A stretch of DNA of 64,000 bases from Neoechinorhynchus agilis (GCA_051530055.1 CM121341.1:11510784-11574783); one strand, 5' to 3'. Positions 1-64,000 are shown, counted from the stretch's first letter. Translations and numbers: made by a program. The notes: generated by a model not told the origin, from the sequence alone.

Positions 1-469
1 ATTTTATATAAATCAACTTGATCCTTAATTTAAGTATGATATAAAAAATTCTGATTTCAAACGATGAATGCTCATTGATATTTTAGAGTTTATAAAAAAA
101 TAAATGGTTTACAGATAAATAGCTATAATAGACAGGGAAATATTTGTCGAGAATCGAATATATAAAATCGGACGAGTGTATTAATGCATCTGCTATACGC
201 CAACGTGAGCTTCAAAAATTAGCCAGGATTAAAATGTACATGCCGTTTAAGCTTTAGAAATTTTTCTAATGTTCCGATGAAAATGTTATATTGGAAATAA
301 CATGTTGAGAAATTTCAAATTAGTTTGTACGAAACTTTAAGATTTTTTATGATCAAGTGAATGTAAGATAATATCATAGGTACGCATTTAGAAAGGCAAC
401 GTTTTATAAATTGTCGAATAAGTAAACTCTGTCTTAATTTCTTAATAATACAAGAAAGGATTTTTCCAA

Positions 470-3400
470 AGTGGATAACTTACATGAATATAATATGCGA
501 TTTAATTGAGTATTCGTTTAATAACTCCTTTAATCTCACACTACGTTGTTTCTACAATTTGACGGCACTTACAAAATTCCGATTTTTAAAGTTCACTCAC
601 CTTTAATTCGTAATCATCAATATCTTGTTTGGATACACTAACACTTCTCCTATTGTCTTCTTCTTCTTTAATATCAGAAATAAATCTATCGAACTCAGTC
701 ATTCTAAGTAGGAGGCTAGCGTAACGCATTTGATCGAAATGGACACTCACGAATCCTGCGACGGATGAGCGAAGAAATTACTGACCACAAATATCTGGTC
801 ATAACGGATCCTAAATGAGTCCAACATATGTGCCATTCTAATGAAAATCAAAGAATGATGTCTTCAATATCAATAAGAGACATATGAACTTATCATGCTC
901 CTCTGATGACTCTGCGGTCGATGGAATAAAAACACGAAGTTTACTTTTACGCCATCGTTTCCTTGTACTCAATAAATACGGTAATAGAAGGGTTAATCCT
1001 ATGAGAAACGACGATGGTAAAATTAAAATAACCATATAAGAATCACCTCCATCTTCAAACAGCCACCAAACGTCAATATGCTTTTGTTCTGAGGTCTCAA
1101 TAAGGTAAATCTTGCTTAAATCCGTTTTCGAAAAATCGTCTCTTCTGGTTTGATCAACTGACGGACCGTCCAATTTCTCAGTGCTTGTGTCATCAGCGAT
1201 AACACTTGTGAAATCATCCTCATCTTCTTCTTAAATCGTATTGGTAATATCAATACGTGAACACAAGCAAATTGTGATCAAAATGAGAATCGAATTTTTA
1301 CACTCAGATCTTCGGTATTAGTTTAAAAACCCAACTGAAGATGTCGTAAAGAAATAGTGATTGTTTCCAATCTTTAAACTATGTTTCCATGAAAACATGC
1401 CATTCTGAAAAAATCCTAATAGATTGTTAAACTGAACAGAATTCATCTACTTATTTATTTGTATTTCTAGAAATTAATCCAGAGTATTTTATAACCAAGT
1501 TTACCGTTATCTTTAACTTCAGGCGGAAAAAAATCAGCTGGAGGTACTTGATCGGACCCTTTCGCCAATCGCGTTATGGCTAATCCCATAGACATGTCCA
1601 ACGCATCGCTATGAAGGGGCTTTATACATGAAAAGACAAAGACAAAAACTTACTGAATAATATCGACATATTCTTTGATTTTTAAAGCATCGACGGATTT
1701 CCAGTCGTGTTTAAAGCCAAGCACTAGAATGTTTGGTCGCATTCCACCGAATCCGGAGCACTTTAAAATTTGAGAAGGTTGAAGTAGAATCACATGCAAG
1801 TGGAAAGAGTATACCTCCATTAGGGCACGAGCTCCTTTAAAGAGATTTTCTTCTAGAATCCAAGTATAAAATGAGTATATCTTGTGGTCTATTAGCCATT
1901 TCTGCAAAACGTTAGCGTCCGCCATGCACTCAAATACTTGTTTTCCTTTTGTTGGCTATAAGAAGGCAATTCAGTTCGTCTGTTGTCGAAGAAGTCAAAG
2001 ACGAACGTTGACTATGTTTGCAACGATCGAAAGACTATGTTTTTTAGTGATTTCGTTGAACAATTGAACGAGATCAGATCTGACATTAGGAGGTCCAGAT
2101 AGAATCAGACATTGAGGCCTGAAGGTCTTTGCGTGATAAGGAGTGTTACTGTAAGTTCTCAATAAATTTAATCCGACTTTGTATTTGTTGGCATCCGCTG
2201 AAGATCCCCAATCACGTGCTAAACTCAAGAAAATGAAGCACGTAGTTTTTTGAATATTTGAGCGAATCTGCTTTTTCGTAAGGACCAAAAATTTTGATTT
2301 ATTTTTTTGACTTAGAATTTAACTTCAATACTTGCTGTTACGAATTTAAAAATTTAGATAGCTCTAAACCCGTAAAAATAATAATACTTTATTCCAAATA
2401 AAAAATTATTTTACGTCTAATATAAGCACAATAAAAGTCGAATACAAAATTTTAAATTCACCGACACGGTCAAGTTATTCGATTTGAAGTAGACCAAACT
2501 TAGTGCTGATATGAAAAAACAAGGCAAATTAATTAATAAATGTTAAAATTCATGCTTCTCGGACTTACTTATTTTTCTGCTTTTGACGTAAAGAAGTAAA
2601 ATCAATTCGACAGTGATTGTGATCACAGCCGCACGAACATTAACGACGAACATTGCTAAAATGCAGATAATGGCAGTTGAGAGCGCCACGTAGTGATTGT
2701 AGTAACGGAATCGTGGTCTCCATCCTAAAACTCAGAACCCCGATGCTGAAATTAGAAAACTTTTTAAGACATACCAGCGGACTTTGAATAGCTTGCATAG
2801 AAACAAGCAAAATTAATGAACGCATAACCAACCAGCGTGAAGTTTGTAACGAGATGGGCAACTGCGTCCAGTTTACCTGAACACGATCAAACATTGATTT
2901 TTTATGAATATCGATTTAAACTAACCGATCATTACGAGAGAAAGACTTAAAATAAAGTTTACGATATATAATCGCCGCGGGTCGTCATTCGCTTTGCTTC
3001 CATGTGCGAAAAATCGGAAAAAGTTGGGCAATATATCGTCACGGCAAACAGCCTAAAAACTTAAGATGTAATTGAAATTGGATGAAGCTGTTTCTTAAAT
3101 AAAACTGCTAGTCAAAATTATGTACTATTTCGTTGCTCAAATTTGCCATTGTGAAAATTTCTTAACGTGTGATTTGCTTAAATAAAGAATACGCTCATTT
3201 AGAAATATAAATTCCGGCCTTGGACACGTTTTCAAAGCTTATATTTTTAAATCTAAACAGATAACACGAGTTTCATCCTACATTTCATACTTATTTTTCA
3301 CAACCGCTTTGACCATTTTATAAAACATACAATATGATCAAACTTTTCATAATAACTCTCAAACTTTTATATTCTAAGACGCTTAAGGCATTCTGAAAAC

Positions 3401-5388
3401 GTTTTTCGTTCTATAAGAGCGAAAAATATTTTCGTACTATTTAAACAATAAAAAGCTGGGATAAAATCATTAAATTACGATGTCGATATGTAAGGCATCG
3501 GCGCATATGATTAGGGATATTGTTTAAAACCGTTTCAAACCTCATTGGGTTCATGTTACGATTACGTCTATTCATATCTTACAAACTGATGATGAATCCG
3601 ACAAGGTTTGAAACGTCTTTAATAACTAATCATTTATTGCGGTGAAGGCCTAAACAATAACCCTAACTAAATTCCGAATACAAAAAAAATGAAAAGACTA
3701 AAAATTGTCTGTCGAGTTAAAAATCTAATGCAATAAAGTAGATATTTACATCTCAACATTTTTAATCCTCTGTCCGCAAATGAATATTTTATAACTAGAT
3801 ACAAAACCTTTACGTACCTGGAACACCTTTGGTCCAGAAACGAGGACAGCTGAAACTGAAGATAAAGTTGCGGCTAGTGCTCCACAATATGTCACAATTG
3901 GATTCCCAAAAACATAATTCAGAGCGACTGTATCAACAACTAGCCCGCCGACCAGGTTGCCTTCATGGTAAATTTTTCGGACCATTGTACAGCAGCATAG
4001 AATTCCAATCAAGAGGTAAATAACGGTAGAAATAGAAGTTGCCAATAGTGTTCCTTTGGGTATAGCAACTTGAGGACGCTAATTAAACGAAAAGTTAGCA
4101 ACTTTTTAATAACAGACCTGATATACTTTCAGATTTCCCGATATGTTAACACCGGCCAGTATTCCGGACATTGCAGGAAAAAATACTCCGAACATTGAGA
4201 AGACTGTTTCGTTGCCAAAATCCGGAGATAAGTTATTTTTTAAGGTCGTAACTAAAATTGAAAGGGTTCAAAATATGGAGGCATGTAGGATGAAAACCAT
4301 TTGGTCCAGTGTATCCTTTGTCCATTGCTTTACTATTCGGTGTCAAAAATAGAGAAATAATAAAGTTACAGAAGGAGGCAATCATTATTATTAGCATAAT
4401 CAGCATCGCCTACAATGAGAAGTTTTTTAAGAAATAAAAAAGTTGTAAATTTTAACCATTGCTTCGTAATTTAATCCAATCATTATTATTGAGCCGAGGA
4501 CTAAAATAACTAGAATTCCGATTATACGTGTTCCATTTTCGGTAACGAAGATTCCATTGTATCCGTTTGCCTATACAAAAACGAGAGTAGTAGAATTTTT
4601 AAAGCGAACGTACTGTCAGAATTGTCCGGATGACGATGCTGACCCCTATAACGATCATGGCAGATGCGACAAGATCGGTGAAGGCAATCGTGATGCCAAT
4701 CGGGCCGCCGAATACTGGGCCAAGTGTTCTGGATAGAAGAAAATATGTTCCGCCTAAAATTATCAATTTCTTCCAAAAAAAATTCTCTCAGAATATACCA
4801 CCTCCTTTGATTTTTCCATTTGTAGCTACCGCCGCCAATGACATCGAAGTCAAAATGCTCAAAAGCCCAGAAACGACGATAATGAGACATCCTACATACA
4901 ATCCTGCTGTTCCCATCAAAGTAGGAAGACGAATGTACATAATAGTACCAAAAAGAGCCAATAAACATCGAACCTATTTTTTCAGTAAAAAAACTACAAA
5001 TTTACATAATCTAAGCAGGACAAACCATGACTCCTTTAACCCATCCCAGCTTGATTACATTTTTTAAATGCAAGTGATGGTCGTCCTTAGCAGTTTTCTC
5101 CTTATCAATATCTTCACTACCAGTTATCGACTATATTATTCATGCTTAATTTTTTTATTAAATTGCTTGAGAACCTTAAGTCGGATTTGTTGAAGAGTAG
5201 GACGCTTCATTACGTTTCCAGTGATCGAGTCATGAGCCCGGTAAAAGTCGATATTGGGTAGCTGTTCTACATCGTAAAATGAATCCTTTTTATCTGATGA
5301 ACAAATGAGTTGATCATGTATATTTGACAATCTCACCTTCTTCGGGCGAATTCTCCTGAGTTATCTGCACAACTGTTAACTCATTCAT
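470..5388 (-). CDS. SLC12A2: Cation-chloride cotransporter, NKCC/NCC-like (about 20 exons; extreme C-terminus unresolved)
   Basis: Spliced reconstruction gives [53 protein letters not shown]...[29 protein letters not shown] and [20 protein letters not shown], all matching SLC12A1/2/3. All resolvable introns are GT-AG. ATG at 5388. Exact paralogue not determinable. Confidence 0.92.
3495..3660. mobile_element. Palindromic repeat of two head-to-head hammerhead (HHR) motifs, inside an SLC12 intron
   Basis: Right arm CTGATGA(3586)-T-GAATC-cgacaa-GGTTT-GAAA-CG-TC(3617) is a complete minimal HHR core. Left arm is a degenerate inverted copy. Related copies at 12.6-12.9, 24.5-24.7 and 55.2 kb. Confidence 0.7.
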
Positions 5389-5730
5389 TGTCGCGGGACT
5401 ACGAAGGAGACTAAGAGCCACAGAGAAAGTATTCTCGAATATATTTTAACTTCTCATGTATATTTTTTTAGGTCTTTTTATGCGAAAAGATACGTGTATC
5501 CTTCTCTTAATGCGTAAAATAAAAGCTCTGTTTGAATGTGATCCCGTGAGTCACTTGACTTATGTAACTTATAAAGATTGACAGTGAGCTGTCACTGCTT
5601 GGTCTCTCATTTGATGACTGGCGACATTTGGTTTTCAGCGATTTTTATCTTCGTTTAGAAACAACATTCATGTAAAGAGTAATATTCATTTCAAACTAGT
5701 GTTCATTTTTATTAGAAATTAACATTGCAG

Positions 5731-5873
5731 CCAATCAGCACTCAGCATGTCGCATATTCGACATTAAGATTGCGTGGAAAATTATGATTGGCTACCTGTT
5801 GAAAATGAGACAGTCCTCTCAAATCACCATCGTTGTATTTCTTTTGTAAACGACGTCTTCTCTCAATGATTGG
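5731..5873. promoter_or_regulatory. CCAAT-box cluster in a divergent intergenic region
   Basis: CCAAT at 5731 and ATTGG at 5787 and 5869, upstream of the SLC12 ATG and a plus-strand ORF. Motif match only. Confidence 0.3.
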
Positions 5874-6392
5874 TTAAATGTGCTCACATAAAATCGTTCA
5901 AAATTCAGAAAGTTTATTTCGAAAAATGCAAAATTTCAGCCATTTTCTATAATGTCATAAAACAAGAATTTACATAGATTCTGATTTTTTAAAAGTAGAC
6001 CGTTATCTGTTACTATTGCTAATTTGTTCGGATCTTTAAATATAGTCAAAACAAAGAACGTGCGCTCTTTATTTGAAAGACGCACTTAGGAAATCGCAAA
6101 TCAAATAGGAATTAAACACTTACTAAGCAATCACCCTTCCCAAGGCCAAGATGTTACGTTTAGTTTTAATCTGTGGTAGCAACTTTATCTATTCTTTAAT
6201 TGAAGCTAGGTTCTTTAACCAATCAATTAAACGGACAGAAGTTTTGCAATCAATGAAACATTTAATCGTTTGCGAAGTCAGCTATTTGATACGAATAAAA
6301 AAATTCAATCTCGGCGTTTTCAATTTTTCGGTGTTCATTTGTGGAAATGAAAGTTTTTGTATTATTTAAAGCATCTTTTTTTACGCCTTTAG

Positions 6393-6620
6393 ATGATTCC
6401 ACGAGATATGACAAGACTTACCTGCAGTAACTATCCGATAATGTCCAGAGTTGTCCGGTACGGTACCTCCAAGAATCTACGCGATTTTGCAACTCAATTG
6501 AACAATACAGACGGTATTGCTAGAGCGAGAGACATTCTAGAGAAAGTCGTAGGAGATCGATTCTCGCCGGAGCAAGGATTCGCCTTATTTTCCGATGACG
6601 GCAAAGTCGATCATGATTGA
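6393..6620 (+). CDS. Hypothetical 75-aa ORF or exon
   Basis: ATG directly after a ttttacgcctttag acceptor-like tract, with protein-like composition. No family recognised. Confidence 0.3.
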   Translation: MIPRDMTRLTCSNYPIMSRVVRYGTSKNLRDFATQLNNTDGIARARDILEKVVGDRFSPEQGFALFSDDGKVDHD

Positions 6621-7092
6621 ACGGCGAGGGAGAGAGGATCTGTCCTATTTCTTAACAGTTTTAGATTGTTTTTAAACCAACAATTACTTTTCAGTTTCTC
6701 TTGCCGGTTGACGTGAAGATACAATTATAAGTTTTCTTCAATTCAGAAAATCCAGAGGTCGTTGTCGAAACTTTGAAAACCTTCGAAATTAAAATTTTTA
6801 AGATCTTGATCAATACATAAACTTTAAATATACAGACTTAAAGTTTTGTGAATCTAGAACGTCTGTGTGTGACCGAATCGTCTTGCACTTTAAAACTTCT
6901 GTGGTTTTTGGCCAATGATATCGATCATTTTCAAACTTTTATTCGTTGTCAGATCATCGAAAACAGGAATATTTCGGACCGAGTCTGACATAAAAATCTT
7001 CGCGTCTTAACCGAATAACCAAAACTTATGAATTGCCGACCAAACCGCTAACCTCCACTCACACGACCGATACTTTATTAAATATTCTGCTT

Positions 7093-7670
7093 TTAACTTG
7101 AACTGGAAAAGTTGCTATCAGTATTAAATGATGCCGCATGCCGATTTTCCGATGAATTGAATGAATTGCTACTAGATGATGACATTGAGGACGTGTCTGA
7201 CGAAGACAATCGCCTGTACATTGAACGCACTCTGAACTTCTTCGTATGAGACGGTTGCTTGTAACGATTTCTTCGCTCTTTTGAAATCAAACTATTTAAA
7301 TTTCGCCCATCCCGTATGCCAAATTCTTTAGATGATTCTGTTTGAACTGCAGAATCAGTAATTTGAACAGAAGGGCTTTCATGATTTGTATCCAGTAATG
7401 ACGTCTGCGTTCCAACACTTTTAGCTATTCGCTTTTTTCGGCCAAAGAAAATGCAGTTGCTAGATTTCTTTTTAATTTGAAGAAACTCTGAATTGGATAT
7501 CCTTTCATCGGTTGGCAAAGGCATTTTCTCTTCGGAGTAGCAATTAGGCATCTTGTTGAAGTCGACAAGCTTATCATTTTTCAAATGGTTCCTCAGTTTA
7601 CTCCCTCCAGGTTTCCATGGCGACAATGCAGCAGCGTCCATCGATTCGATTGCAATACAATTTTTTCCTG
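7093..7670 (-). CDS. Exon of an uncharacterised Ser-rich protein with LC8-type motifs
   Basis: Open frame of more than 180 aa after a cattttaaag acceptor. Contains KSVGTQT and DSAVQTE plus a Ser-rich tail. Confidence 0.4.
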
Positions 7671-7789
7671 CTTTAAAATGGGAAGGAGCATTTGCTTTAA
7701 AATTTTATGATTCAAATTAGTGTCGACTTTCAAAGCATGCAGCATTTGCTTCGAATGGAATGAGCGAATTCTCCATTTAATAAGATCGA

Positions 7790-8830
7790 CCGGTTGAGTC
7801 TTCCAATAAGCTGCATTTTTGGTTCTAATGTTGAAACAGAGATTGCCAATCTTCAACCGCAACTTTCGATGCTGTGCGAACGAGTTGATGAATTATCTTT
7901 ACACGAGGCTCTGTTCCTTTGCTGTACGAGCTGCGCACAGCACATTTTTTAGACATAAAGATAAGCTAGCAAAATTAGACGAGCAAGTGAAAGCCTCTCT
8001 CGAGAAAATTTTAAATACTCAGCTGTCGGACGAGGCCTGACGTCAAGCTTCCTTGCCTCTGTCGTCCGGCGGTTTGGGTATCCGAAAAGCAGCCGATATT
8101 TCTCTGCCACTTCATTTGGGATCGTATGAAGCAAGCAGCAAAATAGTTCAATCCGTTCTTGGCGAGAATTACACTTTGGATTGAGATTTCGTGGAGGCTA
8201 TTAATCGTTGGTGTGGAGATTCAGGCAGCGAGCAGGTCCCCGTCAATGGTTGCAAACAATCAGTTTGATGCTCACTCCTGCTAGCGAGAATTTATAATTC
8301 TTTAATTTCAGATTCTCGTAACCTGGTGAACGGAACTCGATTGGCTGCAGTCTCCACAAGAGAATCGGGTGCTTGGCTCAACGGTGCCCCAATCGCTTCT
8401 GTGGGTACCCTTCTCTCCGACGAGACAGTAAGGATTGCAGTGTCCCTGAGACTTGGGGAACCGATGTTTTGGGGCGACTGTGGAACCACCTGGACGCCAT
8501 TGTCTCGTCTGTCGGCAATCTGGCCGAAGATATTCACGAAACGTCGAAATGAACGCAATGCTCTTAGTCGTGCCCTGAATACTCTGAATGCACCCAACAT
8601 CCTAGAACCGAGCAATCTTTGTCGACTCGATGGCCGCCGTAGACCGGATGACGTCACAGTATTCTGCGTGGACTCACTCGCAGCCAGTAACATAAAGTTC
8701 GCCACTGCAAAACCGAAGGGGGAGCAGCAACAGCCGATGAGAACCGCGAAAAGTCAAAATACCGCAACGCCCAATTTGTCCTTTCGACCATTGCACCAGA
8801 AAGTGATACAGAGCGGCGGCGTGGATGCTT
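7790..8830 (+). mobile_element. CRE-clade non-LTR retrotransposon, 3' fragment, degenerate
   Basis: ESGAWLNGAPIASVGTLL...IAVSLRLG and LEPSNLCRLDGRRRPDD (restriction-like endonuclease region). Highly similar to 15.0-16.1 kb in opposite orientation. Confidence 0.85.
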
Positions 8831-8944
8831 TAAAAGTTGATGTTGACCTTGTGAGTTTATGTAAGAAATCTTCTAGGTTAAATTCATTTAAAACTAAGAA
8901 AGATCATTAAGGTGGAGGATCAAGAAGGAAACGAATTATTATTA

Positions 8945-9803
8945 ATGTAAACTTTTAGTTAACATAAATCCGGTCATAACCTATTTGATTTTGATTTATT
9001 TGATATATTTCGCGAAGTAACCTCGCCTCCTCAGTCATCTAAATATGAGTTTTACATATTAAGGTTTTGAGCTCGAGTGCGCGGGATAGCCAACCCCGAC
9101 GTTCGGGGACCAATTATCCGCTCGAACCATGTTTTTAGCATTGATTTTTAGCACGTTGCTGGCTGGAAGTTTCAAGCTAAAATTCGCTTTATTTCCCTCC
9201 ATTGTGTTGGACACAGCGATATGTAAGGCCTTCAAAACAAGCCGTCTTTTTAGGTTTTGTTCTATTTCTATAAAATTGGTGCCACCAAAATCCGCTCGAT
9301 GTTTGCGTGTCTCTTGATGATTGGAGATTGCCGACGAATACTCAAATCGTCTGCAGGCTTGCTTATGTTGAGCGACCCTCTTCTTAATGCCCTGAATCGT
9401 TTGTCCGATATAGACTTTCTCACGCTGTTCACAGTGCATTCTATATATCCCATGAGTCGGCTCAATTCTACCCTTCTTCTTGAATGTGCTCCTGAGAGCG
9501 ATTCCTTTATTATTGTATAGACGAATTCCAGGCTGAAGGGAAATAAAGCGAATTTTAGCTGGAAACTTCCAGCCAGCGACGTGTTAAAAATCAATGGTAA
9601 AATCATGGAAAAAACGTAGTACAGCGCAAATTGCTCCCCGAACTTCGGGTTTGACGATCCCGCACATTCCAGCAAAAAAACTTAAGGTGAAAAACATATT
9701 TTTTGATGACTGATGAGGCGAGGTTACCTCGCGAAATATCTCCAATAAATTAAAATCAAATAGGTTATGACCGGGAGTATGTTCACCAAAAGTTTACATT
9801 GAT
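8945..9803 (-). mobile_element. Penelope-like element end: GIY-YIG endonuclease plus inverted terminal duplication carrying HHR motifs
   Basis: ORF 9059-9439 HC..REKVYIGQTIQGIKKRVAQHK is GIY-YIG. 9530-9803 is an inverted copy of about 8945-9200. CTGATGA-G-GCGAGG-tta-CCTCGC-GAAA-TA-TC at about 9710-9745. Confidence 0.85.
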
Positions 9804-10129
9804 TAACTCGAAGGATTTTCTACCGATAATTATTGTTAATGTTTCAAGGTCGTAAATGTCACTGTACACTACCGTATAATATTCGCACGATATACTTGCA
9901 ACCTTAAGGATGATGATAGAGTTAGAGATATGATGCGATAAAAAATCCCGATAGAATCGTTTTCAATAATAGGAAAATTGAATTTGTAAGCTGAAATAAT
10001 CAATTAGTGGCTTTTTTAGATTGGAAAAGACCAATAATCTCGTTTTTTTAAGAAATCGCCTTAGACATTAAATGTGTTTCAAATTCGACATCTCAATATC
10101 ATACTCTAACCTAAGCAATTGAACAATAG

Positions 10130-10375
10130 CTAAATAATCTTGGCCGCGATTTTCGAAGTGATCTTAACGGTCTTTTTCGCCACTGATTTTCCTTTTGGTA
10201 ATTTGTACAGTATGCCCCTCGCCACAAAACTGCTTTTATCCACGATCGCGTTGGCTAGAGCCTCCTTCATTGTCAATTTGCTTTCGCCTAGATTTGATTC
10301 GAACAATGCTTCTCCATTTTCTGCCTTCTGGTCACCGTCGCCACCATCATCATAAAACGGATTAGTACCATCCAT
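10130..10375 (-). CDS. Hypothetical Lys-rich ORF (3' exon of the RRM gene or a separate small gene)
   Basis: 81-aa ORF with an acidic start and basic C-terminus. Splicing not resolved. Confidence 0.3.
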   Translation of the reverse strand: MDGTNPFYDDGGDGDQKAENGEALFESNLGESKLTMKEALANAIVDKSSFVARGILYKLPKGKSVAKKTVKITSKIAAKII

Positions 10376-10587
10376 GATTGATATTGGATTTTATGTAGTC
10401 GACTGCACTCTTCAATCGTTTGTGTGTGAGAGAGAATGATTAATAGTTCAATTAGTAAGCTAACTTCCGTTATGAACACTCACATGGTGACTTCAAAATC
10501 GCTAAGATTTTTTTTGCTCTCACATACGCACTAACATATCAAACAAACCACGTCGAATCTACACTCAGCAAAAACGAGATCCTTTTC

Positions 10588-11187
10588 TCATAGACGAAAA
10601 CTCTTTCTTTTCCTCAGAGACGGATATGGTGAAGGCCTCCTCGACAATAGGCACTCAGTGTCGTTGCATGCTCGTTTGTTTGAATTCGGCCCAAGTGGAT
10701 CAGGAAACACCAATCGGGTACATACGCTACTCGACTCCTCGATCTCTTGAAGGCGTTCAAAATCATAATCCATGTCCTCGGGTTTGCCATAACCGAGCAA
10801 CATCAACTCTTTAGCAACGCTGCGTGCAATTCCACTGAGGATTCGGCGTGCTTCTGCTTCAACATCCGACTGACTCCTCAGTCCAGGAATCCCTCGAACT
10901 AAGTACATGTCCGTTCCTGTTCGACTAACCGAAATCTGAACTCCTTTACGGACTTCATAACCATTGAGCTCTTTAATCGCACGCTCAATTACCGATTGAT
11001 GATGGCCGCCGTAAGTAACGATCGAGAATCCACGAACCATACCATCGTACGGATTAACGAGATATTTGAACTCGAGCTGACTGCTTTCAAGGAGATTCAG
11101 AAGGCGACCATCGCAAACCGTTTTAGGCTCCACGTTCAACTCAATCTGCTCGGCAAATTTCCTTTTTTTACCCGGATCTTTGTCCAT
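10588..11187 (-). CDS. Divergent hnRNP R/Q-A1CF-RBM46/47-DND1-like RRM protein
   Basis: YLVNPYDGMVRGFSIVTY...AIKELNGYEVRKGVQISVS...YLVRGIP resembles the family RRM1-RRM2 junction (LMMDPxSGxNRGYAFVTF...AVKxLNNYEIRxGKxLGV...LFVGNIP). Confidence 0.55.
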   Translation of the reverse strand: MDKDPGKKRKFAEQIELNVEPKTVCDGRLLNLLESSQLEFKYLVNPYDGMVRGFSIVTYGGHHQSVIERAIKELNGYEVRKGVQISVSRTGTDMYLVRGIPGLRSQSDVEAEARRILSGIARSVAKELMLLGYGKPEDMDYDFERLQEIEESSSVCTRLVFPDPLGPNSNKRACNDTECLLSRRPSPYPSLRKRKSFRL

Positions 11188-12589
11188 CCGCTTTATGGAC
11201 GCGCTCCTTTATTCTAAAAATGTGCGACTTGTGGCACGTTAGATTTTTCCATTTTACATCAGCAAGTGATTTATTCGCACGAGCACACAGACATGATGTG
11301 CGGCGGTGGCAAGTTTTTTAGAGAAAGCAAGACTGATGTTTGTTTACAAATTTAGCCATTTGGACATTTTTGACAAGGCCTAAAAAATAGGGAAGTTTTC
11401 GGAGGGCTTTGAGAAATGTGATAAAGAAATTCAGGCGGTCTGCCTCTTGAAAAAAAAGACGAGGCCCGAAATAGCCCAGGAATTTCAGACTGTTTGGATG
11501 ACTTTTGGTCAGCTCGATTAGCCTTGATTCTATCGATTTAAAGCAGTTTTTAAAGCTGGTTAATGTCATCATTAATTTTAAGATTAGACGTAAAAGTGTA
11601 ACTAAGCCATTTTACATTGTCCAGTGGTATAAAAGTATTTTTGAAAACACTGATCGACCCACAAAGTCAATCGTGATGACGTCAGCAATGTTGGTGTTGC
11701 GAACGGGAAAAAGTCAATAGGGAATTCGAAAGCAAGTTACGTCGTCAATACAAAAATGTCAGGGTTTTTATATGGTGGAAAATATGACGTAATTTATGGA
11801 AACCGAAGACGCCGAAATGTCTAGAATTAAAATAACTTCAATATTATTATTGGTAATATAAAAAACATGAACAATTCAATCTTAAAACGTTTGAGGACTA
11901 GAATTCATAGCTCGAAACGGTTAAAGTCAGCAAAAAGAATCGGAGTTTTTTCTCTGGGAAATCAATGTTTGTCTGTGACTCGTCGAAGATCACGGCCGAA
12001 AGTTCAAAAGATATTTCGAACGACTTGAAACGTGAAGCGGCAAAAGCATTGACTTATATACCTTGAAAACGTTTCGAATAGATGCGACAACATTTACGTA
12101 CACAATTTGCATTTTAAGAAAACAAATAAACATTAGCGATTTAATTGTCGTCATAAAATCCCGCAGGATAATCAAATGAAGAAATTGTGGCGAAACTACG
12201 TCGTGAAATATTTCAATTCTTTCTAATTAACGGCTTAATTTTCTGTGGCCAATTGCATTTATTAATCTAATTTTAGAAAATTAAGATCTTTTGTAGTTTG
12301 TTTTAATTTTAGGGACGAATTAATTTGAGTGAGTCAAAAGTTCGAAAAACATTTACGCCATGACGAATTTAGCGTTTCCCCGCCGTTGTTGATTTACGTC
12401 AATTTTTAATGGTTTGAGTAATGAATTCTTTCGTTACTAGTTTTGAAACCGATGACGTATTACGTTGCGTCATCGGTTGATCAAATGTAACGTTGGAAGA
12501 CTAGGGAAAATAAAAGCATAGTTATGTCAAAATGTCGATATGTGAGCACGTACCTATTGTTTACAAGTTTTGACCCGGTAAATAATTTT

Positions 12590-12900
12590 TTAATTTTAAA
12601 GACGTTTTGCGAACCTCTTTGGGTTCATCATCAGTTTGTTGACGCATTCATAGTTGAAATTTTTTTACAAACGATGTTCCCATCCGACCAAAACAGTAAT
12701 GTACTCAATAATCAACAACCGCATTCATTGAACAACTTTGAACTCGGGTGCTCATGAGGACTAAAAGGTACATGGGTCCTATTCTTTGTCTAATAAGAAA
12801 TAAACGTTTTAGTATAAACAGATTGATGATGAACCCGACAAGGTTCGAAAAGTTTTTAATAAAAAAATCATCTGGGTGAAGACTTCTAAGCAATACGTCT
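12590..12900. mobile_element. HHR-pair palindromic element with internal spacer
   Basis: Inverted GATGATGAACCC...GGTTCG arms at about 12610-12645 and 12825-12850. 12660-12880 is near-identical to 55020-55245. Confidence 0.7.
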
Positions 12901-12939
12901 AAAAGCATAGCTTTGAGACGAACAATATCAAGATTCGAT

Positions 12940-13105
12940 TGGTATGTTCCGTAGTTGGGCCGAGGTGGTCGAGTGGGCTATTGCCCTGAATCGCAGTTTC
13001 AGCTTCAAAAAGGTTCAAAATCCCCGATCGCCGATGATTCATAACCAACCGGGACGAAATACCATCGAAAGGGCGCCTCCTTGGGCATTGAGCGCAGTGT
13101 GCGTA
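12940..13105 (+). mobile_element. tRNA-derived SINE
   Basis: A-box-like TGGTCGAGTGG and B-box-like GGTTCAAAATCC, followed by CCTTGGGCATTGAGCGC. Homologous to 55955-56205 (minus) and 62270-62460. Confidence 0.65.
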
Positions 13106-13482
13106 AAGGAAAAAGGTGAGTAAGTGAAAATCTGGCGTAAAAATTAATATTTCGACAGAGCACAATCTTATGCCCAAACAACCTTAATATAGGCAGCCGA
13201 AATATTTGAATCAATAAATTATTTTTAATTTTTACGCCAAATGCAAACATTAATTATTACTCCCAGGCACTAGATGATTGGTTCTCTTCTCAAACATGTT
13301 TACATCCAGAATGATTTTCGATTTTGAACTTCCGTACTATTGGTTGCAATTTAATTTTTACAACCAATGAGGCAATTTACAACACTAGTTTAATTTCATA
13401 AAAAAATCTAGATCGATTTCATAATTTTGTACGGTCTATTGAATTAGAATTCACGAAAACTTGTCAACAATTCCTTTTGTAG

Positions 13483-14262
13483 ATGGAAGATGAAAAATCA
13501 ATTATCATCAATTTAAAAAATCTTCTTTTAACAAAACATGGTACATTCCCAATTACGCTTCGAACAATTCTCCACGAGTATCCTCAATTGACAGTCGAAG
13601 AGGCTCAAAGGTTTGTCGATCAGTTTATGAAACGAATGCAAACTATTTGATTTTTTCGTTTTAAATCTAGAATTTTTAACGTATTCGCTGACAATTGCAC
13701 CCCTTCGCATTCCGAAAAGTTCTATTCTGTGATGTTCAGAAACGACGTTGGCTACCAGTGTGAGATTTTGAAAGAAGAAGACATTCCAAAGGACGTTCAA
13801 ATTAAAAACATTTACTGCGTAATCGGACAGAAGTGTAGTCGGTTCCCTCATGAACTCGTACATACGACCGAGCTTAGGAACATCTTAAAGGCGAATGCAA
13901 TTGAACGCGGTGCTGATTTGTCTCTAGCTGTTAGTAGGTTTAGTCTTGACCATGATAGCGAGAGTATGGATATTGCTGCAAAAATGAATGGTCTAAGTCT
14001 TAAAGGTATCAAGGATCTACTGGCAGAATTCGATCCACCTAAGCAAGGTAATCTCTTAATTTTTTTATTCAATGCCGTACATTTGAGTTTTATACTTTCA
14101 GAGCGGAAAGAGAGTGCAATGTGTGCAGCAGCAGCACCGAAACCAGCTATTAACAGGAACAGACAATCAATCAAACACAAGGCTACTTCAGAATATACTC
14201 TACCAACCAAGAAAATGAAGCAATCTTCTCTTACTGCCTTTTTTGGAAAGAAAACAAGCTGA
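13483..14262 (+). CDS. POLD3: Compact DNA polymerase delta subunit 3 (p66/Cdc27-like), 3 exons
   Basis: N-terminus PITLRTILHEYPQLTVEEAQRIFNVF and NIYCVIGQK resemble the POLD3 N-domain. C-terminal PIP box KQSSLTAFFGKK. Two GT-AG introns. Confidence 0.7.
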
Positions 14263-14869
14263 GCTATCGCAAATAAAAAATGTAGCGCAAATAAATTGTA
14301 AAGTACCTTAGTCGGTTTTTGCTTTTACCGTTGTACAGTAATCAAAATGTTAACTCATAAAATCGTCAAATTTAGAAGTGGCCTATTGCATTTTCTTTAA
14401 ACGAACATTTCATTTAGAATTTAATTATATTAAAAAATACTCTATCACAATCTAACATTCTGCATCGTACCTAGTCTTTAGCATCTACTGAGCTTCTCAT
14501 CAAATCAATCCTTCAAGAACCAGTCTTAATATGTCAATGGCTTAAAAAATTCTAATATCTACGTTATTCGGTGAAATACTTTTCAAGTTCGAAGTTGAGA
14601 AGAAATTCACATAGGAAATTCAGGAAAATAAATAATATTAAGAATGAATTCATTTTATCTTTAACGAAAATACCCATTGAACTTCTAGGAAATCGCAGTG
14701 TTTTATTATTCGTATTTGAAAAAGTTCAAAGCGATCCTTTTATCTACAAGTTCTAAAAAAATACAGGGATGTAACAGCGAAATAATTTCACGAAAATTAA
14801 ATACTGCAACCATTAATAAAATTCATGTTATTGGACTTTAATGTGGTATTCTTAAAGTATTTTTTCAAA

Positions 14870-17690
14870 CATTCGTGCCACCGTTATGGATCGCTCAGCT
14901 GATGTTCTGGTGTAACGATCGAGAGGAAGGATGCAGCGTTCCCTCGTTGCACAGCCAGACTAATGTGTTGTAGGAGGAATACTCTGGATATCGGATCGCC
15001 AGTGTTCGTCTCAATCTCTTAGACAATTGCTTGACCATGTCCTGCACCGCAATACCAAACGACCCGAGTGTCTCGACGATAAAAGGAACAAAATAATGAT
15101 TTCAACCAAGGTCGCGGTATTTCGTCTTTTTGCGGTCCTCGGCGGCTTTTGCTGCTCCCCCTCCGGTTTAATAGTGGCGAATTTTATGTTGCTGGCTGCG
15201 AGCGTCCCAGAGATCTCGCCCGGGAATACTGTGACGCCGTCCGGCCTGCAGTCTTCGAGTCGACAAAGATTGCTCGCCTCTAGGATGTTGGGTGCAAGAA
15301 TTGCGTTCACTTCGGCGTGTCGTGGGTACCTTCCGCCGGATTGCCGACAGGCGATACCATGGCGTTCCGATGGTTCCACGGTCGCTCCACAACAGCAGCT
15401 ATGGGATGTACACATCGGTACCCCAAGTCTCAGAGACACTGTAATCCTTTCTGCCTCGTCCGTGAGAAGCGTGCCCACAGAAGCAATTGGGATAGCGTTG
15501 AGCCAGGTACCCGATTCTTTTGTAGAGACTGCCGCAAATCGAGTTCGATTCACAAGGTCACGATAATCTGAAATTAAAGAGTTATGAATTCTCGCTATCA
15601 GTGGTGAGTCCCAAGCTGATTGTTTGCGGCCATTAACGGGGGCCTGCTCACTGCCTGAATCTCCACACCAAAGATTAATAGCTTCCACGAAATCTCAATC
15701 CAAAGTGTAATTCTCGCCAAGAACGGATTTAACTACTTTACGGCTTGTTTCATGCGATCCCAAATGAAGTGGCAGAGAAATATCGGCTGCTTTTCGGATA
15801 CCCAAACCGCCGGACGACACAGGCAAGGACGCCTGATGCCAGGCCTCGTCCGACAGCTGAGAATTTAAAATTTTCTCGAGATAGGCTTTCATCGTCTCGT
15901 CTAATTTTGCTAGCTTATCTTTATGTCTAAAAAATGTGCTGTGCGCAGCTTATTCAGCAGTTTTGGAATGTAGAAGTGTTCTTGATCTATAACATAGCCT
16001 CATGTGAAGACAATTCATCAACTCGTTCGCACAGCACCGAAAGTTGCTGTTGAAGATTGGCAATCTCTGCTTCGACATTAGAACCAAAAATGCAACTTCC
16101 TAGAAGACTCATCCCGTATAGAGTGATCAATTCTATCCCGGGAGGCAGGTTCTGAAATCTTTCACAACAGTTTGCTTGGACTCCTCATCTTCCACGTTCG
16201 TCACTAAAATTTCGCATTTCGCAGATTTCAATTCAATGACAATTTTCGCCGTCTCCTTCACGAATGTCTCCAAATCACGCAGTACTACAGAGGGGTTACC
16301 TCCGAGCGTGGCATCGTCCAGGTACCAGCCGTTAAAACTGGACTGGAGAGAGTGCGCGACGGGATTAACTGCTAGTGAGAAGGCTATTGAGCCCAAAGGA
16401 TCCCCTTGTTGAACTCCTCTTTCTTACCACAAAACGTGGTTATTGAACAACAAGGGAGTTGAAGTTCCATAGGCATTAACGAAATAGCGAAATGCTTCTG
16501 GTGCGTGATCTCATTTTGAAATCACATAAGCCACCTCGGAAGGCCTAACTGAGTAGGGCGAAGGTGTATCCATACTTTTTATGCGATCTTTTTATTTAAA
16601 TTTTTGCTGTTAAACGGCGCAGAGTTGTTCCAATTGCAATGAGACAAATCCCACCTTCCTTTTTGCAAGGGCACACAAAGTTGCGTCGAAAAATAACTCA
16701 ATTGCTTTCAAAATCAACTCTCCTCCTGCAAATTGGTCGACTAAGCGTGCCAATGCAACTTGAAGGGACTGGGCAGCGTCGCCTACTGAAAAGGAAGTCA
16801 TATCCTTTAGGTTTTGGGACCGGAGCCCGTCAAGCCCGTGAGCTGATACGTTAGCAAAAGAGGAGATTGCCATCTTCAATTCTGATTTGCCGACCGCCGT
16901 CACTCGGGTGTTTGAAATGAAGAGTTCGTGAAGTTTCTTCGTTATCTTTGGCGAGACTGTCCATCGATGATAAAAACGAACTGCTCCTCTGACATCTCCG
17001 TCTGCGAGCTTCGATTAAACGCATCCAACAAGCGACCGATTTGAGTTTCGGCAGTGGCCACGCTCCTGGACACACTCCTTACGTAGCTCGCATGCTGTCG
17101 AAAGGCATTGAATAAAATTTTCGCCAAAAGAACTTATTCGTGCTTTTATTTTTGTGATCAGAGATAGTTCAGAAACATCATCAGCGGAAAACACTGGCCT
17201 AGGGAGCGCAAAGAGGCGCATCCACGACAACTCTGAGTTAATCTCGATACAGTCTGTCAATAAAGAGGTGAATCTTTTTGCGGGCTTATATCGCGCGCCC
17301 CTTGGTATTCTTTTCAGAACGTTCCTGAGCAGAACTCGCACAATATTCCCTACAAATGGAATTTCATTTTGAGGATTCTGGCGCACACCATCAATGGACT
17401 TAGGGGGTGAACCCGAACCGCCGCAGCGTAAATTACGGGGTACATGGACTCTAAGAACTCCTGTTTTTGTCAGGGAGAAAATCCTATCATAAACCTCACA
17501 GAATCCAGTTGAGAAGCTCGGTCGTGTGGTACTCTTGGCTAACGAAGTTGAAATAATCACATTGACGTTGTTCTCTTGATTTGGCTCGTTTTGGGTGGGC
17601 AAGTTTCCGTTTTCATATTAAGGTCTACCATTCAGGTTCCGAGCGAAGCAAGGGGACAGCATCGGTGTCGTCGACGGTGAACTTTTAGGA
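14870..17690 (-). mobile_element. Near full-length CRE-clade retrotransposon, inactivated
   Basis: N-terminal zinc finger (FCEVYDRIFSLTKTGVLRVH...CGGSG), RT GVQQGDPLG and WYLDDATLGG, Cys/His region CCCGATVEPSERHGIACR, RPDG endonuclease motif, terminal AVQRGNAAS. Multiple frameshifts and stops. Confidence 0.9.
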
Positions 17691-17772
17691 AATCACGGTG
17701 TTTTATTATTCGTATTTGAAAAAGTTCAAAGCGATTCTTTTATCTACAAGTTCTAAAAATACAGGTATGAAA

Positions 17773-17944
17773 CGACTGGAGAGGGCGACTGGAGAGCCAA
17801 GATCGACTTCGTTCCTAGCCCAAAAAATAAGCATTGCGGTGCGGCAATGCGGCTAGCATTTTGGCCTGCGCCGATGAATAGGGGCGTCGAAGAAACTATA
17901 AATTATGTATGCTCTTGTTAAAAAAAAGTTTATTTTAAAAAAAA
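17773..17944 (+). mobile_element. Short retroposed insert with A-rich tail and 10-bp TSD
   Basis: AGGTATGAAA at 17763-17772 and 17945-17954, with an A-rich 3' end. The empty site is visible in the sister repeat unit near 14765. Confidence 0.75.
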
Positions 17945-18452
17945 AGGTATGAAATAACGAAATAATTTCACAAAAATTAAATACTGCAACAATTAATAAA
18001 ATTCATGCCATTGAAACTTCCGATTGAACTTATTGGGAAATCGCAGTGATTTATAATTCGTATTTGGAAAAGTCAAAAGCTTTTATTTTCAAAACGAAAG
18101 AATTGGGAGAGATTTGATTATTTTCGAAGTTATTTTCATTTCGTGTTCTTGAGTAACGCTTTTGTATTTCGAGTCATTTAAGTGAAAGTGAATTTATATT
18201 TATTTTACGAATCTGGGGTTTTTAGCATTGTGTTTTCATCGTCTACTCTTATTCTTTTTTGCGTTTTTTTGAAACCTTTCAAAGTTTTTTGTATACATAT
18301 ATATATCGTGTGTTGAACAAACATCGGTCTACTTCTGATTTTAAAAATCTTCCCGGACGACTTGGAACATTAGAATGATCACACTCAATCCTAGCCGCTC
18401 TAATTTTTACACTTTCATTCGTCGTAATCGCTACTGATGATTGAAAATATCT

Positions 18453-19724
18453 TCACCGTCTTTTCGGTTGCGAATCTACGAATAGATTACTAACATTGCA
18501 AGTAGATCTTTTTCGCCATATTCCACACGCAAATAATTGTTCAATCCTCTCAATGAACGATTTTTTCTTTAGTAATATTCCGCTCGCTTGGACAGAAGCC
18601 CGTTTTTTCTCCAAAACCTTTGTCTTCTCAGTGGCTGTTTTTTCTTCAACCAACCTTATTTGCTTGACTGTTCCAGCCAATAACATTTCGATATTTTGGT
18701 TTAATGCCACTGAAATTTCTATGTGTTTAGCATAGAATACGCGAGCCACTTTTTGAGCTTCTATATTTTTAAGAATAACGAAAAAGATAGGTTTCACTTC
18801 TTTTACTTACCATTCTTAGTTACACTCCTATTTCTGACTAGATCGGTTTTATTGCCCACCAATATAATTGTATCGGACAAACTTAGTCGATGTAAGAGTT
18901 GAACCAGTGCTTCGAATGTTTCTCGACGAGTAACATCATAGACCAAAAGATAAGAGTCCGTTTTTGGGAGACAGACACTTCCCTATTTTAGATCTTCTAT
19001 ATGATGGTATATTTAAAAAAAGAAAATCTCACCACTGAAGGAGAATTTAGGTCGATTATGAAGAATTGAAGCCGCGATTCTATGTTCTCGAGTAACACAG
19101 GTAACGTTTCATTTTCATCGAATTTTTCTATATATAATTTTTGTACGGGCGGAAAGTTTGACGTACAAAGATTTTACCTGGAGGATTATCGAACCTATAA
19201 ATCCCATTGTACTCACTGCACCTGAACTGCTTTAAAATCGATCGTTTTCCAGTACCAAGCATTCCAACTATACAAACATGATGAACGTTAATCTCCTTTA
19301 CAATACCATCTCCGGTCTCAATAGTTTCCGTATCTATCTTATCAATCAAAGTATCGTTCACTGCAGATGGAATGATTGATGCCTTCCTTACTGACTTTCT
19401 TCTCGTATCTCCCATATTCTTGAGCAGTCCAGAATGAGTCAAAGTGAACTGCCTTACGACTTCCTCTGGCATATCCTTTGAAGCCGGCATTGGTGTTGGC
19501 AATGAACGTATTCGTTCGTTCCTGTTATCAATTGGTCTATCCATCGGTGCGGATTTTAAATGGGGTAAATCAGATGCTACAACAATTCGCCCAAATGATG
19601 ATCGCTTTCGGTAGTACGAGCAAGAACGATTGATCTTGTATTGCGGAGGTGTGTTCAAAAACTCTCGCAGCTTTTCATTGTTATTCTTTTTTCCCGCGTC
19701 CCCGGGATTGTTTTTCTTATCCAT
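18453..19724 (-). CDS. RGK-family small GTPase (Rad/Gem/Rem-like), 4 exons
   Basis: VRQFTLTHSGLLKNMGD N-terminal motif, altered P-loop GMLGTGK, FRCSEY, LVYDVTRRETF, VGNKTDLVRNR and a basic C-terminal STCNVSNLFV tail. GT-AG introns. Confidence 0.85.
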
Positions 19725-22261
19725 TAATCCATTCACTAGAGTAAGAAAAGGGAAATAAATTAGGTTATGGGTATTTGCACAGTTAAATATTTTCTCCTTT
19801 GAACACAATTACCTTTACTCTTATTACCACCATCCGTTCTTCGTAGTTCGATTGAACTTTTCTCGCTCATTCTTGAATTTCTTTGGTATTTAAGAATACT
19901 AAATGAAAGCGATGAGAATTTCGAATTATAATTGTTAACTATTAAAAACTTGATTCACTTTTTGAGCTTATTTTCTTGTTAAAAAAAGAATTAAAACAGA
20001 AAATCAGTCAAAAATTTAAGAGTGGATTAACTTGAAATCCAAGAAGTGATAATCATTATAAAAAATTTTGTCATCGTAGTTTCTCATAACGTGTTCTGAA
20101 CTAAAGTCGATGCACCATTTTTTTAATTTCTTTTTTCCCTCAAATTACACATAAAATTAAATTACAAATGAATACTTGTCACGATAAGAATAATTATAAA
20201 TTAAGAGATATAGACATAAATATCGCGAGCATTTCTTAGAAACTCTTCATGAAGAACGTTCTACCCAAATATTTTATGCGTTGATTTTCTTTTTTCTAAA
20301 TGACATGTAAGAGTTCGATTTAATTGTTAATTATTTTAAAAATTTTCATCGCGTTAAAAACGCTAAAAAATCGGTTTCTTTAATATTTAATCATTACTAT
20401 TAAAAGCAAAGTTTCACGCAGGTACCTTTGCAGATATAAAAATTAATTGACATGTAACTAATTTTCAAATTAATGGATTCAGATAATTCTCCATAAAGGC
20501 AATTGTTTTATTTTTAATAACTAAGTACGGTTTAGTGTCACTCTTGTAATTAAATTTTCGTATCTTCATTTAAAGAGTGCTCGAAATTCAGTTTTCTTAA
20601 TATGAATAATTTACGTCGTTAAATATTTCATAGAGTTTATCTGAGGATTTGCACATAGCCCTTTTAAGAATTATGAGGTGATTTATCATCGATATTCACG
20701 ACGAGTTAATAGAATAGGATATATGGGAGATTAACAAATTTTAGATTGAAATGAAAGTTCCTAATTTTTTTAATCATGGGAATTTTTAAACTATAAAAAT
20801 TAAAATCATTTCAATCGAAAATTTTTATTAATGTTAGTTTTCCATTTAAATGTAATTGAAATTAACCTGGACGTGTGAATCGTGATTTGAGTCAACTGCA
20901 ACATTTCTATCTTCAAAAGACTCATGCGCCCTTCTTTTCAACTTTTAAAAGGCATCTCTGCTTCTGCCAAAAAACCTCTAGAGAAAACTAGTTAGTGCGC
21001 ATTTACGTAAAATTTGCAATTCTAAAAACTATGTCTTCATATGCAGCGTAGACATGGATATACTTTTCGATCGATTTATTTTTTGATATAGTCGAAACGA
21101 GTCAGATGATATCTAAGTTTATTAACGAGATTGAGGAAAATGCGGAATTATGTAGGACGCAACACTGAGAACGAAATGGCGAGTAATGTTAATTGGTGTC
21201 AGAATTTTTAGGAATACATTATTGCCTGTCTTAATTACAGTGAAAGGATTTTTGCTAACGGATTCCGTTAAAATTGTTTGTATTTTTCTTAGAGCTTTTT
21301 TCAATCAATACTCATGTCATAAACGCAAACAGCATTGTAAGCGGTGTGTATTTTTACCTTCGTTATAGATATGCCAATCCCTGAAACTGTCTCATTTAAA
21401 CTGTCGATTTGATGAAAAGTATTCGAAAAACACTTTCTACTTTAACCACACAAAAGCTGCTCTTAAAAATTTAACGCTGTTATCTCTTGTTCCACAAACT
21501 ACCCACTGATTGCATTCATCTGGCTCGTAGCTTTAACACCGAAGACAAACTTCTGAAGAGATGCGTTTTTGTCGCTAATAAAGAAGAAAGATTGACTGTA
21601 ATGAGTTACTTAGAAGAAATACGACGAGACGCCATTCGGGTTAACTGGGGCGACAAATTTATTCGTTCCAGTTGGTTTTTAAAAGTTCTAACGCTTCGGT
21701 GTAGAAATCCCGCGAATGACTGCTCATCGGGGAATATTGTCTTTGTGCAAAAGAAAATGGTTACATCTTTATTTTTATGAGCAGCAAATGTTCGGTGGCA
21801 CAGTGGGATTCCCCGTGTGGATCACAATCTTATTTAGACTGTATTCTGTGCCAAGTCATTCGAACTGAGGATAACGGCATAATAAAGTTAAATTTAAGAA
21901 GATTGTCTAAACTTATAGCCTAAAAAGATTACATAAAGTCGGATGAATATATTTTAATTGCGATTTATTTCCAACCAACAAAAGTAGACTATGAATGCGT
22001 TTAACCGACAAATTTATTTTGTCCAAGGATAATTGGAATCGGTCAAAAAACTCAATAAAATCAAAACGAAATGAAGAGTTAAATTCCGGATTTGTAATCT
22101 ATTCTGTCGCCCTTTTATTTCGTCCATTTTGATAACCGTAGTTTTACCTCTTGTTAAGAAGACCTAACAAATGATAAAATTCGCGGATAAAAAACAAGGT
22201 CGCAGCACCTGTGAGATATTTCTACAAGAAAAACTAGGATCCGCATAATAACTCACTGAAG

Positions 22262-22930
22262 GTTACATCGTATATCAAAGCACCTGTATCGATGAGTTAC
22301 TCATTTACAGATGTGTAACGCGATTCTTGCCAGAAAGTTTGGTAAGTGCGAAATTTGTTTTCTCGATATATCGGCAACGAATAAAATTTTAGATAGTTGA
22401 ATCCATCTTTAGAGGGAAACCTTTAAAGGTTACATGTCAATGATATTTTTTGTTAACTAAATGGGATGAACAAATTTAAAGAAAATAAACCTAAACAAAC
22501 TCAGGAGCCCGGGTCCGTCATGCCCATTAGCAGAGGCGCAATTTTCCGTGCTGCTACCCTGGGGTCTGCTAACGGGCATGGCGGACCCGGGGTCCTGAGT
22601 CAAAACGTAAACGATAACCATTTTCAAAATTCAAATATTCGTAGAGTTGACAGACAACTAAATGAGTTCGGTTTCGTATTATCTTTAAATCTAACCTCTG
22701 AAGATATAAACGGTTTTTGTATTTCTTTAGTCCAAATGGAATATTTCACACGAGCAATGTTGTGGAGTAAGCGAAGTTGTAATGCAACGGATTCTAATAA
22801 ACGATATTAGCAAAGAAAGAGAGATCGCGTTTCCACCTCACTTCCTCGTGTGTACGGCACAGGAACCCAAGTACTGTCATATATCGAGCTCATAGTTCTT
22901 TATTTATCTATTGTCACATCTGATCAGTAA
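22262..22930 (+). CDS. Possible multi-exon hypothetical gene
   Basis: Chain of in-frame GT-AG-bounded segments (YIVYQSTCIDELL...PESL / IVESIFRGKPLK / SKWNISHEQCCG...). No family recognised. Confidence 0.25.
22499..22600. repeat. GC-rich long hairpin
   Basis: About 36-bp arms ACTCAGGAGCCCGGGTCCGTCATGCCCATTAGCAGA / TCTGCTAACGGGCATGGCGGACCCGGGGTCCTGAGT with a 30-nt loop. Confidence 0.9.
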
Positions 22931-24529
22931 TTGATCGACGGCGTATACGCTTGGGCTACTATTCTTATGAAGAAGTGAGGCATTTCATAGTGAATTTCTA
23001 TTTTAAAACAAAACCTACATGAAATTAAGAAAATCGTTTTGCCGTCTTCGAATGTATTGCTTACAATGGAATTCGAAACGCGTGAAATCAGTTAATGAAA
23101 AGAAACCTTACGGTACCAATATTTTCTAGCACGCACGAAAACCCTAGTGTCAATAAATCATAAATTCCTATTGGCAGAAACGCTTCTATGCGAGCTGAGT
23201 CAATATTTTGGGTTATTAAATGCACTCAACCGAAGAAATTCGAATGTCAATAGTGGTGCATGAGGCTTATCTGAGCAGAAACAATATACACTGAAGTTTG
23301 CCGATCCTTGACCTTTTTTGTTTTAGTATCGTTATTTTTTGCTCCATTTATAGATTCGTTCGAAAAACGAAACCGTTTCTTGAAAGGTTTAAAGGTCTTT
23401 TGAGAACAAAATTTTAAGCGAAAAACACGTAATTCGAAAAGCAAGTCTCAATTTGAAGTAATTTCAAATTTCTAAGTTTTATGAAAGGATATTTACTACT
23501 ATAAATAAGCAATGGAAATTTTAAATTAATTTAAAAATCTAAATAAAATCTATCGCCGTTTATTTAAAAATTCACGGAATGCAGGAATTCGGATAGTGAA
23601 GAATGGATAAATTCAACTGAGTGTTCAGTTACCTTTTGTATAAGAACCAAACTCTGTCTATTAAGATAAGCATTGCTTCAGGAACCTTGACGAGAATTCC
23701 CACTCGTGTGATCTGTAGCTTAATCGAGCATTTTTGGAGGCATTAGTCAAGACGCCCCAACCCTTCTGTTCAGTGATATTTTTGGTACCATCAAGCAGGA
23801 AGTAAAGTATTTGCCTGTCATTGCCAAACCCGTCATTATGCCATCTAAAAGGAAAAATATGAGCAGTTGTCTGAGGAATACTTTGAGTGTTGCTATTTTA
23901 ACAAAAAGTTACATTTCCATTGGTGAAAAGTAATTCGATTCACCTTTTTGCACAGTTCTCGATGTACCTACATCTTCCATCTTTACTCGCATAATGGCAC
24001 TCCGTGAATTTTGTTCATCGTATCAAAATCTGGACAATCTCATCAAATTAGGATAAAGTTTCATCTTGAAATAACACTGAAATCCCAAAGCGGAATTAAG
24101 TGTTATAACGAGAAGCTAATTTTTAGATCGCAATAATTGAAGTATAAAGATGCTTTAATGTGTTTCAGACTCCTTCGTTTAAGTTTTCGTTTTTATATTC
24201 ATTAATGTAACTGTTAATGTTCTCGCTTCCATCATTCACACAGCTTAAGACAGATCGAAATGTCATTGAATCAGATTGTGGTTAATTTATGTAAATGTTA
24301 GAAATTGGAAAGATCGTACGATCGTTCATAATTTAAAAAGATTTTGCAAATAAAATCACGGTCCTTGTAATGCTTTTGTATTCTCAGTCTTATCCATTTT
24401 CTATTTGAACACTCATAGATCCATGGATTTCTTGATATCTGGCAGTGTTGAACATTTCCAAGATTAGATATCTTCACGCAAAACGAAATATGAATATGTC
24501 GATAAGTGAGGTACTGGGGAATGTGATCG

Positions 24530-24725
24530 AAATTATTGTTTAGATGTCATTACCCAGTAAATGATTATTTCGATTAAAAGCGTTCTGCGAACCTCGTCGA
24601 GTTCATCATCATTTTGTTTGTTAGTAAAAGACGCTAACAAACCGATGATGAACCCGACGAGGTTTGAAACGTTTTTAATCGAAATAATCATTTACCGGAT
24701 GTAGACCTAATCAATAATACCGAAC
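24530..24725. mobile_element. HHR-pair palindromic element upstream of CTNNBL1
   Basis: Near-perfect foldback. Right arm CCGATGA-T-GAACC-cgacga-GGTTT-GAAA-CG-TT. Confidence 0.75.
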
Positions 24726-24859
24726 TATGAGTATTTTGTTCGAAAAGTATATTGACTTGAAAGGTGCCTAAAAATGTAGACAATGAGTTAATATTTTTTA
24801 TAAACTGATTGGTATTCATACGCTAAGAATTTTAATCCCGAAATAATTTATCGTTTTAG

Positions 24860-27085
24860 ATGGACGTTAATGAACTTCTCAAATATAAGCCATCCGGGCA
24901 GCCCACTGATTCTGGGGTGGATACGACATCTAAACAAAAACCGAGCGAATTGAGAAATCCTTCGGATTTAAGTGCTCTACTTGATTCCGCAAATGAATGT
25001 ACTTATGACAATCTGGATGATACCGGCATCACATTTTCTCATTTTCATTCGTTTTACTTTCAGTGAGAATGAGAAATTCGTAGGCGAATGGTAAACGTCT
25101 TGGATAAGCGTATAAATACCAATCACCAAATGAGAATAAAGTGCTCCAATACACCTGATAGATTTTTCCAATCGGAAGCTGACCTAAATGAGTCACTTAA
25201 TGAACTTCATTGTCTATCAACACTCCCAAGACTATTTCCTACTTTTATTAAACTAAATGGTCTTCGACTCCTTCTTGGTCTTATTGACCATGAAAATTTA
25301 GATATTGGAATCGGCGTTGTTGATTTGTTTCAGGAATGGTCCGAAATGGAATCTGATGACGTAGAGGATTACGGATTTTTGATTAGTGAATTGATAGACT
25401 CAGAAATTAGTACGATACTTTTAAGGTTTTTGGAAAGGTTGAACGAGAATTCAAGAGAAGAATTCGATGCTGCTTATAACGTGTTGTGTAAGTTGGTACT
25501 TTTTTCCGTGGAGTGATGGGGAATATTGAATTTTTTACAAACGTTTTGGTCTATAGTTTAATGCATAACTTTTTCAAACCCTTTTTCTTTTCCATTTTAG
25601 CAATAATCGAGAACCTCGTGGATTATAAACCAAGCTTCTGTGAAACATTGATTAATGATAAAATCCTTAGCTGGCTTTTAAAGCGAATACGCCAAAAGCC
25701 AATGGGACATAACGTTCCGGTGGCATCAAACACTAATTTCGACGGAAATAAACTTTTTTCAAGTGAATTAGTGTCGATTTTGGTCCAACAAACAAAAACT
25801 GAAATCGGCGTGAACAAGTTCGTCGAAGAAGATGGAGTTGGAATATTCCTTAAGCAGCTTTCGGTCAGTTTAAGTTGTCATTTACGAACGCGTAACACCA
25901 CCTTTTGAGTATGTTTTAGCATTATAAGAAACGCAATCCTGAGAACAACGATGAATACGAATACATGGAGAACCTGTTCACTACACTTTGCTCAGTTTGC
26001 CTTGATGGAACCGCAAGGAAAACTTTTTTTAAAGAAGAAGGATTTCAATTGATGAATATTATGATGAAAGGAAAGAAACTGTCCAGATTTGGAGCTCTTA
26101 AACTCCTTTCATATTGTCTGAATTCCGATGTACCTGAAATTGGAGTGTATTGCAATGCCTTTGTAGAAATGCTCGGACTTTGTGTCATATTTCCACTGCT
26201 GATGAAAACGCCAAGTTTACGCCATAAACAACAGGGCATCGTCCCAGCAGATTCTTATTCCCAATCACAGTTACATGAGTACATAATGACCGTTGTGAAC
26301 AGCCTTATCAAGAACTGTACTCTAGTAGCCAAAGAACGAGTTCTTCTCAAATTTTCCGAGAATCGTTTTGAGAAAATTCAAAGGTTAGTTGAGTTAGTGA
26401 TGATGTGACATTTATGGGTTTTTCTAAGGAATAGAGGAGTAGCCTTTTGAAAACAAGATAAAAATCTGCCTTTTGAAAGGGACATTTATTCCTTAAAAGG
26501 TCAGAAAGTGCTCATGTTGACGCTTAGGGAAATCATTTCCGTGATTGTAGTTAGTTGACCATATTAATTTTTGAGGTTTTGATTTCGCAAAAGAACGAAC
26601 GGCTAAATCAATATTTGGTAATCACGACCCTTAGATCACATTTTCTAGGTTTGATAAATAAAACACAGCATTGTCTTCACTTAAAGGCGACATAAAAACG
26701 CTTCAATTTCGCACCTCGGAATGTCACTCCATCTACACATACAGACAATTATAAACGCTACCATTTGGTCCGTAAGATAATCGATGACGAAAAGGCAGAT
26801 CGAATGTATCAAGCAGAGGACAATGACGAGTATTTGTTAAAAGAACTGGATGCTGGTCTTTATATTCTCTTTTTGATTGATGAAACCTTGATGATTTGCA
26901 TTGAGAAATGCGACGATAGCGTTATTAATAACTTAAAGACGGTACTTAATGTAAAACGCGTGGATATTCAGGAGGTGATTGGAGTTGTAAGGCGTTATGT
27001 CCAGTATAAGAGTCCTGGATTTACTCATGCCATCAAGGACATAGAAAAACTCATTGCACGATGTGAAGAAATATTTAAAGACTAA
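24860..27085 (+). CDS. CTNNBL1: Beta-catenin-like protein 1 (PRP19/CDC5L complex), 5 exons
   Basis: MDVNELLKYKP start, RIKCSNTPDRFFQSEADLN, LGLIDHENLDIGIGVVDLFQE, FDGNKLFSSELVSILVQ, YMENLF, LDAGLYIL. Introns 2-3 are GT-AG; introns 1 and 4 are best modelled as non-canonical. Confidence 0.95.
25031..25081 (+). other. Predicted non-canonical hairpin intron (51 nt, AC...GT)
   Basis: Contains two in-frame TGA. Removal gives LDDTGIRRMVNVLDKR, colinear with human LDESSVKKMILTFEKR. The ends pair. Confidence 0.75.
26396..26736 (+). other. Predicted non-canonical end-paired intron (341 nt, AG...AC, or GT...CA if shifted 1 nt)
   Basis: Removal gives RLVELHTDNYKRYHLVRKIIDDEK, ungapped against human RLMELHFKYLGAMQVADKKIEGEK. 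Terminal GTGACATT/AATGTCAC stem. Confidence 0.65.
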
Positions 27086-27177
27086 TAAAGACTTATTCGA
27101 GCTACAGTTGCCATTAATACTTACGCATTTGAGTGCGCTGAATGTTTTTGATGGATCGTTAAATCTTAGCCATCTAG

Positions 27178-29580
27178 AAACACGTTTTATTTAAAAGAAG
27201 AAGCACAAGTCACCGATTCTTGTACCTTAGGTATCAGTGGATTTTGTACAAAGTTGACTTGGGTTGGTTAAGTTGTAGTTGTTGTTATCTCCTCGTTCCT
27301 CCGAATCGATTCGCATTTGGAGGATTGAACGGTTGAGAAGAAAGAGCGGAGATAGAGCGCTGTTGGAGGAAGCGAAGGATAAAAAATGTTGGTTCGACGT
27401 AAGTGTTTTAAGTGTGAGTAAAAGGAGAAATCTGTGGCAGAAATTGAAGAGTAGGAAGGGAATTAAAGCGCTTTTGGAAGATTCGAGAGAGGTGTATTTC
27501 TAAGGGCAGGAGTTCGGAGGAGCAGATTAGAGCGCATATCTTGTGAAATGCAATAAGTTTTTTGAATAGATTAGAACAACTTCAAAACGTTGGATATGCG
27601 TAGGTGAGCGTTGGTAGGATGGCGTACATATAGAAGTACTTAAGGTCTTTGGAAGTTAATCCAAGGAGTCCGAAGCGCTTAAGAAGATAGAGCTTAATGG
27701 ACCCTTTTTGCAACAAAATTGATTTACTTGTCTCACTTTAGATTTTCTTGAAAATGAAGATAAAGTATACGAACAGAGGAGACACGATTGATATTAAAAG
27801 GAAGAAGTGGCTGATCGGAAGAGCTATTTGCGATTGAGGGGACGATTTCGACGCACTTAATAGAGGAGCGAAATGCTTGAACGATAATGCTAATGACACG
27901 TTATTCCTGATGAAGCGGTCAACATTTTCTGAGGATGGCAAATCCGGTAGGGGGATGTCCCATCTGGTGGGGATTGGCGGATATTATTTACAGGAGAGCT
28001 TGTGAGGTTGATCCTTTTTCAGGTTCATTTCAGGTTACGATATCCGAGAAGATTTGGCAGTATGGAAAAGGAGCGGAGGTGGAGGGAGGTGCGATGTCGA
28101 AGGGGATGAAATGAATTGGGATTACGAGTGTTGTGCTCGTATGAAAAGGGAGAGATTTGTGGAAGAAATTGTGGTGGCGGGGTTTAGAGGCGTTTTGTTT
28201 GTTTGATGAGAATCCTGTAAAGGCATTCGGCGAAAGGGGAAAATCAACTGTGCAAATTTTAGATGCTCTTTTATGAAGAATTTCACGACGACGGGTTTGA
28301 GATTTGGATAGATTGCAAAGGACCGGATAACCGTAGGTGAGGGAGGGTAAAATAAAGCTGTTGTAAAATTTGTAGAGTTTGGGTGAAGGGATTCCTAAAT
28401 GCCGAAGGCGTTTGAGGAGATAAATTTTAAAGGTGTTAAGCTTGAGGGCGAGAGTGATGTGTGAGTCCTATTTCAAGTTTGATTGAAATTGGAGACTCAG
28501 AATTCTTAGGGAGATTACTCGTTGGATGTCATTTAAAAGCTCAGGGGATGATGTTGGATTTGCGGGAGAGAGGGGATCAAATCGAAGCATTTCGAGAAAT
28601 TCAGGTGGAGTTTGTGATTGGTGCAGAAATCTATGATTTGGATGATTTCGTTAGGGGGTGGGGTGATGAATGGGTGATGGGGGTGATATCGTCGGCGTAT
28701 AAGAAGATTTTAGAGTAGCAGGAGAGAGGTTTGAAGTCATTTAGGAAAATATTAAAGAGAAGTGGTGACAGCACAGCACCTTGAGGTACGCCTTTGGTGA
28801 GGGATAGACTGATAGAAGAGGTAGAACGGCAGTGAATGTATTGTTTGCGATTGTGAAGATAAGATTCGAGCCAGCGGTGTGCCACAAGTTGAGACCAAGA
28901 TCGGAGCAGACCCGGAGAAGGAGTACATTGTCCATGGAGTCGAATGCTCTCGATAAATCAATTTGATGAGACGTGTGACGTCGGATGGATTATTGCCGAG
29001 GTTGCGTAGGAGCGCGTCATATGCTAAGACCAAAATCGGAGCAGGCCCATAGGAGTGAATGATCTACGGAGTCGAATGCTTTCGATAAATCAATTTAACG
29101 AGACGCGTGACGTCGGAGAGATTATTGTCGCGGTTGCGTAGGAGCGTATCATAAACGCAATGTAGGGCATCGGTTGCAGAAAATTTGGGCCGGAAGCCGA
29201 ACTAGTTGAGAAGTGAAAGGCGAGATTTAAAACATTTTTTCGATGATGGAATGGTTCGGCGGAAATAGGGTGTGATTTTTTTGGAAGAAGGATGGGGTAG
29301 ATGCCATATAAAAAGCTGTGATTTATAATGTGGGTAAGAAGGCCCATGAGTTCGCGGAAGATGTAGCTAAGAGTCCAGTTTGGGATTTCAGATTGAGAGC
29401 ACGAATTTCGAGGTAATTTCTTGAGATTCTGTAGTATTTCGTATAACGACACTGAGCGGAGTATCGGCAGGTTGACCAAGGTTTCAGGTGTGGGCGTGAA
29501 AGATTGCGTGGAGTCTGAGACGGAGCAGCGACTGTAAATTGAGCCAGGACAGAGGTTCTCATAGATGGAGTCTAAAACCT
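27178..29580 (-). mobile_element. CR1/L2-group LINE (RT and 3' region), degenerate, with an internal duplication of about 130 bp
   Basis: RAFDSMD...HRWLESYLHNRKQYI...KGVPQGAVLSPLLFNIFLND...LYADD. Segments 28938-29025 and 29068-29155 are duplicates. Confidence 0.88.
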
Positions 29581-30047
29581 GTCTTAATTAAGAAGAGGAT
29601 AAATTAGGGAAGGGATAAGGGTTGCGAAGACCAAGAGAGTTCTATCAAAAACAAAAGTTTTTCCCATAGTTCGTACCAAAATCTTCAGAAAAACTTAATT
29701 TTCTGAAAATCGAAAATTTCAACCTGAATACTTCAATCATTGCAACAATGTTCGATTTGCCTCAGAATCATTAAATGAGCAGTACGCTTTAAAATGAGAA
29801 TCTCTGGGCCACTTTTTGAATTTACATTGTTTCTTCTGCTTAAAAAGACACGGAGCTGAGTGGTGTAAAATGCATCCGTTGATGTGCAACAAATCTCGGC
29901 GTTAGTCTAGAATAAAGTGCGTCTTTTCTCCATCTCACTGAATCTCTATGCTTCTTATGACGAATTGTTTTCCGACAGAGCTCGAGAAGTATAAGTGAAC
30001 CACACAAAGGTGAGTTCGCGGGTTGGTGTCTTGCTTTTTGAACGACG

Positions 30048-30995
30048 ATGGATCCAAACCATCTCGCAACCGACTTGATGCAATGCGAGTTTATCTTTAC
30101 AGCAAATGTCGATCAATCAATAGGTCAAATGGTTTCAAAATCACTGCCACCAATCCATCATAAAAAACTCAGTTTCCAAAATAAAAAGTTCATTAGAGGA
30201 GGTCCACATGAGAATGGACACGGTGATGTCGAGGAGTACGGATTTCAAGCTCGCCAAATGGAAGAGCCGGTATTTGCTACGGATGTTAAATACGTCGTTG
30301 GAGGGCATATCAATGAGGGTTATCCAGTTATCGACGTTATCCAGAAAGCCAACGATGGCGAAATAATGCAGCTCTTGATGGAATTACCATCAATCCCATG
30401 CGGTTGGACACGTACTCATAGCGGATGGGTTTCTCCATTTCCTAAGACTATGACTGAGCCTCGATGGTACAACGATCAAAAGTATTATGCAAAGGTGAAG
30501 TGCTGCCAAACTCGACGACCGGCGATGTACTGTGGCGAAGGTGTGGATTTAAAAGTAGAACAAGTTCGTAGTGGTGATCCGGCACTCCAATATTCAGCTC
30601 CTTATGGGGACGGTGAATTCATTGTCAGTGTAGCGAATATTAGCTCATCGCCTATTGAGGTTGAAGCCCTTCTCAGTGATCAGAACGGTCATATTTCTTG
30701 GGAAGATTCACTCGTATTGATTGATGAATTAAGTTCTAAAGCATGCGTGTTTCCTAGAGCTGCAACAAAGTCAGATCTCCGTCCAACTATTCTTCAACCG
30801 GGAGAGGTGAGGAGAACACGAATGAATGTTTTATCCTTAAAGGGCAGCGAGGAGTGGAAGAGTGGTGGAATTAGAGTTTATTTTAAACTATGCTTGGGAA
30901 ATATTTGCAGATCATCATTTTTCTACTATTTCTCGTCCAGACATGAACCAATGCATGAAGCGCAATTGGGCAAACCGGCGTTTACACCCGTCTAA
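30048..30995 (+). CDS. Intronless 315-aa hypothetical protein
   Basis: Long clean ORF with globular composition. No animal family recognised. Confidence 0.8.
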   Translation: MDPNHLATDLMQCEFIFTANVDQSIGQMVSKSLPPIHHKKLSFQNKKFIRGGPHENGHGDVEEYGFQARQMEEPVFATDVKYVVGGHINEGYPVIDVIQKANDGEIMQLLMELPSIPCGWTRTHSGWVSPFPKTMTEPRWYNDQKYYAKVKCCQTRRPAMYCGEGVDLKVEQVRSGDPALQYSAPYGDGEFIVSVANISSSPIEVEALLSDQNGHISWEDSLVLIDELSSKACVFPRAATKSDLRPTILQPGEVRRTRMNVLSLKGSEEWKSGGIRVYFKLCLGNICRSSFFYYFSSRHEPMHEAQLGKPAFTPV

Positions 30996-31192
30996 GATTT
31001 AATGGAATAAAAAATAAATCATCTCTTTTGACTTTGAGAGGTAATCAATGCTCAGAAAAACAACAATCCACTAATAGTCTGCTTCAGGCAGCTCGCGGTC
31101 AGTTTAAGTTTGCATTTACGAGCACCTAACACTACATTTGGACTTTCTTTTTGAAGTTTTTCCACCCGCGGGATTTAAATTCACTCAATTTA

Positions 31193-31703
31193 TTTCCGAT
31201 ATTTGACGTTGGATAATACCGACATTTCTCCAAGGTTTGTCATCTAAAACACAAACATTAGCGTTATCCTACTGACTGGTTATCATCGGGTAACATGTTC
31301 GCCAAACTGACCAGCTTATTAGCAGCTAAATTTATAAATTCTGGAATCGGGACATTTGCGAATAAGGACACTACATTAGCGGTATAAAAACTTAGTTCCT
31401 TGGCAGTGCTCATAGTCGTTTATGCTCAATCTGAGCAATCACAAAATTTCTAGGAGATTGAACCCAAGCATGATTGTTGTGTACGGCAAAGACGATCATC
31501 CAATTCGAGGATCTCTAGCTACAATCCAAGCTGAGCTGTTCATACGAATTGCCATTGAAAAGGCTGGATGCTCTAGCTTAGAGGTTCCAGTGGACAATGA
31601 GTCCAACAACGGGAGTTCGACGAACATGTTAACGCTAATGTTTGTGTTTTGGATGACAAACCTTGGAGAAATGTCGGTATTATCCAACGTCAAATATCGG
31701 AAA
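31193..31703. repeat. 74-bp near-perfect inverted repeat (31193-31266 / 31630-31703)
   Basis: TTTCCGATATTTGACGTTGGATAATACCGACATTTCTCCAAGGTTTGTCATC... appears on both strands. Confidence 0.85.
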
Positions 31704-32059
31704 AAAATCCCCGGCATTTAATAATGCCCAATTCTCTTCCTTCTGTGGACAATACGAACATCCATTCTCGATCGTAGCAGCAGCTTTCGAACGTTACTGG
31801 TGAAATTTTTACTGATATATTTTTATTTTGAGAATCGGCTTTCCGCCATATCAATTCGAGTGAACGATCATCCTGTTGGAGCCACACGATCTCCTTTTGA
31901 CGTTGATATCCATTATTCTCGAAAATTGCGTTTTTTCTGTCTATCGCAAATCGTTTATTCGTTAATGACGGTGAGCAAATCAATAATGAGAATCTCGATG
32001 CATAACTATCCTTTTACGGCGATGAATCCACCGGCGCTAGCGGCAAACCCAGTTTTTGG

Positions 32060-32700
32060 CTTTTATTCATTTCTTCATCTGAAGAAGGCAAGCCGCTCAT
32101 TGGTTTAAAAAACGATGCAATTCGTCGCAAATCAAGTTTTGCCTTGAAAAGCTTTGATGTTTTTGGATTTCAATCAACCCCGATGCTACCGAAAAAGTTA
32201 AGAAAGTTCTCGTTCAGAGTTGAAGACTTGTCATTGGATTTACAAGATCAAATCTGCGAACACTTCAACAAGACTGATGATGAAGTGTCTCTGCTGTAGT
32301 ATCTTCAAGTTAAGAAATCCACAGACATTAGTGGCAAAGCTCAACTGACAGCTTTATTCATTTCTTCACCTGAAGAAGGCAAGCAGCTCATTGGTTTAAA
32401 AAACGATGCAGTTCGTCGCAAATCAAGTTTTGCCTTGAAAAGCTTTGATGTTTTTGGATTTCAATCAACCCCGATGCTACCGAAAAAATTAAGAAAGTTC
32501 CCGTTCAGAGTTGAAGACTTGTCATTGGATTTACAAGATCAAATCTGCGAACACTTCAACGAGATTGATGATGAAGTGTCTCTGTTGTAGTATCTTCAAG
32601 CTAAGAAATCCACAGACATTAGTGGCTAAGCTCAACTGACAGCTTTTATTCATTTCTTCATCTGAAGAAGGCAAGCCGCTCATTTGTTTAAGAAAACGAT
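32060..32700 (+). mobile_element. hAT (Buster/Charlie/ZBED5-like) transposase fragment in a tandem repeat of about 292 bp x 2.2
   Basis: RVEDLSLDLQDQIC...LQVKKSTDISGKAQLTAFI resembles RIxDMSxDIxxQL...LQLDESTDVxGxAQLLxFVR. Anchor GAAGAAGGCAAG at 32081, 32372 and 32664. Confidence 0.7.
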
Positions 32701-33146
32701 GCAATTCGTAAGTTAGATTTTGGCTAGAAAAGCTGAGACGTCCGACCTTGGACGTTGTGACTGGGATACTTGCATATAAAGTACGAAATCGGACACTATG
32801 ACGCTTCTTCGTGGTGGGTTGATCCGGCATATTTATTAGTTTCTTCCAATGTTGCTTGAGTTTTCGCAATTTTTTTATTATTAATATGCCCTTTTTTGAC
32901 ATCAGACGACTAAATATTTCATTTTTCCGTAGCGCAAAAAGGATTTATTGTGAGTGCCATTGTTTTGTAAATGATCCGAATAGCATGCTTATTAAAGAAT
33001 GGTTCAGTGTCACTGCGAACTCGCTTGAGAGTATGAAATCATTCGCCCGTTCAAAGTACGACACCTTCTCATTCCCATTTTAACAATTTTTAACGCACCG
33101 TAAAAAATTAGTTTTAAAAAAGACATCGATGCTTAAGTTAATACTT

Positions 33147-35069
33147 TTAGAAATCGTAAATTGTTTCTATACTTGTATTATAGATTCCAATTGTATGCAA
33201 AGATTGAAGAGTTTTGAAAGGTTTACTGTAAAATTCACGTATCGGATTGCTGGAAATATTAAGAATCTGCAAACTCTTCAGTTCACACAAATGATGGGAT
33301 GGAAAGAACGGGAATCCATTATTTGCCATATGAAGAAAGATGAGTTGATCAAGACCGAAAAATAAGAAAAAATCGTCTATATCTTTCAATCGATTATTGG
33401 CAAGGTCGAGCATCTTTAACCGAGGAGTGTTTCTAAATGCCCTAGGAGTTATTTTCTGAATCCGATTAAACTGCAAACAAAGAAATTCAAGATTTCTCAA
33501 GTCTTGAAAATCGTCGTAATTGATTGCGGATATCTCATTATGACTCAAATCGACTGAGAACGCATTGCCATGGATAAACAATCGGACATCTTGTATTCGG
33601 GTCAAATTTTTCCATGTTAGTAGAGTAAAATTTGTTGAAACATTATAGACTGTAATCCCATCGTTTACATTAGCAGCCAATCGTGTCGGTTCAGGCATAT
33701 ATTTTGCAAGATCATGCAACGTAAAAAGTGTATCCCCAATGTTATTTTTATCGTATATTAGAACATAAAAGGGATTATGTTTTACAAGACAATAATCGAT
33801 CGTTTTAGAATGCAGTGAATCTGAAACCATGCCTCTCAGTGAATTTTGGGACACGTCCAGGAACCGCAAATGTTTCACGTTTTTAAAAAGATCTTCCTGG
33901 AGGACAGATAACTTTGTATTTGTTAATATAAGTTGATCAAGTAATTCGTTGTTTCGAAAAATTCCCGATGGAAGCAAGTACAACTCATTTTGCCCGAGGT
34001 TAAGTATTTCAAGTTTTTTCAGCGGATAAAATGCAACTTCGGATATCTGTGTGATTCTGTTCCATGACAGGTCCAATTGTCTAACATTCATCCACGAAAC
34101 AAAGCTGTTACACTTGATTATTTCTATGCGATTTCTTCTTAGAATTAACATCTCAGTCCGATTGTTTCCACGTGGAACTTCTTTGAGATTCGAACCAAAT
34201 ATCTTCACAAGTTTGACTTCTGGCATTCTGGCTAGAATTCCCGAATCCAAACGTCGAGGGATTCGGCCGTGTACAGCGAATTTCATCAATTTTTCGAATT
34301 GAAATTCATCTTTGAACAATTGGTTTAAATCTCGTTGGTATGAAAATTCTAGAATTTTAAGATTCTTAAGTTTAGCCAATCGACTTAAATTTATCTCATT
34401 TAAAAGGTTATCTGTGATCCGTATATTTTCCAGTCTATCAAAGTTGAATTCATCGGTTAGCACGAATCGCCCAATTAAATTATTGGACAAATCTAAAACC
34501 TTCAACATTTTCATCCTCTCGACAACATTGATGCAGTCATTACTTAAACTATTATGCGACAAGTGTAAGGATTGAAGATTGCGAAGATCGACGTGCATAT
34601 TTGATCCCAACTGCCACAAACCATTTTCGCTCAAATCGAGATCGGTCAGATTGTAAAAGCCTTTAAATGCATCATCCTCGATATATCCAAATCTTGCGTT
34701 TTTGATTTGAAGCCTTCTAGAATAAATGAATTTATGCATAAGAGATCTCGTGATGGTAATAATCTCATCTTGATTTCTTCTACAAAATATTGATACGTCT
34801 GCAGCGACGGGGATGATGTGATCGTTACTGTTTACAATATCATAGAAAAAAGCTAACTCTATTTTTATTCGATTGATTGATCTTTTTGTTTCTATACTGC
34901 TCAAAACACTTGATAGCGACTTGCTGGATTTAATTGTTGGGCACACAATGTACACTGCGTCGTATTTTTGGTATTGAAGTGAACAACGATTTAGCCCATC
35001 ATTTCCATAGCAAATGCTTAATCCGAGAATTAGAACGAGCGACGCTTTCACAAAAGACAGAATGGTCAT
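33147..35069 (-). CDS. Secreted leucine-rich-repeat protein (TLR-ectodomain-like), single exon
   Basis: Signal peptide MTILSFVKASLVLILGLSICYG followed by many LxxLxLxxN repeats. No TM segment or TIR within the ORF. Confidence 0.9.
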   Translation of the reverse strand: MTILSFVKASLVLILGLSICYGNDGLNRCSLQYQKYDAVYIVCPTIKSSKSLSSVLSSIETKRSINRIKIELAFFYDIVNSNDHIIPVAADVSIFCRRNQDEIITITRSLMHKFIYSRRLQIKNARFGYIEDDAFKGFYNLTDLDLSENGLWQLGSNMHVDLRNLQSLHLSHNSLSNDCINVVERMKMLKVLDLSNNLIGRFVLTDEFNFDRLENIRITDNLLNEINLSRLAKLKNLKILEFSYQRDLNQLFKDEFQFEKLMKFAVHGRIPRRLDSGILARMPEVKLVKIFGSNLKEVPRGNNRTEMLILRRNRIEIIKCNSFVSWMNVRQLDLSWNRITQISEVAFYPLKKLEILNLGQNELYLLPSGIFRNNELLDQLILTNTKLSVLQEDLFKNVKHLRFLDVSQNSLRGMVSDSLHSKTIDYCLVKHNPFYVLIYDKNNIGDTLFTLHDLAKYMPEPTRLAANVNDGITVYNVSTNFTLLTWKNLTRIQDVRLFIHGNAFSVDLSHNEISAINYDDFQDLRNLEFLCLQFNRIQKITPRAFRNTPRLKMLDLANNRLKDIDDFFLFFGLDQLIFLHMANNGFPFFPSHHLCELKSLQILNISSNPIREFYSKPFKTLQSLHTIGIYNTSIETIYDF

Positions 35070-35949
35070 TTTAGTTAGAGAGAAATATAAAACTCTTATC
35101 GTTTGCTTTTTATATGAAAAGTGGATTTAAAGCGTCAAATTTGATGTACATTTGTCTACTGCCCTTTCGACGGTTTTCTCTCCTTTGCCCATTTTAGTTT
35201 GATGTCAAAAAGGATTACATCATTTCTTATTGTACAGAAAACTCAATGTTTTTAGGGTTTCTCTTTTATCTCAAAAGACATTTCGATGTCTTATCAAATA
35301 CTGCGAGCCTCTTGTGATTTAGGCGATCGATGGTGATCGCTATTTTTTGCAACACAATGAACAACGTTTAATATCGCAGAATACGGCGAATCGCGATTAA
35401 TTTTTCTTGTTTCATTCAAAAGCTTGTCTCTTAAAAGAACCTAATTTTTCAAACTCGACTGAAGTCCTAATCAAATTATTTTATTGAGTATAATCGAAGG
35501 CCAAATAAAGTATCTTAAATTTGGAAAGAATAGTTTAAATGATAATTTTGCTTTACTTGCGCTCGCTTAAATTTGTGAACTCATTGGGATTATTTGCGTC
35601 AAAATATATTAAAAGGAGCTTGCATGTGAAACTCGGTCAAAGTGCTTTTATGAAGAAAATTAAGGAAATTGTGAAGACTGCGCTAAAAATTGTGCCAATA
35701 TTTTTAAACGCGTAAGTTGAACGAAGACTAATAAAAGCAAAATAGACGTTTACATTAATTTTTGCTTAAAAGGTCGGCCCATGCTCCTTTCGAAAGCAAC
35801 AGAACAACCAATAATCACGAAGCATCAACCAATTGCGATGTACATGTTTTTTGCGCTCTATGCTTTAATAATTTTTCATTAATCGCAAATTCGACGTCGA
35901 AAAAGTGGATCCAAATGTTTCGGCTCCGGCAAACCACATTCGAGTATCC

Positions 35950-36900
35950 TTCTTGCAATCAATGAGATGTGCCAGGAAAATGTTACACCAACAATCGATC
36001 CAATCAATGAGGATTTGGCTGCGCTACGAAACCTCCTAGCACAGAACGCTCGCTTAATCCGATGTATTCTTCGTCAGCGAGATTTATGATAGTGGTGAAA
36101 CTCGGAGACTTGATCGAGGCGGTTAATGAAGAGCCTCCAGGCGAAATCCTGTAGATACTCCTTCTCGGGTTCGCTAAAACTTCATTGCGTGTTCCGTGAG
36201 TGCAACCTCTTTAAGCTACCCGATTAACGCTGCAAGTACTTCCTATACTATTCTGTCAATTGTAGTGTCCAAGAGTCCTCGAACTAAGCGTTCGGAAGAC
36301 GAAGATCTGAAAAATTAGAGGACGGTGGCATCCGCGGTGCTATTTGACTGCTTGCATGGATAAGCTCCTTCGTCCGGACCAACAAATTATCGAAATGCTT
36401 CGAGCTCCATTGACGAAGATGAGCAAACCAGCGTTGTCCTGTGCATCTCAACATCAAGGATTATGGGAATCTCTATGCATGACTAACCTTTTACGGTTTG
36501 CGATACCAACTGAAATCAGTGACCTGATTAACTTTGGAGCACAAATTGATGAAAGGCAGATAATCCGATGGTTTGTCCCGAATCACCTTAATCTCACTAG
36601 TAAAATCCATAGAACTAAACCTATTCTAAACGTTATCTATCTCCCCAGTTTTTTTCTGTAGGTGAACGACACATCGTCCACCGCACAGCGGAGATAAATT
36701 TGACTCGATGTTAAATGTGGGAAATTGCATTGCTTTTCTAAATCATCGAGGAAAATCATTACCAAGGCGGGACCAATGCTGCTTCCCATTGAAAGCCCAT
36801 GGATTTGTCTATAAAGTCGGTCGTTATATCAAAAGAGATTGCACTCTAAAATCATTGGCGGTTCTTGAGTACTCGTATCGCTCCTTCATTGTATGACGTT
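35950..36900 (-). mobile_element. Penelope-like retroelement remnant (RT, thumb and GIY-YIG)
   Basis: By-eye translation QIHGLSMGSSIGPALVMIFLDDLEK...AVDD...YLPFINL...HRDSHNP...SIYRISP...YIGLSERS, with stops. Confidence 0.8.
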
Positions 36901-37052
36901 AGCTGGCTAGCTTCGGAAGAACTGGTGATTGTCGAAGCCATTGATTGTTCATTAGGTTTTGCGAAAATTTCGTTATTCTCCTTGGTACCTTTTTTTATTT
37001 TGTAAAAACATGACATTGAGACGTTATTTAAGTTTTTTTAGACGAAGCTTCG

Positions 37053-40103
<3,051 letters not shown>

Positions 40104-40269
40104 TCAAGTGTAAAAAAAATCTTTACATTTTTATTGTTTTTCAAAAGAAAAAGATCGAATATTGTTATTAATGTTTCGGTTACCTAATTTTTAAGTCCTA
40201 CCATTAGGACGAACTGTGGTTTCCATAGCAACGCACCCCACGGTATTTACACAATTTGATTTTTCGAAA

Positions 40270-40761
40270 ATGACCGATAAGAAGAGGTTACGTAACGAAG
40301 AATGGGACGTAATCTTGGATCGATTACACGCTGTCGCTGCGTGTGAATTTGATCGGAACCGAGCTTTGAATGAGTTGAGGGCGATCGGTCGACCACATCG
40401 AAGAGAAAGCGTCGACATCCGCGGCCCTAAATTTCCCAAGTCTAAACCAAAAACGATACAATGGGACTGGAGAACAAGTCCGGAATCCACACCCATAAAG
40501 CAAAATCCTACTGTTTTCATATTCACTGCGAAAAGTAAGCAGAGCGAAGTTCCTGTTAGCGCAGAGGTTTGTATTCTCCGTAAACTGTATATTTTCATAC
40601 TTAAGCGTCTCGGTTTAAAGGATAAACATCAAGAGAATCTTATAGAAATCGATAAATTACCTCGAATCAAGGCGAAAGAAATCGAGAGTGTTCAAAAAAG
40701 GAGAAAACTGTTTGCATTTGACGGCAAAAAGTTGTGTAGAAAGTTTAAATGCCTTAGGTAA
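40270..40761 (+). CDS. Hypothetical basic protein
   Basis: Open frame from MTDKKRL, with a possible in-frame GT-AG intron near 40567-40606. No family recognised. Confidence 0.4.
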   Translation: MTDKKRLRNEEWDVILDRLHAVAACEFDRNRALNELRAIGRPHRRESVDIRGPKFPKSKPKTIQWDWRTSPESTPIKQNPTVFIFTAKSKQSEVPVSAEVCILRKLYIFILKRLGLKDKHQENLIEIDKLPRIKAKEIESVQKRRKLFAFDGKKLCRKFKCLR

Positions 40762-41329
40762 TACTTAATAAATTGTTTGAATAGTTTGCCTTTTTGGCTA
40801 ATTATAGAAATAATTTAGTAACTGCCGTTTAGTGTGCATTATTGATAATAGCGCATTTTATTGATGAAAAAAGATGAGGTTGTCATGTACCTCTGGGTAA
40901 ACGCAAACATTCGAGTTCTGTTAGGATAAATGAATGTGGCTGTTGATTTTGGAGTGGATTACGGGTCCGGTCGGGTACAAGTTTTTGTCAGTGTGTTTTC
41001 TATTCAATAAAACCTCTCAAAGGTCATCACAATTTATTGAATATAATAGTAACGTTACTAAATAATGGTGATACCACTGGGTCGATGTTCTATAATAGTG
41101 GTCATTCGTATAAAAGAGTTTGAGCACAAGAGCACCGCCGGGGTATTTCCAATAGCTATAAAATGACGCAATATTTAGGACAACCTTTTCGTACTCGTTC
41201 AAACCATCCGATCGTGGCTAATAGTTTCATGCAAGGAACATCATCAAACGATTATTAACTTTGATCAATCGGAATTGTGAATTAATCGCAAAAAGAAAGA
41301 AGGCAAGATATCGGTTGGCTGTGTGCCAA

Positions 41330-41580
41330 AGGAAAAAGTAGAGTAAGGCATGATCTAGACACCTAGTTTTTTAGGAGAGTTTGTGAGGTTGGTTTTTTCT
41401 CAGGTTCATTTCAAGTTATGATATCCGAGGAGATTGGGCAGCATGGAGAAATCAGTGGGGGAAACGGAGGATGAAATGAATTGGGATTACGCGTGCTGTG
41501 CTCGCGTGAAAAGGGATTATGGTAGAGTTAAGAGGCGTTTTGATTGTATAATGAAAACGTTAGAGGTGTTTGGTGAGCGG
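41330..41580 (-). mobile_element. LINE-derived fragment
   Basis: Similar to about 27990-28220 (GTGAGGTTG...CAGGTTCATTTCA...GATATCCGA). Confidence 0.75.
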
Positions 41581-42019
41581 GGAAATTTATAAACAACTTC
41601 TGATGTTTTACACCGTGGGAGAAGTCGCCACCTTTATTTTAAGTTATCAAAAGATTTAAAACACTAACCTATACTATCGCATAAAAAATCGACAAAACAC
41701 AAAAGCTATTATTTAGGTCGCTTGGCGACACCCGAGGGAGATAGCTAAAGACGAACGAAAAGTATTGTGATTAAGCGTCTTTTCATGATCTGCCCTAAGT
41801 GTAAATTTGGATTTGACTTAAACATAGCTGCTATAAAAGTATTATTGCAAACATTTTAAAGTTTCCCAACTTTTTAATGTGGTGAACGTTAAAAATTGAA
41901 AAATCCCCCTAGTTTTGATGGGTTTTCTTCTTTCATCCAAGAGAATTTGCTTCTTTAGTGCCTCTATTTCTTTTGATTTCCTCTTAAAGCAAATCATTGG
42001 AAAAACCACGAAAAGACAA

Positions 42020-42190
42020 GAGGAAAAGTACGCTTCTCCGTATATCGAGACGCTCGGATCGTTTTGCAATTTTCATGAGACTGAGACGAATCACTGACGA
42101 TCCGAGGGTAGGGAACGCTGCATCCTTCCTTTCGGTCATTACACAGGGAAGTGATCCAAAACGTGAGCTTGGATGATTTTCGAACTCTTT
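42020..42190 (+). mobile_element. CRE-clade 3' tip
   Basis: ETLGSFCNF...RITDDPR and GNAASFLSVIT, similar to 44240-44340 and 14900-14950. Confidence 0.65.
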
Positions 42191-42274
42191 TTGTTGAGGA
42201 AAAATAAAGAATCTCACTATTAACGAATGCAGTAAAAAAGGAACATTCATAAAAACCGATACTTTTCTTTTGCA

Positions 42275-43099
42275 TCAAACGTCTGCCATGATGGGTGGTT
42301 CATAATGCCCAGGATGTGCCGATTCGATTCGAACACCTCCTTCGTCTTCTTCATCTCCAACAACCTCAGCAGTCTGACCACCGGCTTCACCATGCATATA
42401 AAGAAGTCGCTTAAGATCGAATTTCGGTTTTTTAATCACCTTAACCTTCCTTATATAAATATCGCGAATCGGTCGTACTTTCCTACACGATGTCTCGATC
42501 TCCTGAGCGATTGTGTCCGGAATGAGTTTAACAACCAAGCCTCTAAGATTAGTTGAGCTAACTTCCCGATTCATAACATCAACCATTCGTCGACGGATAT
42601 TCTTGATCTGTGAATGATTGGCGTAACAGGTCAGCTTTCTTCGATTCTTTTCCTCAGTTGTGAACCCGATCGCAAATAGACGAACAACGTATCCGTCGGT
42701 TGTTCGAGCATCGGAATGTGCTTCAATCATCGTATACCGCTTCCGGATCTTTTGACACAACATGTCACGAGTAATCTCCATTCCATGGAAATTCATCAAA
42801 CAGTTACGTCCTTGTACTTCCTCCACCACAAATCGAAACTTACGGAAAGCCGATTCAGATGCACTCGGATCCAAGTCACCTAAACTTACTTCAACCACGC
42901 GGCCTTTTAAAGCTTCACTAGCGATCTTTGTGCCAGTTGTACGATTAACCAACGTTTTCCCAATAACCCGATTCTTAAACATCGAAGGCACCTTCAAATC
43001 ATACCAATCTTTTCTGGTGAACGGATCCACCACTTTACGCTTTCCACCTTTCCGAACGGTTCCTTTAGACGCTCCCTTTTTACTCTTTCCAACAGCCAT
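42275..43099 (-). CDS. RPS3A: 40S ribosomal protein eS1 (S3a), CDS intronless
   Basis: MAVGK...KVVDPFTRKDWYDLKVP...TGTKIASEALKGRVVEVSLGDL. The true start is 43099; the track ORF start at 43189 reads through a likely 5'UTR intron. Confidence 0.97.
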   Translation of the reverse strand: MAVGKSKKGASKGTVRKGGKRKVVDPFTRKDWYDLKVPSMFKNRVIGKTLVNRTTGTKIASEALKGRVVEVSLGDLDPSASESAFRKFRFVVEEVQGRNCLMNFHGMEITRDMLCQKIRKRYTMIEAHSDARTTDGYVVRLFAIGFTTEEKNRRKLTCYANHSQIKNIRRRMVDVMNREVSSTNLRGLVVKLIPDTIAQEIETSCRKVRPIRDIYIRKVKVIKKPKFDLKRLLYMHGEAGGQTAEVVGDEEDEGGVRIESAHPGHYEPPIMADV

Positions 43100-43239
43100 A
43101 CTGACGATTAAAAAAATGCCGAACGTTGTTGAGAATGCAGTGCACTGAGAATTGGACGCGGAAGAATTCTTTACCCGTGGAAACGTCATCTTTGCGCCAT
43201 AATAACACGTTTATTTCTTATTAGACAAAAAGGGACAAA

Positions 43240-43480
43240 TGTACCATTGAGTCCTCATGAGCACCCGAGTTCTGATTTGTGCTTTGAATGTAGTTGTTGA
43301 TTTTGAAGTGGATTAGGAGAGTTTGTGAGGTTGGGTCTTTACTCAGGTTCATTTCGGTTCATAATATCCGAGAAGATTGGGCAGTATGGAAAAATGTGGG
43401 GGGAAGTTGAGGAAGGATGAAACAAATTGGGGCTACGAGTGTTATGATTATGTGAAATGGGAAAGCGCACGGATTTATTC
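43240..43480 (-). mobile_element. Chimeric repeat: LINE-internal segment joined to a GAACTCGGGTGCTCATGAGGACT tail
   Basis: Body matches 27990-28130. Tail matches 12740-12775 and 55100-55135. Confidence 0.7.
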
Positions 43481-44229
43481 ACCTTAATTGTTGAGTTTCG
43501 CAAATAAACGCAAACTCCGATGTTTTCCTAAGCAAGAGTTTTCGTGTTGATTCACGGACAAGCTATGCCTTCGACATTGAATTGAGGTCAAGCAATTAGC
43601 AAAGCGTTGGACGCAATCATTTAACAAGGAATTTAACAATCGAGCACTCCCCTCGTTTTTTGGATTTAAGTTGCAACAAACTTTAGAAATGTCGAACGAA
43701 AAGCCTAACACTAGATTTCAGGTACTTTAAAGAAGATTGTCCCACAAAATTGTCTTAAAAATGAGCTAACTTTTTGCTAGCTTGTCTAAGCAAATCTACG
43801 AAAAAAACACGGGATTAACCTTTCTTAATACGATCTTACCAGCAAATATCTCTGCTTTCTGATTGTTTTTAGAACGCCTCGTTAACCACTACTCTGATGA
43901 TCTGTAGAGTTGTCCGTAAAATGAAATAGGATTGAACGTACGACCAGGAATTTAGTTTGGCACACTAAACCATGCGAATACTGTAAACTGCAAAATTATT
44001 GTCGTTCAATGGTGTTCTGAGCAAAAATATCCGTGCTCTAATCGTACAAGTCAAAGTTAAGTTGAGAAATCTCTGTTTCTCAGGCGGGTTTCCTCAATGT
44101 TTTTAAGTCTTGCCTTAATAAATAGGCGAGATGTTTGCTTTGAAATCGCACTCTAAGTGGAAGTACGCCTTTTAAGATATCGCAGTTGAATGATACCGTA
44201 ATTCTTTATTTTTGGACAAAAGAATTTTA

Positions 44230-44890
44230 TAAACAACTACGTCACCGCTCTGGATCATTCCATGATGTAATGGTCGAAATGATGGCACCAGGAATGCTCC
44301 TGCCCTCGGATCTTCGGCGATTCGTCTCAGTCTCTTGGACAATTGATTGACCAGGTCCTGCGCCGCAATACCAAACGACCAGACTGTCTCGACGCCAAAG
44401 GGAACGAAATAATGATTTCTACTCAGGTCCCTGTATTTGGTCTTTTTGCGGTCCTCGGCGGCGGTTGCTGCTTCCCCTCCTGTTTAACAGTGGCGAATTT
44501 TATGTTGCTGGCTGCGATTGGGTTCAGCCGGAATACTGTGACACCGTCCGGTCTACGGTGGCCATCGAGACAGCAAAGATTGCTCGGTTCTGGGATGTTG
44601 GGCGCATTCAGAGTATTCAAGGCACGACTAAGAGCATTGCGTTCATTTCGACGTTTCATGAATATCTTCGGCCTGATTGCTGACAGACGAAACCATTGCG
44701 TCCCGCTGGTTCCACAGTCGCTCCGAAACGTCAGTTCTCGAAGTCTCAGGGACACTTCAATCCTTACTGCCCCGTCGGAGAAAAGGGTACCCTCAAAATC
44801 GATTGGGATAGCGTTGAGCCAAGCACCCGATTCTCTTGTGGAGACTGCCGCCAATCAAGTTCAAGCGGCCAGGTGACAAGAATCTGAAAT
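44230..44890 (-). mobile_element. CRE-clade 3' fragment
   Basis: AAVSTRESGAWLNAIP...RRPDGVTVF, paralogous to the 8.3 and 15.0 kb copies. Confidence 0.85.
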
Positions 44891-44981
44891 TTATTATTAA
44901 ATTCAGTTATCGATATTTTTAGAGTTTAATAAAAAACAAGGATTAAATCTTTATCGATCAGTATACCGATCACGTTTTCAG

Positions 44982-45899
44982 ATGCGTCTACCACTACTCA
45001 GACCCTTGTTTTTATCCCTATGCAAGCGGCAAATTCGTGAAAGGACCCAACGTACACAACACGCTAAGCGTCCGAGTGTAGCCAAAGTAAAGGACAAATG
45101 GATTTCGTCGAAGGTCTCGCAAATTCACGCAGAAAAGGATATCGCGAGAACTGTATCGGCCGAGAAACCCGTCGATAATGTGTGGCTCCTAAACGATTTC
45201 CCTCAAACTCCATTGGATTTGAACGAAGCAGTTCGGTCAGTTCGCAAATCAGCCGAATACTTCCGCTTGACGAACTCTTTAATTTGTGCACGATTGGAAT
45301 TGAACATGACAACTGAACGAAAGACAAAGTTTCTGCCGAACATTCGTGGACTCGTCGATTTTCCGGTTGCATTTGAAGACCAACCCGCCAATAACGTTAT
45401 TCTATTTTGTAAACGAGATAATCATATTGAATTAGCTAGGAAATATGGTTGTTACCTTTACGGCCATGAAGATTTGATTAAAATGTTCGTAGCTGGTGAA
45501 ATAATGGATTTCAGTTATGACTACATTCTCTCTACTCCTGATGTTTATGCGGACATTACTAGGCTAAGGAAACGCGTTGGTGCTGATCGATTCCCAACTC
45601 AGGCAAACGGACAACTCGTAATTGATCTTGAAAAGGCTTTAAAAAAGTTCCGACATGGCCACTTCTATGAGTCTTGTAAATTATCTGATGCTTTGGCTAT
45701 CGTTAGAATCAATATCGGTCGAATTAATTTGAGCAACGAAGAAATTATGGAGAATTTTACGACCGCCATAAAGGAGATATTATCCCGGCATAATCCTCCA
45801 AATGGTTCTTTTATCAAATCAGCTCTTCTTGTTAGTCCCCCGACTACAGATAGGTTTTCGGTTGACATTGAACCTTTTGTCAAAGATGATGAAGAATGA
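44982..45899 (+). CDS. MRPL1: Mitochondrial ribosomal protein uL1m, intronless
   Basis: Transit-peptide-like start, PVDNVWL, ELNMTTERK...NIRGLVDFPVAF, RFPTQANG, IGRINLSNEEIMENF, ALLVSPP. Confidence 0.88.
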   Translation: MRLPLLRPLFLSLCKRQIRERTQRTQHAKRPSVAKVKDKWISSKVSQIHAEKDIARTVSAEKPVDNVWLLNDFPQTPLDLNEAVRSVRKSAEYFRLTNSLICARLELNMTTERKTKFLPNIRGLVDFPVAFEDQPANNVILFCKRDNHIELARKYGCYLYGHEDLIKMFVAGEIMDFSYDYILSTPDVYADITRLRKRVGADRFPTQANGQLVIDLEKALKKFRHGHFYESCKLSDALAIVRINIGRINLSNEEIMENFTTAIKEILSRHNPPNGSFIKSALLVSPPTTDRFSVDIEPFVKDDEE

Positions 45900-46304
45900 A
45901 CTCCTGTTTAAAAATGCCTCACTCATCGCCAAGCGTTAATTTATCCACTTTCTCGGCCTTAAATCTGAGCGCAGAACATAATCCCAATTCAAGATTCCTT
46001 TATTATCGACAGAGAAAATCCTTTAGGGTTAATCAAAGTATATACTTTTGGTGAAAATAATCCCCCACTCATAACATAATTGATTTATTTGGGGTTCGAG
46101 CTGATAATTGGTTACTGAACTTCGAGTTTGGCGATCCCGCACTCTCTTAGATGACTGAGGAGGCGAGATTTCCTCGCGTCATCGAGATTATTTTCACCAA
46201 AAGTATATTCCTTTATGTAATATATCATTGTTTTCGGGGTAAATTTGATTGTACGTTGGCGAATCCTGTCCTTGATGTTATCGATAGTCATTTATTTATT
46301 TATT

Positions 46305-46440
46305 TGAGAAATATTTCACAAGGTTTTCCGTGCCGCTTCAGTCTCTATTGCTTGTAAGCACGAGCTTACATATTTAAAAACTTACAAACATTTGCGACTG
46401 AAGAGGCAAGGAAAATCCTGCGAAATATTTCTCAAAAACA
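46305..46440. mobile_element. Head-to-head HHR-pair palindrome related to the 8.9-9.8 kb Penelope end
   Basis: Right arm CTGAAGA-GGCAAGG-aaaat-CCTGC-GAAA-TA-TT; left arm is its inverted copy. A further degenerate motif lies at about 46152-46185. Confidence 0.65.
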
Positions 46441-47763
46441 CAGGGGACAGGAATCGCCAACGTACAATATTATTTTATTATTATGAAATGTTTCGCAAAG
46501 TGTTAGTGGCGTCATCAACAATATCACGTGATTCTTCCGTATTTTGAGTATTTATCATACACTTTTCAATGTACCCGTTTAGAACGCTACATCGAAACGT
46601 CATAACAATGTGAAGATTGAGATTGTTCTCCGCTGTAAAGCTTTTCTTTTGCTCCTTCTTACATTTGTCGACATCCAGGCCAAGTTCTAATATCACGGTG
46701 AGGGATGTTCATTCTACATAAATGCTTAGGCTTTAAATGCAATTTATGACTTGTTGAACCCTGGGCGAACCTTGGTTTCGATTCTTAAAAGCTAGGACTC
46801 TGGTTTTTAATTTCTTTTGTTGTTTTTGAAAGTCAGTTCAGGTTTTTTTTGTGTGCATTTCCTCGCCTTGTTGCTATGAGCGCCTCATTTTTATCACTCT
46901 GATTTTTTATAGCCTAATATTTTCTTTAATGATACGGAAGAATTTACTGTTTGTGTCGATTTATGAATTGTCTATTTTTGGGCTTTTACGATTGTATCGT
47001 TTGAACGCCGAACTTGCCCTTTGTTTTTATACAAGCGTTTTCTAGGTCATATGACAGAAATGGGTTTTTCCGACAAAAAAGGTTGATAAAAAAAGCAACA
47101 AATCGCAAACGTTCAAATTGCACCCAAATTCTACGAAACAGCAATTTGTTTTAATCGATTACAAACACTTAAAGAAAAGTTCGAAGATCCCCTGCGAAAT
47201 TTGCGCTTTTACATTTGAGTTCATTCGAGTCGCACATTGTTCAAAAAAATTAACTTGCAATCGTCTCTCGCTCTCCACACCATAAGCTTGCGAAACAATT
47301 ATATTCATTGCTTTATAATGAAAATTCAGAGAAAATGTTGTATAAAGCTCTCGCGCGCGCAATTCGTCAAATGTTAGCGGAAAAACGAGGAAACATCAAT
47401 AAAGTTGATTTACATTGCTGCGAATTTTGTCCGAATTTGCGCTCGCGATGATTATTTTTTTCTTCAAAAGCACATTCGCTTCGCACGAGCTTCGTCGTCG
47501 AATGGCACGCACTATCAAATAAATTGTTTATTAATTTTGACGTCATCAATTTATTATCGTCTCCCTTTTATTAAATTGAAAAAAAAGAAATATTCGTTTT
47601 TTTCTTAATAATTGATTTTTTTCTCAAATCAATCAATTATTATGATTCACTATAAAAAAGTTAGAATGATGAAATCAGTGTTTATTTTGAGCGAACGCCA
47701 CACCCACAAGGCATTGCAGCAGCTTCTCTCATATCCATTTCACCTTCGAGATTCAGACTCGTA

Positions 47764-50507
47764 ATGTCATCCGGTCCGTCAGACAGTCATCAACCCGATA
47801 CCAGGAATATGATGTACGAATACACATCGCTTAGCGTAAGCGATGAATTACACCACCCGCCGCAAGCCACGGCCAGTGGTCAAGACGAAGAAGACGATGA
47901 TCGGTATAGGCCATCGACCGGTGCCACATACAGTTCGTCGTCGCCACCGCCGCCGCAACCACCGCAACCACCACCACAGCCACCGCTTACCGGTGACGAT
48001 GTGGTGGATTCATTGCACTCGCGATCTTGTGATGGTTCATGGCAAGATCAAGGGGCCGCATCTTCCACAATGCCAAGATACCGACCTTATCCTCAAGGCG
48101 GAGCCGCTCCTCATATTCCAAGTCGTATTCTGTTTATTCGAATCGAAAATGACCTTTATCCGGTTCCCGTTGACACCATTCGTCAAATCTGCTCGCCATT
48201 CGGTCTAGTTCTGCGAATTCGCCTCATACATAAAAATCCATCGAGTCCTCCAATCGCACTTGTCGAATTCGATTCGATTGCATCGAGCACCGACGCAATG
48301 AACAGTCTTCAAGGAGCCGACATCTACGCAGGATGTTGTACTCTCAGAATCGAATACTCACAAACTCCCCAAGTAAAAGTGAGAAATGGAGATCCAGATT
48401 GTTATGAGGCAAGAGAAGTGAGGGAACGACCACCTCAAAGACAAGGATTACTTCCAACTCCGACTACAATGCCACCAAGGAAACCCTCATCTCCCATTCA
48501 GGACGAACGTGGTGCATTTCCACCGCCGCCACAATTACCTCATCATCATCACCAGCAGCAGCATCTAACTGATCAGAATGAACAATTTGATCGTAGATAC
48601 GATCTGCATCCATCGCATATGTCGTACAGACATCCTTTCCCGCCTCCACCTCCACAAGGAGGACGGTATCATTCACAACACGAACGCGATACTTTGACAG
48701 ATCTCAATCGAAGAGTTTAGGTGTAAAATGTTGCGTTTTTCCACACAAATTTTCTATTGGTCCTTTTTCTTCTTTAATACTAGTTTATTGATTCGGGGAG
48801 GGAAAGATGCTTCCTTTTTCCCCAATATTTCACATCGGATAATTCCGAATAAATCAGTAAACCTAAATCCGGGGTTACAAAACTAAAAAAGAAAGTAGTT
48901 TATTGATGTTTAAGATGTTCACAGATTTATTTGTGTGTGTGCGCAATTACCACCGGCCTTTCAGTTACAAGATAAAAAGAGCCTAAATGCTTCACATAGG
49001 AATTCCTGTGAACTGTGGTTTTTTCGATGAATGATGTCGATATTTTTTTTAGAAAAACCTTAAACAATCAATTCAAGTTGAATCGCATAGACTCTCGCTC
49101 TTTTATAATCTAATGGAAACCAGAATTCGTACCATTTTCTTCTTTTTCTTCAATGCGTTCGTTAATTATTTTCTTTTTCGTAAAGCCTATAAGATTGAGA
49201 CCTGTAGAACTAGACCGTCTCCCACACCTCGGGGGATCCGATCATACGAAGAAGACCGCAATGGGGTTGGACGACGATATACAAGAAGTTCACGATACGA
49301 GGATCCCGCTTACGACAGCCCGCCGGTAGTAAGCCATCACGTGAACCGACGGGAGCCAATGGGTCCACACACGGTTCTATTGCTCAATAACCTGAACAAC
49401 GAGCACATGACATGCAAAAGACTGTTCAATTTGTTCTGTCTCTATGGGAATGTGTATGGTGTGAAGTTTCTCGCTTCGAGGGCGGGTTGCGCGATGGTTG
49501 AAATCGACAACATTGATCTAGTATCGAAATTCATGCGACCAATAAGCAACACCTTCATTTTTGGTCAGCGAATTAGTGTAGCCTACAGTAGACAAGAAGT
49601 CGTAGAGCCTGTTCATAAAACGTTCACCATGTCCGACGGATCACCCTCGTACTTTGATTTCTCAACTGATCGATCAAACAGGTACCAGAATGAACATAGC
49701 GCTTCGAAAAATAGACCAGTGCCGCCTACCAAAACGCTCTACTACTATAATATGCCACCGGATACAAACGAAAATGACGTGTTCAAAGTCTTTGACGACG
49801 CAGGAGCAAAACGACCTATTAGACTGAAACAGTTTCCTCCTCGAGTTCGCGATCATTCCTCACAGAAACCAATGCCACTTAGTGGACTTGCAGAATGGGA
49901 GAACATTGATGACGCCACTACTTCTCTTGTCCTAGCAAATAATACTCCCGTCTCAAGTCCGCAGAGCACGTGGCCGTACGTGTTCAAGTTAGCGTTTTCC
50001 ACTTCAACCATCATTGGTCCAGGGGTTTCGAGTGATGTAGAACCGCTTAGTAGTCGTATACAAGATGGTCCGCAGGAATCCAGGAAGCGGTCTTATCGAG
50101 AGGAAAGTGAAGAAGATCAATATGAACAGCCTAAACGACCAATGTACTCACGGAGACGTGAAAATGACCACCATAGGTCAGGAGGTCATTTGGCCGGTGG
50201 TGGCAGTAGTGGTGGTGGATCGTACAGGTTCATGAGGGGTGATACTTATAGAGGCATGGGTGGAGGTGGTATTAGAAGGGGTCATGGGCATAATGGAGGA
50301 CGAGATATAGAACGGTTTAGGTCTTCTGACGACCCAAGAGCCGTTGATCAGTATGGACTATTTCAAAGTGATTATACAGACCCTATGAATTCTGCCGATT
50401 ACTATGATCAAGGTAATGATGAGCTGGATGCTTATCCAATTGCAGGTGATGATCAAGTCGAAGATAAGGAAAGACGTCAGGATGATGATATGGAAGATGA
50501 TCATTAG
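47764..50507 (+). CDS. HNRNPL: hnRNP L/smooth-like RNA-binding protein, 2 exons, three RRMs
   Basis: RRM2 ...LQGADIYAGCCTLRIEYS, RRM3 ...RLFNLFCLYGNV, RRM4 PPTKTLYYYNMPP. One intron at about 48715-49195 with an ambiguous junction. Confidence 0.9.
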
Positions 50508-50999
50508 TTAGCAAAGATTGACTTTATGGTCAATTAATTTTGTGTGATTGTGAAAGATTCGTTCCTACGATGTGGTCCACCAAAAACATACTAGTACATT
50601 TCTAGCGAGCGAAAGATGGACTTTGGTTGGGTTTTAGGCCTCGCGATTTACAAATTTCTGTTCACAGCCACATAGGACTTTGTGGTCCCTTTACCGCTGT
50701 GGTTGCTAGACAGGTCGTTTAGAAATCCTGAACATTAGTAGGCTAAAGGGCTCTGGTGGAAGTCTTCAACGGTGATCCAGAAACAGCGTACCGCTGCAAA
50801 AATCCTCACATTATCGTCTCAACTTCTAGTTTTTCTGTGCACCATGTGGATTTCCGAACAAGATTTTGTTGGATAATGCGATCGGATCTCAGTACCACTC
50901 GTGGGGGGGGAAGGCTTAGGTTCCTCACTCCCTGTTCTTTTATGAATTGCAAGCAATATAATAATTTAAAGTGGACTAACCTTTAACTCAGGAACACTT

Positions 51000-52620
51000 T
51001 TTTGTAAATTCTTTTCACCGGAATCTTCGGTATGAAAAGCAGCGTGAGGTTGAAGATGCATCCTGCTTAAGAGAACCTATCAATTTCGCAACCGTTCTCT
51101 TACGTTATCTACGATTTACTGTCCACCCTTTTGTTCAGCACTGAATTACTCACCAATTAGAAAGACAATTGGATACCAAGGACAAGCGGTGAATGTTTCA
51201 ATGAAGCGTGAGAAATAACACTAAACGATCTCCGACAAACTGAGGTTTCATTCGTCCTGGTAATTTTTACATGTTTGCTGATCAAGATTTGAACGATTAA
51301 TATACTTCCAATCCTTATAGGTACAAGCGGTCCACCATCGTGATCAATTCGGAATCCTTCCATATCATGTGCCTATAAGGTATCCTGGACTTCAATTTGT
51401 GTAGACAGCGTTTGGTACATTTGCGTTCTTCGAAATCTGAATGTTACGGATCTCAAAATGGTGCTGTTGGGTGCCTAAGAAGCGAATTGATCCGTTCCGT
51501 ATTACACAGACTAACAAGGCTCTTTCAGATTGCCAATAATATTAAACTCCTTAAAACCAAAGTGGAGAAATGACTGATGAAGCTTGTCCACGATATACTA
51601 CCAAACCGTTGGCGCCAGCAACGAATGGATACGAACTAGTTTTATTTTTATGGGGTTTCGTTGTGTTTCAATCGAAGCAAACGTTAATGGCGAAGGATCA
51701 ATTTCTTAAATATGCACGTTTTTGTGTTTTCTTAAGAAACTGAAAATCGTTTGTACATTTGTTTACTAACAAAATAACAAGGTTTTTTTGCATTTTGCTC
51801 CACACCGCTCTTCTTAGTAATAAATTTTTATTTTGTCTAAATTCCCGGTTCACCATGCAATAGATTTTATGGTATCCGGTCAATATTTCTGCTAATAACA
51901 ACGCTATCACAATACAAAGACACTGTCCACCATGGATCGGCGATGGCATCCATTGAACATGTCAGTTTCGTTTCCTTTTTAAGATAATAAATTCCGGCAC
52001 AGACATATAACCAATCATCGGGAAAATCTTTTATCGCATTTTCATTTATGACGTTCGTGATTTGACCAATTTGATCAAAACAATTTTGAAACACGATGTT
52101 CTGTCTTCTATCGGATAGTTTTATTTTCCACCAAACCTTACATGGACCGGGCTGAAGAACACATGAACATTCATATCGTAAATCAATGATTGTTAAGACC
52201 CGTTTCGACTTGTGGTATTAAAAATCATTTCCATTTTAAATGATATACGCTTGTCTGAGGAACATCTTTGATTTTAACGTCGTTAAGATCACACACGGAA
52301 TCATGCTCAAGTCTCTCGGAACTCGTTAAGGAAGTATTGGAAACGCTTACGCTAATCGTTGCAATCTCAATCGATTTACTTAAGTCCTGGTATTTGTTTC
52401 TTAGACTTAACGCAATATTTTGTCGTTTCTCTGACGTTTCTTCGAACAAACTTTTATCGATTGATTGAACGGCATAACGTCCGAACTCACGGCAAATTCG
52501 CTCATGCCAATATTCGGGTTGATCGATCATTTTATAAACTAATGGACAACTTTTGGCAAAATTAATCACATCAATGATGTCCGTTCTTTTTTTAACAATG
52601 ACTGAATTAAAATAACCCTA
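51000..52620 (-). CDS. Multi-exon gene with an N-terminal F-box-like segment
   Basis: DIIDVINFAKSCPLVYKMIDQPEYWHERIC fits F-box helices 2-3. Downstream GT-AG exons are readable but unassigned. Confidence 0.4.
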
Positions 52621-53829
52621 AGAAAAACATGAACGTTTAGCAACATCTTAGATTTAAATGCTCTCGTAAATATTTAGAGTTTAAGTAAGCATTCGATCAT
52701 AAACTAATTCTAGTAGCTATCAATAAATAAAATATATTTTCAATCACTTTATCCAGCATTCGGGTCGATCGCTTAAATAAATCCTGTCGGCCACAGGGTT
52801 TTATCATTACTTGTTTCTTTGCACTTCAAACAATTTATTGAGTGACATTAAGTGTTTGAAATACAATGTCATTCCGCTATTCCTCACTAGTTAATTTAGC
52901 TATGATTTTGAATTCAAAAAATTAAAGGCTCCATTCTCCGTGTAGCTTGGTCCACTCTGCACTCACGAATCTTTTTAAACATAAAGCATTTGAAGCAGAA
53001 CGTTTCTTTTTTAAATGCTTACTTAAAATAGATTAAAATGGTATTTTACCGGGAACCCTTAATTGTTTCGTTTGACCTTGAAATATGGTCTTATCGAATT
53101 GTTTTTAAAAGAATTAAGATATTCGTTGATAATCTCGTCCAACGGTATCATCGACATAAATCTTGTGAATACAGATTATCCGCAATTTTCATCACTACTA
53201 AAGCATCCCAAATACAGCATTTGTTTTGACTGCTCATTTTACCCAGAGCTCGGGTAGCCAGATAAAATGGGTTTTTAATGTTCAATTGCGGCAGTCATGA
53301 GTATCTCTGCGGCGGGGACCTTAGACAAGAGCTTTGTATTGTTACTTTGAAAATGATTAAGCGTGCGGTGAGTAATGATGTAGGATTTTACAAGACTCAA
53401 ACCATCTACTTTTTCACTGTGATGATTTCTTCAGCCTAGACGTTTTGAACGTTCAGTGGAATATGACCAAATCAACAAGCGCTCTTCCTTGTTTCGATGT
53501 ATTGCCAAATTGCCGGTGCCAGCTATTCTAACTGATGTAAAAGACACATGACGACAACCATTTGGCACGCGAATGTCATCGAGAAATGAAAAACTGGCTT
53601 GTCGTATCTGTACCCTATATAATATTCAGAGTTGTGATATATTATTAGTAGATATTGGAAACGCCCTTGGAATCGCATCTTGTTTTTTTTCACGTGTTGA
53701 AATTTAAATTTTTTTAAATCATTCAATCTATTTTTTGTGCTTACGTGGATTTTTCTAATGGAATTTTAGGGTCGAAATTGTTGGTATCTTCAAAGTGTTA
53801 ACGGTCTTTACGGATGAAAGAGGAAACAA

Positions 53830-54385
53830 TCAAATAGAGTCCTTTAAAGTTCAGTGCAATTTTTCTTCTAATCTATTCAAACAATTTGATCCATAGCTCG
53901 CAAAAATATTCTATTCTGTCAATATAGTTTCGTTTTCTTCAAATGTTATGTTTGTTCGGCAGCTTCCTTGATGGCCGCGGCATTGCCTCGTTAGATCGCC
54001 GCGCTGATTCGCTGCAACAGGAAGCTGCTGGATCGCATATCGCCGGTGGCATCAAACAATTAATACATTTCACAACAGGTGCGCTCTAATCTGCTCCTCC
54101 AAACTCGTTTTTTTTAGAAAAACACCTCTCTCTAATCTTTCAAGAGCACTCAAAGCGCTTTCATTCCCTTCCTCCTCTTCAATTTCTGCCACAGATTTCT
54201 CCCTTTTCTCACACTTAAAACACTTACGTCGTCCCAAAATTTTCCACTCTTGAGTTCCTCGCACAGTGCTCGATCTCCGCTCTTTCTTCTCAACCGTTCA
54301 ATCCTCCAAATGCGAATCGATTCGGAGGAACGAGGGAATCCACTGATACCTAAGGTACAAGAATCAATGACTTGTGCTTCTTCTT
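53830..54385 (+). mobile_element. 3' end of the CR1/L2-group LINE with a GC-rich hairpin insert
   Basis: Inverted paralogue of 27180-27620, with the same AAATAAAACGTGTTT end. Insert arms GCAGCTTCCT/AGGAAGCTGC at 53959-54028. Confidence 0.8.
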
Positions 54386-54411
54386 TTAAATAAAACGTGT
54401 TTATTATACAA

Positions 54412-54873
54412 TTAAAGTTCATCACTACCAATGGGTTTCCACTTGCAGTTATGACCTCTTCTAATTCTGCAATCCAGGGGATACTGCCAGTTTTTGTATT
54501 GTCGTTCCAAAAATTCCACCACCTTTGCTGGACCTTTCGGCGACCTGTTCTCGAAAACAATAGGTTTGGTTGGAAAAATCACATTCTTGTCATACTTAAT
54601 CCCTTTGAACTGATAATCAATTGATTTCTCATTGTCAATGAACCAGAAAATATCAACCGACAGTGTATTCTTATTGCTTACTTGAATATGGGTTTGCTTT
54701 TTTCCTCTAAAATTCTTAACTTTGCGTCCCCTTTGCTCCACAAGAATTGTTTTGGCAAATGCCATGAAACGATCGTATTCCGTTGAGTTCACAATAAAAT
54801 CTATATCGTCATCGTATGGAGTACAAGTGATTTCTTCATTGGCTTTGAGATAAAAATAAAAAACGAAATTCAT
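54412..54873 (-). pseudogene. LicD/fukutin-related nucleotidyltransferase fragment, N-terminally incomplete
   Basis: PYDDDIDF, VDIF, IFPTKPIVFEN..KGP...FLERQYKNW. The LLGxxRH motif and N-terminus are absent. Confidence 0.6.
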
Positions 54874-55019
54874 TTTAAGTTTTTACTGGCAAGCCGATAT
54901 TGTTTTCATCATCATTAAATTTTAGTTTATCCCTTAACTTAAAATAGAATACAGCGCTCACCCTGAGTCGAAAAACTGGCTGAGTTTGAAATTTCGTAGT
55001 TGTGTCGAGGTGGTTAGTT

Positions 55020-55245
55020 GAATTTTTTTACAAACGATGTTCCCATCCGACCAAAACAGTAATGTACTCAATAATCAACAACCGCATTCATTGAACAACT
55101 CTGAACTCGGGTGCTCATGAGGACTAAAAGGTACATGGGTCCTATTCTTTGTCTAATAAGAAATAAACGTTTTAGTATAAACAGATTGATGATGAACCCG
55201 ACAAGGTTCGAAAAGTTTTTAATAAAAAAATCATCTTGGTGGCAT
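55020..55245 (+). mobile_element. Near-identical copy of 12660-12880 (one HHR-like arm)
   Basis: Direct sequence identity over about 220 bp. Confidence 0.85.
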
Positions 55246-55810
55246 TTTCACCAACCACGCGAATACACGGAAACTTCATCCTCGACTTGGATTATAGAAA
55301 CGATATCTAAGCTCATAAAACAAAAAATATTTAAATCCAAAAAATAGTTAAATAAAAACATCGATGATTCGGGAAAAGCCTAGGTCATCCGTTGCGCCAT
55401 CAAGCATTTTCAGCAATCACGCGAATACACGGAAACTTCATCCTCGACATAGACTATAGAAACGATATCTAAGCTCCTTGGACAAATATTTATCTAAATC
55501 CAAAGAAATGATTAAATAAAAAATATCGTAGATTCGGGAAAAACCTCAGTCATCCGTTGCGCCATCATGCATTTTCAGCAATCACGCGAATACACGGAAA
55601 CTTTATCCTCGACTTGGATTCTAGAAACCATATCTAAGCTCATAAAGCAAAAAAAATATTTAAGTCCAAAAAATAGTTAAATACAAATATCGTAGATTCG
55701 GGAAAAGCCTCAGTCATCCGTTGCGCCATCATGCATTTTCAGCAATCACGCGAATACACGGAAACTTCATCCTCGACATAGACTATAGAAACGATATCTA
55801 AGCTCTTTGA
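55242..55810 (+). repeat. Tandem repeat, about 164 bp x 3.5
   Basis: GCATTTTCA(G/C)CAA(T/C)CACGCGAATACACGG at about 55242, 55404, 55569 and 55733. Confidence 0.92.
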
Positions 55811-55954
55811 AATTCCACTATTCGTTCTCTAATGATAAAATCACAACATTAGAAAGAGGATCTTGAGCTCATTTTGGCACAAGAAACTGACTTATTACTA
55901 TTCTAAACGCCGTGTTATCATTCTTTTATTGAAAAGTGTGAGATCTGGATTTTT

Positions 55955-56205
55955 ACAATACACAGCTGAATTATGATCACATCGTCCACTGATCTGAGTC
56001 AGGGACAGCGCTGGTCTACGCTCAATGCCCAAGATTGTACGGTTCTGAGTTTGTACATCCCCGTCCAAGGAGGTGGGACTCATCCGTGAGTTTGTTCCCT
56101 TCAACACGAGGGGATTTTTATCCCGTTTGGTTAGGAGACATCGGCGATCTTGGATTTTGAACTGTTTTGACCCTGAACCGCCTCGGTACAACTACGGAAT
56201 GTACA
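55955..56205 (-). mobile_element. SINE copy (family of 12940-13105)
   Basis: TCCGTAGTTG..CCGAGG...GTTCAAAATCC..GATCGCCGATG...TTGGGCATTGAGCG. Confidence 0.7.
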
Positions 56206-56277
56206 AACTTCGCCATACATTAGCCTGGTATAAGCTTGTCGATTTTGACATCTTTTGCGTTGCTCAGTCATTTGCCT

Positions 56278-56910
56278 CTAAGTTATAGGCACAGTTTTCA
56301 CTTGCCCAGCCGACATATTAAAGCATATAAATCGCTTCCATGTTTGGATCAATTTTCCACGGTACAGTACACTTGTAAACGATAGGATTTGGAATAGTGC
56401 AGGATGAGTAAAATACATAATTGTATTCAAAAGTAAATACAGCTCAGAATTGATTCCGGATAAGCGGATAAGATTAAGACTTACCAGCACATATGAAATA
56501 TACCATGGAAGGTAAGTTAGCGTTGTTATTATATCCAACAAAAGTTGAAGTTTGATTGCGAAAAATAAACGACGGGATTTTTTGCCGGTCATTTTATGTT
56601 TGCTTCGTATAAATGCGATAATCGTGATTTGTGTAAGTAAAAGCGAAAGGTACAAAAATACAAGGTAGAATCCAAGGATGAGTACCGTTATGGGAATGCT
56701 GTACGTCCGGTTTGGATCCGTTATAGAACCCAGGCACCTGTATATCCGCCTTGTACATTCCATCGATCGTACAGTTACATTCGTCCATCCGGCTATGCTG
56801 TTGATGTACTTCATAGCTGGCAAATTAATTAGAGGAATAATGGCCAACACAAAAAAGATGACACTGCTTGCGCTTTCCTTAATGGTGAGTTTTGTCAAGT
56901 GTGGATTACA
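56278..56910 (-). CDS. Rhodopsin-class GPCR-like fragment (TM4-TM7 only)
   Basis: Four hydrophobic segments, an ECL2 Cys, TM6 YLPW and TM7 HPALF. In-frame TAA just upstream and no local acceptor AG. Confidence 0.55.
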   Translation of the reverse strand, partial: CNPHLTKLTIKESASSVIFFVLAIIPLINLPAMKYINSIAGWTNVTVRSMECTRRIYRCLGSITDPNRTYSIPITVLILGFYLVFLYLSLLLTQITIIAFIRSKHKMTGKKSRRLFFAIKLQLLLDIITTLTYLPWYISYVLVSLNLIRLSGINSELYLLLNTIMYFTHPALFQILSFTSVLYRGKLIQTWKRFICFNMSAGQVKTVPIT

Positions 56911-56959
56911 TTGTTAGTAATTATAGAATTCGGAGAAGATCTGTCAATTATTAGGTTTA

Positions 56960-57937
56960 GGCAGTTTTAATGGGACTTGGCAAAATAGGAAGTTGGAGAT
57001 CACTAAATCATATTCAGAATACCGATAATGACGTAAATATCGAAATAAACCGTTGAGTTCACTTTTGCGACTAAATTCTGGATTAGATGCTGATGGTTAA
57101 TTTAATGGCAAATCTTTCTCTGGACTCATTATCGCTCATAGAGTCTTAACCAAATTCTTAGACTTGTGATACTAGAGCATATTTTTTCCTACTGTAACAG
57201 CTTTATATGATTTTCTTAAGACGAAGATAAGAACTAAGGCAGACTTTTAGGGAAGGATTTTCTTAAAACGAAAACGTTCGATGACTCATTTATATTTTGT
57301 AAATAAAAGGTGTTCATTCGATCATAAAAAAGGTCAGTCGGCGCTCGAGTCATTTTCCGACACTCGAATCCTTCATTAATACGAATTCGAGGTAAACAGT
57401 AAAATATCTTCTGCAAAAATCTAGAAAATATTATATTTGAAACGATTAATAAAACTTGGCATAAATGGCTGTTTATTGTTTTTAAGTCTTTCAACCGAAA
57501 TAAATTGCCTTGACAACTGCTCATCTAAAATCAAGTCTGGGTCGATAATAAGTCAAGCACTGGATAATTGAAATGGAAAATAATGAAACGCAAATACATG
57601 CGGATGTGGACATATCTAACCATGTCATAAGTTTGCAGAATCGGTCAGAAAACGAGTCCAAATCGACCAAGAACACATTGAATGCGAGTATCTTAGCAAA
57701 TCCATGAAAAGATTTAAATGTGGTCGACCAACCCATCACCTGCATGAGCTTAAAGAACAGCACTCCTTTTGTTGGTGTTTTGATTTGAACAATCAAAGTT
57801 GTAACGTTAAATACGGTTACGATGAATATTCCAATTAAACAAAAAGCAAACGATATTATTGAGAGTGTGTGCAGTTTGGACAAATGCGCTGTTAAAAGAT
57901 CAAAGTATCCGCAAATACCGATCACAGTACCGTTCAT
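56960..57937 (-). pseudogene. Frameshifted GPCR-like paralogue
   Basis: TM1-TM3 intact (FCKLMTWLD...SISIIQC). The continuation is in shifted frames with stops and shares FAIKL with the adjacent fragment. Confidence 0.5.
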
Positions 57938-58990
57938 TCGATTGGCACTTCAGGACTTTTATGCACTTTAAGACTACAGGTTTGGAAATCTATAACGACT
58001 GATGCAGACTGCGCTTCCAATAGGTATCTTCCTTGCGAGATTAACATTTGTCTATTAGATGCATTTTTCATAGCTTTGTACGGCTTGAAAGCGTTTTTCC
58101 ATAGGTGAAATAATATGGAGTGAGTTGCATTTGACTAAACTAAGGACAAGCGGTTACTTAAAGGAGAAAAAGTGCTTTTGCGAGATTTCAGTATACTAAT
58201 CATGAAATTTTTATTAACCATCTTTCTTTATCTTACTAGGATTTTTGTCTAATATTGTGTACATCTTCTGGTAATATTTTTTCCTTACCTTTTCAAATTG
58301 TTCCACGATACTAGATAATTGAATGCCGTTCAGAAACCATCTTGGACAAATGGAGCAAATTTGTCTTCTTAAAAATATAAAGATTTTTGAAAATGCTAGG
58401 TAATTAAAATTGCTCTTACCAACTTTAAGTTCGTGCCGCTAAAACTTATTAAACTGGTTAAGATATCTAAATATTTCAAGGTCCATACGATCGATTGATG
58501 GGTGTGTTCTGAATAAAAAATACTAAGATCCTTAAAAGTACAATCTTAGAAATTAAAATCTCTAATTAGCATCTTATTAAAATAGACTTTTAATGATCTA
58601 AAGTCATCATCGTTGCTAAAAAATTATGCTCATGAGTTTTGCGTTGCGAATAATTAATTTGGGGGTCATTTTAGCATAAACTATCTGCGAAGTAATTAAA
58701 TCACGCAGTTATAAATGTGTAAAATTTCCATTTGCGTTTCAACGTATTTTAAACAACTCTAGGAAATGTTCAAAATAATTGCTTTTTGATTGTTGCCACA
58801 AATTTCAAGGGCCAAGAATACATATTGATCAATTTAGTTAAAAGCGTGTTTTTTCAAAGAAATAAGCAAATTATATTTTTCAATGATCAAACATGCTTAT
58901 TATTTGTTCACAAAGTCCCCTAATAATTCTCCCAATCTTGTATCGATGCCTGGTTATCGCTCACAATAACAAGAGATAATATCAATTGAA

Positions 58991-61040
58991 ATGAATCAAG
59001 CGCTTTTCTTATGTTTGACATTTTTGCTTGAAGTCTCAAGGATCCAATGCGGCAATATCTTAAATTCGATATCTCAAATTAATGCATCTATTGATTTTTC
59101 AAGGGTAAATAAATTGTTGGATTTTACCCTTCTTTTCTTAACACGTCAAAATAGATTTCCGATGCAAATTCAATGCCAAACAGACAAATTCGAGATATCG
59201 GCCAGAATGCGATTGTGCAAGAAAAAGGAAAATCGCATATCCGGTTTAACGATGAGCTTTATACTGATCAGTGGAATTTGGTTTGTGTTTAATCTCTTTT
59301 GTAAAATTCGCTGAAAATGAATTAAATAAAGGGCAATGAATACTCGGACGTGATGAACATTCAGGAAGCATGGAGCCATGGTTTAACCGGGAAAGATGTC
59401 ATCATTTGTATAGTGGACGATGGTGTAGATTACCGACATCCGGAACTTAACAGCAGATACGTGAGTATGAGTTGGGCAGATTAGTGATTAGATTTACGGT
59501 TTTGGCTACAAACGTAGAAACCAGAAGCAAGTTACGATTTTAATGAGATTGGCGGTGATAAAGATCCAATCCCTGTTCATACACATAGACAAAATAAGTA
59601 AGAGTATATCTTCGATTTCCAGAAGTCAATTTTGTAATTCAGTCATGGCACGAAATGTGCTGGGATTGCGGTCGCTGAAGCCAATAATGGTATTTGCGGT
59701 GTTGGTGTAGCTTACGGTGCCAGTCTTGCAGGTATATCGTGAATTTTAGTCCAAAACTCGTTATTTTTTCGAAGCAATTCGCTTAATCGACGGACCTCTA
59801 AATCCTATAATGGAATCTCGAGCAATGGCTTATATGAATCAAAAGATTCACATAAAGAGTTCTTCATGGGGACCGACGGATGATGGCGAAACTATGGATA
59901 AAATGGATCCAATTGTAGAGCGTTCCATTGAAATTGGTTGCAAAAAGGCGAGTAATAGTACTTTTGGCTCAATGATTTAATTAAATTCTTTTAGGGTAGG
60001 CAAGGGCGAGGAATCCTTTATGTCTGGGCAGCCGGGAATGGTGGTGATATCGACCATTGTGGAGCTGATGGATATAATGCAAATCCGAATATCTTTAGTA
60101 TTACGTCCGTGAATCAGACGGGTCATCGGGAATATTACACTGAAGCGGGAACGAATATAATAGCAGCAACGTTTGTAGGTCGAGGAGCTACTCACGAAAA
60201 TGTAAGAACAAAAGTCTCATCTTAATTCTTGATTTTCAAACATAGAAATACTGTTCGGGTGTTATAACAACTGATATTGACGGTCGATGCGCTGAAAACT
60301 TTAAAGGGACATCAGCTGCGACTCCACTTGCTGCTGGGATCTTCGCTCTTTTATTGGAAGCACAGCCCGAACTCACGTATCGAGATGTCATGCACTTAAT
60401 CGTGAAAACGGCGAGGAAGCCCAATAAAAATGATGAATTGTGGTTCAAGAATGCAGCCGGTCATATGGTTCATCGCTATATTGGATTCGGAACTTTGGAT
60501 GCCGGTGAGATGGTTAAGCATGGGCGCACTTGGCAACATGTTCCATCGAGAAAACACTGCAATCGATTCGTACCGGTTGATGCTATAAAAAAGTAAGTTC
60601 CTTAAATTGTATATTTGAATACTCATAGATTTGTTAAAAGAACAGAGAACAATACGATTTTCATTCGCTGGAAATTTCGATTGGCAGATTGCGCCATAAA
60701 GAAAATTGAACATGCTACGTTGCGACTCAGTGTTCAGACGGATTACAGAGGTGGAACTCGAATAGATATCACATCACCATTGGGAACTCCGTCGACTCTG
60801 CTGAATTTTAGATGGCTCGATTTAAATGATGAAGGTACTGATTATAAAATTTCTTCTTTTTAATATCTTTGATCTTTTTGTGATTAAGGAATTAAACAAC
60901 ACCCGTTTACAACCAATCGTTGTTGGGGTGAGGATCCAAATGGAGTTTGGACACTTGAGCTCTGGCTGAAAGGAAAACGGGGAAGCTTACCAACTGCTGA
61001 GCATCTCGATATAAACGAATTTATCACGTATGGAACATAA
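58991..61040 (+). CDS. Kexin/furin-like proprotein convertase (S8B plus P domain), 10 exons
   Basis: Signal peptide, VDDG, HGTKCAG, oxyanion AAGNGG, GTSAA, P domain ending [11 protein letters not shown]. Eight GT-AG introns and one GC-AG intron (59948-59994). Confidence 0.92.
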
Positions 61041-61608
61041 GATTAAAACCTCCTATTTAATTAATAAACTTATATTATTTCTCACCGAGAACTTTCAAGT
61101 TAGATACAAAACGTCTTATCATTTGCTTGAATTTTTCAGTCCTTTAAAATGATATTCGGAGACTAAATCGCCGAATAAAATGTTTCATTTTCTCACATTT
61201 TAATAAGTTTTAACAGCTGTTTCAATGCATTGTTTTTAAATTCCTTTGTATCTATTTAAGAAATTCTTTTTACCGATTAAAGGATAAAGCAGTATTTGAA
61301 GTGCAATTTCGACCGAAGTTTAATGGCCTAATTTGGTTTGTGCAGAAAGTTAATAGTAACTAAATATCGAAATTTCGATCCATAAATACGATTTATGACA
61401 AAATTAAACAATACTATAGGACACGAAGCTTGATGTTTCTCATAGAAATAAACATTCTGTTGATCAATAAATTCAACCAGAACTTCAAAACATGCATTCT
61501 TATTGGTCAATAATACATAATTTTAAAAGCCGTTTGCTCACTCCCCATGGTGGATAAGTTCGAGCCATTGCCATAAGATGATTATATATTATCAAGATCC
61601 TTCGATCA

Positions 61609-62043
61609 ATGATGATTCGATTAACTCAAATGCTGTTCATTTGTCTTTGTTCAGTCACTGCTATTCTATGCGCTGCAACATCAGACAAGAAGGAAACTCT
61701 TGGTTGCAGTAACACGATGGAAAAGCGACAGTTCGGATTATTTGGCCCTGGATATGGGCGTCCTGGATTCGGTGGAGGGTTTGGAGGTGGATTCGGTGGA
61801 AGATGTGGTGGTGGTCCTGGGTATGGAAGACCATGTCCTAAACCATGTTCGCCACCCGTTTGCGTCTGCTGCTTTAGTCCAACGACCACATCAGCGCCCA
61901 CTCCACCACCACCGCCAGTTAAACTTTGCTGCTATGTCTGCTGTCCGCCAAAATGTGAACCATCAACAACTTCTCCACCAGCGACCTGTGCTCCGATCTG
62001 TTTTCCATGCGGCCGACAATGCTACCCGCCTTGTGGGTATTAA
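61609..62043 (+). CDS. Secreted Gly-rich then Cys/Pro-rich protein
   Basis: Signal peptide, EKR dibasic site, GFGG repeats, then CPKPC..VCVCC, poly-Pro, CCYVCC and CAPICFPC. Confidence 0.8.
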   Translation: MMIRLTQMLFICLCSVTAILCAATSDKKETLGCSNTMEKRQFGLFGPGYGRPGFGGGFGGGFGGRCGGGPGYGRPCPKPCSPPVCVCCFSPTTTSAPTPPPPPVKLCCYVCCPPKCEPSTTSPPATCAPICFPCGRQCYPPCGY

Positions 62044-62269
62044 AGTCCACTTCGATCGTATTAGTATTAGAGTTTAGCTTATTAGTATCTCAATAAACTA
62101 TCTAGTAGTTATCTTGAACATTACCGTGCTTAGTAGACTTAAATTGAAAAAAACACCAGTGATCACATTTTTGCTGATAAAATAGCGACAATTGTCGTCT
62201 TCTCGTAAGTTATTGAGTTTTGCATCCTGGCTCAGCCGGTAGTCTTTTTATGAGATTATTCTTTAGTCA

Positions 62270-62460
62270 TCTGATTTGAGTCAGGGAGGCGCTGGTCTGC
62301 GCTCAATGCCCAAGGCCCTACAATTCTGAATTTGTACACCCCCGTCCGGATCCTTAAATACCTCCCAAAGAGGCGGGAGGTCATGGGCACTGAGCGCAGA
62401 CCAGCGCTTCCCTGACCGAAATCGGTGAACTGTGTCCATAATTCAGCCGTGTATTATTCC
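62270..62460. mobile_element. Two SINE 3' halves in head-to-head (foldback) arrangement
   Basis: TCAGGGAGGCGCTGGTCTGCGCTCAATGCCCA / TGGGCACTGAGCGCAGACCAGCGCTTCCCTGA, matching 13079-13095 and 55960-56030. Confidence 0.7.
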
Positions 62461-64000
62461 AGAGCGGCGGTGTGAATGATTTTACATTGGAGTTTATAAT
62501 AAGAATCAAAATTTGTATTGTTAAATTTAAACCAGTCCAATAACGACTTTATTACAACATCAATAGCCATTATACATGCGAACCCGATCCATTTTTTCGT
62601 CCTCTTATGTGCAGATTTTTTTCGCTGAGATTGCAATTAATCGGTACGAGGCTTCATTCACCTTAATAGCTTAATAATATTATCGACACCGGAAACCGAA
62701 GTGCCTCTGACTTACCATCTTTCACAACAAATCGCACTGATCACCTAGCAAAGTCATGAAAAAAAGGAGTAGTGGCAATACTGTCTGATCATCACTTGGA
62801 TTCAAAGATAATATGTAAAGTGCTGTCAATCAGAATAATCTACTTAACAGCAAAGATGAATTGAAAATGACTGACTAAAATTGTGGGAACCAGAAAGGAA
62901 ACTTGATGCACAACGAACTCTATGAAGCGATCGATGAAATTTTTAAGTAATTTATACAAGCTTATTTCAAAATCGAATCAAAATATTCCTAATATATCCG
63001 CAATTCGTAATTAAGTTCGAAAAAAATGTAAACGATGCTGACATAAAACGTCTAACAACAAATCGTGCACCCAAAAATTTCCTATTTAAATGATGAGCGA
63101 TGTCGCCCAAGACTGAATCTTTAATAGCGAAATTTATGACTGATTATTTCACCACTAAAAAATTCGACGGTCAATTTCGGTCGTTGTAGAGGCATTTACA
63201 TGCGATCTAACGGGACGCATCTATGATTCACAGATTCGTTAGATAGAACCAATCACAATTTAATATTTATCAATTTGTCTTTAAATAAAGTTTGTTCTTG
63301 TAAATGTTCAGTGGCGGAACGGAGAATGTTAGAAAAAGTTCAAAAATATAAAAGTTGAATTTGTGGTAATTCGATTACTCCCGTAAAACTTATCAACTAC
63401 AAAATATTGATACAGTTGCTGATTATTTTCCCCCACTTGTGGTACCTTTAATCTGTCAAAGTTTAATTCATTCTGTTTTTCCATAGACTTATTTTGAAGT
63501 TGAGAATATTGCGCAATCTTCTTCAAAATTCGTACAATTTTAATATTAAGTTTTAGTGCTAATATTTTATAGAAATGTAAGCGCGTAAAGATTTTTAGGA
63601 CCCGTACTGTTTTTAACGTTTGAAAGTCTTTAGATTTTACATACAATTTTTTGAGCTTTTATATAAGAGTTTCTTAACTTGAACCAATGATTTATAGGTC
63701 CTTTATTTCTTCTACAAACGATTTCTGACTATCAATGGATATTGTAGCTTTCATCAATATGAGTGACTGGATTTTTTTTCTTTTTCCCAGAACAAAATCG
63801 TCCTTTGAATAACATGCAACATACCGTTCCAATCGATCAAAAGAATCTTCATTTGTTCGAAACGAAAGCATTTGATTTTTGGTATAGACAATAAAGGTGA
63901 CCATTCCACCTGCTATTTTTGCGATTTTCATTTTGAATTCATCATCAAGTTTAATAATCTTAGCTGGCTTATTGGCGAACTCCGATTCTTGACTCGATAA

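Follow-up and report, generated by a model that had tools for sequence, protein, structure and literature searches.

Inserts with self-complementary ends interrupt two conserved protein-coding genes, CTNNBL1 and DDX41, in a 64,000-nt stretch of the genome of the acanthocephalan Neoechinorhynchus agilis (the window; CM121341.1:11510784-11574783, GCA_051530055.1). Judged from the genomic sequence, they are on balance probably lineage-specific foldback insertions that are removed from the pre-mRNA as non-canonical introns (inserts #1, #2, and #3, and probably #4); if true, they represent a rare transposon-like kind of intron in two conserved genes. In the mechanism we propose, inverted-repeat foldback sequences would have entered coding exons during the descent of this acanthocephalan and would now act as introns, with a terminal 10-15 bp helix in the pre-mRNA drawing the two borders together and precise removal of the segment restoring the pre-insertion frame. 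All five junction strings listed in the original prediction are present at their predicted positions, and a common Y/A...Y/A junction can be drawn for all five, although this is partly a matter of register choice, as #1, #2, and #3 slide. The CTNNBL1 features, in window coordinates, are:

24860-27085, + strand: CTNNBL1 (beta-catenin-like 1) gene, PF08216-positive, with 5 exons and 554 aa in the spliced model
25488-25600 and 25864-25919, + strand: canonical introns of CTNNBL1, present in addition to the two non-canonical inserts (#1 and #2)
25031-25081, + strand: insert #1, 51 nt; contains two stop codons in frame
25035-25049 with 25062-25076, + strand: 15-bp stem of insert #1, two U.G pairs included
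26396-26736, + strand: insert #2, 341 nt in the register of the original prediction
26399-26413 with 26719-26733, + strand: terminal stem of insert #2

Excision of 51 nt at #1 gives LDDTGIRRMVNVLDKR, which aligns without gaps to 46 orthologs; the exon-exon junction under non-canonical removal would be GATGATACCGGCATC/AGGCGAATGGTAAAC. The termini of #1 are AC..GT, or CA..TA if moved by +1, with the register sliding over 2-3 positions, and the spacers between helix and border are 4 nt and 5 nt. Its MFE is -15.1 kcal/mol (z -4.0) and its end duplex, calculated here and below between the first and last 20 nt of the intron, is -17.0 kcal/mol (z -5.7; z values for #1 to #3 are relative to dinucleotide shuffles). 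A 33-nt GT-AG alternative at #1 is in frame; it would insert 6 residues into the motif on which the 46 orthologs align without gaps, and it falls 10 nt short of the smallest secure canonical intron (43 nt). Insert #2 has AG..AC termini (GT..CA at +1) and a register sliding over 2 positions; homology allows its 3' border anywhere in 26736-26749, and a single removal would take out about 341-353 nt. The end duplex of #2 is -17.3 kcal/mol (z -5.3). Against 30 orthologs, all GT-AG models of #2 with one or two introns score 35-67 versus 82-85 for single non-canonical removals, and GT-AG splicing here requires 10-16 conserved residues to be deleted or replaced. The corresponding features of DDX41 are:

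37053-40103, + strand: DDX41/abstrakt helicase gene, 609 aa in the spliced model, carrying inserts #3 and #4
37167-37221, 39159-39208, 39307-39358, 39456-39508, 39659-39728, and 39801-39855, + strand: canonical introns of DDX41
37581-37630, + strand: insert #3, 50 nt, with a 3-nt direct repeat GTA at both flanks
37584-37593 with 37618-37627, + strand: 10-bp stem of insert #3, with one G.U pair
38027-38862, + strand: insert #4, 836 nt, AC..AT in the register of the original prediction
38030-38041 with 38848-38859, + strand: 12-bp terminal stem of insert #4, with three G.U pairs
38213-38585 and 38709-38813: repeated foldback elements nested in insert #4

Insert #3 slides over four registers (GT..AT, TA..TG, AA..GT, and AC..TA) and has an end duplex of -11.9 kcal/mol (z -2.3). 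Its flanking exons are in frames 1 and 0, such that a removal fits only if its length is 2 mod 3; the sole GT-AG solution, 37579-37632 (54 nt), breaks the frame and reaches a stop codon. Non-canonical removal, with ATTTAACATCCAAGT/AGATGGAGATGATAT as the predicted exon-exon junction, yields a 12-letter peptide that aligns gap-free with NIQIEGIDPPP of Pomphorhynchus laevis.

For #1 to #3, then, neither GT-AG nor GC-AG nor AT-AC borders can be chosen without losing the frame or the gap-free ortholog alignment. The original prediction regarded a canonical model as excluded in only two cases; exclusion is outright for #3 by frame and holds for #2 unless the 10-16 conserved residues are lost or replaced, and #1 likewise has no ortholog-compatible GT-AG solution, the 33-nt alternative notwithstanding. 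With respect to U12-type AT-AC introns, defined by a 5' /ATATCCTT and a branch site TCCTTAAC 10-26 nt from the 3' end, the 5' ends of #1 to #3 read ACATTTTC, AGTGATGA, and AACTCATG and do not match the /ATATCCTT consensus, and the sole TTCCTTAA is ~250 nt from the 3' end; an AT-AC register of #2 (26400-26746) exists without the U12 consensus. It is quite improbable that splicing is canonical throughout and that nothing more than divergence of the proteins from their orthologs is involved. Paths for this reading would be the 33-nt GT-AG or a 48-nt GC-AG intron at #1, a 380-nt GT-AG intron or a mini-exon between two GT-AG introns at #2, and an internal start downstream of #3 in DDX41; the junctions it predicts are TTCTCATTTTCATTC/GCGAATGGTAAACGT and AGGTTAGTTGAGTTA/ATAATCGATGACGAA. 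In-frame GT-AG paths thus do exist at #1 and #2, one such path must underlie the public 493-aa CTNNBL1 call, and #4 and #5 are compatible with canonical splicing. However, the exon upstream of #3, where no in-frame GT-AG is available, shows conservation (57% identity with P. laevis), the #2 paths remove the invariant ELHxKY segment or put other residues in its place, the #1 path needs an intron shorter than any secure canonical one here, and the occurrence of the strongest hairpins in exactly these introns is left unexplained.

Inserts #4 and, tentatively, #5 had also been put forward as non-canonical introns, but both have plain in-frame GT-AG solutions. For #4 the solution is 38030-38865, both borders being 3 nt rightward, and gives the same peptide, PLREQ. 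The features of #5 are:

47764-50507, + strand: hnRNP-L/PTB-like RRM gene, host of insert #5
48719-49188, + strand: insert #5 (tentative)

In-frame GT-AG options for #5 are 48715-49193 and 48666-49207, the latter reproducing the 733-aa public gene call. The #5 stem is only 4-5 bp, with an end duplex of -4.0 kcal/mol that is not an outlier, and its junction is not placeable by homology because the linker region is not conserved. Neither #4 nor #5 is evidence for non-canonical splicing.

The intron background in the window is conventional. We counted ~35 canonical introns, one of them GC-AG, in SLC12, a furin-like gene, CTNNBL1, DDX41, and the hnRNP-L-like gene; ~3/38 introns are non-canonical, consistent with the predicted small class of hairpin-bounded inserts in an otherwise GT-AG genome. 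The predominance of GT-AG in this genome (~90% of introns) nevertheless counts against removal at other termini. The end-pairing tabulation that the original prediction had proposed was performed within the window on 35 introns from five genes. The four strongest end pairings belong to #4, #2, #1, and #3, and the other 31 introns lie between 0 and -9.7 kcal/mol; all three introns without a canonical solution fall in the top four of 35 (hypergeometric p ~6e-4). The reverse-complementary ends described previously are therefore upheld beyond chance for #1 to #4 (-17.0, -17.3, -11.9, and -18.7 kcal/mol) and not for #5. Terminal stems of #1 to #4 are 10-15 bp long and start 3-5 nt inside the proposed borders, with 3 nt / 3 nt spacers in #2, #3, and #4. 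A single register accommodates every case: the inserts begin with A and end with T or C, with no conservation at the second and penultimate nucleotides.

The sense strand pairs more strongly than the antisense strand in #1 (-17.0 versus -11.7), #3 (-11.9 versus -8.5), and #4 (-18.7 versus -4.9 kcal/mol), because the imperfections are G.U pairs; this asymmetry fits selection on RNA structure. Removal would probably take place at the RNA level. Excision from DNA in somatic or expressing nuclei, with the assembly representing the unexcised form, as for the TA-bounded IESs of ciliates, is very improbable. Such a process would suit the TA at both borders of #3, #4, and #5, the precise removal, and the preparation of DNA from whole worms, but in #1 and #2 just one of the two borders is TA (CA/TA and TA/CA, respectively), the excess of sense-strand pairing through G.U speaks for RNA rather than DNA, and a domesticated transposase was not found in the window. 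Acanthocephalans are not known to eliminate DNA in a programmed manner. Paramecium IESs, which are at least 26 nt long, interrupt coding sequence, have TA borders and degenerate TIRs, descend from Tc1/mariner elements, and are precisely removed, differ in that removal is from DNA by a domesticated transposase and in that both ends must carry TA; only 3/5 inserts do so here, and the stem asymmetry speaks for RNA.

The insertion sites are intron-free in related animals: those of #1 and #2 in P. laevis and Brachionus, that of #3 in P. laevis and Adineta, and that of #4 in P. laevis. The expectation that these introns derive from insertions, with sites intron-free in another acanthocephalan and in rotifers, thus holds; by comparison, the DDX41 intron at 37167-37221 occupies a position common to P. 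laevis and is canonical. A Tc1/mariner or Stowaway-type MITE family, as originally suggested, is not supported. The 10-15 bp stems are suitable as TIRs of a Tc1/mariner-type MITE, but the border direct repeats of #1, #2, and #3 are 1, 1, and 3 nt, and no consistent TA duplication was found, with TA on both sides only in #3 and in the GT-AG-compatible #4 and #5. No second copy of #1 to #3 was found in 72 kb (the 64-kb window by BLAST and 8 kb by eye), and the search for a TA-targeting transposase found no DDE transposase in the scanned window ORFs, in a sample that covers ~0.15% of a ~46-Mb genome and gives low power to both searches. Rfam returned no match for the inserts. Foldback elements are frequent in the window, and those other than the inserts are not flanked by TA. 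Inverted repeats at the ends, slidable borders, and lineage-specific positions are the properties of introners, and the inserts have all three.

A restored frame alone is no proof of removal, since any recent insertion in an intact gene looks "precisely removable". The inserts might never be removed, being young pseudogenes in a gene-losing parasite or insertion alleles from a pooled sample; we consider this unlikely, although the least so of the alternatives. A fresh insertion would always leave flanking ORFs intact, the likely source genome is missing ~45% of metazoan BUSCOs, with ~50 pooled worms as input to the assembly, and the frequency of foldback elements in the window adds to this reading. 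Against it, there are 3 or 4 independent insertions in two genes and no other lesion over 554 + 609 codons (no point stop, no frameshift, and every canonical splice site preserved), the changes that have already built up in the stems keep RNA pairing as G.U, and DDX41 is widely conserved across animals (its best match, in P. laevis, has 71% identity). The claim of intact flanking ORFs is confirmed by spliced models of full-length conserved ORFs, which apart from the inserts have 2 normal introns in CTNNBL1 and 6 in DDX41. Least probable of all is an artefact of hybrid ONT/Illumina assembly: pooled reads did go into the likely source assembly, a MaSuRCA hybrid, but the inserts are unique 50-836 nt sequences with internal structure rather than homopolymer or duplication errors, and four of them in frame-compatible spots of two genes are implausible.

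Public gene calls cover only 25088-27085 of CTNNBL1 (493 aa, PF08216), beginning right after #1, and only 38933-40103 of DDX41 (296 aa), the part downstream of #4; they break off precisely at the insert sites, as expected from GT-AG-only gene finders. The searched databases contained no same-species protein or cDNA and no close-relative transcripts. RNA-seq is deposited for the likely source species (PRJNA1223661).

If the inserts are indeed removed as non-canonical introns, the likeliest agent would be the ordinary U2-type spliceosome acting on non-canonical A...Y termini, as in Fritillaria; both borders would fall 3 nt beyond the helix in #2, #3, and #4, and 4 nt and 5 nt beyond it in #1. 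Henriet et al. (in 2019) are said to have described non-canonical, transposon-derived introns in Fritillaria borealis. In this species, AG/AC and AG/AT are the commonest non-canonical termini of introns that are TIR-derived and removed by the U2 spliceosome (bioRxiv 10.1101/2025.08.15.670264). Both cases concern an animal with introns from non-autonomous inverted-repeat elements, non-GT/AG ends, and an ORF restored on removal, and the first nucleotide A and last nucleotide C/T are as in the commonest Fritillaria classes, #2 being literally AG..AC. In contrast to the ~3/38 introns here, with no family visible, ~95% of Fritillaria introns are non-canonical, the element families are recognizable, and U2AF is duplicated.

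The non-spliceosomal route that formed part of the earlier interpretation is unsupported. It would entail RNA removal by a structure-guided endonuclease and a ligase, with cuts at a fixed distance from the terminal helix; this too is unlikely, ranking behind retention of the inserts. The non-canonical termini with no conserved dinucleotide, the sense-strand specificity of the G.U-rich stems, and the regular 3/3 nt spacing in #2, #3, and #4, analogous to the Euglena spacer code N3-CAG...CTG-N5-6, are in its favor, but the spacing rule may be chance (n=3 or 4), no Rfam match supports it, and the U2 spliceosome does the job in Fritillaria, the only animal precedent. Cuts of the tRNA or IRE1 type would lie in two 3-nt bulges 4 bp apart or in twin 7-nt loops CNG/NNGN; no bulge-helix-bulge motif or IRE1-type CNG/NNG loop is present at the junctions, which sit across from one another at the base of a single long helix and have T or C, not G, before each cut.

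Nonconventional introns of Euglena follow a spacer-stem code, with spacers of 3 nt (5') and 5-6 nt (3') and an exon beginning with a purine, and their splicing is suspected to be non-spliceosomal (PMC6221363, PMC3935182, PMC12501133). They resemble the inserts in variable non-canonical borders, a stable structure that joins the junctions, short fixed spacers, and a suspected MITE-like origin. Unlike the inserts, they require CAG...CTG at the helix base: the signature 5'-N3-CDG...CH'G-N5-6/R(exon) does not apply to the inserts, which have no CAG/CTG at the helix base and spacers of 3/3 or 4/5.

Introners of Amoebophrya have 8-20 nt inverted repeats and 3-5 nt direct repeats at their borders (PMC7789003). 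As in the inserts, their end inverted repeats give a hairpin joining the exon borders, with short direct repeats, slidable junctions, and no fixed dinucleotides, in a parasite host in which only a minority of introners is assignable to MITE families. Amoebophrya is, however, a dinoflagellate-parasite protist with >60% non-canonical introns confirmed by RNA-seq, whereas the candidate cases here are few and have 1-3 nt repeats. Huff et al. (in 2016) reportedly described canonical introner elements in Micromonas and Aureococcus. In these algae, DNA-transposon insertion makes new introns (as described in PMC7789003). Their introners share with the inserts lineage-specific positions and TIRs with target-site duplications at the borders, but they either bring GT-AG sites with them or generate such sites, and their near-identical copies number in the hundreds to thousands.

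The short paired-end hairpin form also recalls that of mirtrons, which are hairpin introns of 50-60 nt with paired ends; mirtrons differ in being spliced at normal GT-AG sites.

The five inserts for which junctions of the form Y^A...Y^A had been proposed (a caret marks the junction) lie in three genes:

24860-27085, + strand, CTNNBL1
25031-25081, + strand, insert 1 (51 nt, CTNNBL1)
26396-26736, + strand, insert 2 (341 nt, CTNNBL1)
37053-40103, + strand, DDX41
37581-37630, + strand, insert 3 (50 nt, DDX41)
38027-38862, + strand, insert 4 (836 nt, DDX41)
48719-49188, insert 5 (tentative, hnRNP-L/PTB-like RRM gene)

All five junction strings were found where the original prediction had placed them. 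Every in-frame exon join round each site was scored against 26-30 orthologs, a procedure that recovers the length of an intron exactly but its position only within a few nt (for a canonical control intron, the true GT-AG join scored 87.3 against a top score of 89.1). For insert 1, removal of 51 nt (25031-25081 +/-1) scored 59.9, compared with 45.9 for the best GT-AG intron (33 nt) and 51.0 for a GC-AG intron (48 nt); the motif at this site is free of indels in 46/46 orthologs (MAFFT alignment). For insert 2, single removals of 341-353 nt scored 82-85, against 67 for a 380-nt GT-AG intron and 35-65 for ten two-intron GT-AG paths, with no in-frame GT-AG among the better-scoring candidates; its 3' border lies somewhere between 26736 and 26749. 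The exons flanking insert 3 are in frames 1 and 0, and the GT-AG pair at 37579-37632 (54 nt) breaks the frame and reaches a stop codon, whereas removal of 50 nt gives a peptide that aligns without gaps to NIQIEGIDPPP of the acanthocephalan Pomphorhynchus laevis. At insert 4, an in-frame GT-AG intron shifted 3 nt rightward of the proposed junction on both sides encodes an identical peptide, the two products being distinguishable by one base (A versus C). Two in-frame GT-AG solutions fit insert 5, and that at 48666-49207 reproduces a 733-aa public gene call. Canonical models are thus resisted by three inserts, insert 1 least securely, rather than by the two conceded originally, while inserts 4 and 5 are canonical-compatible. 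Exclusively canonical splicing, with aberrant proteins as the outcome, is very unlikely.

Junction 30-mers and alternatives
Insert 1: GATGATACCGGCATC^AGGCGAATGGTAAAC; GT-AG alternative TTCTCATTTTCATTC^GCGAATGGTAAACGT
Insert 2: AAGGTTAGTTGAGTT^ACATACAGACAATTA; other borders AGGTTAGTTGAGTTA^AATTATAAACGCTAC and ...^TATAAACGCTACCAT; GT-AG alternative ...^ATAATCGATGACGAA
Insert 3: ATTTAACATCCAAGT^AGATGGAGATGATAT; frame-breaking alternative GTATTTAACATCCAA^ATGGAGATGATATTC
Insert 4: GGGAGGAATGCCATT^AAGAGAGCAGTCTGA; GT-AG alternative AGGAATGCCATTACG^AGAGCAGTCTGAGGC

End pairing was measured for each intron as the duplex energy between its first and last 20 nt. Reverse-complementary ends are present in four inserts, which are the best paired of the 35 introns measured (insert 4, -18.7; insert 2, -17.3; insert 1, -17.0; insert 3, -11.9); the remaining 31 range from 0 to -9.7, and insert 5 (-4.0) falls inside this ordinary range. 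Relative to dinucleotide shuffles, z was -5.7, -5.3, and -2.3 for inserts 1, 2, and 3, while 13 canonical controls gave values near 0. The pairing rank alone is circular, because the inserts were originally picked for their paired ends; the independent statement is the overlap, in that each of the three introns without a canonical solution ranks among the top four of 35 by pairing (hypergeometric p ~6e-4). The stems comprise 15 bp (insert 1), 4+9 bp (insert 2), 10 bp (insert 3), and 12 bp (insert 4). Since their imperfections are mostly G.U pairs, pairing is stronger in the sense than in the antisense strand for insert 1 (-17.0/-11.7), insert 3 (-11.9/-8.5), and insert 4 (-18.7/-4.9), and equal for insert 2, modest evidence for a role of the structure at the RNA level. 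Pairing between the exons on either side of a junction, striking in duplex drawings, is not enriched relative to canonical introns or background and was put down to chance, with insert 5 possibly an exception. Scanning the whole window for hairpins that lie between open frames returned 443 candidates, nearly all noise.

Hairpin-ended, slidable, non-canonical introns derived from insertions are known in Amoebophrya (PMC7789003), in Fritillaria, where U2AF is duplicated and transposon-derived AG/AC and AG/AT introns depend on the spliceosome (bioRxiv 10.1101/2025.08.15.670264), and in euglenids, where the nonconventional introns of Euglena follow a spacer-helix code, N3-CAG...CTG-N5-6^R (PMC6221363, PMC3935182, PMC12501133). 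The inserts described here are a candidate acanthocephalan case of this kind; we found no literature tying acanthocephalans or rotifers to non-canonical introns or introners. Judged from the sequence, it is somewhat probable that they are removed from pre-mRNA. Pairing in the terminal helix would place the insert borders side by side, and the agent most likely to act on them would, by analogy with Fritillaria, be the U2 spliceosome; all five inserts match the AG/AC and AG/AT introns of Fritillaria in their first and last nucleotides. In the proposed register the border lies 3 nt from the stem on each side in inserts 2, 3, and 4 (4 and 5 nt in insert 1), a regularity of spacing that recalls the Euglena code, but the CAG...CTG motif is absent from the inserts, and a non-spliceosomal route as suspected in Euglena is doubtful. 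It is similarly doubtful that this animal possesses a second, structure-read system of intron removal, in which the cuts would be set only by a distance of ~3 nt from the terminal helix and made by a euglenid-like endonuclease/ligase or by a spliceosome taking helix-presented A...Y termini; were this so, exonic foldback insertions would be tolerated and become new introns.

Other routes were rejected. Translational bypassing of the T4 gene 60 type, considered for insert 3 with its 50-nt gap and matching GTA codons, does not fit inserts 1 and 2, the former being without matching in-frame take-off and landing codons and the latter 341 nt long. If A-to-I editing generated a GT or an AG, it could rescue only an AT-AG register of insert 1, not insert 3, and the sequence motifs needed for U12 splicing, BHB/TSEN, and IRE1 are absent.

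The coding sequence of P. laevis is continuous at the sites of inserts 1, 2, 3, and 4, as are those of the rotifers Brachionus calyciflorus at inserts 1 and 2 and Adineta steineri at insert 3; this marks the odd introns as lineage-specific, in keeping with insertion, and the one DDX41 intron common to P. laevis (after ...KRGTEY) is canonical. Disruptive insertions that are not removed are an unlikely reading of these sites, elimination at the DNA level is highly improbable, and an assembly artefact is the least probable explanation of all. Foldback elements of 90-480 nt are frequent in the window, and parts of the two nested in insert 4 recur elsewhere in it.

Foldback elements
3524-3622
13130-13242
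20736-20824
22499-22600
24554-24698
38213-38585 (nested in insert 4)
38709-38813 (nested in insert 4)
46303-46436
62273-62423

These elements of 90-370 nt are mutually unrelated and sited in intergenic DNA and canonical introns. One of them, ~160 nt before the CTNNBL1 start codon, is a nested double hairpin. The origin first proposed, from a Tc1/mariner-type MITE family bordered by a YA (mostly TA) duplication, gained no support: the direct repeats bordering inserts 1, 2, and 3 measure 1, 1, and 3 nt, a two-sided TA occurs only at insert 3 and the GT-AG-compatible inserts 4 and 5, the other foldbacks of the window are not flanked by TA duplications, BLAST found no further copies of inserts 1-3 in the window, and the ORFs scanned contained no DDE transposase, only Penelope-like GIY-YIG and RT fragments. 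Nothing in the window matched an Rfam family. Kinship of insert 1 with a foldback inside insert 4 was dismissed, their common 11-nt word being at chance level and BLAST finding nothing.

The animal was described as otherwise using GT-AG, and the window introns of SLC12, a furin-like gene, CTNNBL1, and DDX41 bear this out. Eighteen GT-AG introns of the SLC12 transporter gene fall in the window, as judged by eye and by comparison with its public 853-aa product, P0189; two canonical introns belong to CTNNBL1 and six to DDX41, short canonical introns being 43-57 nt.

59173-61040, furin/kexin-like proprotein convertase gene, 7 GT-AG introns and 1 GC-AG
59948-59994, + strand, GC-AG intron of this gene, strong AAG^GCGAGT donor

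One intron of the furin-like gene, modeled at 36 nt, probably measures 48 nt (the model exceeds the public call by 4 aa) and so lends no support to very short introns. Two canonical DDX41 introns, 39159-39208 and 39307-39358 (+ strand), are likewise missing in P. laevis; at -6.3 and -5.7 they are among the more strongly paired canonical introns (overall range 0 to -9.7), and they may have arisen by older insertions and gained GT-AG later.

The public CTNNBL1 call (25088-27085) begins at the first ATG past insert 1 and lacks the first exon, and that for DDX41 (38933-40103) covers only the portion 3' of insert 4, leaving the conserved 5' half, including part of the DEAD domain, without a public gene call. 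This is just the outcome expected of a gene finder limited to canonical sites, which truncates or distorts insert-bearing genes; these are gene calls, not RNA evidence. The 296-aa public DDX41 call is identical to our model of the 3' half, which validates those coordinates. The junction of the public 493-aa CTNNBL1 product is not pinned by its length, because many GT-AG two-intron paths yield 493 aa; exact look-up of five guessed junctions found none in the collection. The N. agilis assembly (46.2 Mb, three scaffolds, 39% GC, 74 RNA-seq libraries under PRJNA1223661, published 2025) has 96% k-mer completeness, and complete eukaryote BUSCOs of 58.4% in the genome (MetaEuk) versus 71.0% in the transcriptome (PMC12690905), a gap that might partly reflect introns that gene finders cannot model. 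Confirmed by RNA, this would be the first case among protostomes (Syndermata), and only the second in any animal lineage, of hairpin-ended, insertion-derived non-GT-AG introns being removed from mRNA. As the N. agilis genome, unlike that of Fritillaria, is still ~90% GT-AG, it could represent an early stage at which normal splicing is first coping with foldback insertions, which would bear on the origin of new introns and the strictness of the GT-AG rule.

The nearest DDX41 match is that of P. laevis (71% identity; all others listed <=63%), and among the CTNNBL1 matches found, identity peaks at 40% for Brachionus plicatilis and 39% for P. laevis. The protein collections searched contained no same-species protein for either gene, and the supplement to PMC12690905, on N. 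agilis, names neither. A single-exon LRR gene within the window is an exact product on GCA_051530055.1, CM121341.1, and further look-ups place the window at CM121341.1:11510784-11574783 in the same orientation. Both carriers of odd introns, CTNNBL1 (Prp19 complex) and DDX41/abstrakt, encode spliceosome-associated proteins, which may be coincidence. The GenBank annotation of P. laevis DDX41 (15487-15639 of the P. laevis stretch) is unreliable in detail: its model treats as intronic a 51-nt piece of conserved coding sequence (GKTMVFVLPAIMQCLQQ), and its N-terminal ~120 aa, which may belong to a fused upstream gene, are without counterpart in the window DDX41.

Repeated ORFs and retroelement remnants
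8326-8910, + strand, 'AAVSTRESGAWLNAIPI...' ORF family
15011-15688, - strand, 'AAVSTRESGAWLNAIPI...' ORF family
44423-44854, - strand, 'AAVSTRESGAWLNAIPI...' ORF family
9062-9583, - strand, retroelement remnant
28631-28885, - strand, retroelement remnant

The 'AAVSTRESGAWLNAIPI...' family has at least three copies in the window and a fourth immediately beyond. Among the retroelement remnants are an RVT_1 fragment and a GIY-YIG endonuclease ORF that at 26.5 bits exceeds the Pfam cut-off and is suggestive of a Penelope-like element. GC skew is strongly positive at 26000-30000, downstream of CTNNBL1 (maximum +0.375 at 28-30 kb), a region that overlies minus-strand reverse-transcriptase fragments and in which no tandem repeat was found. 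Near-identical 51-aa ORFs at 32144-32299 and 32435-32590 (+ strand), 291 nt apart, represent a local tandem duplication within a multi-exon gene that is lineage-specific and publicly called at 30048-32590 (476 aa).
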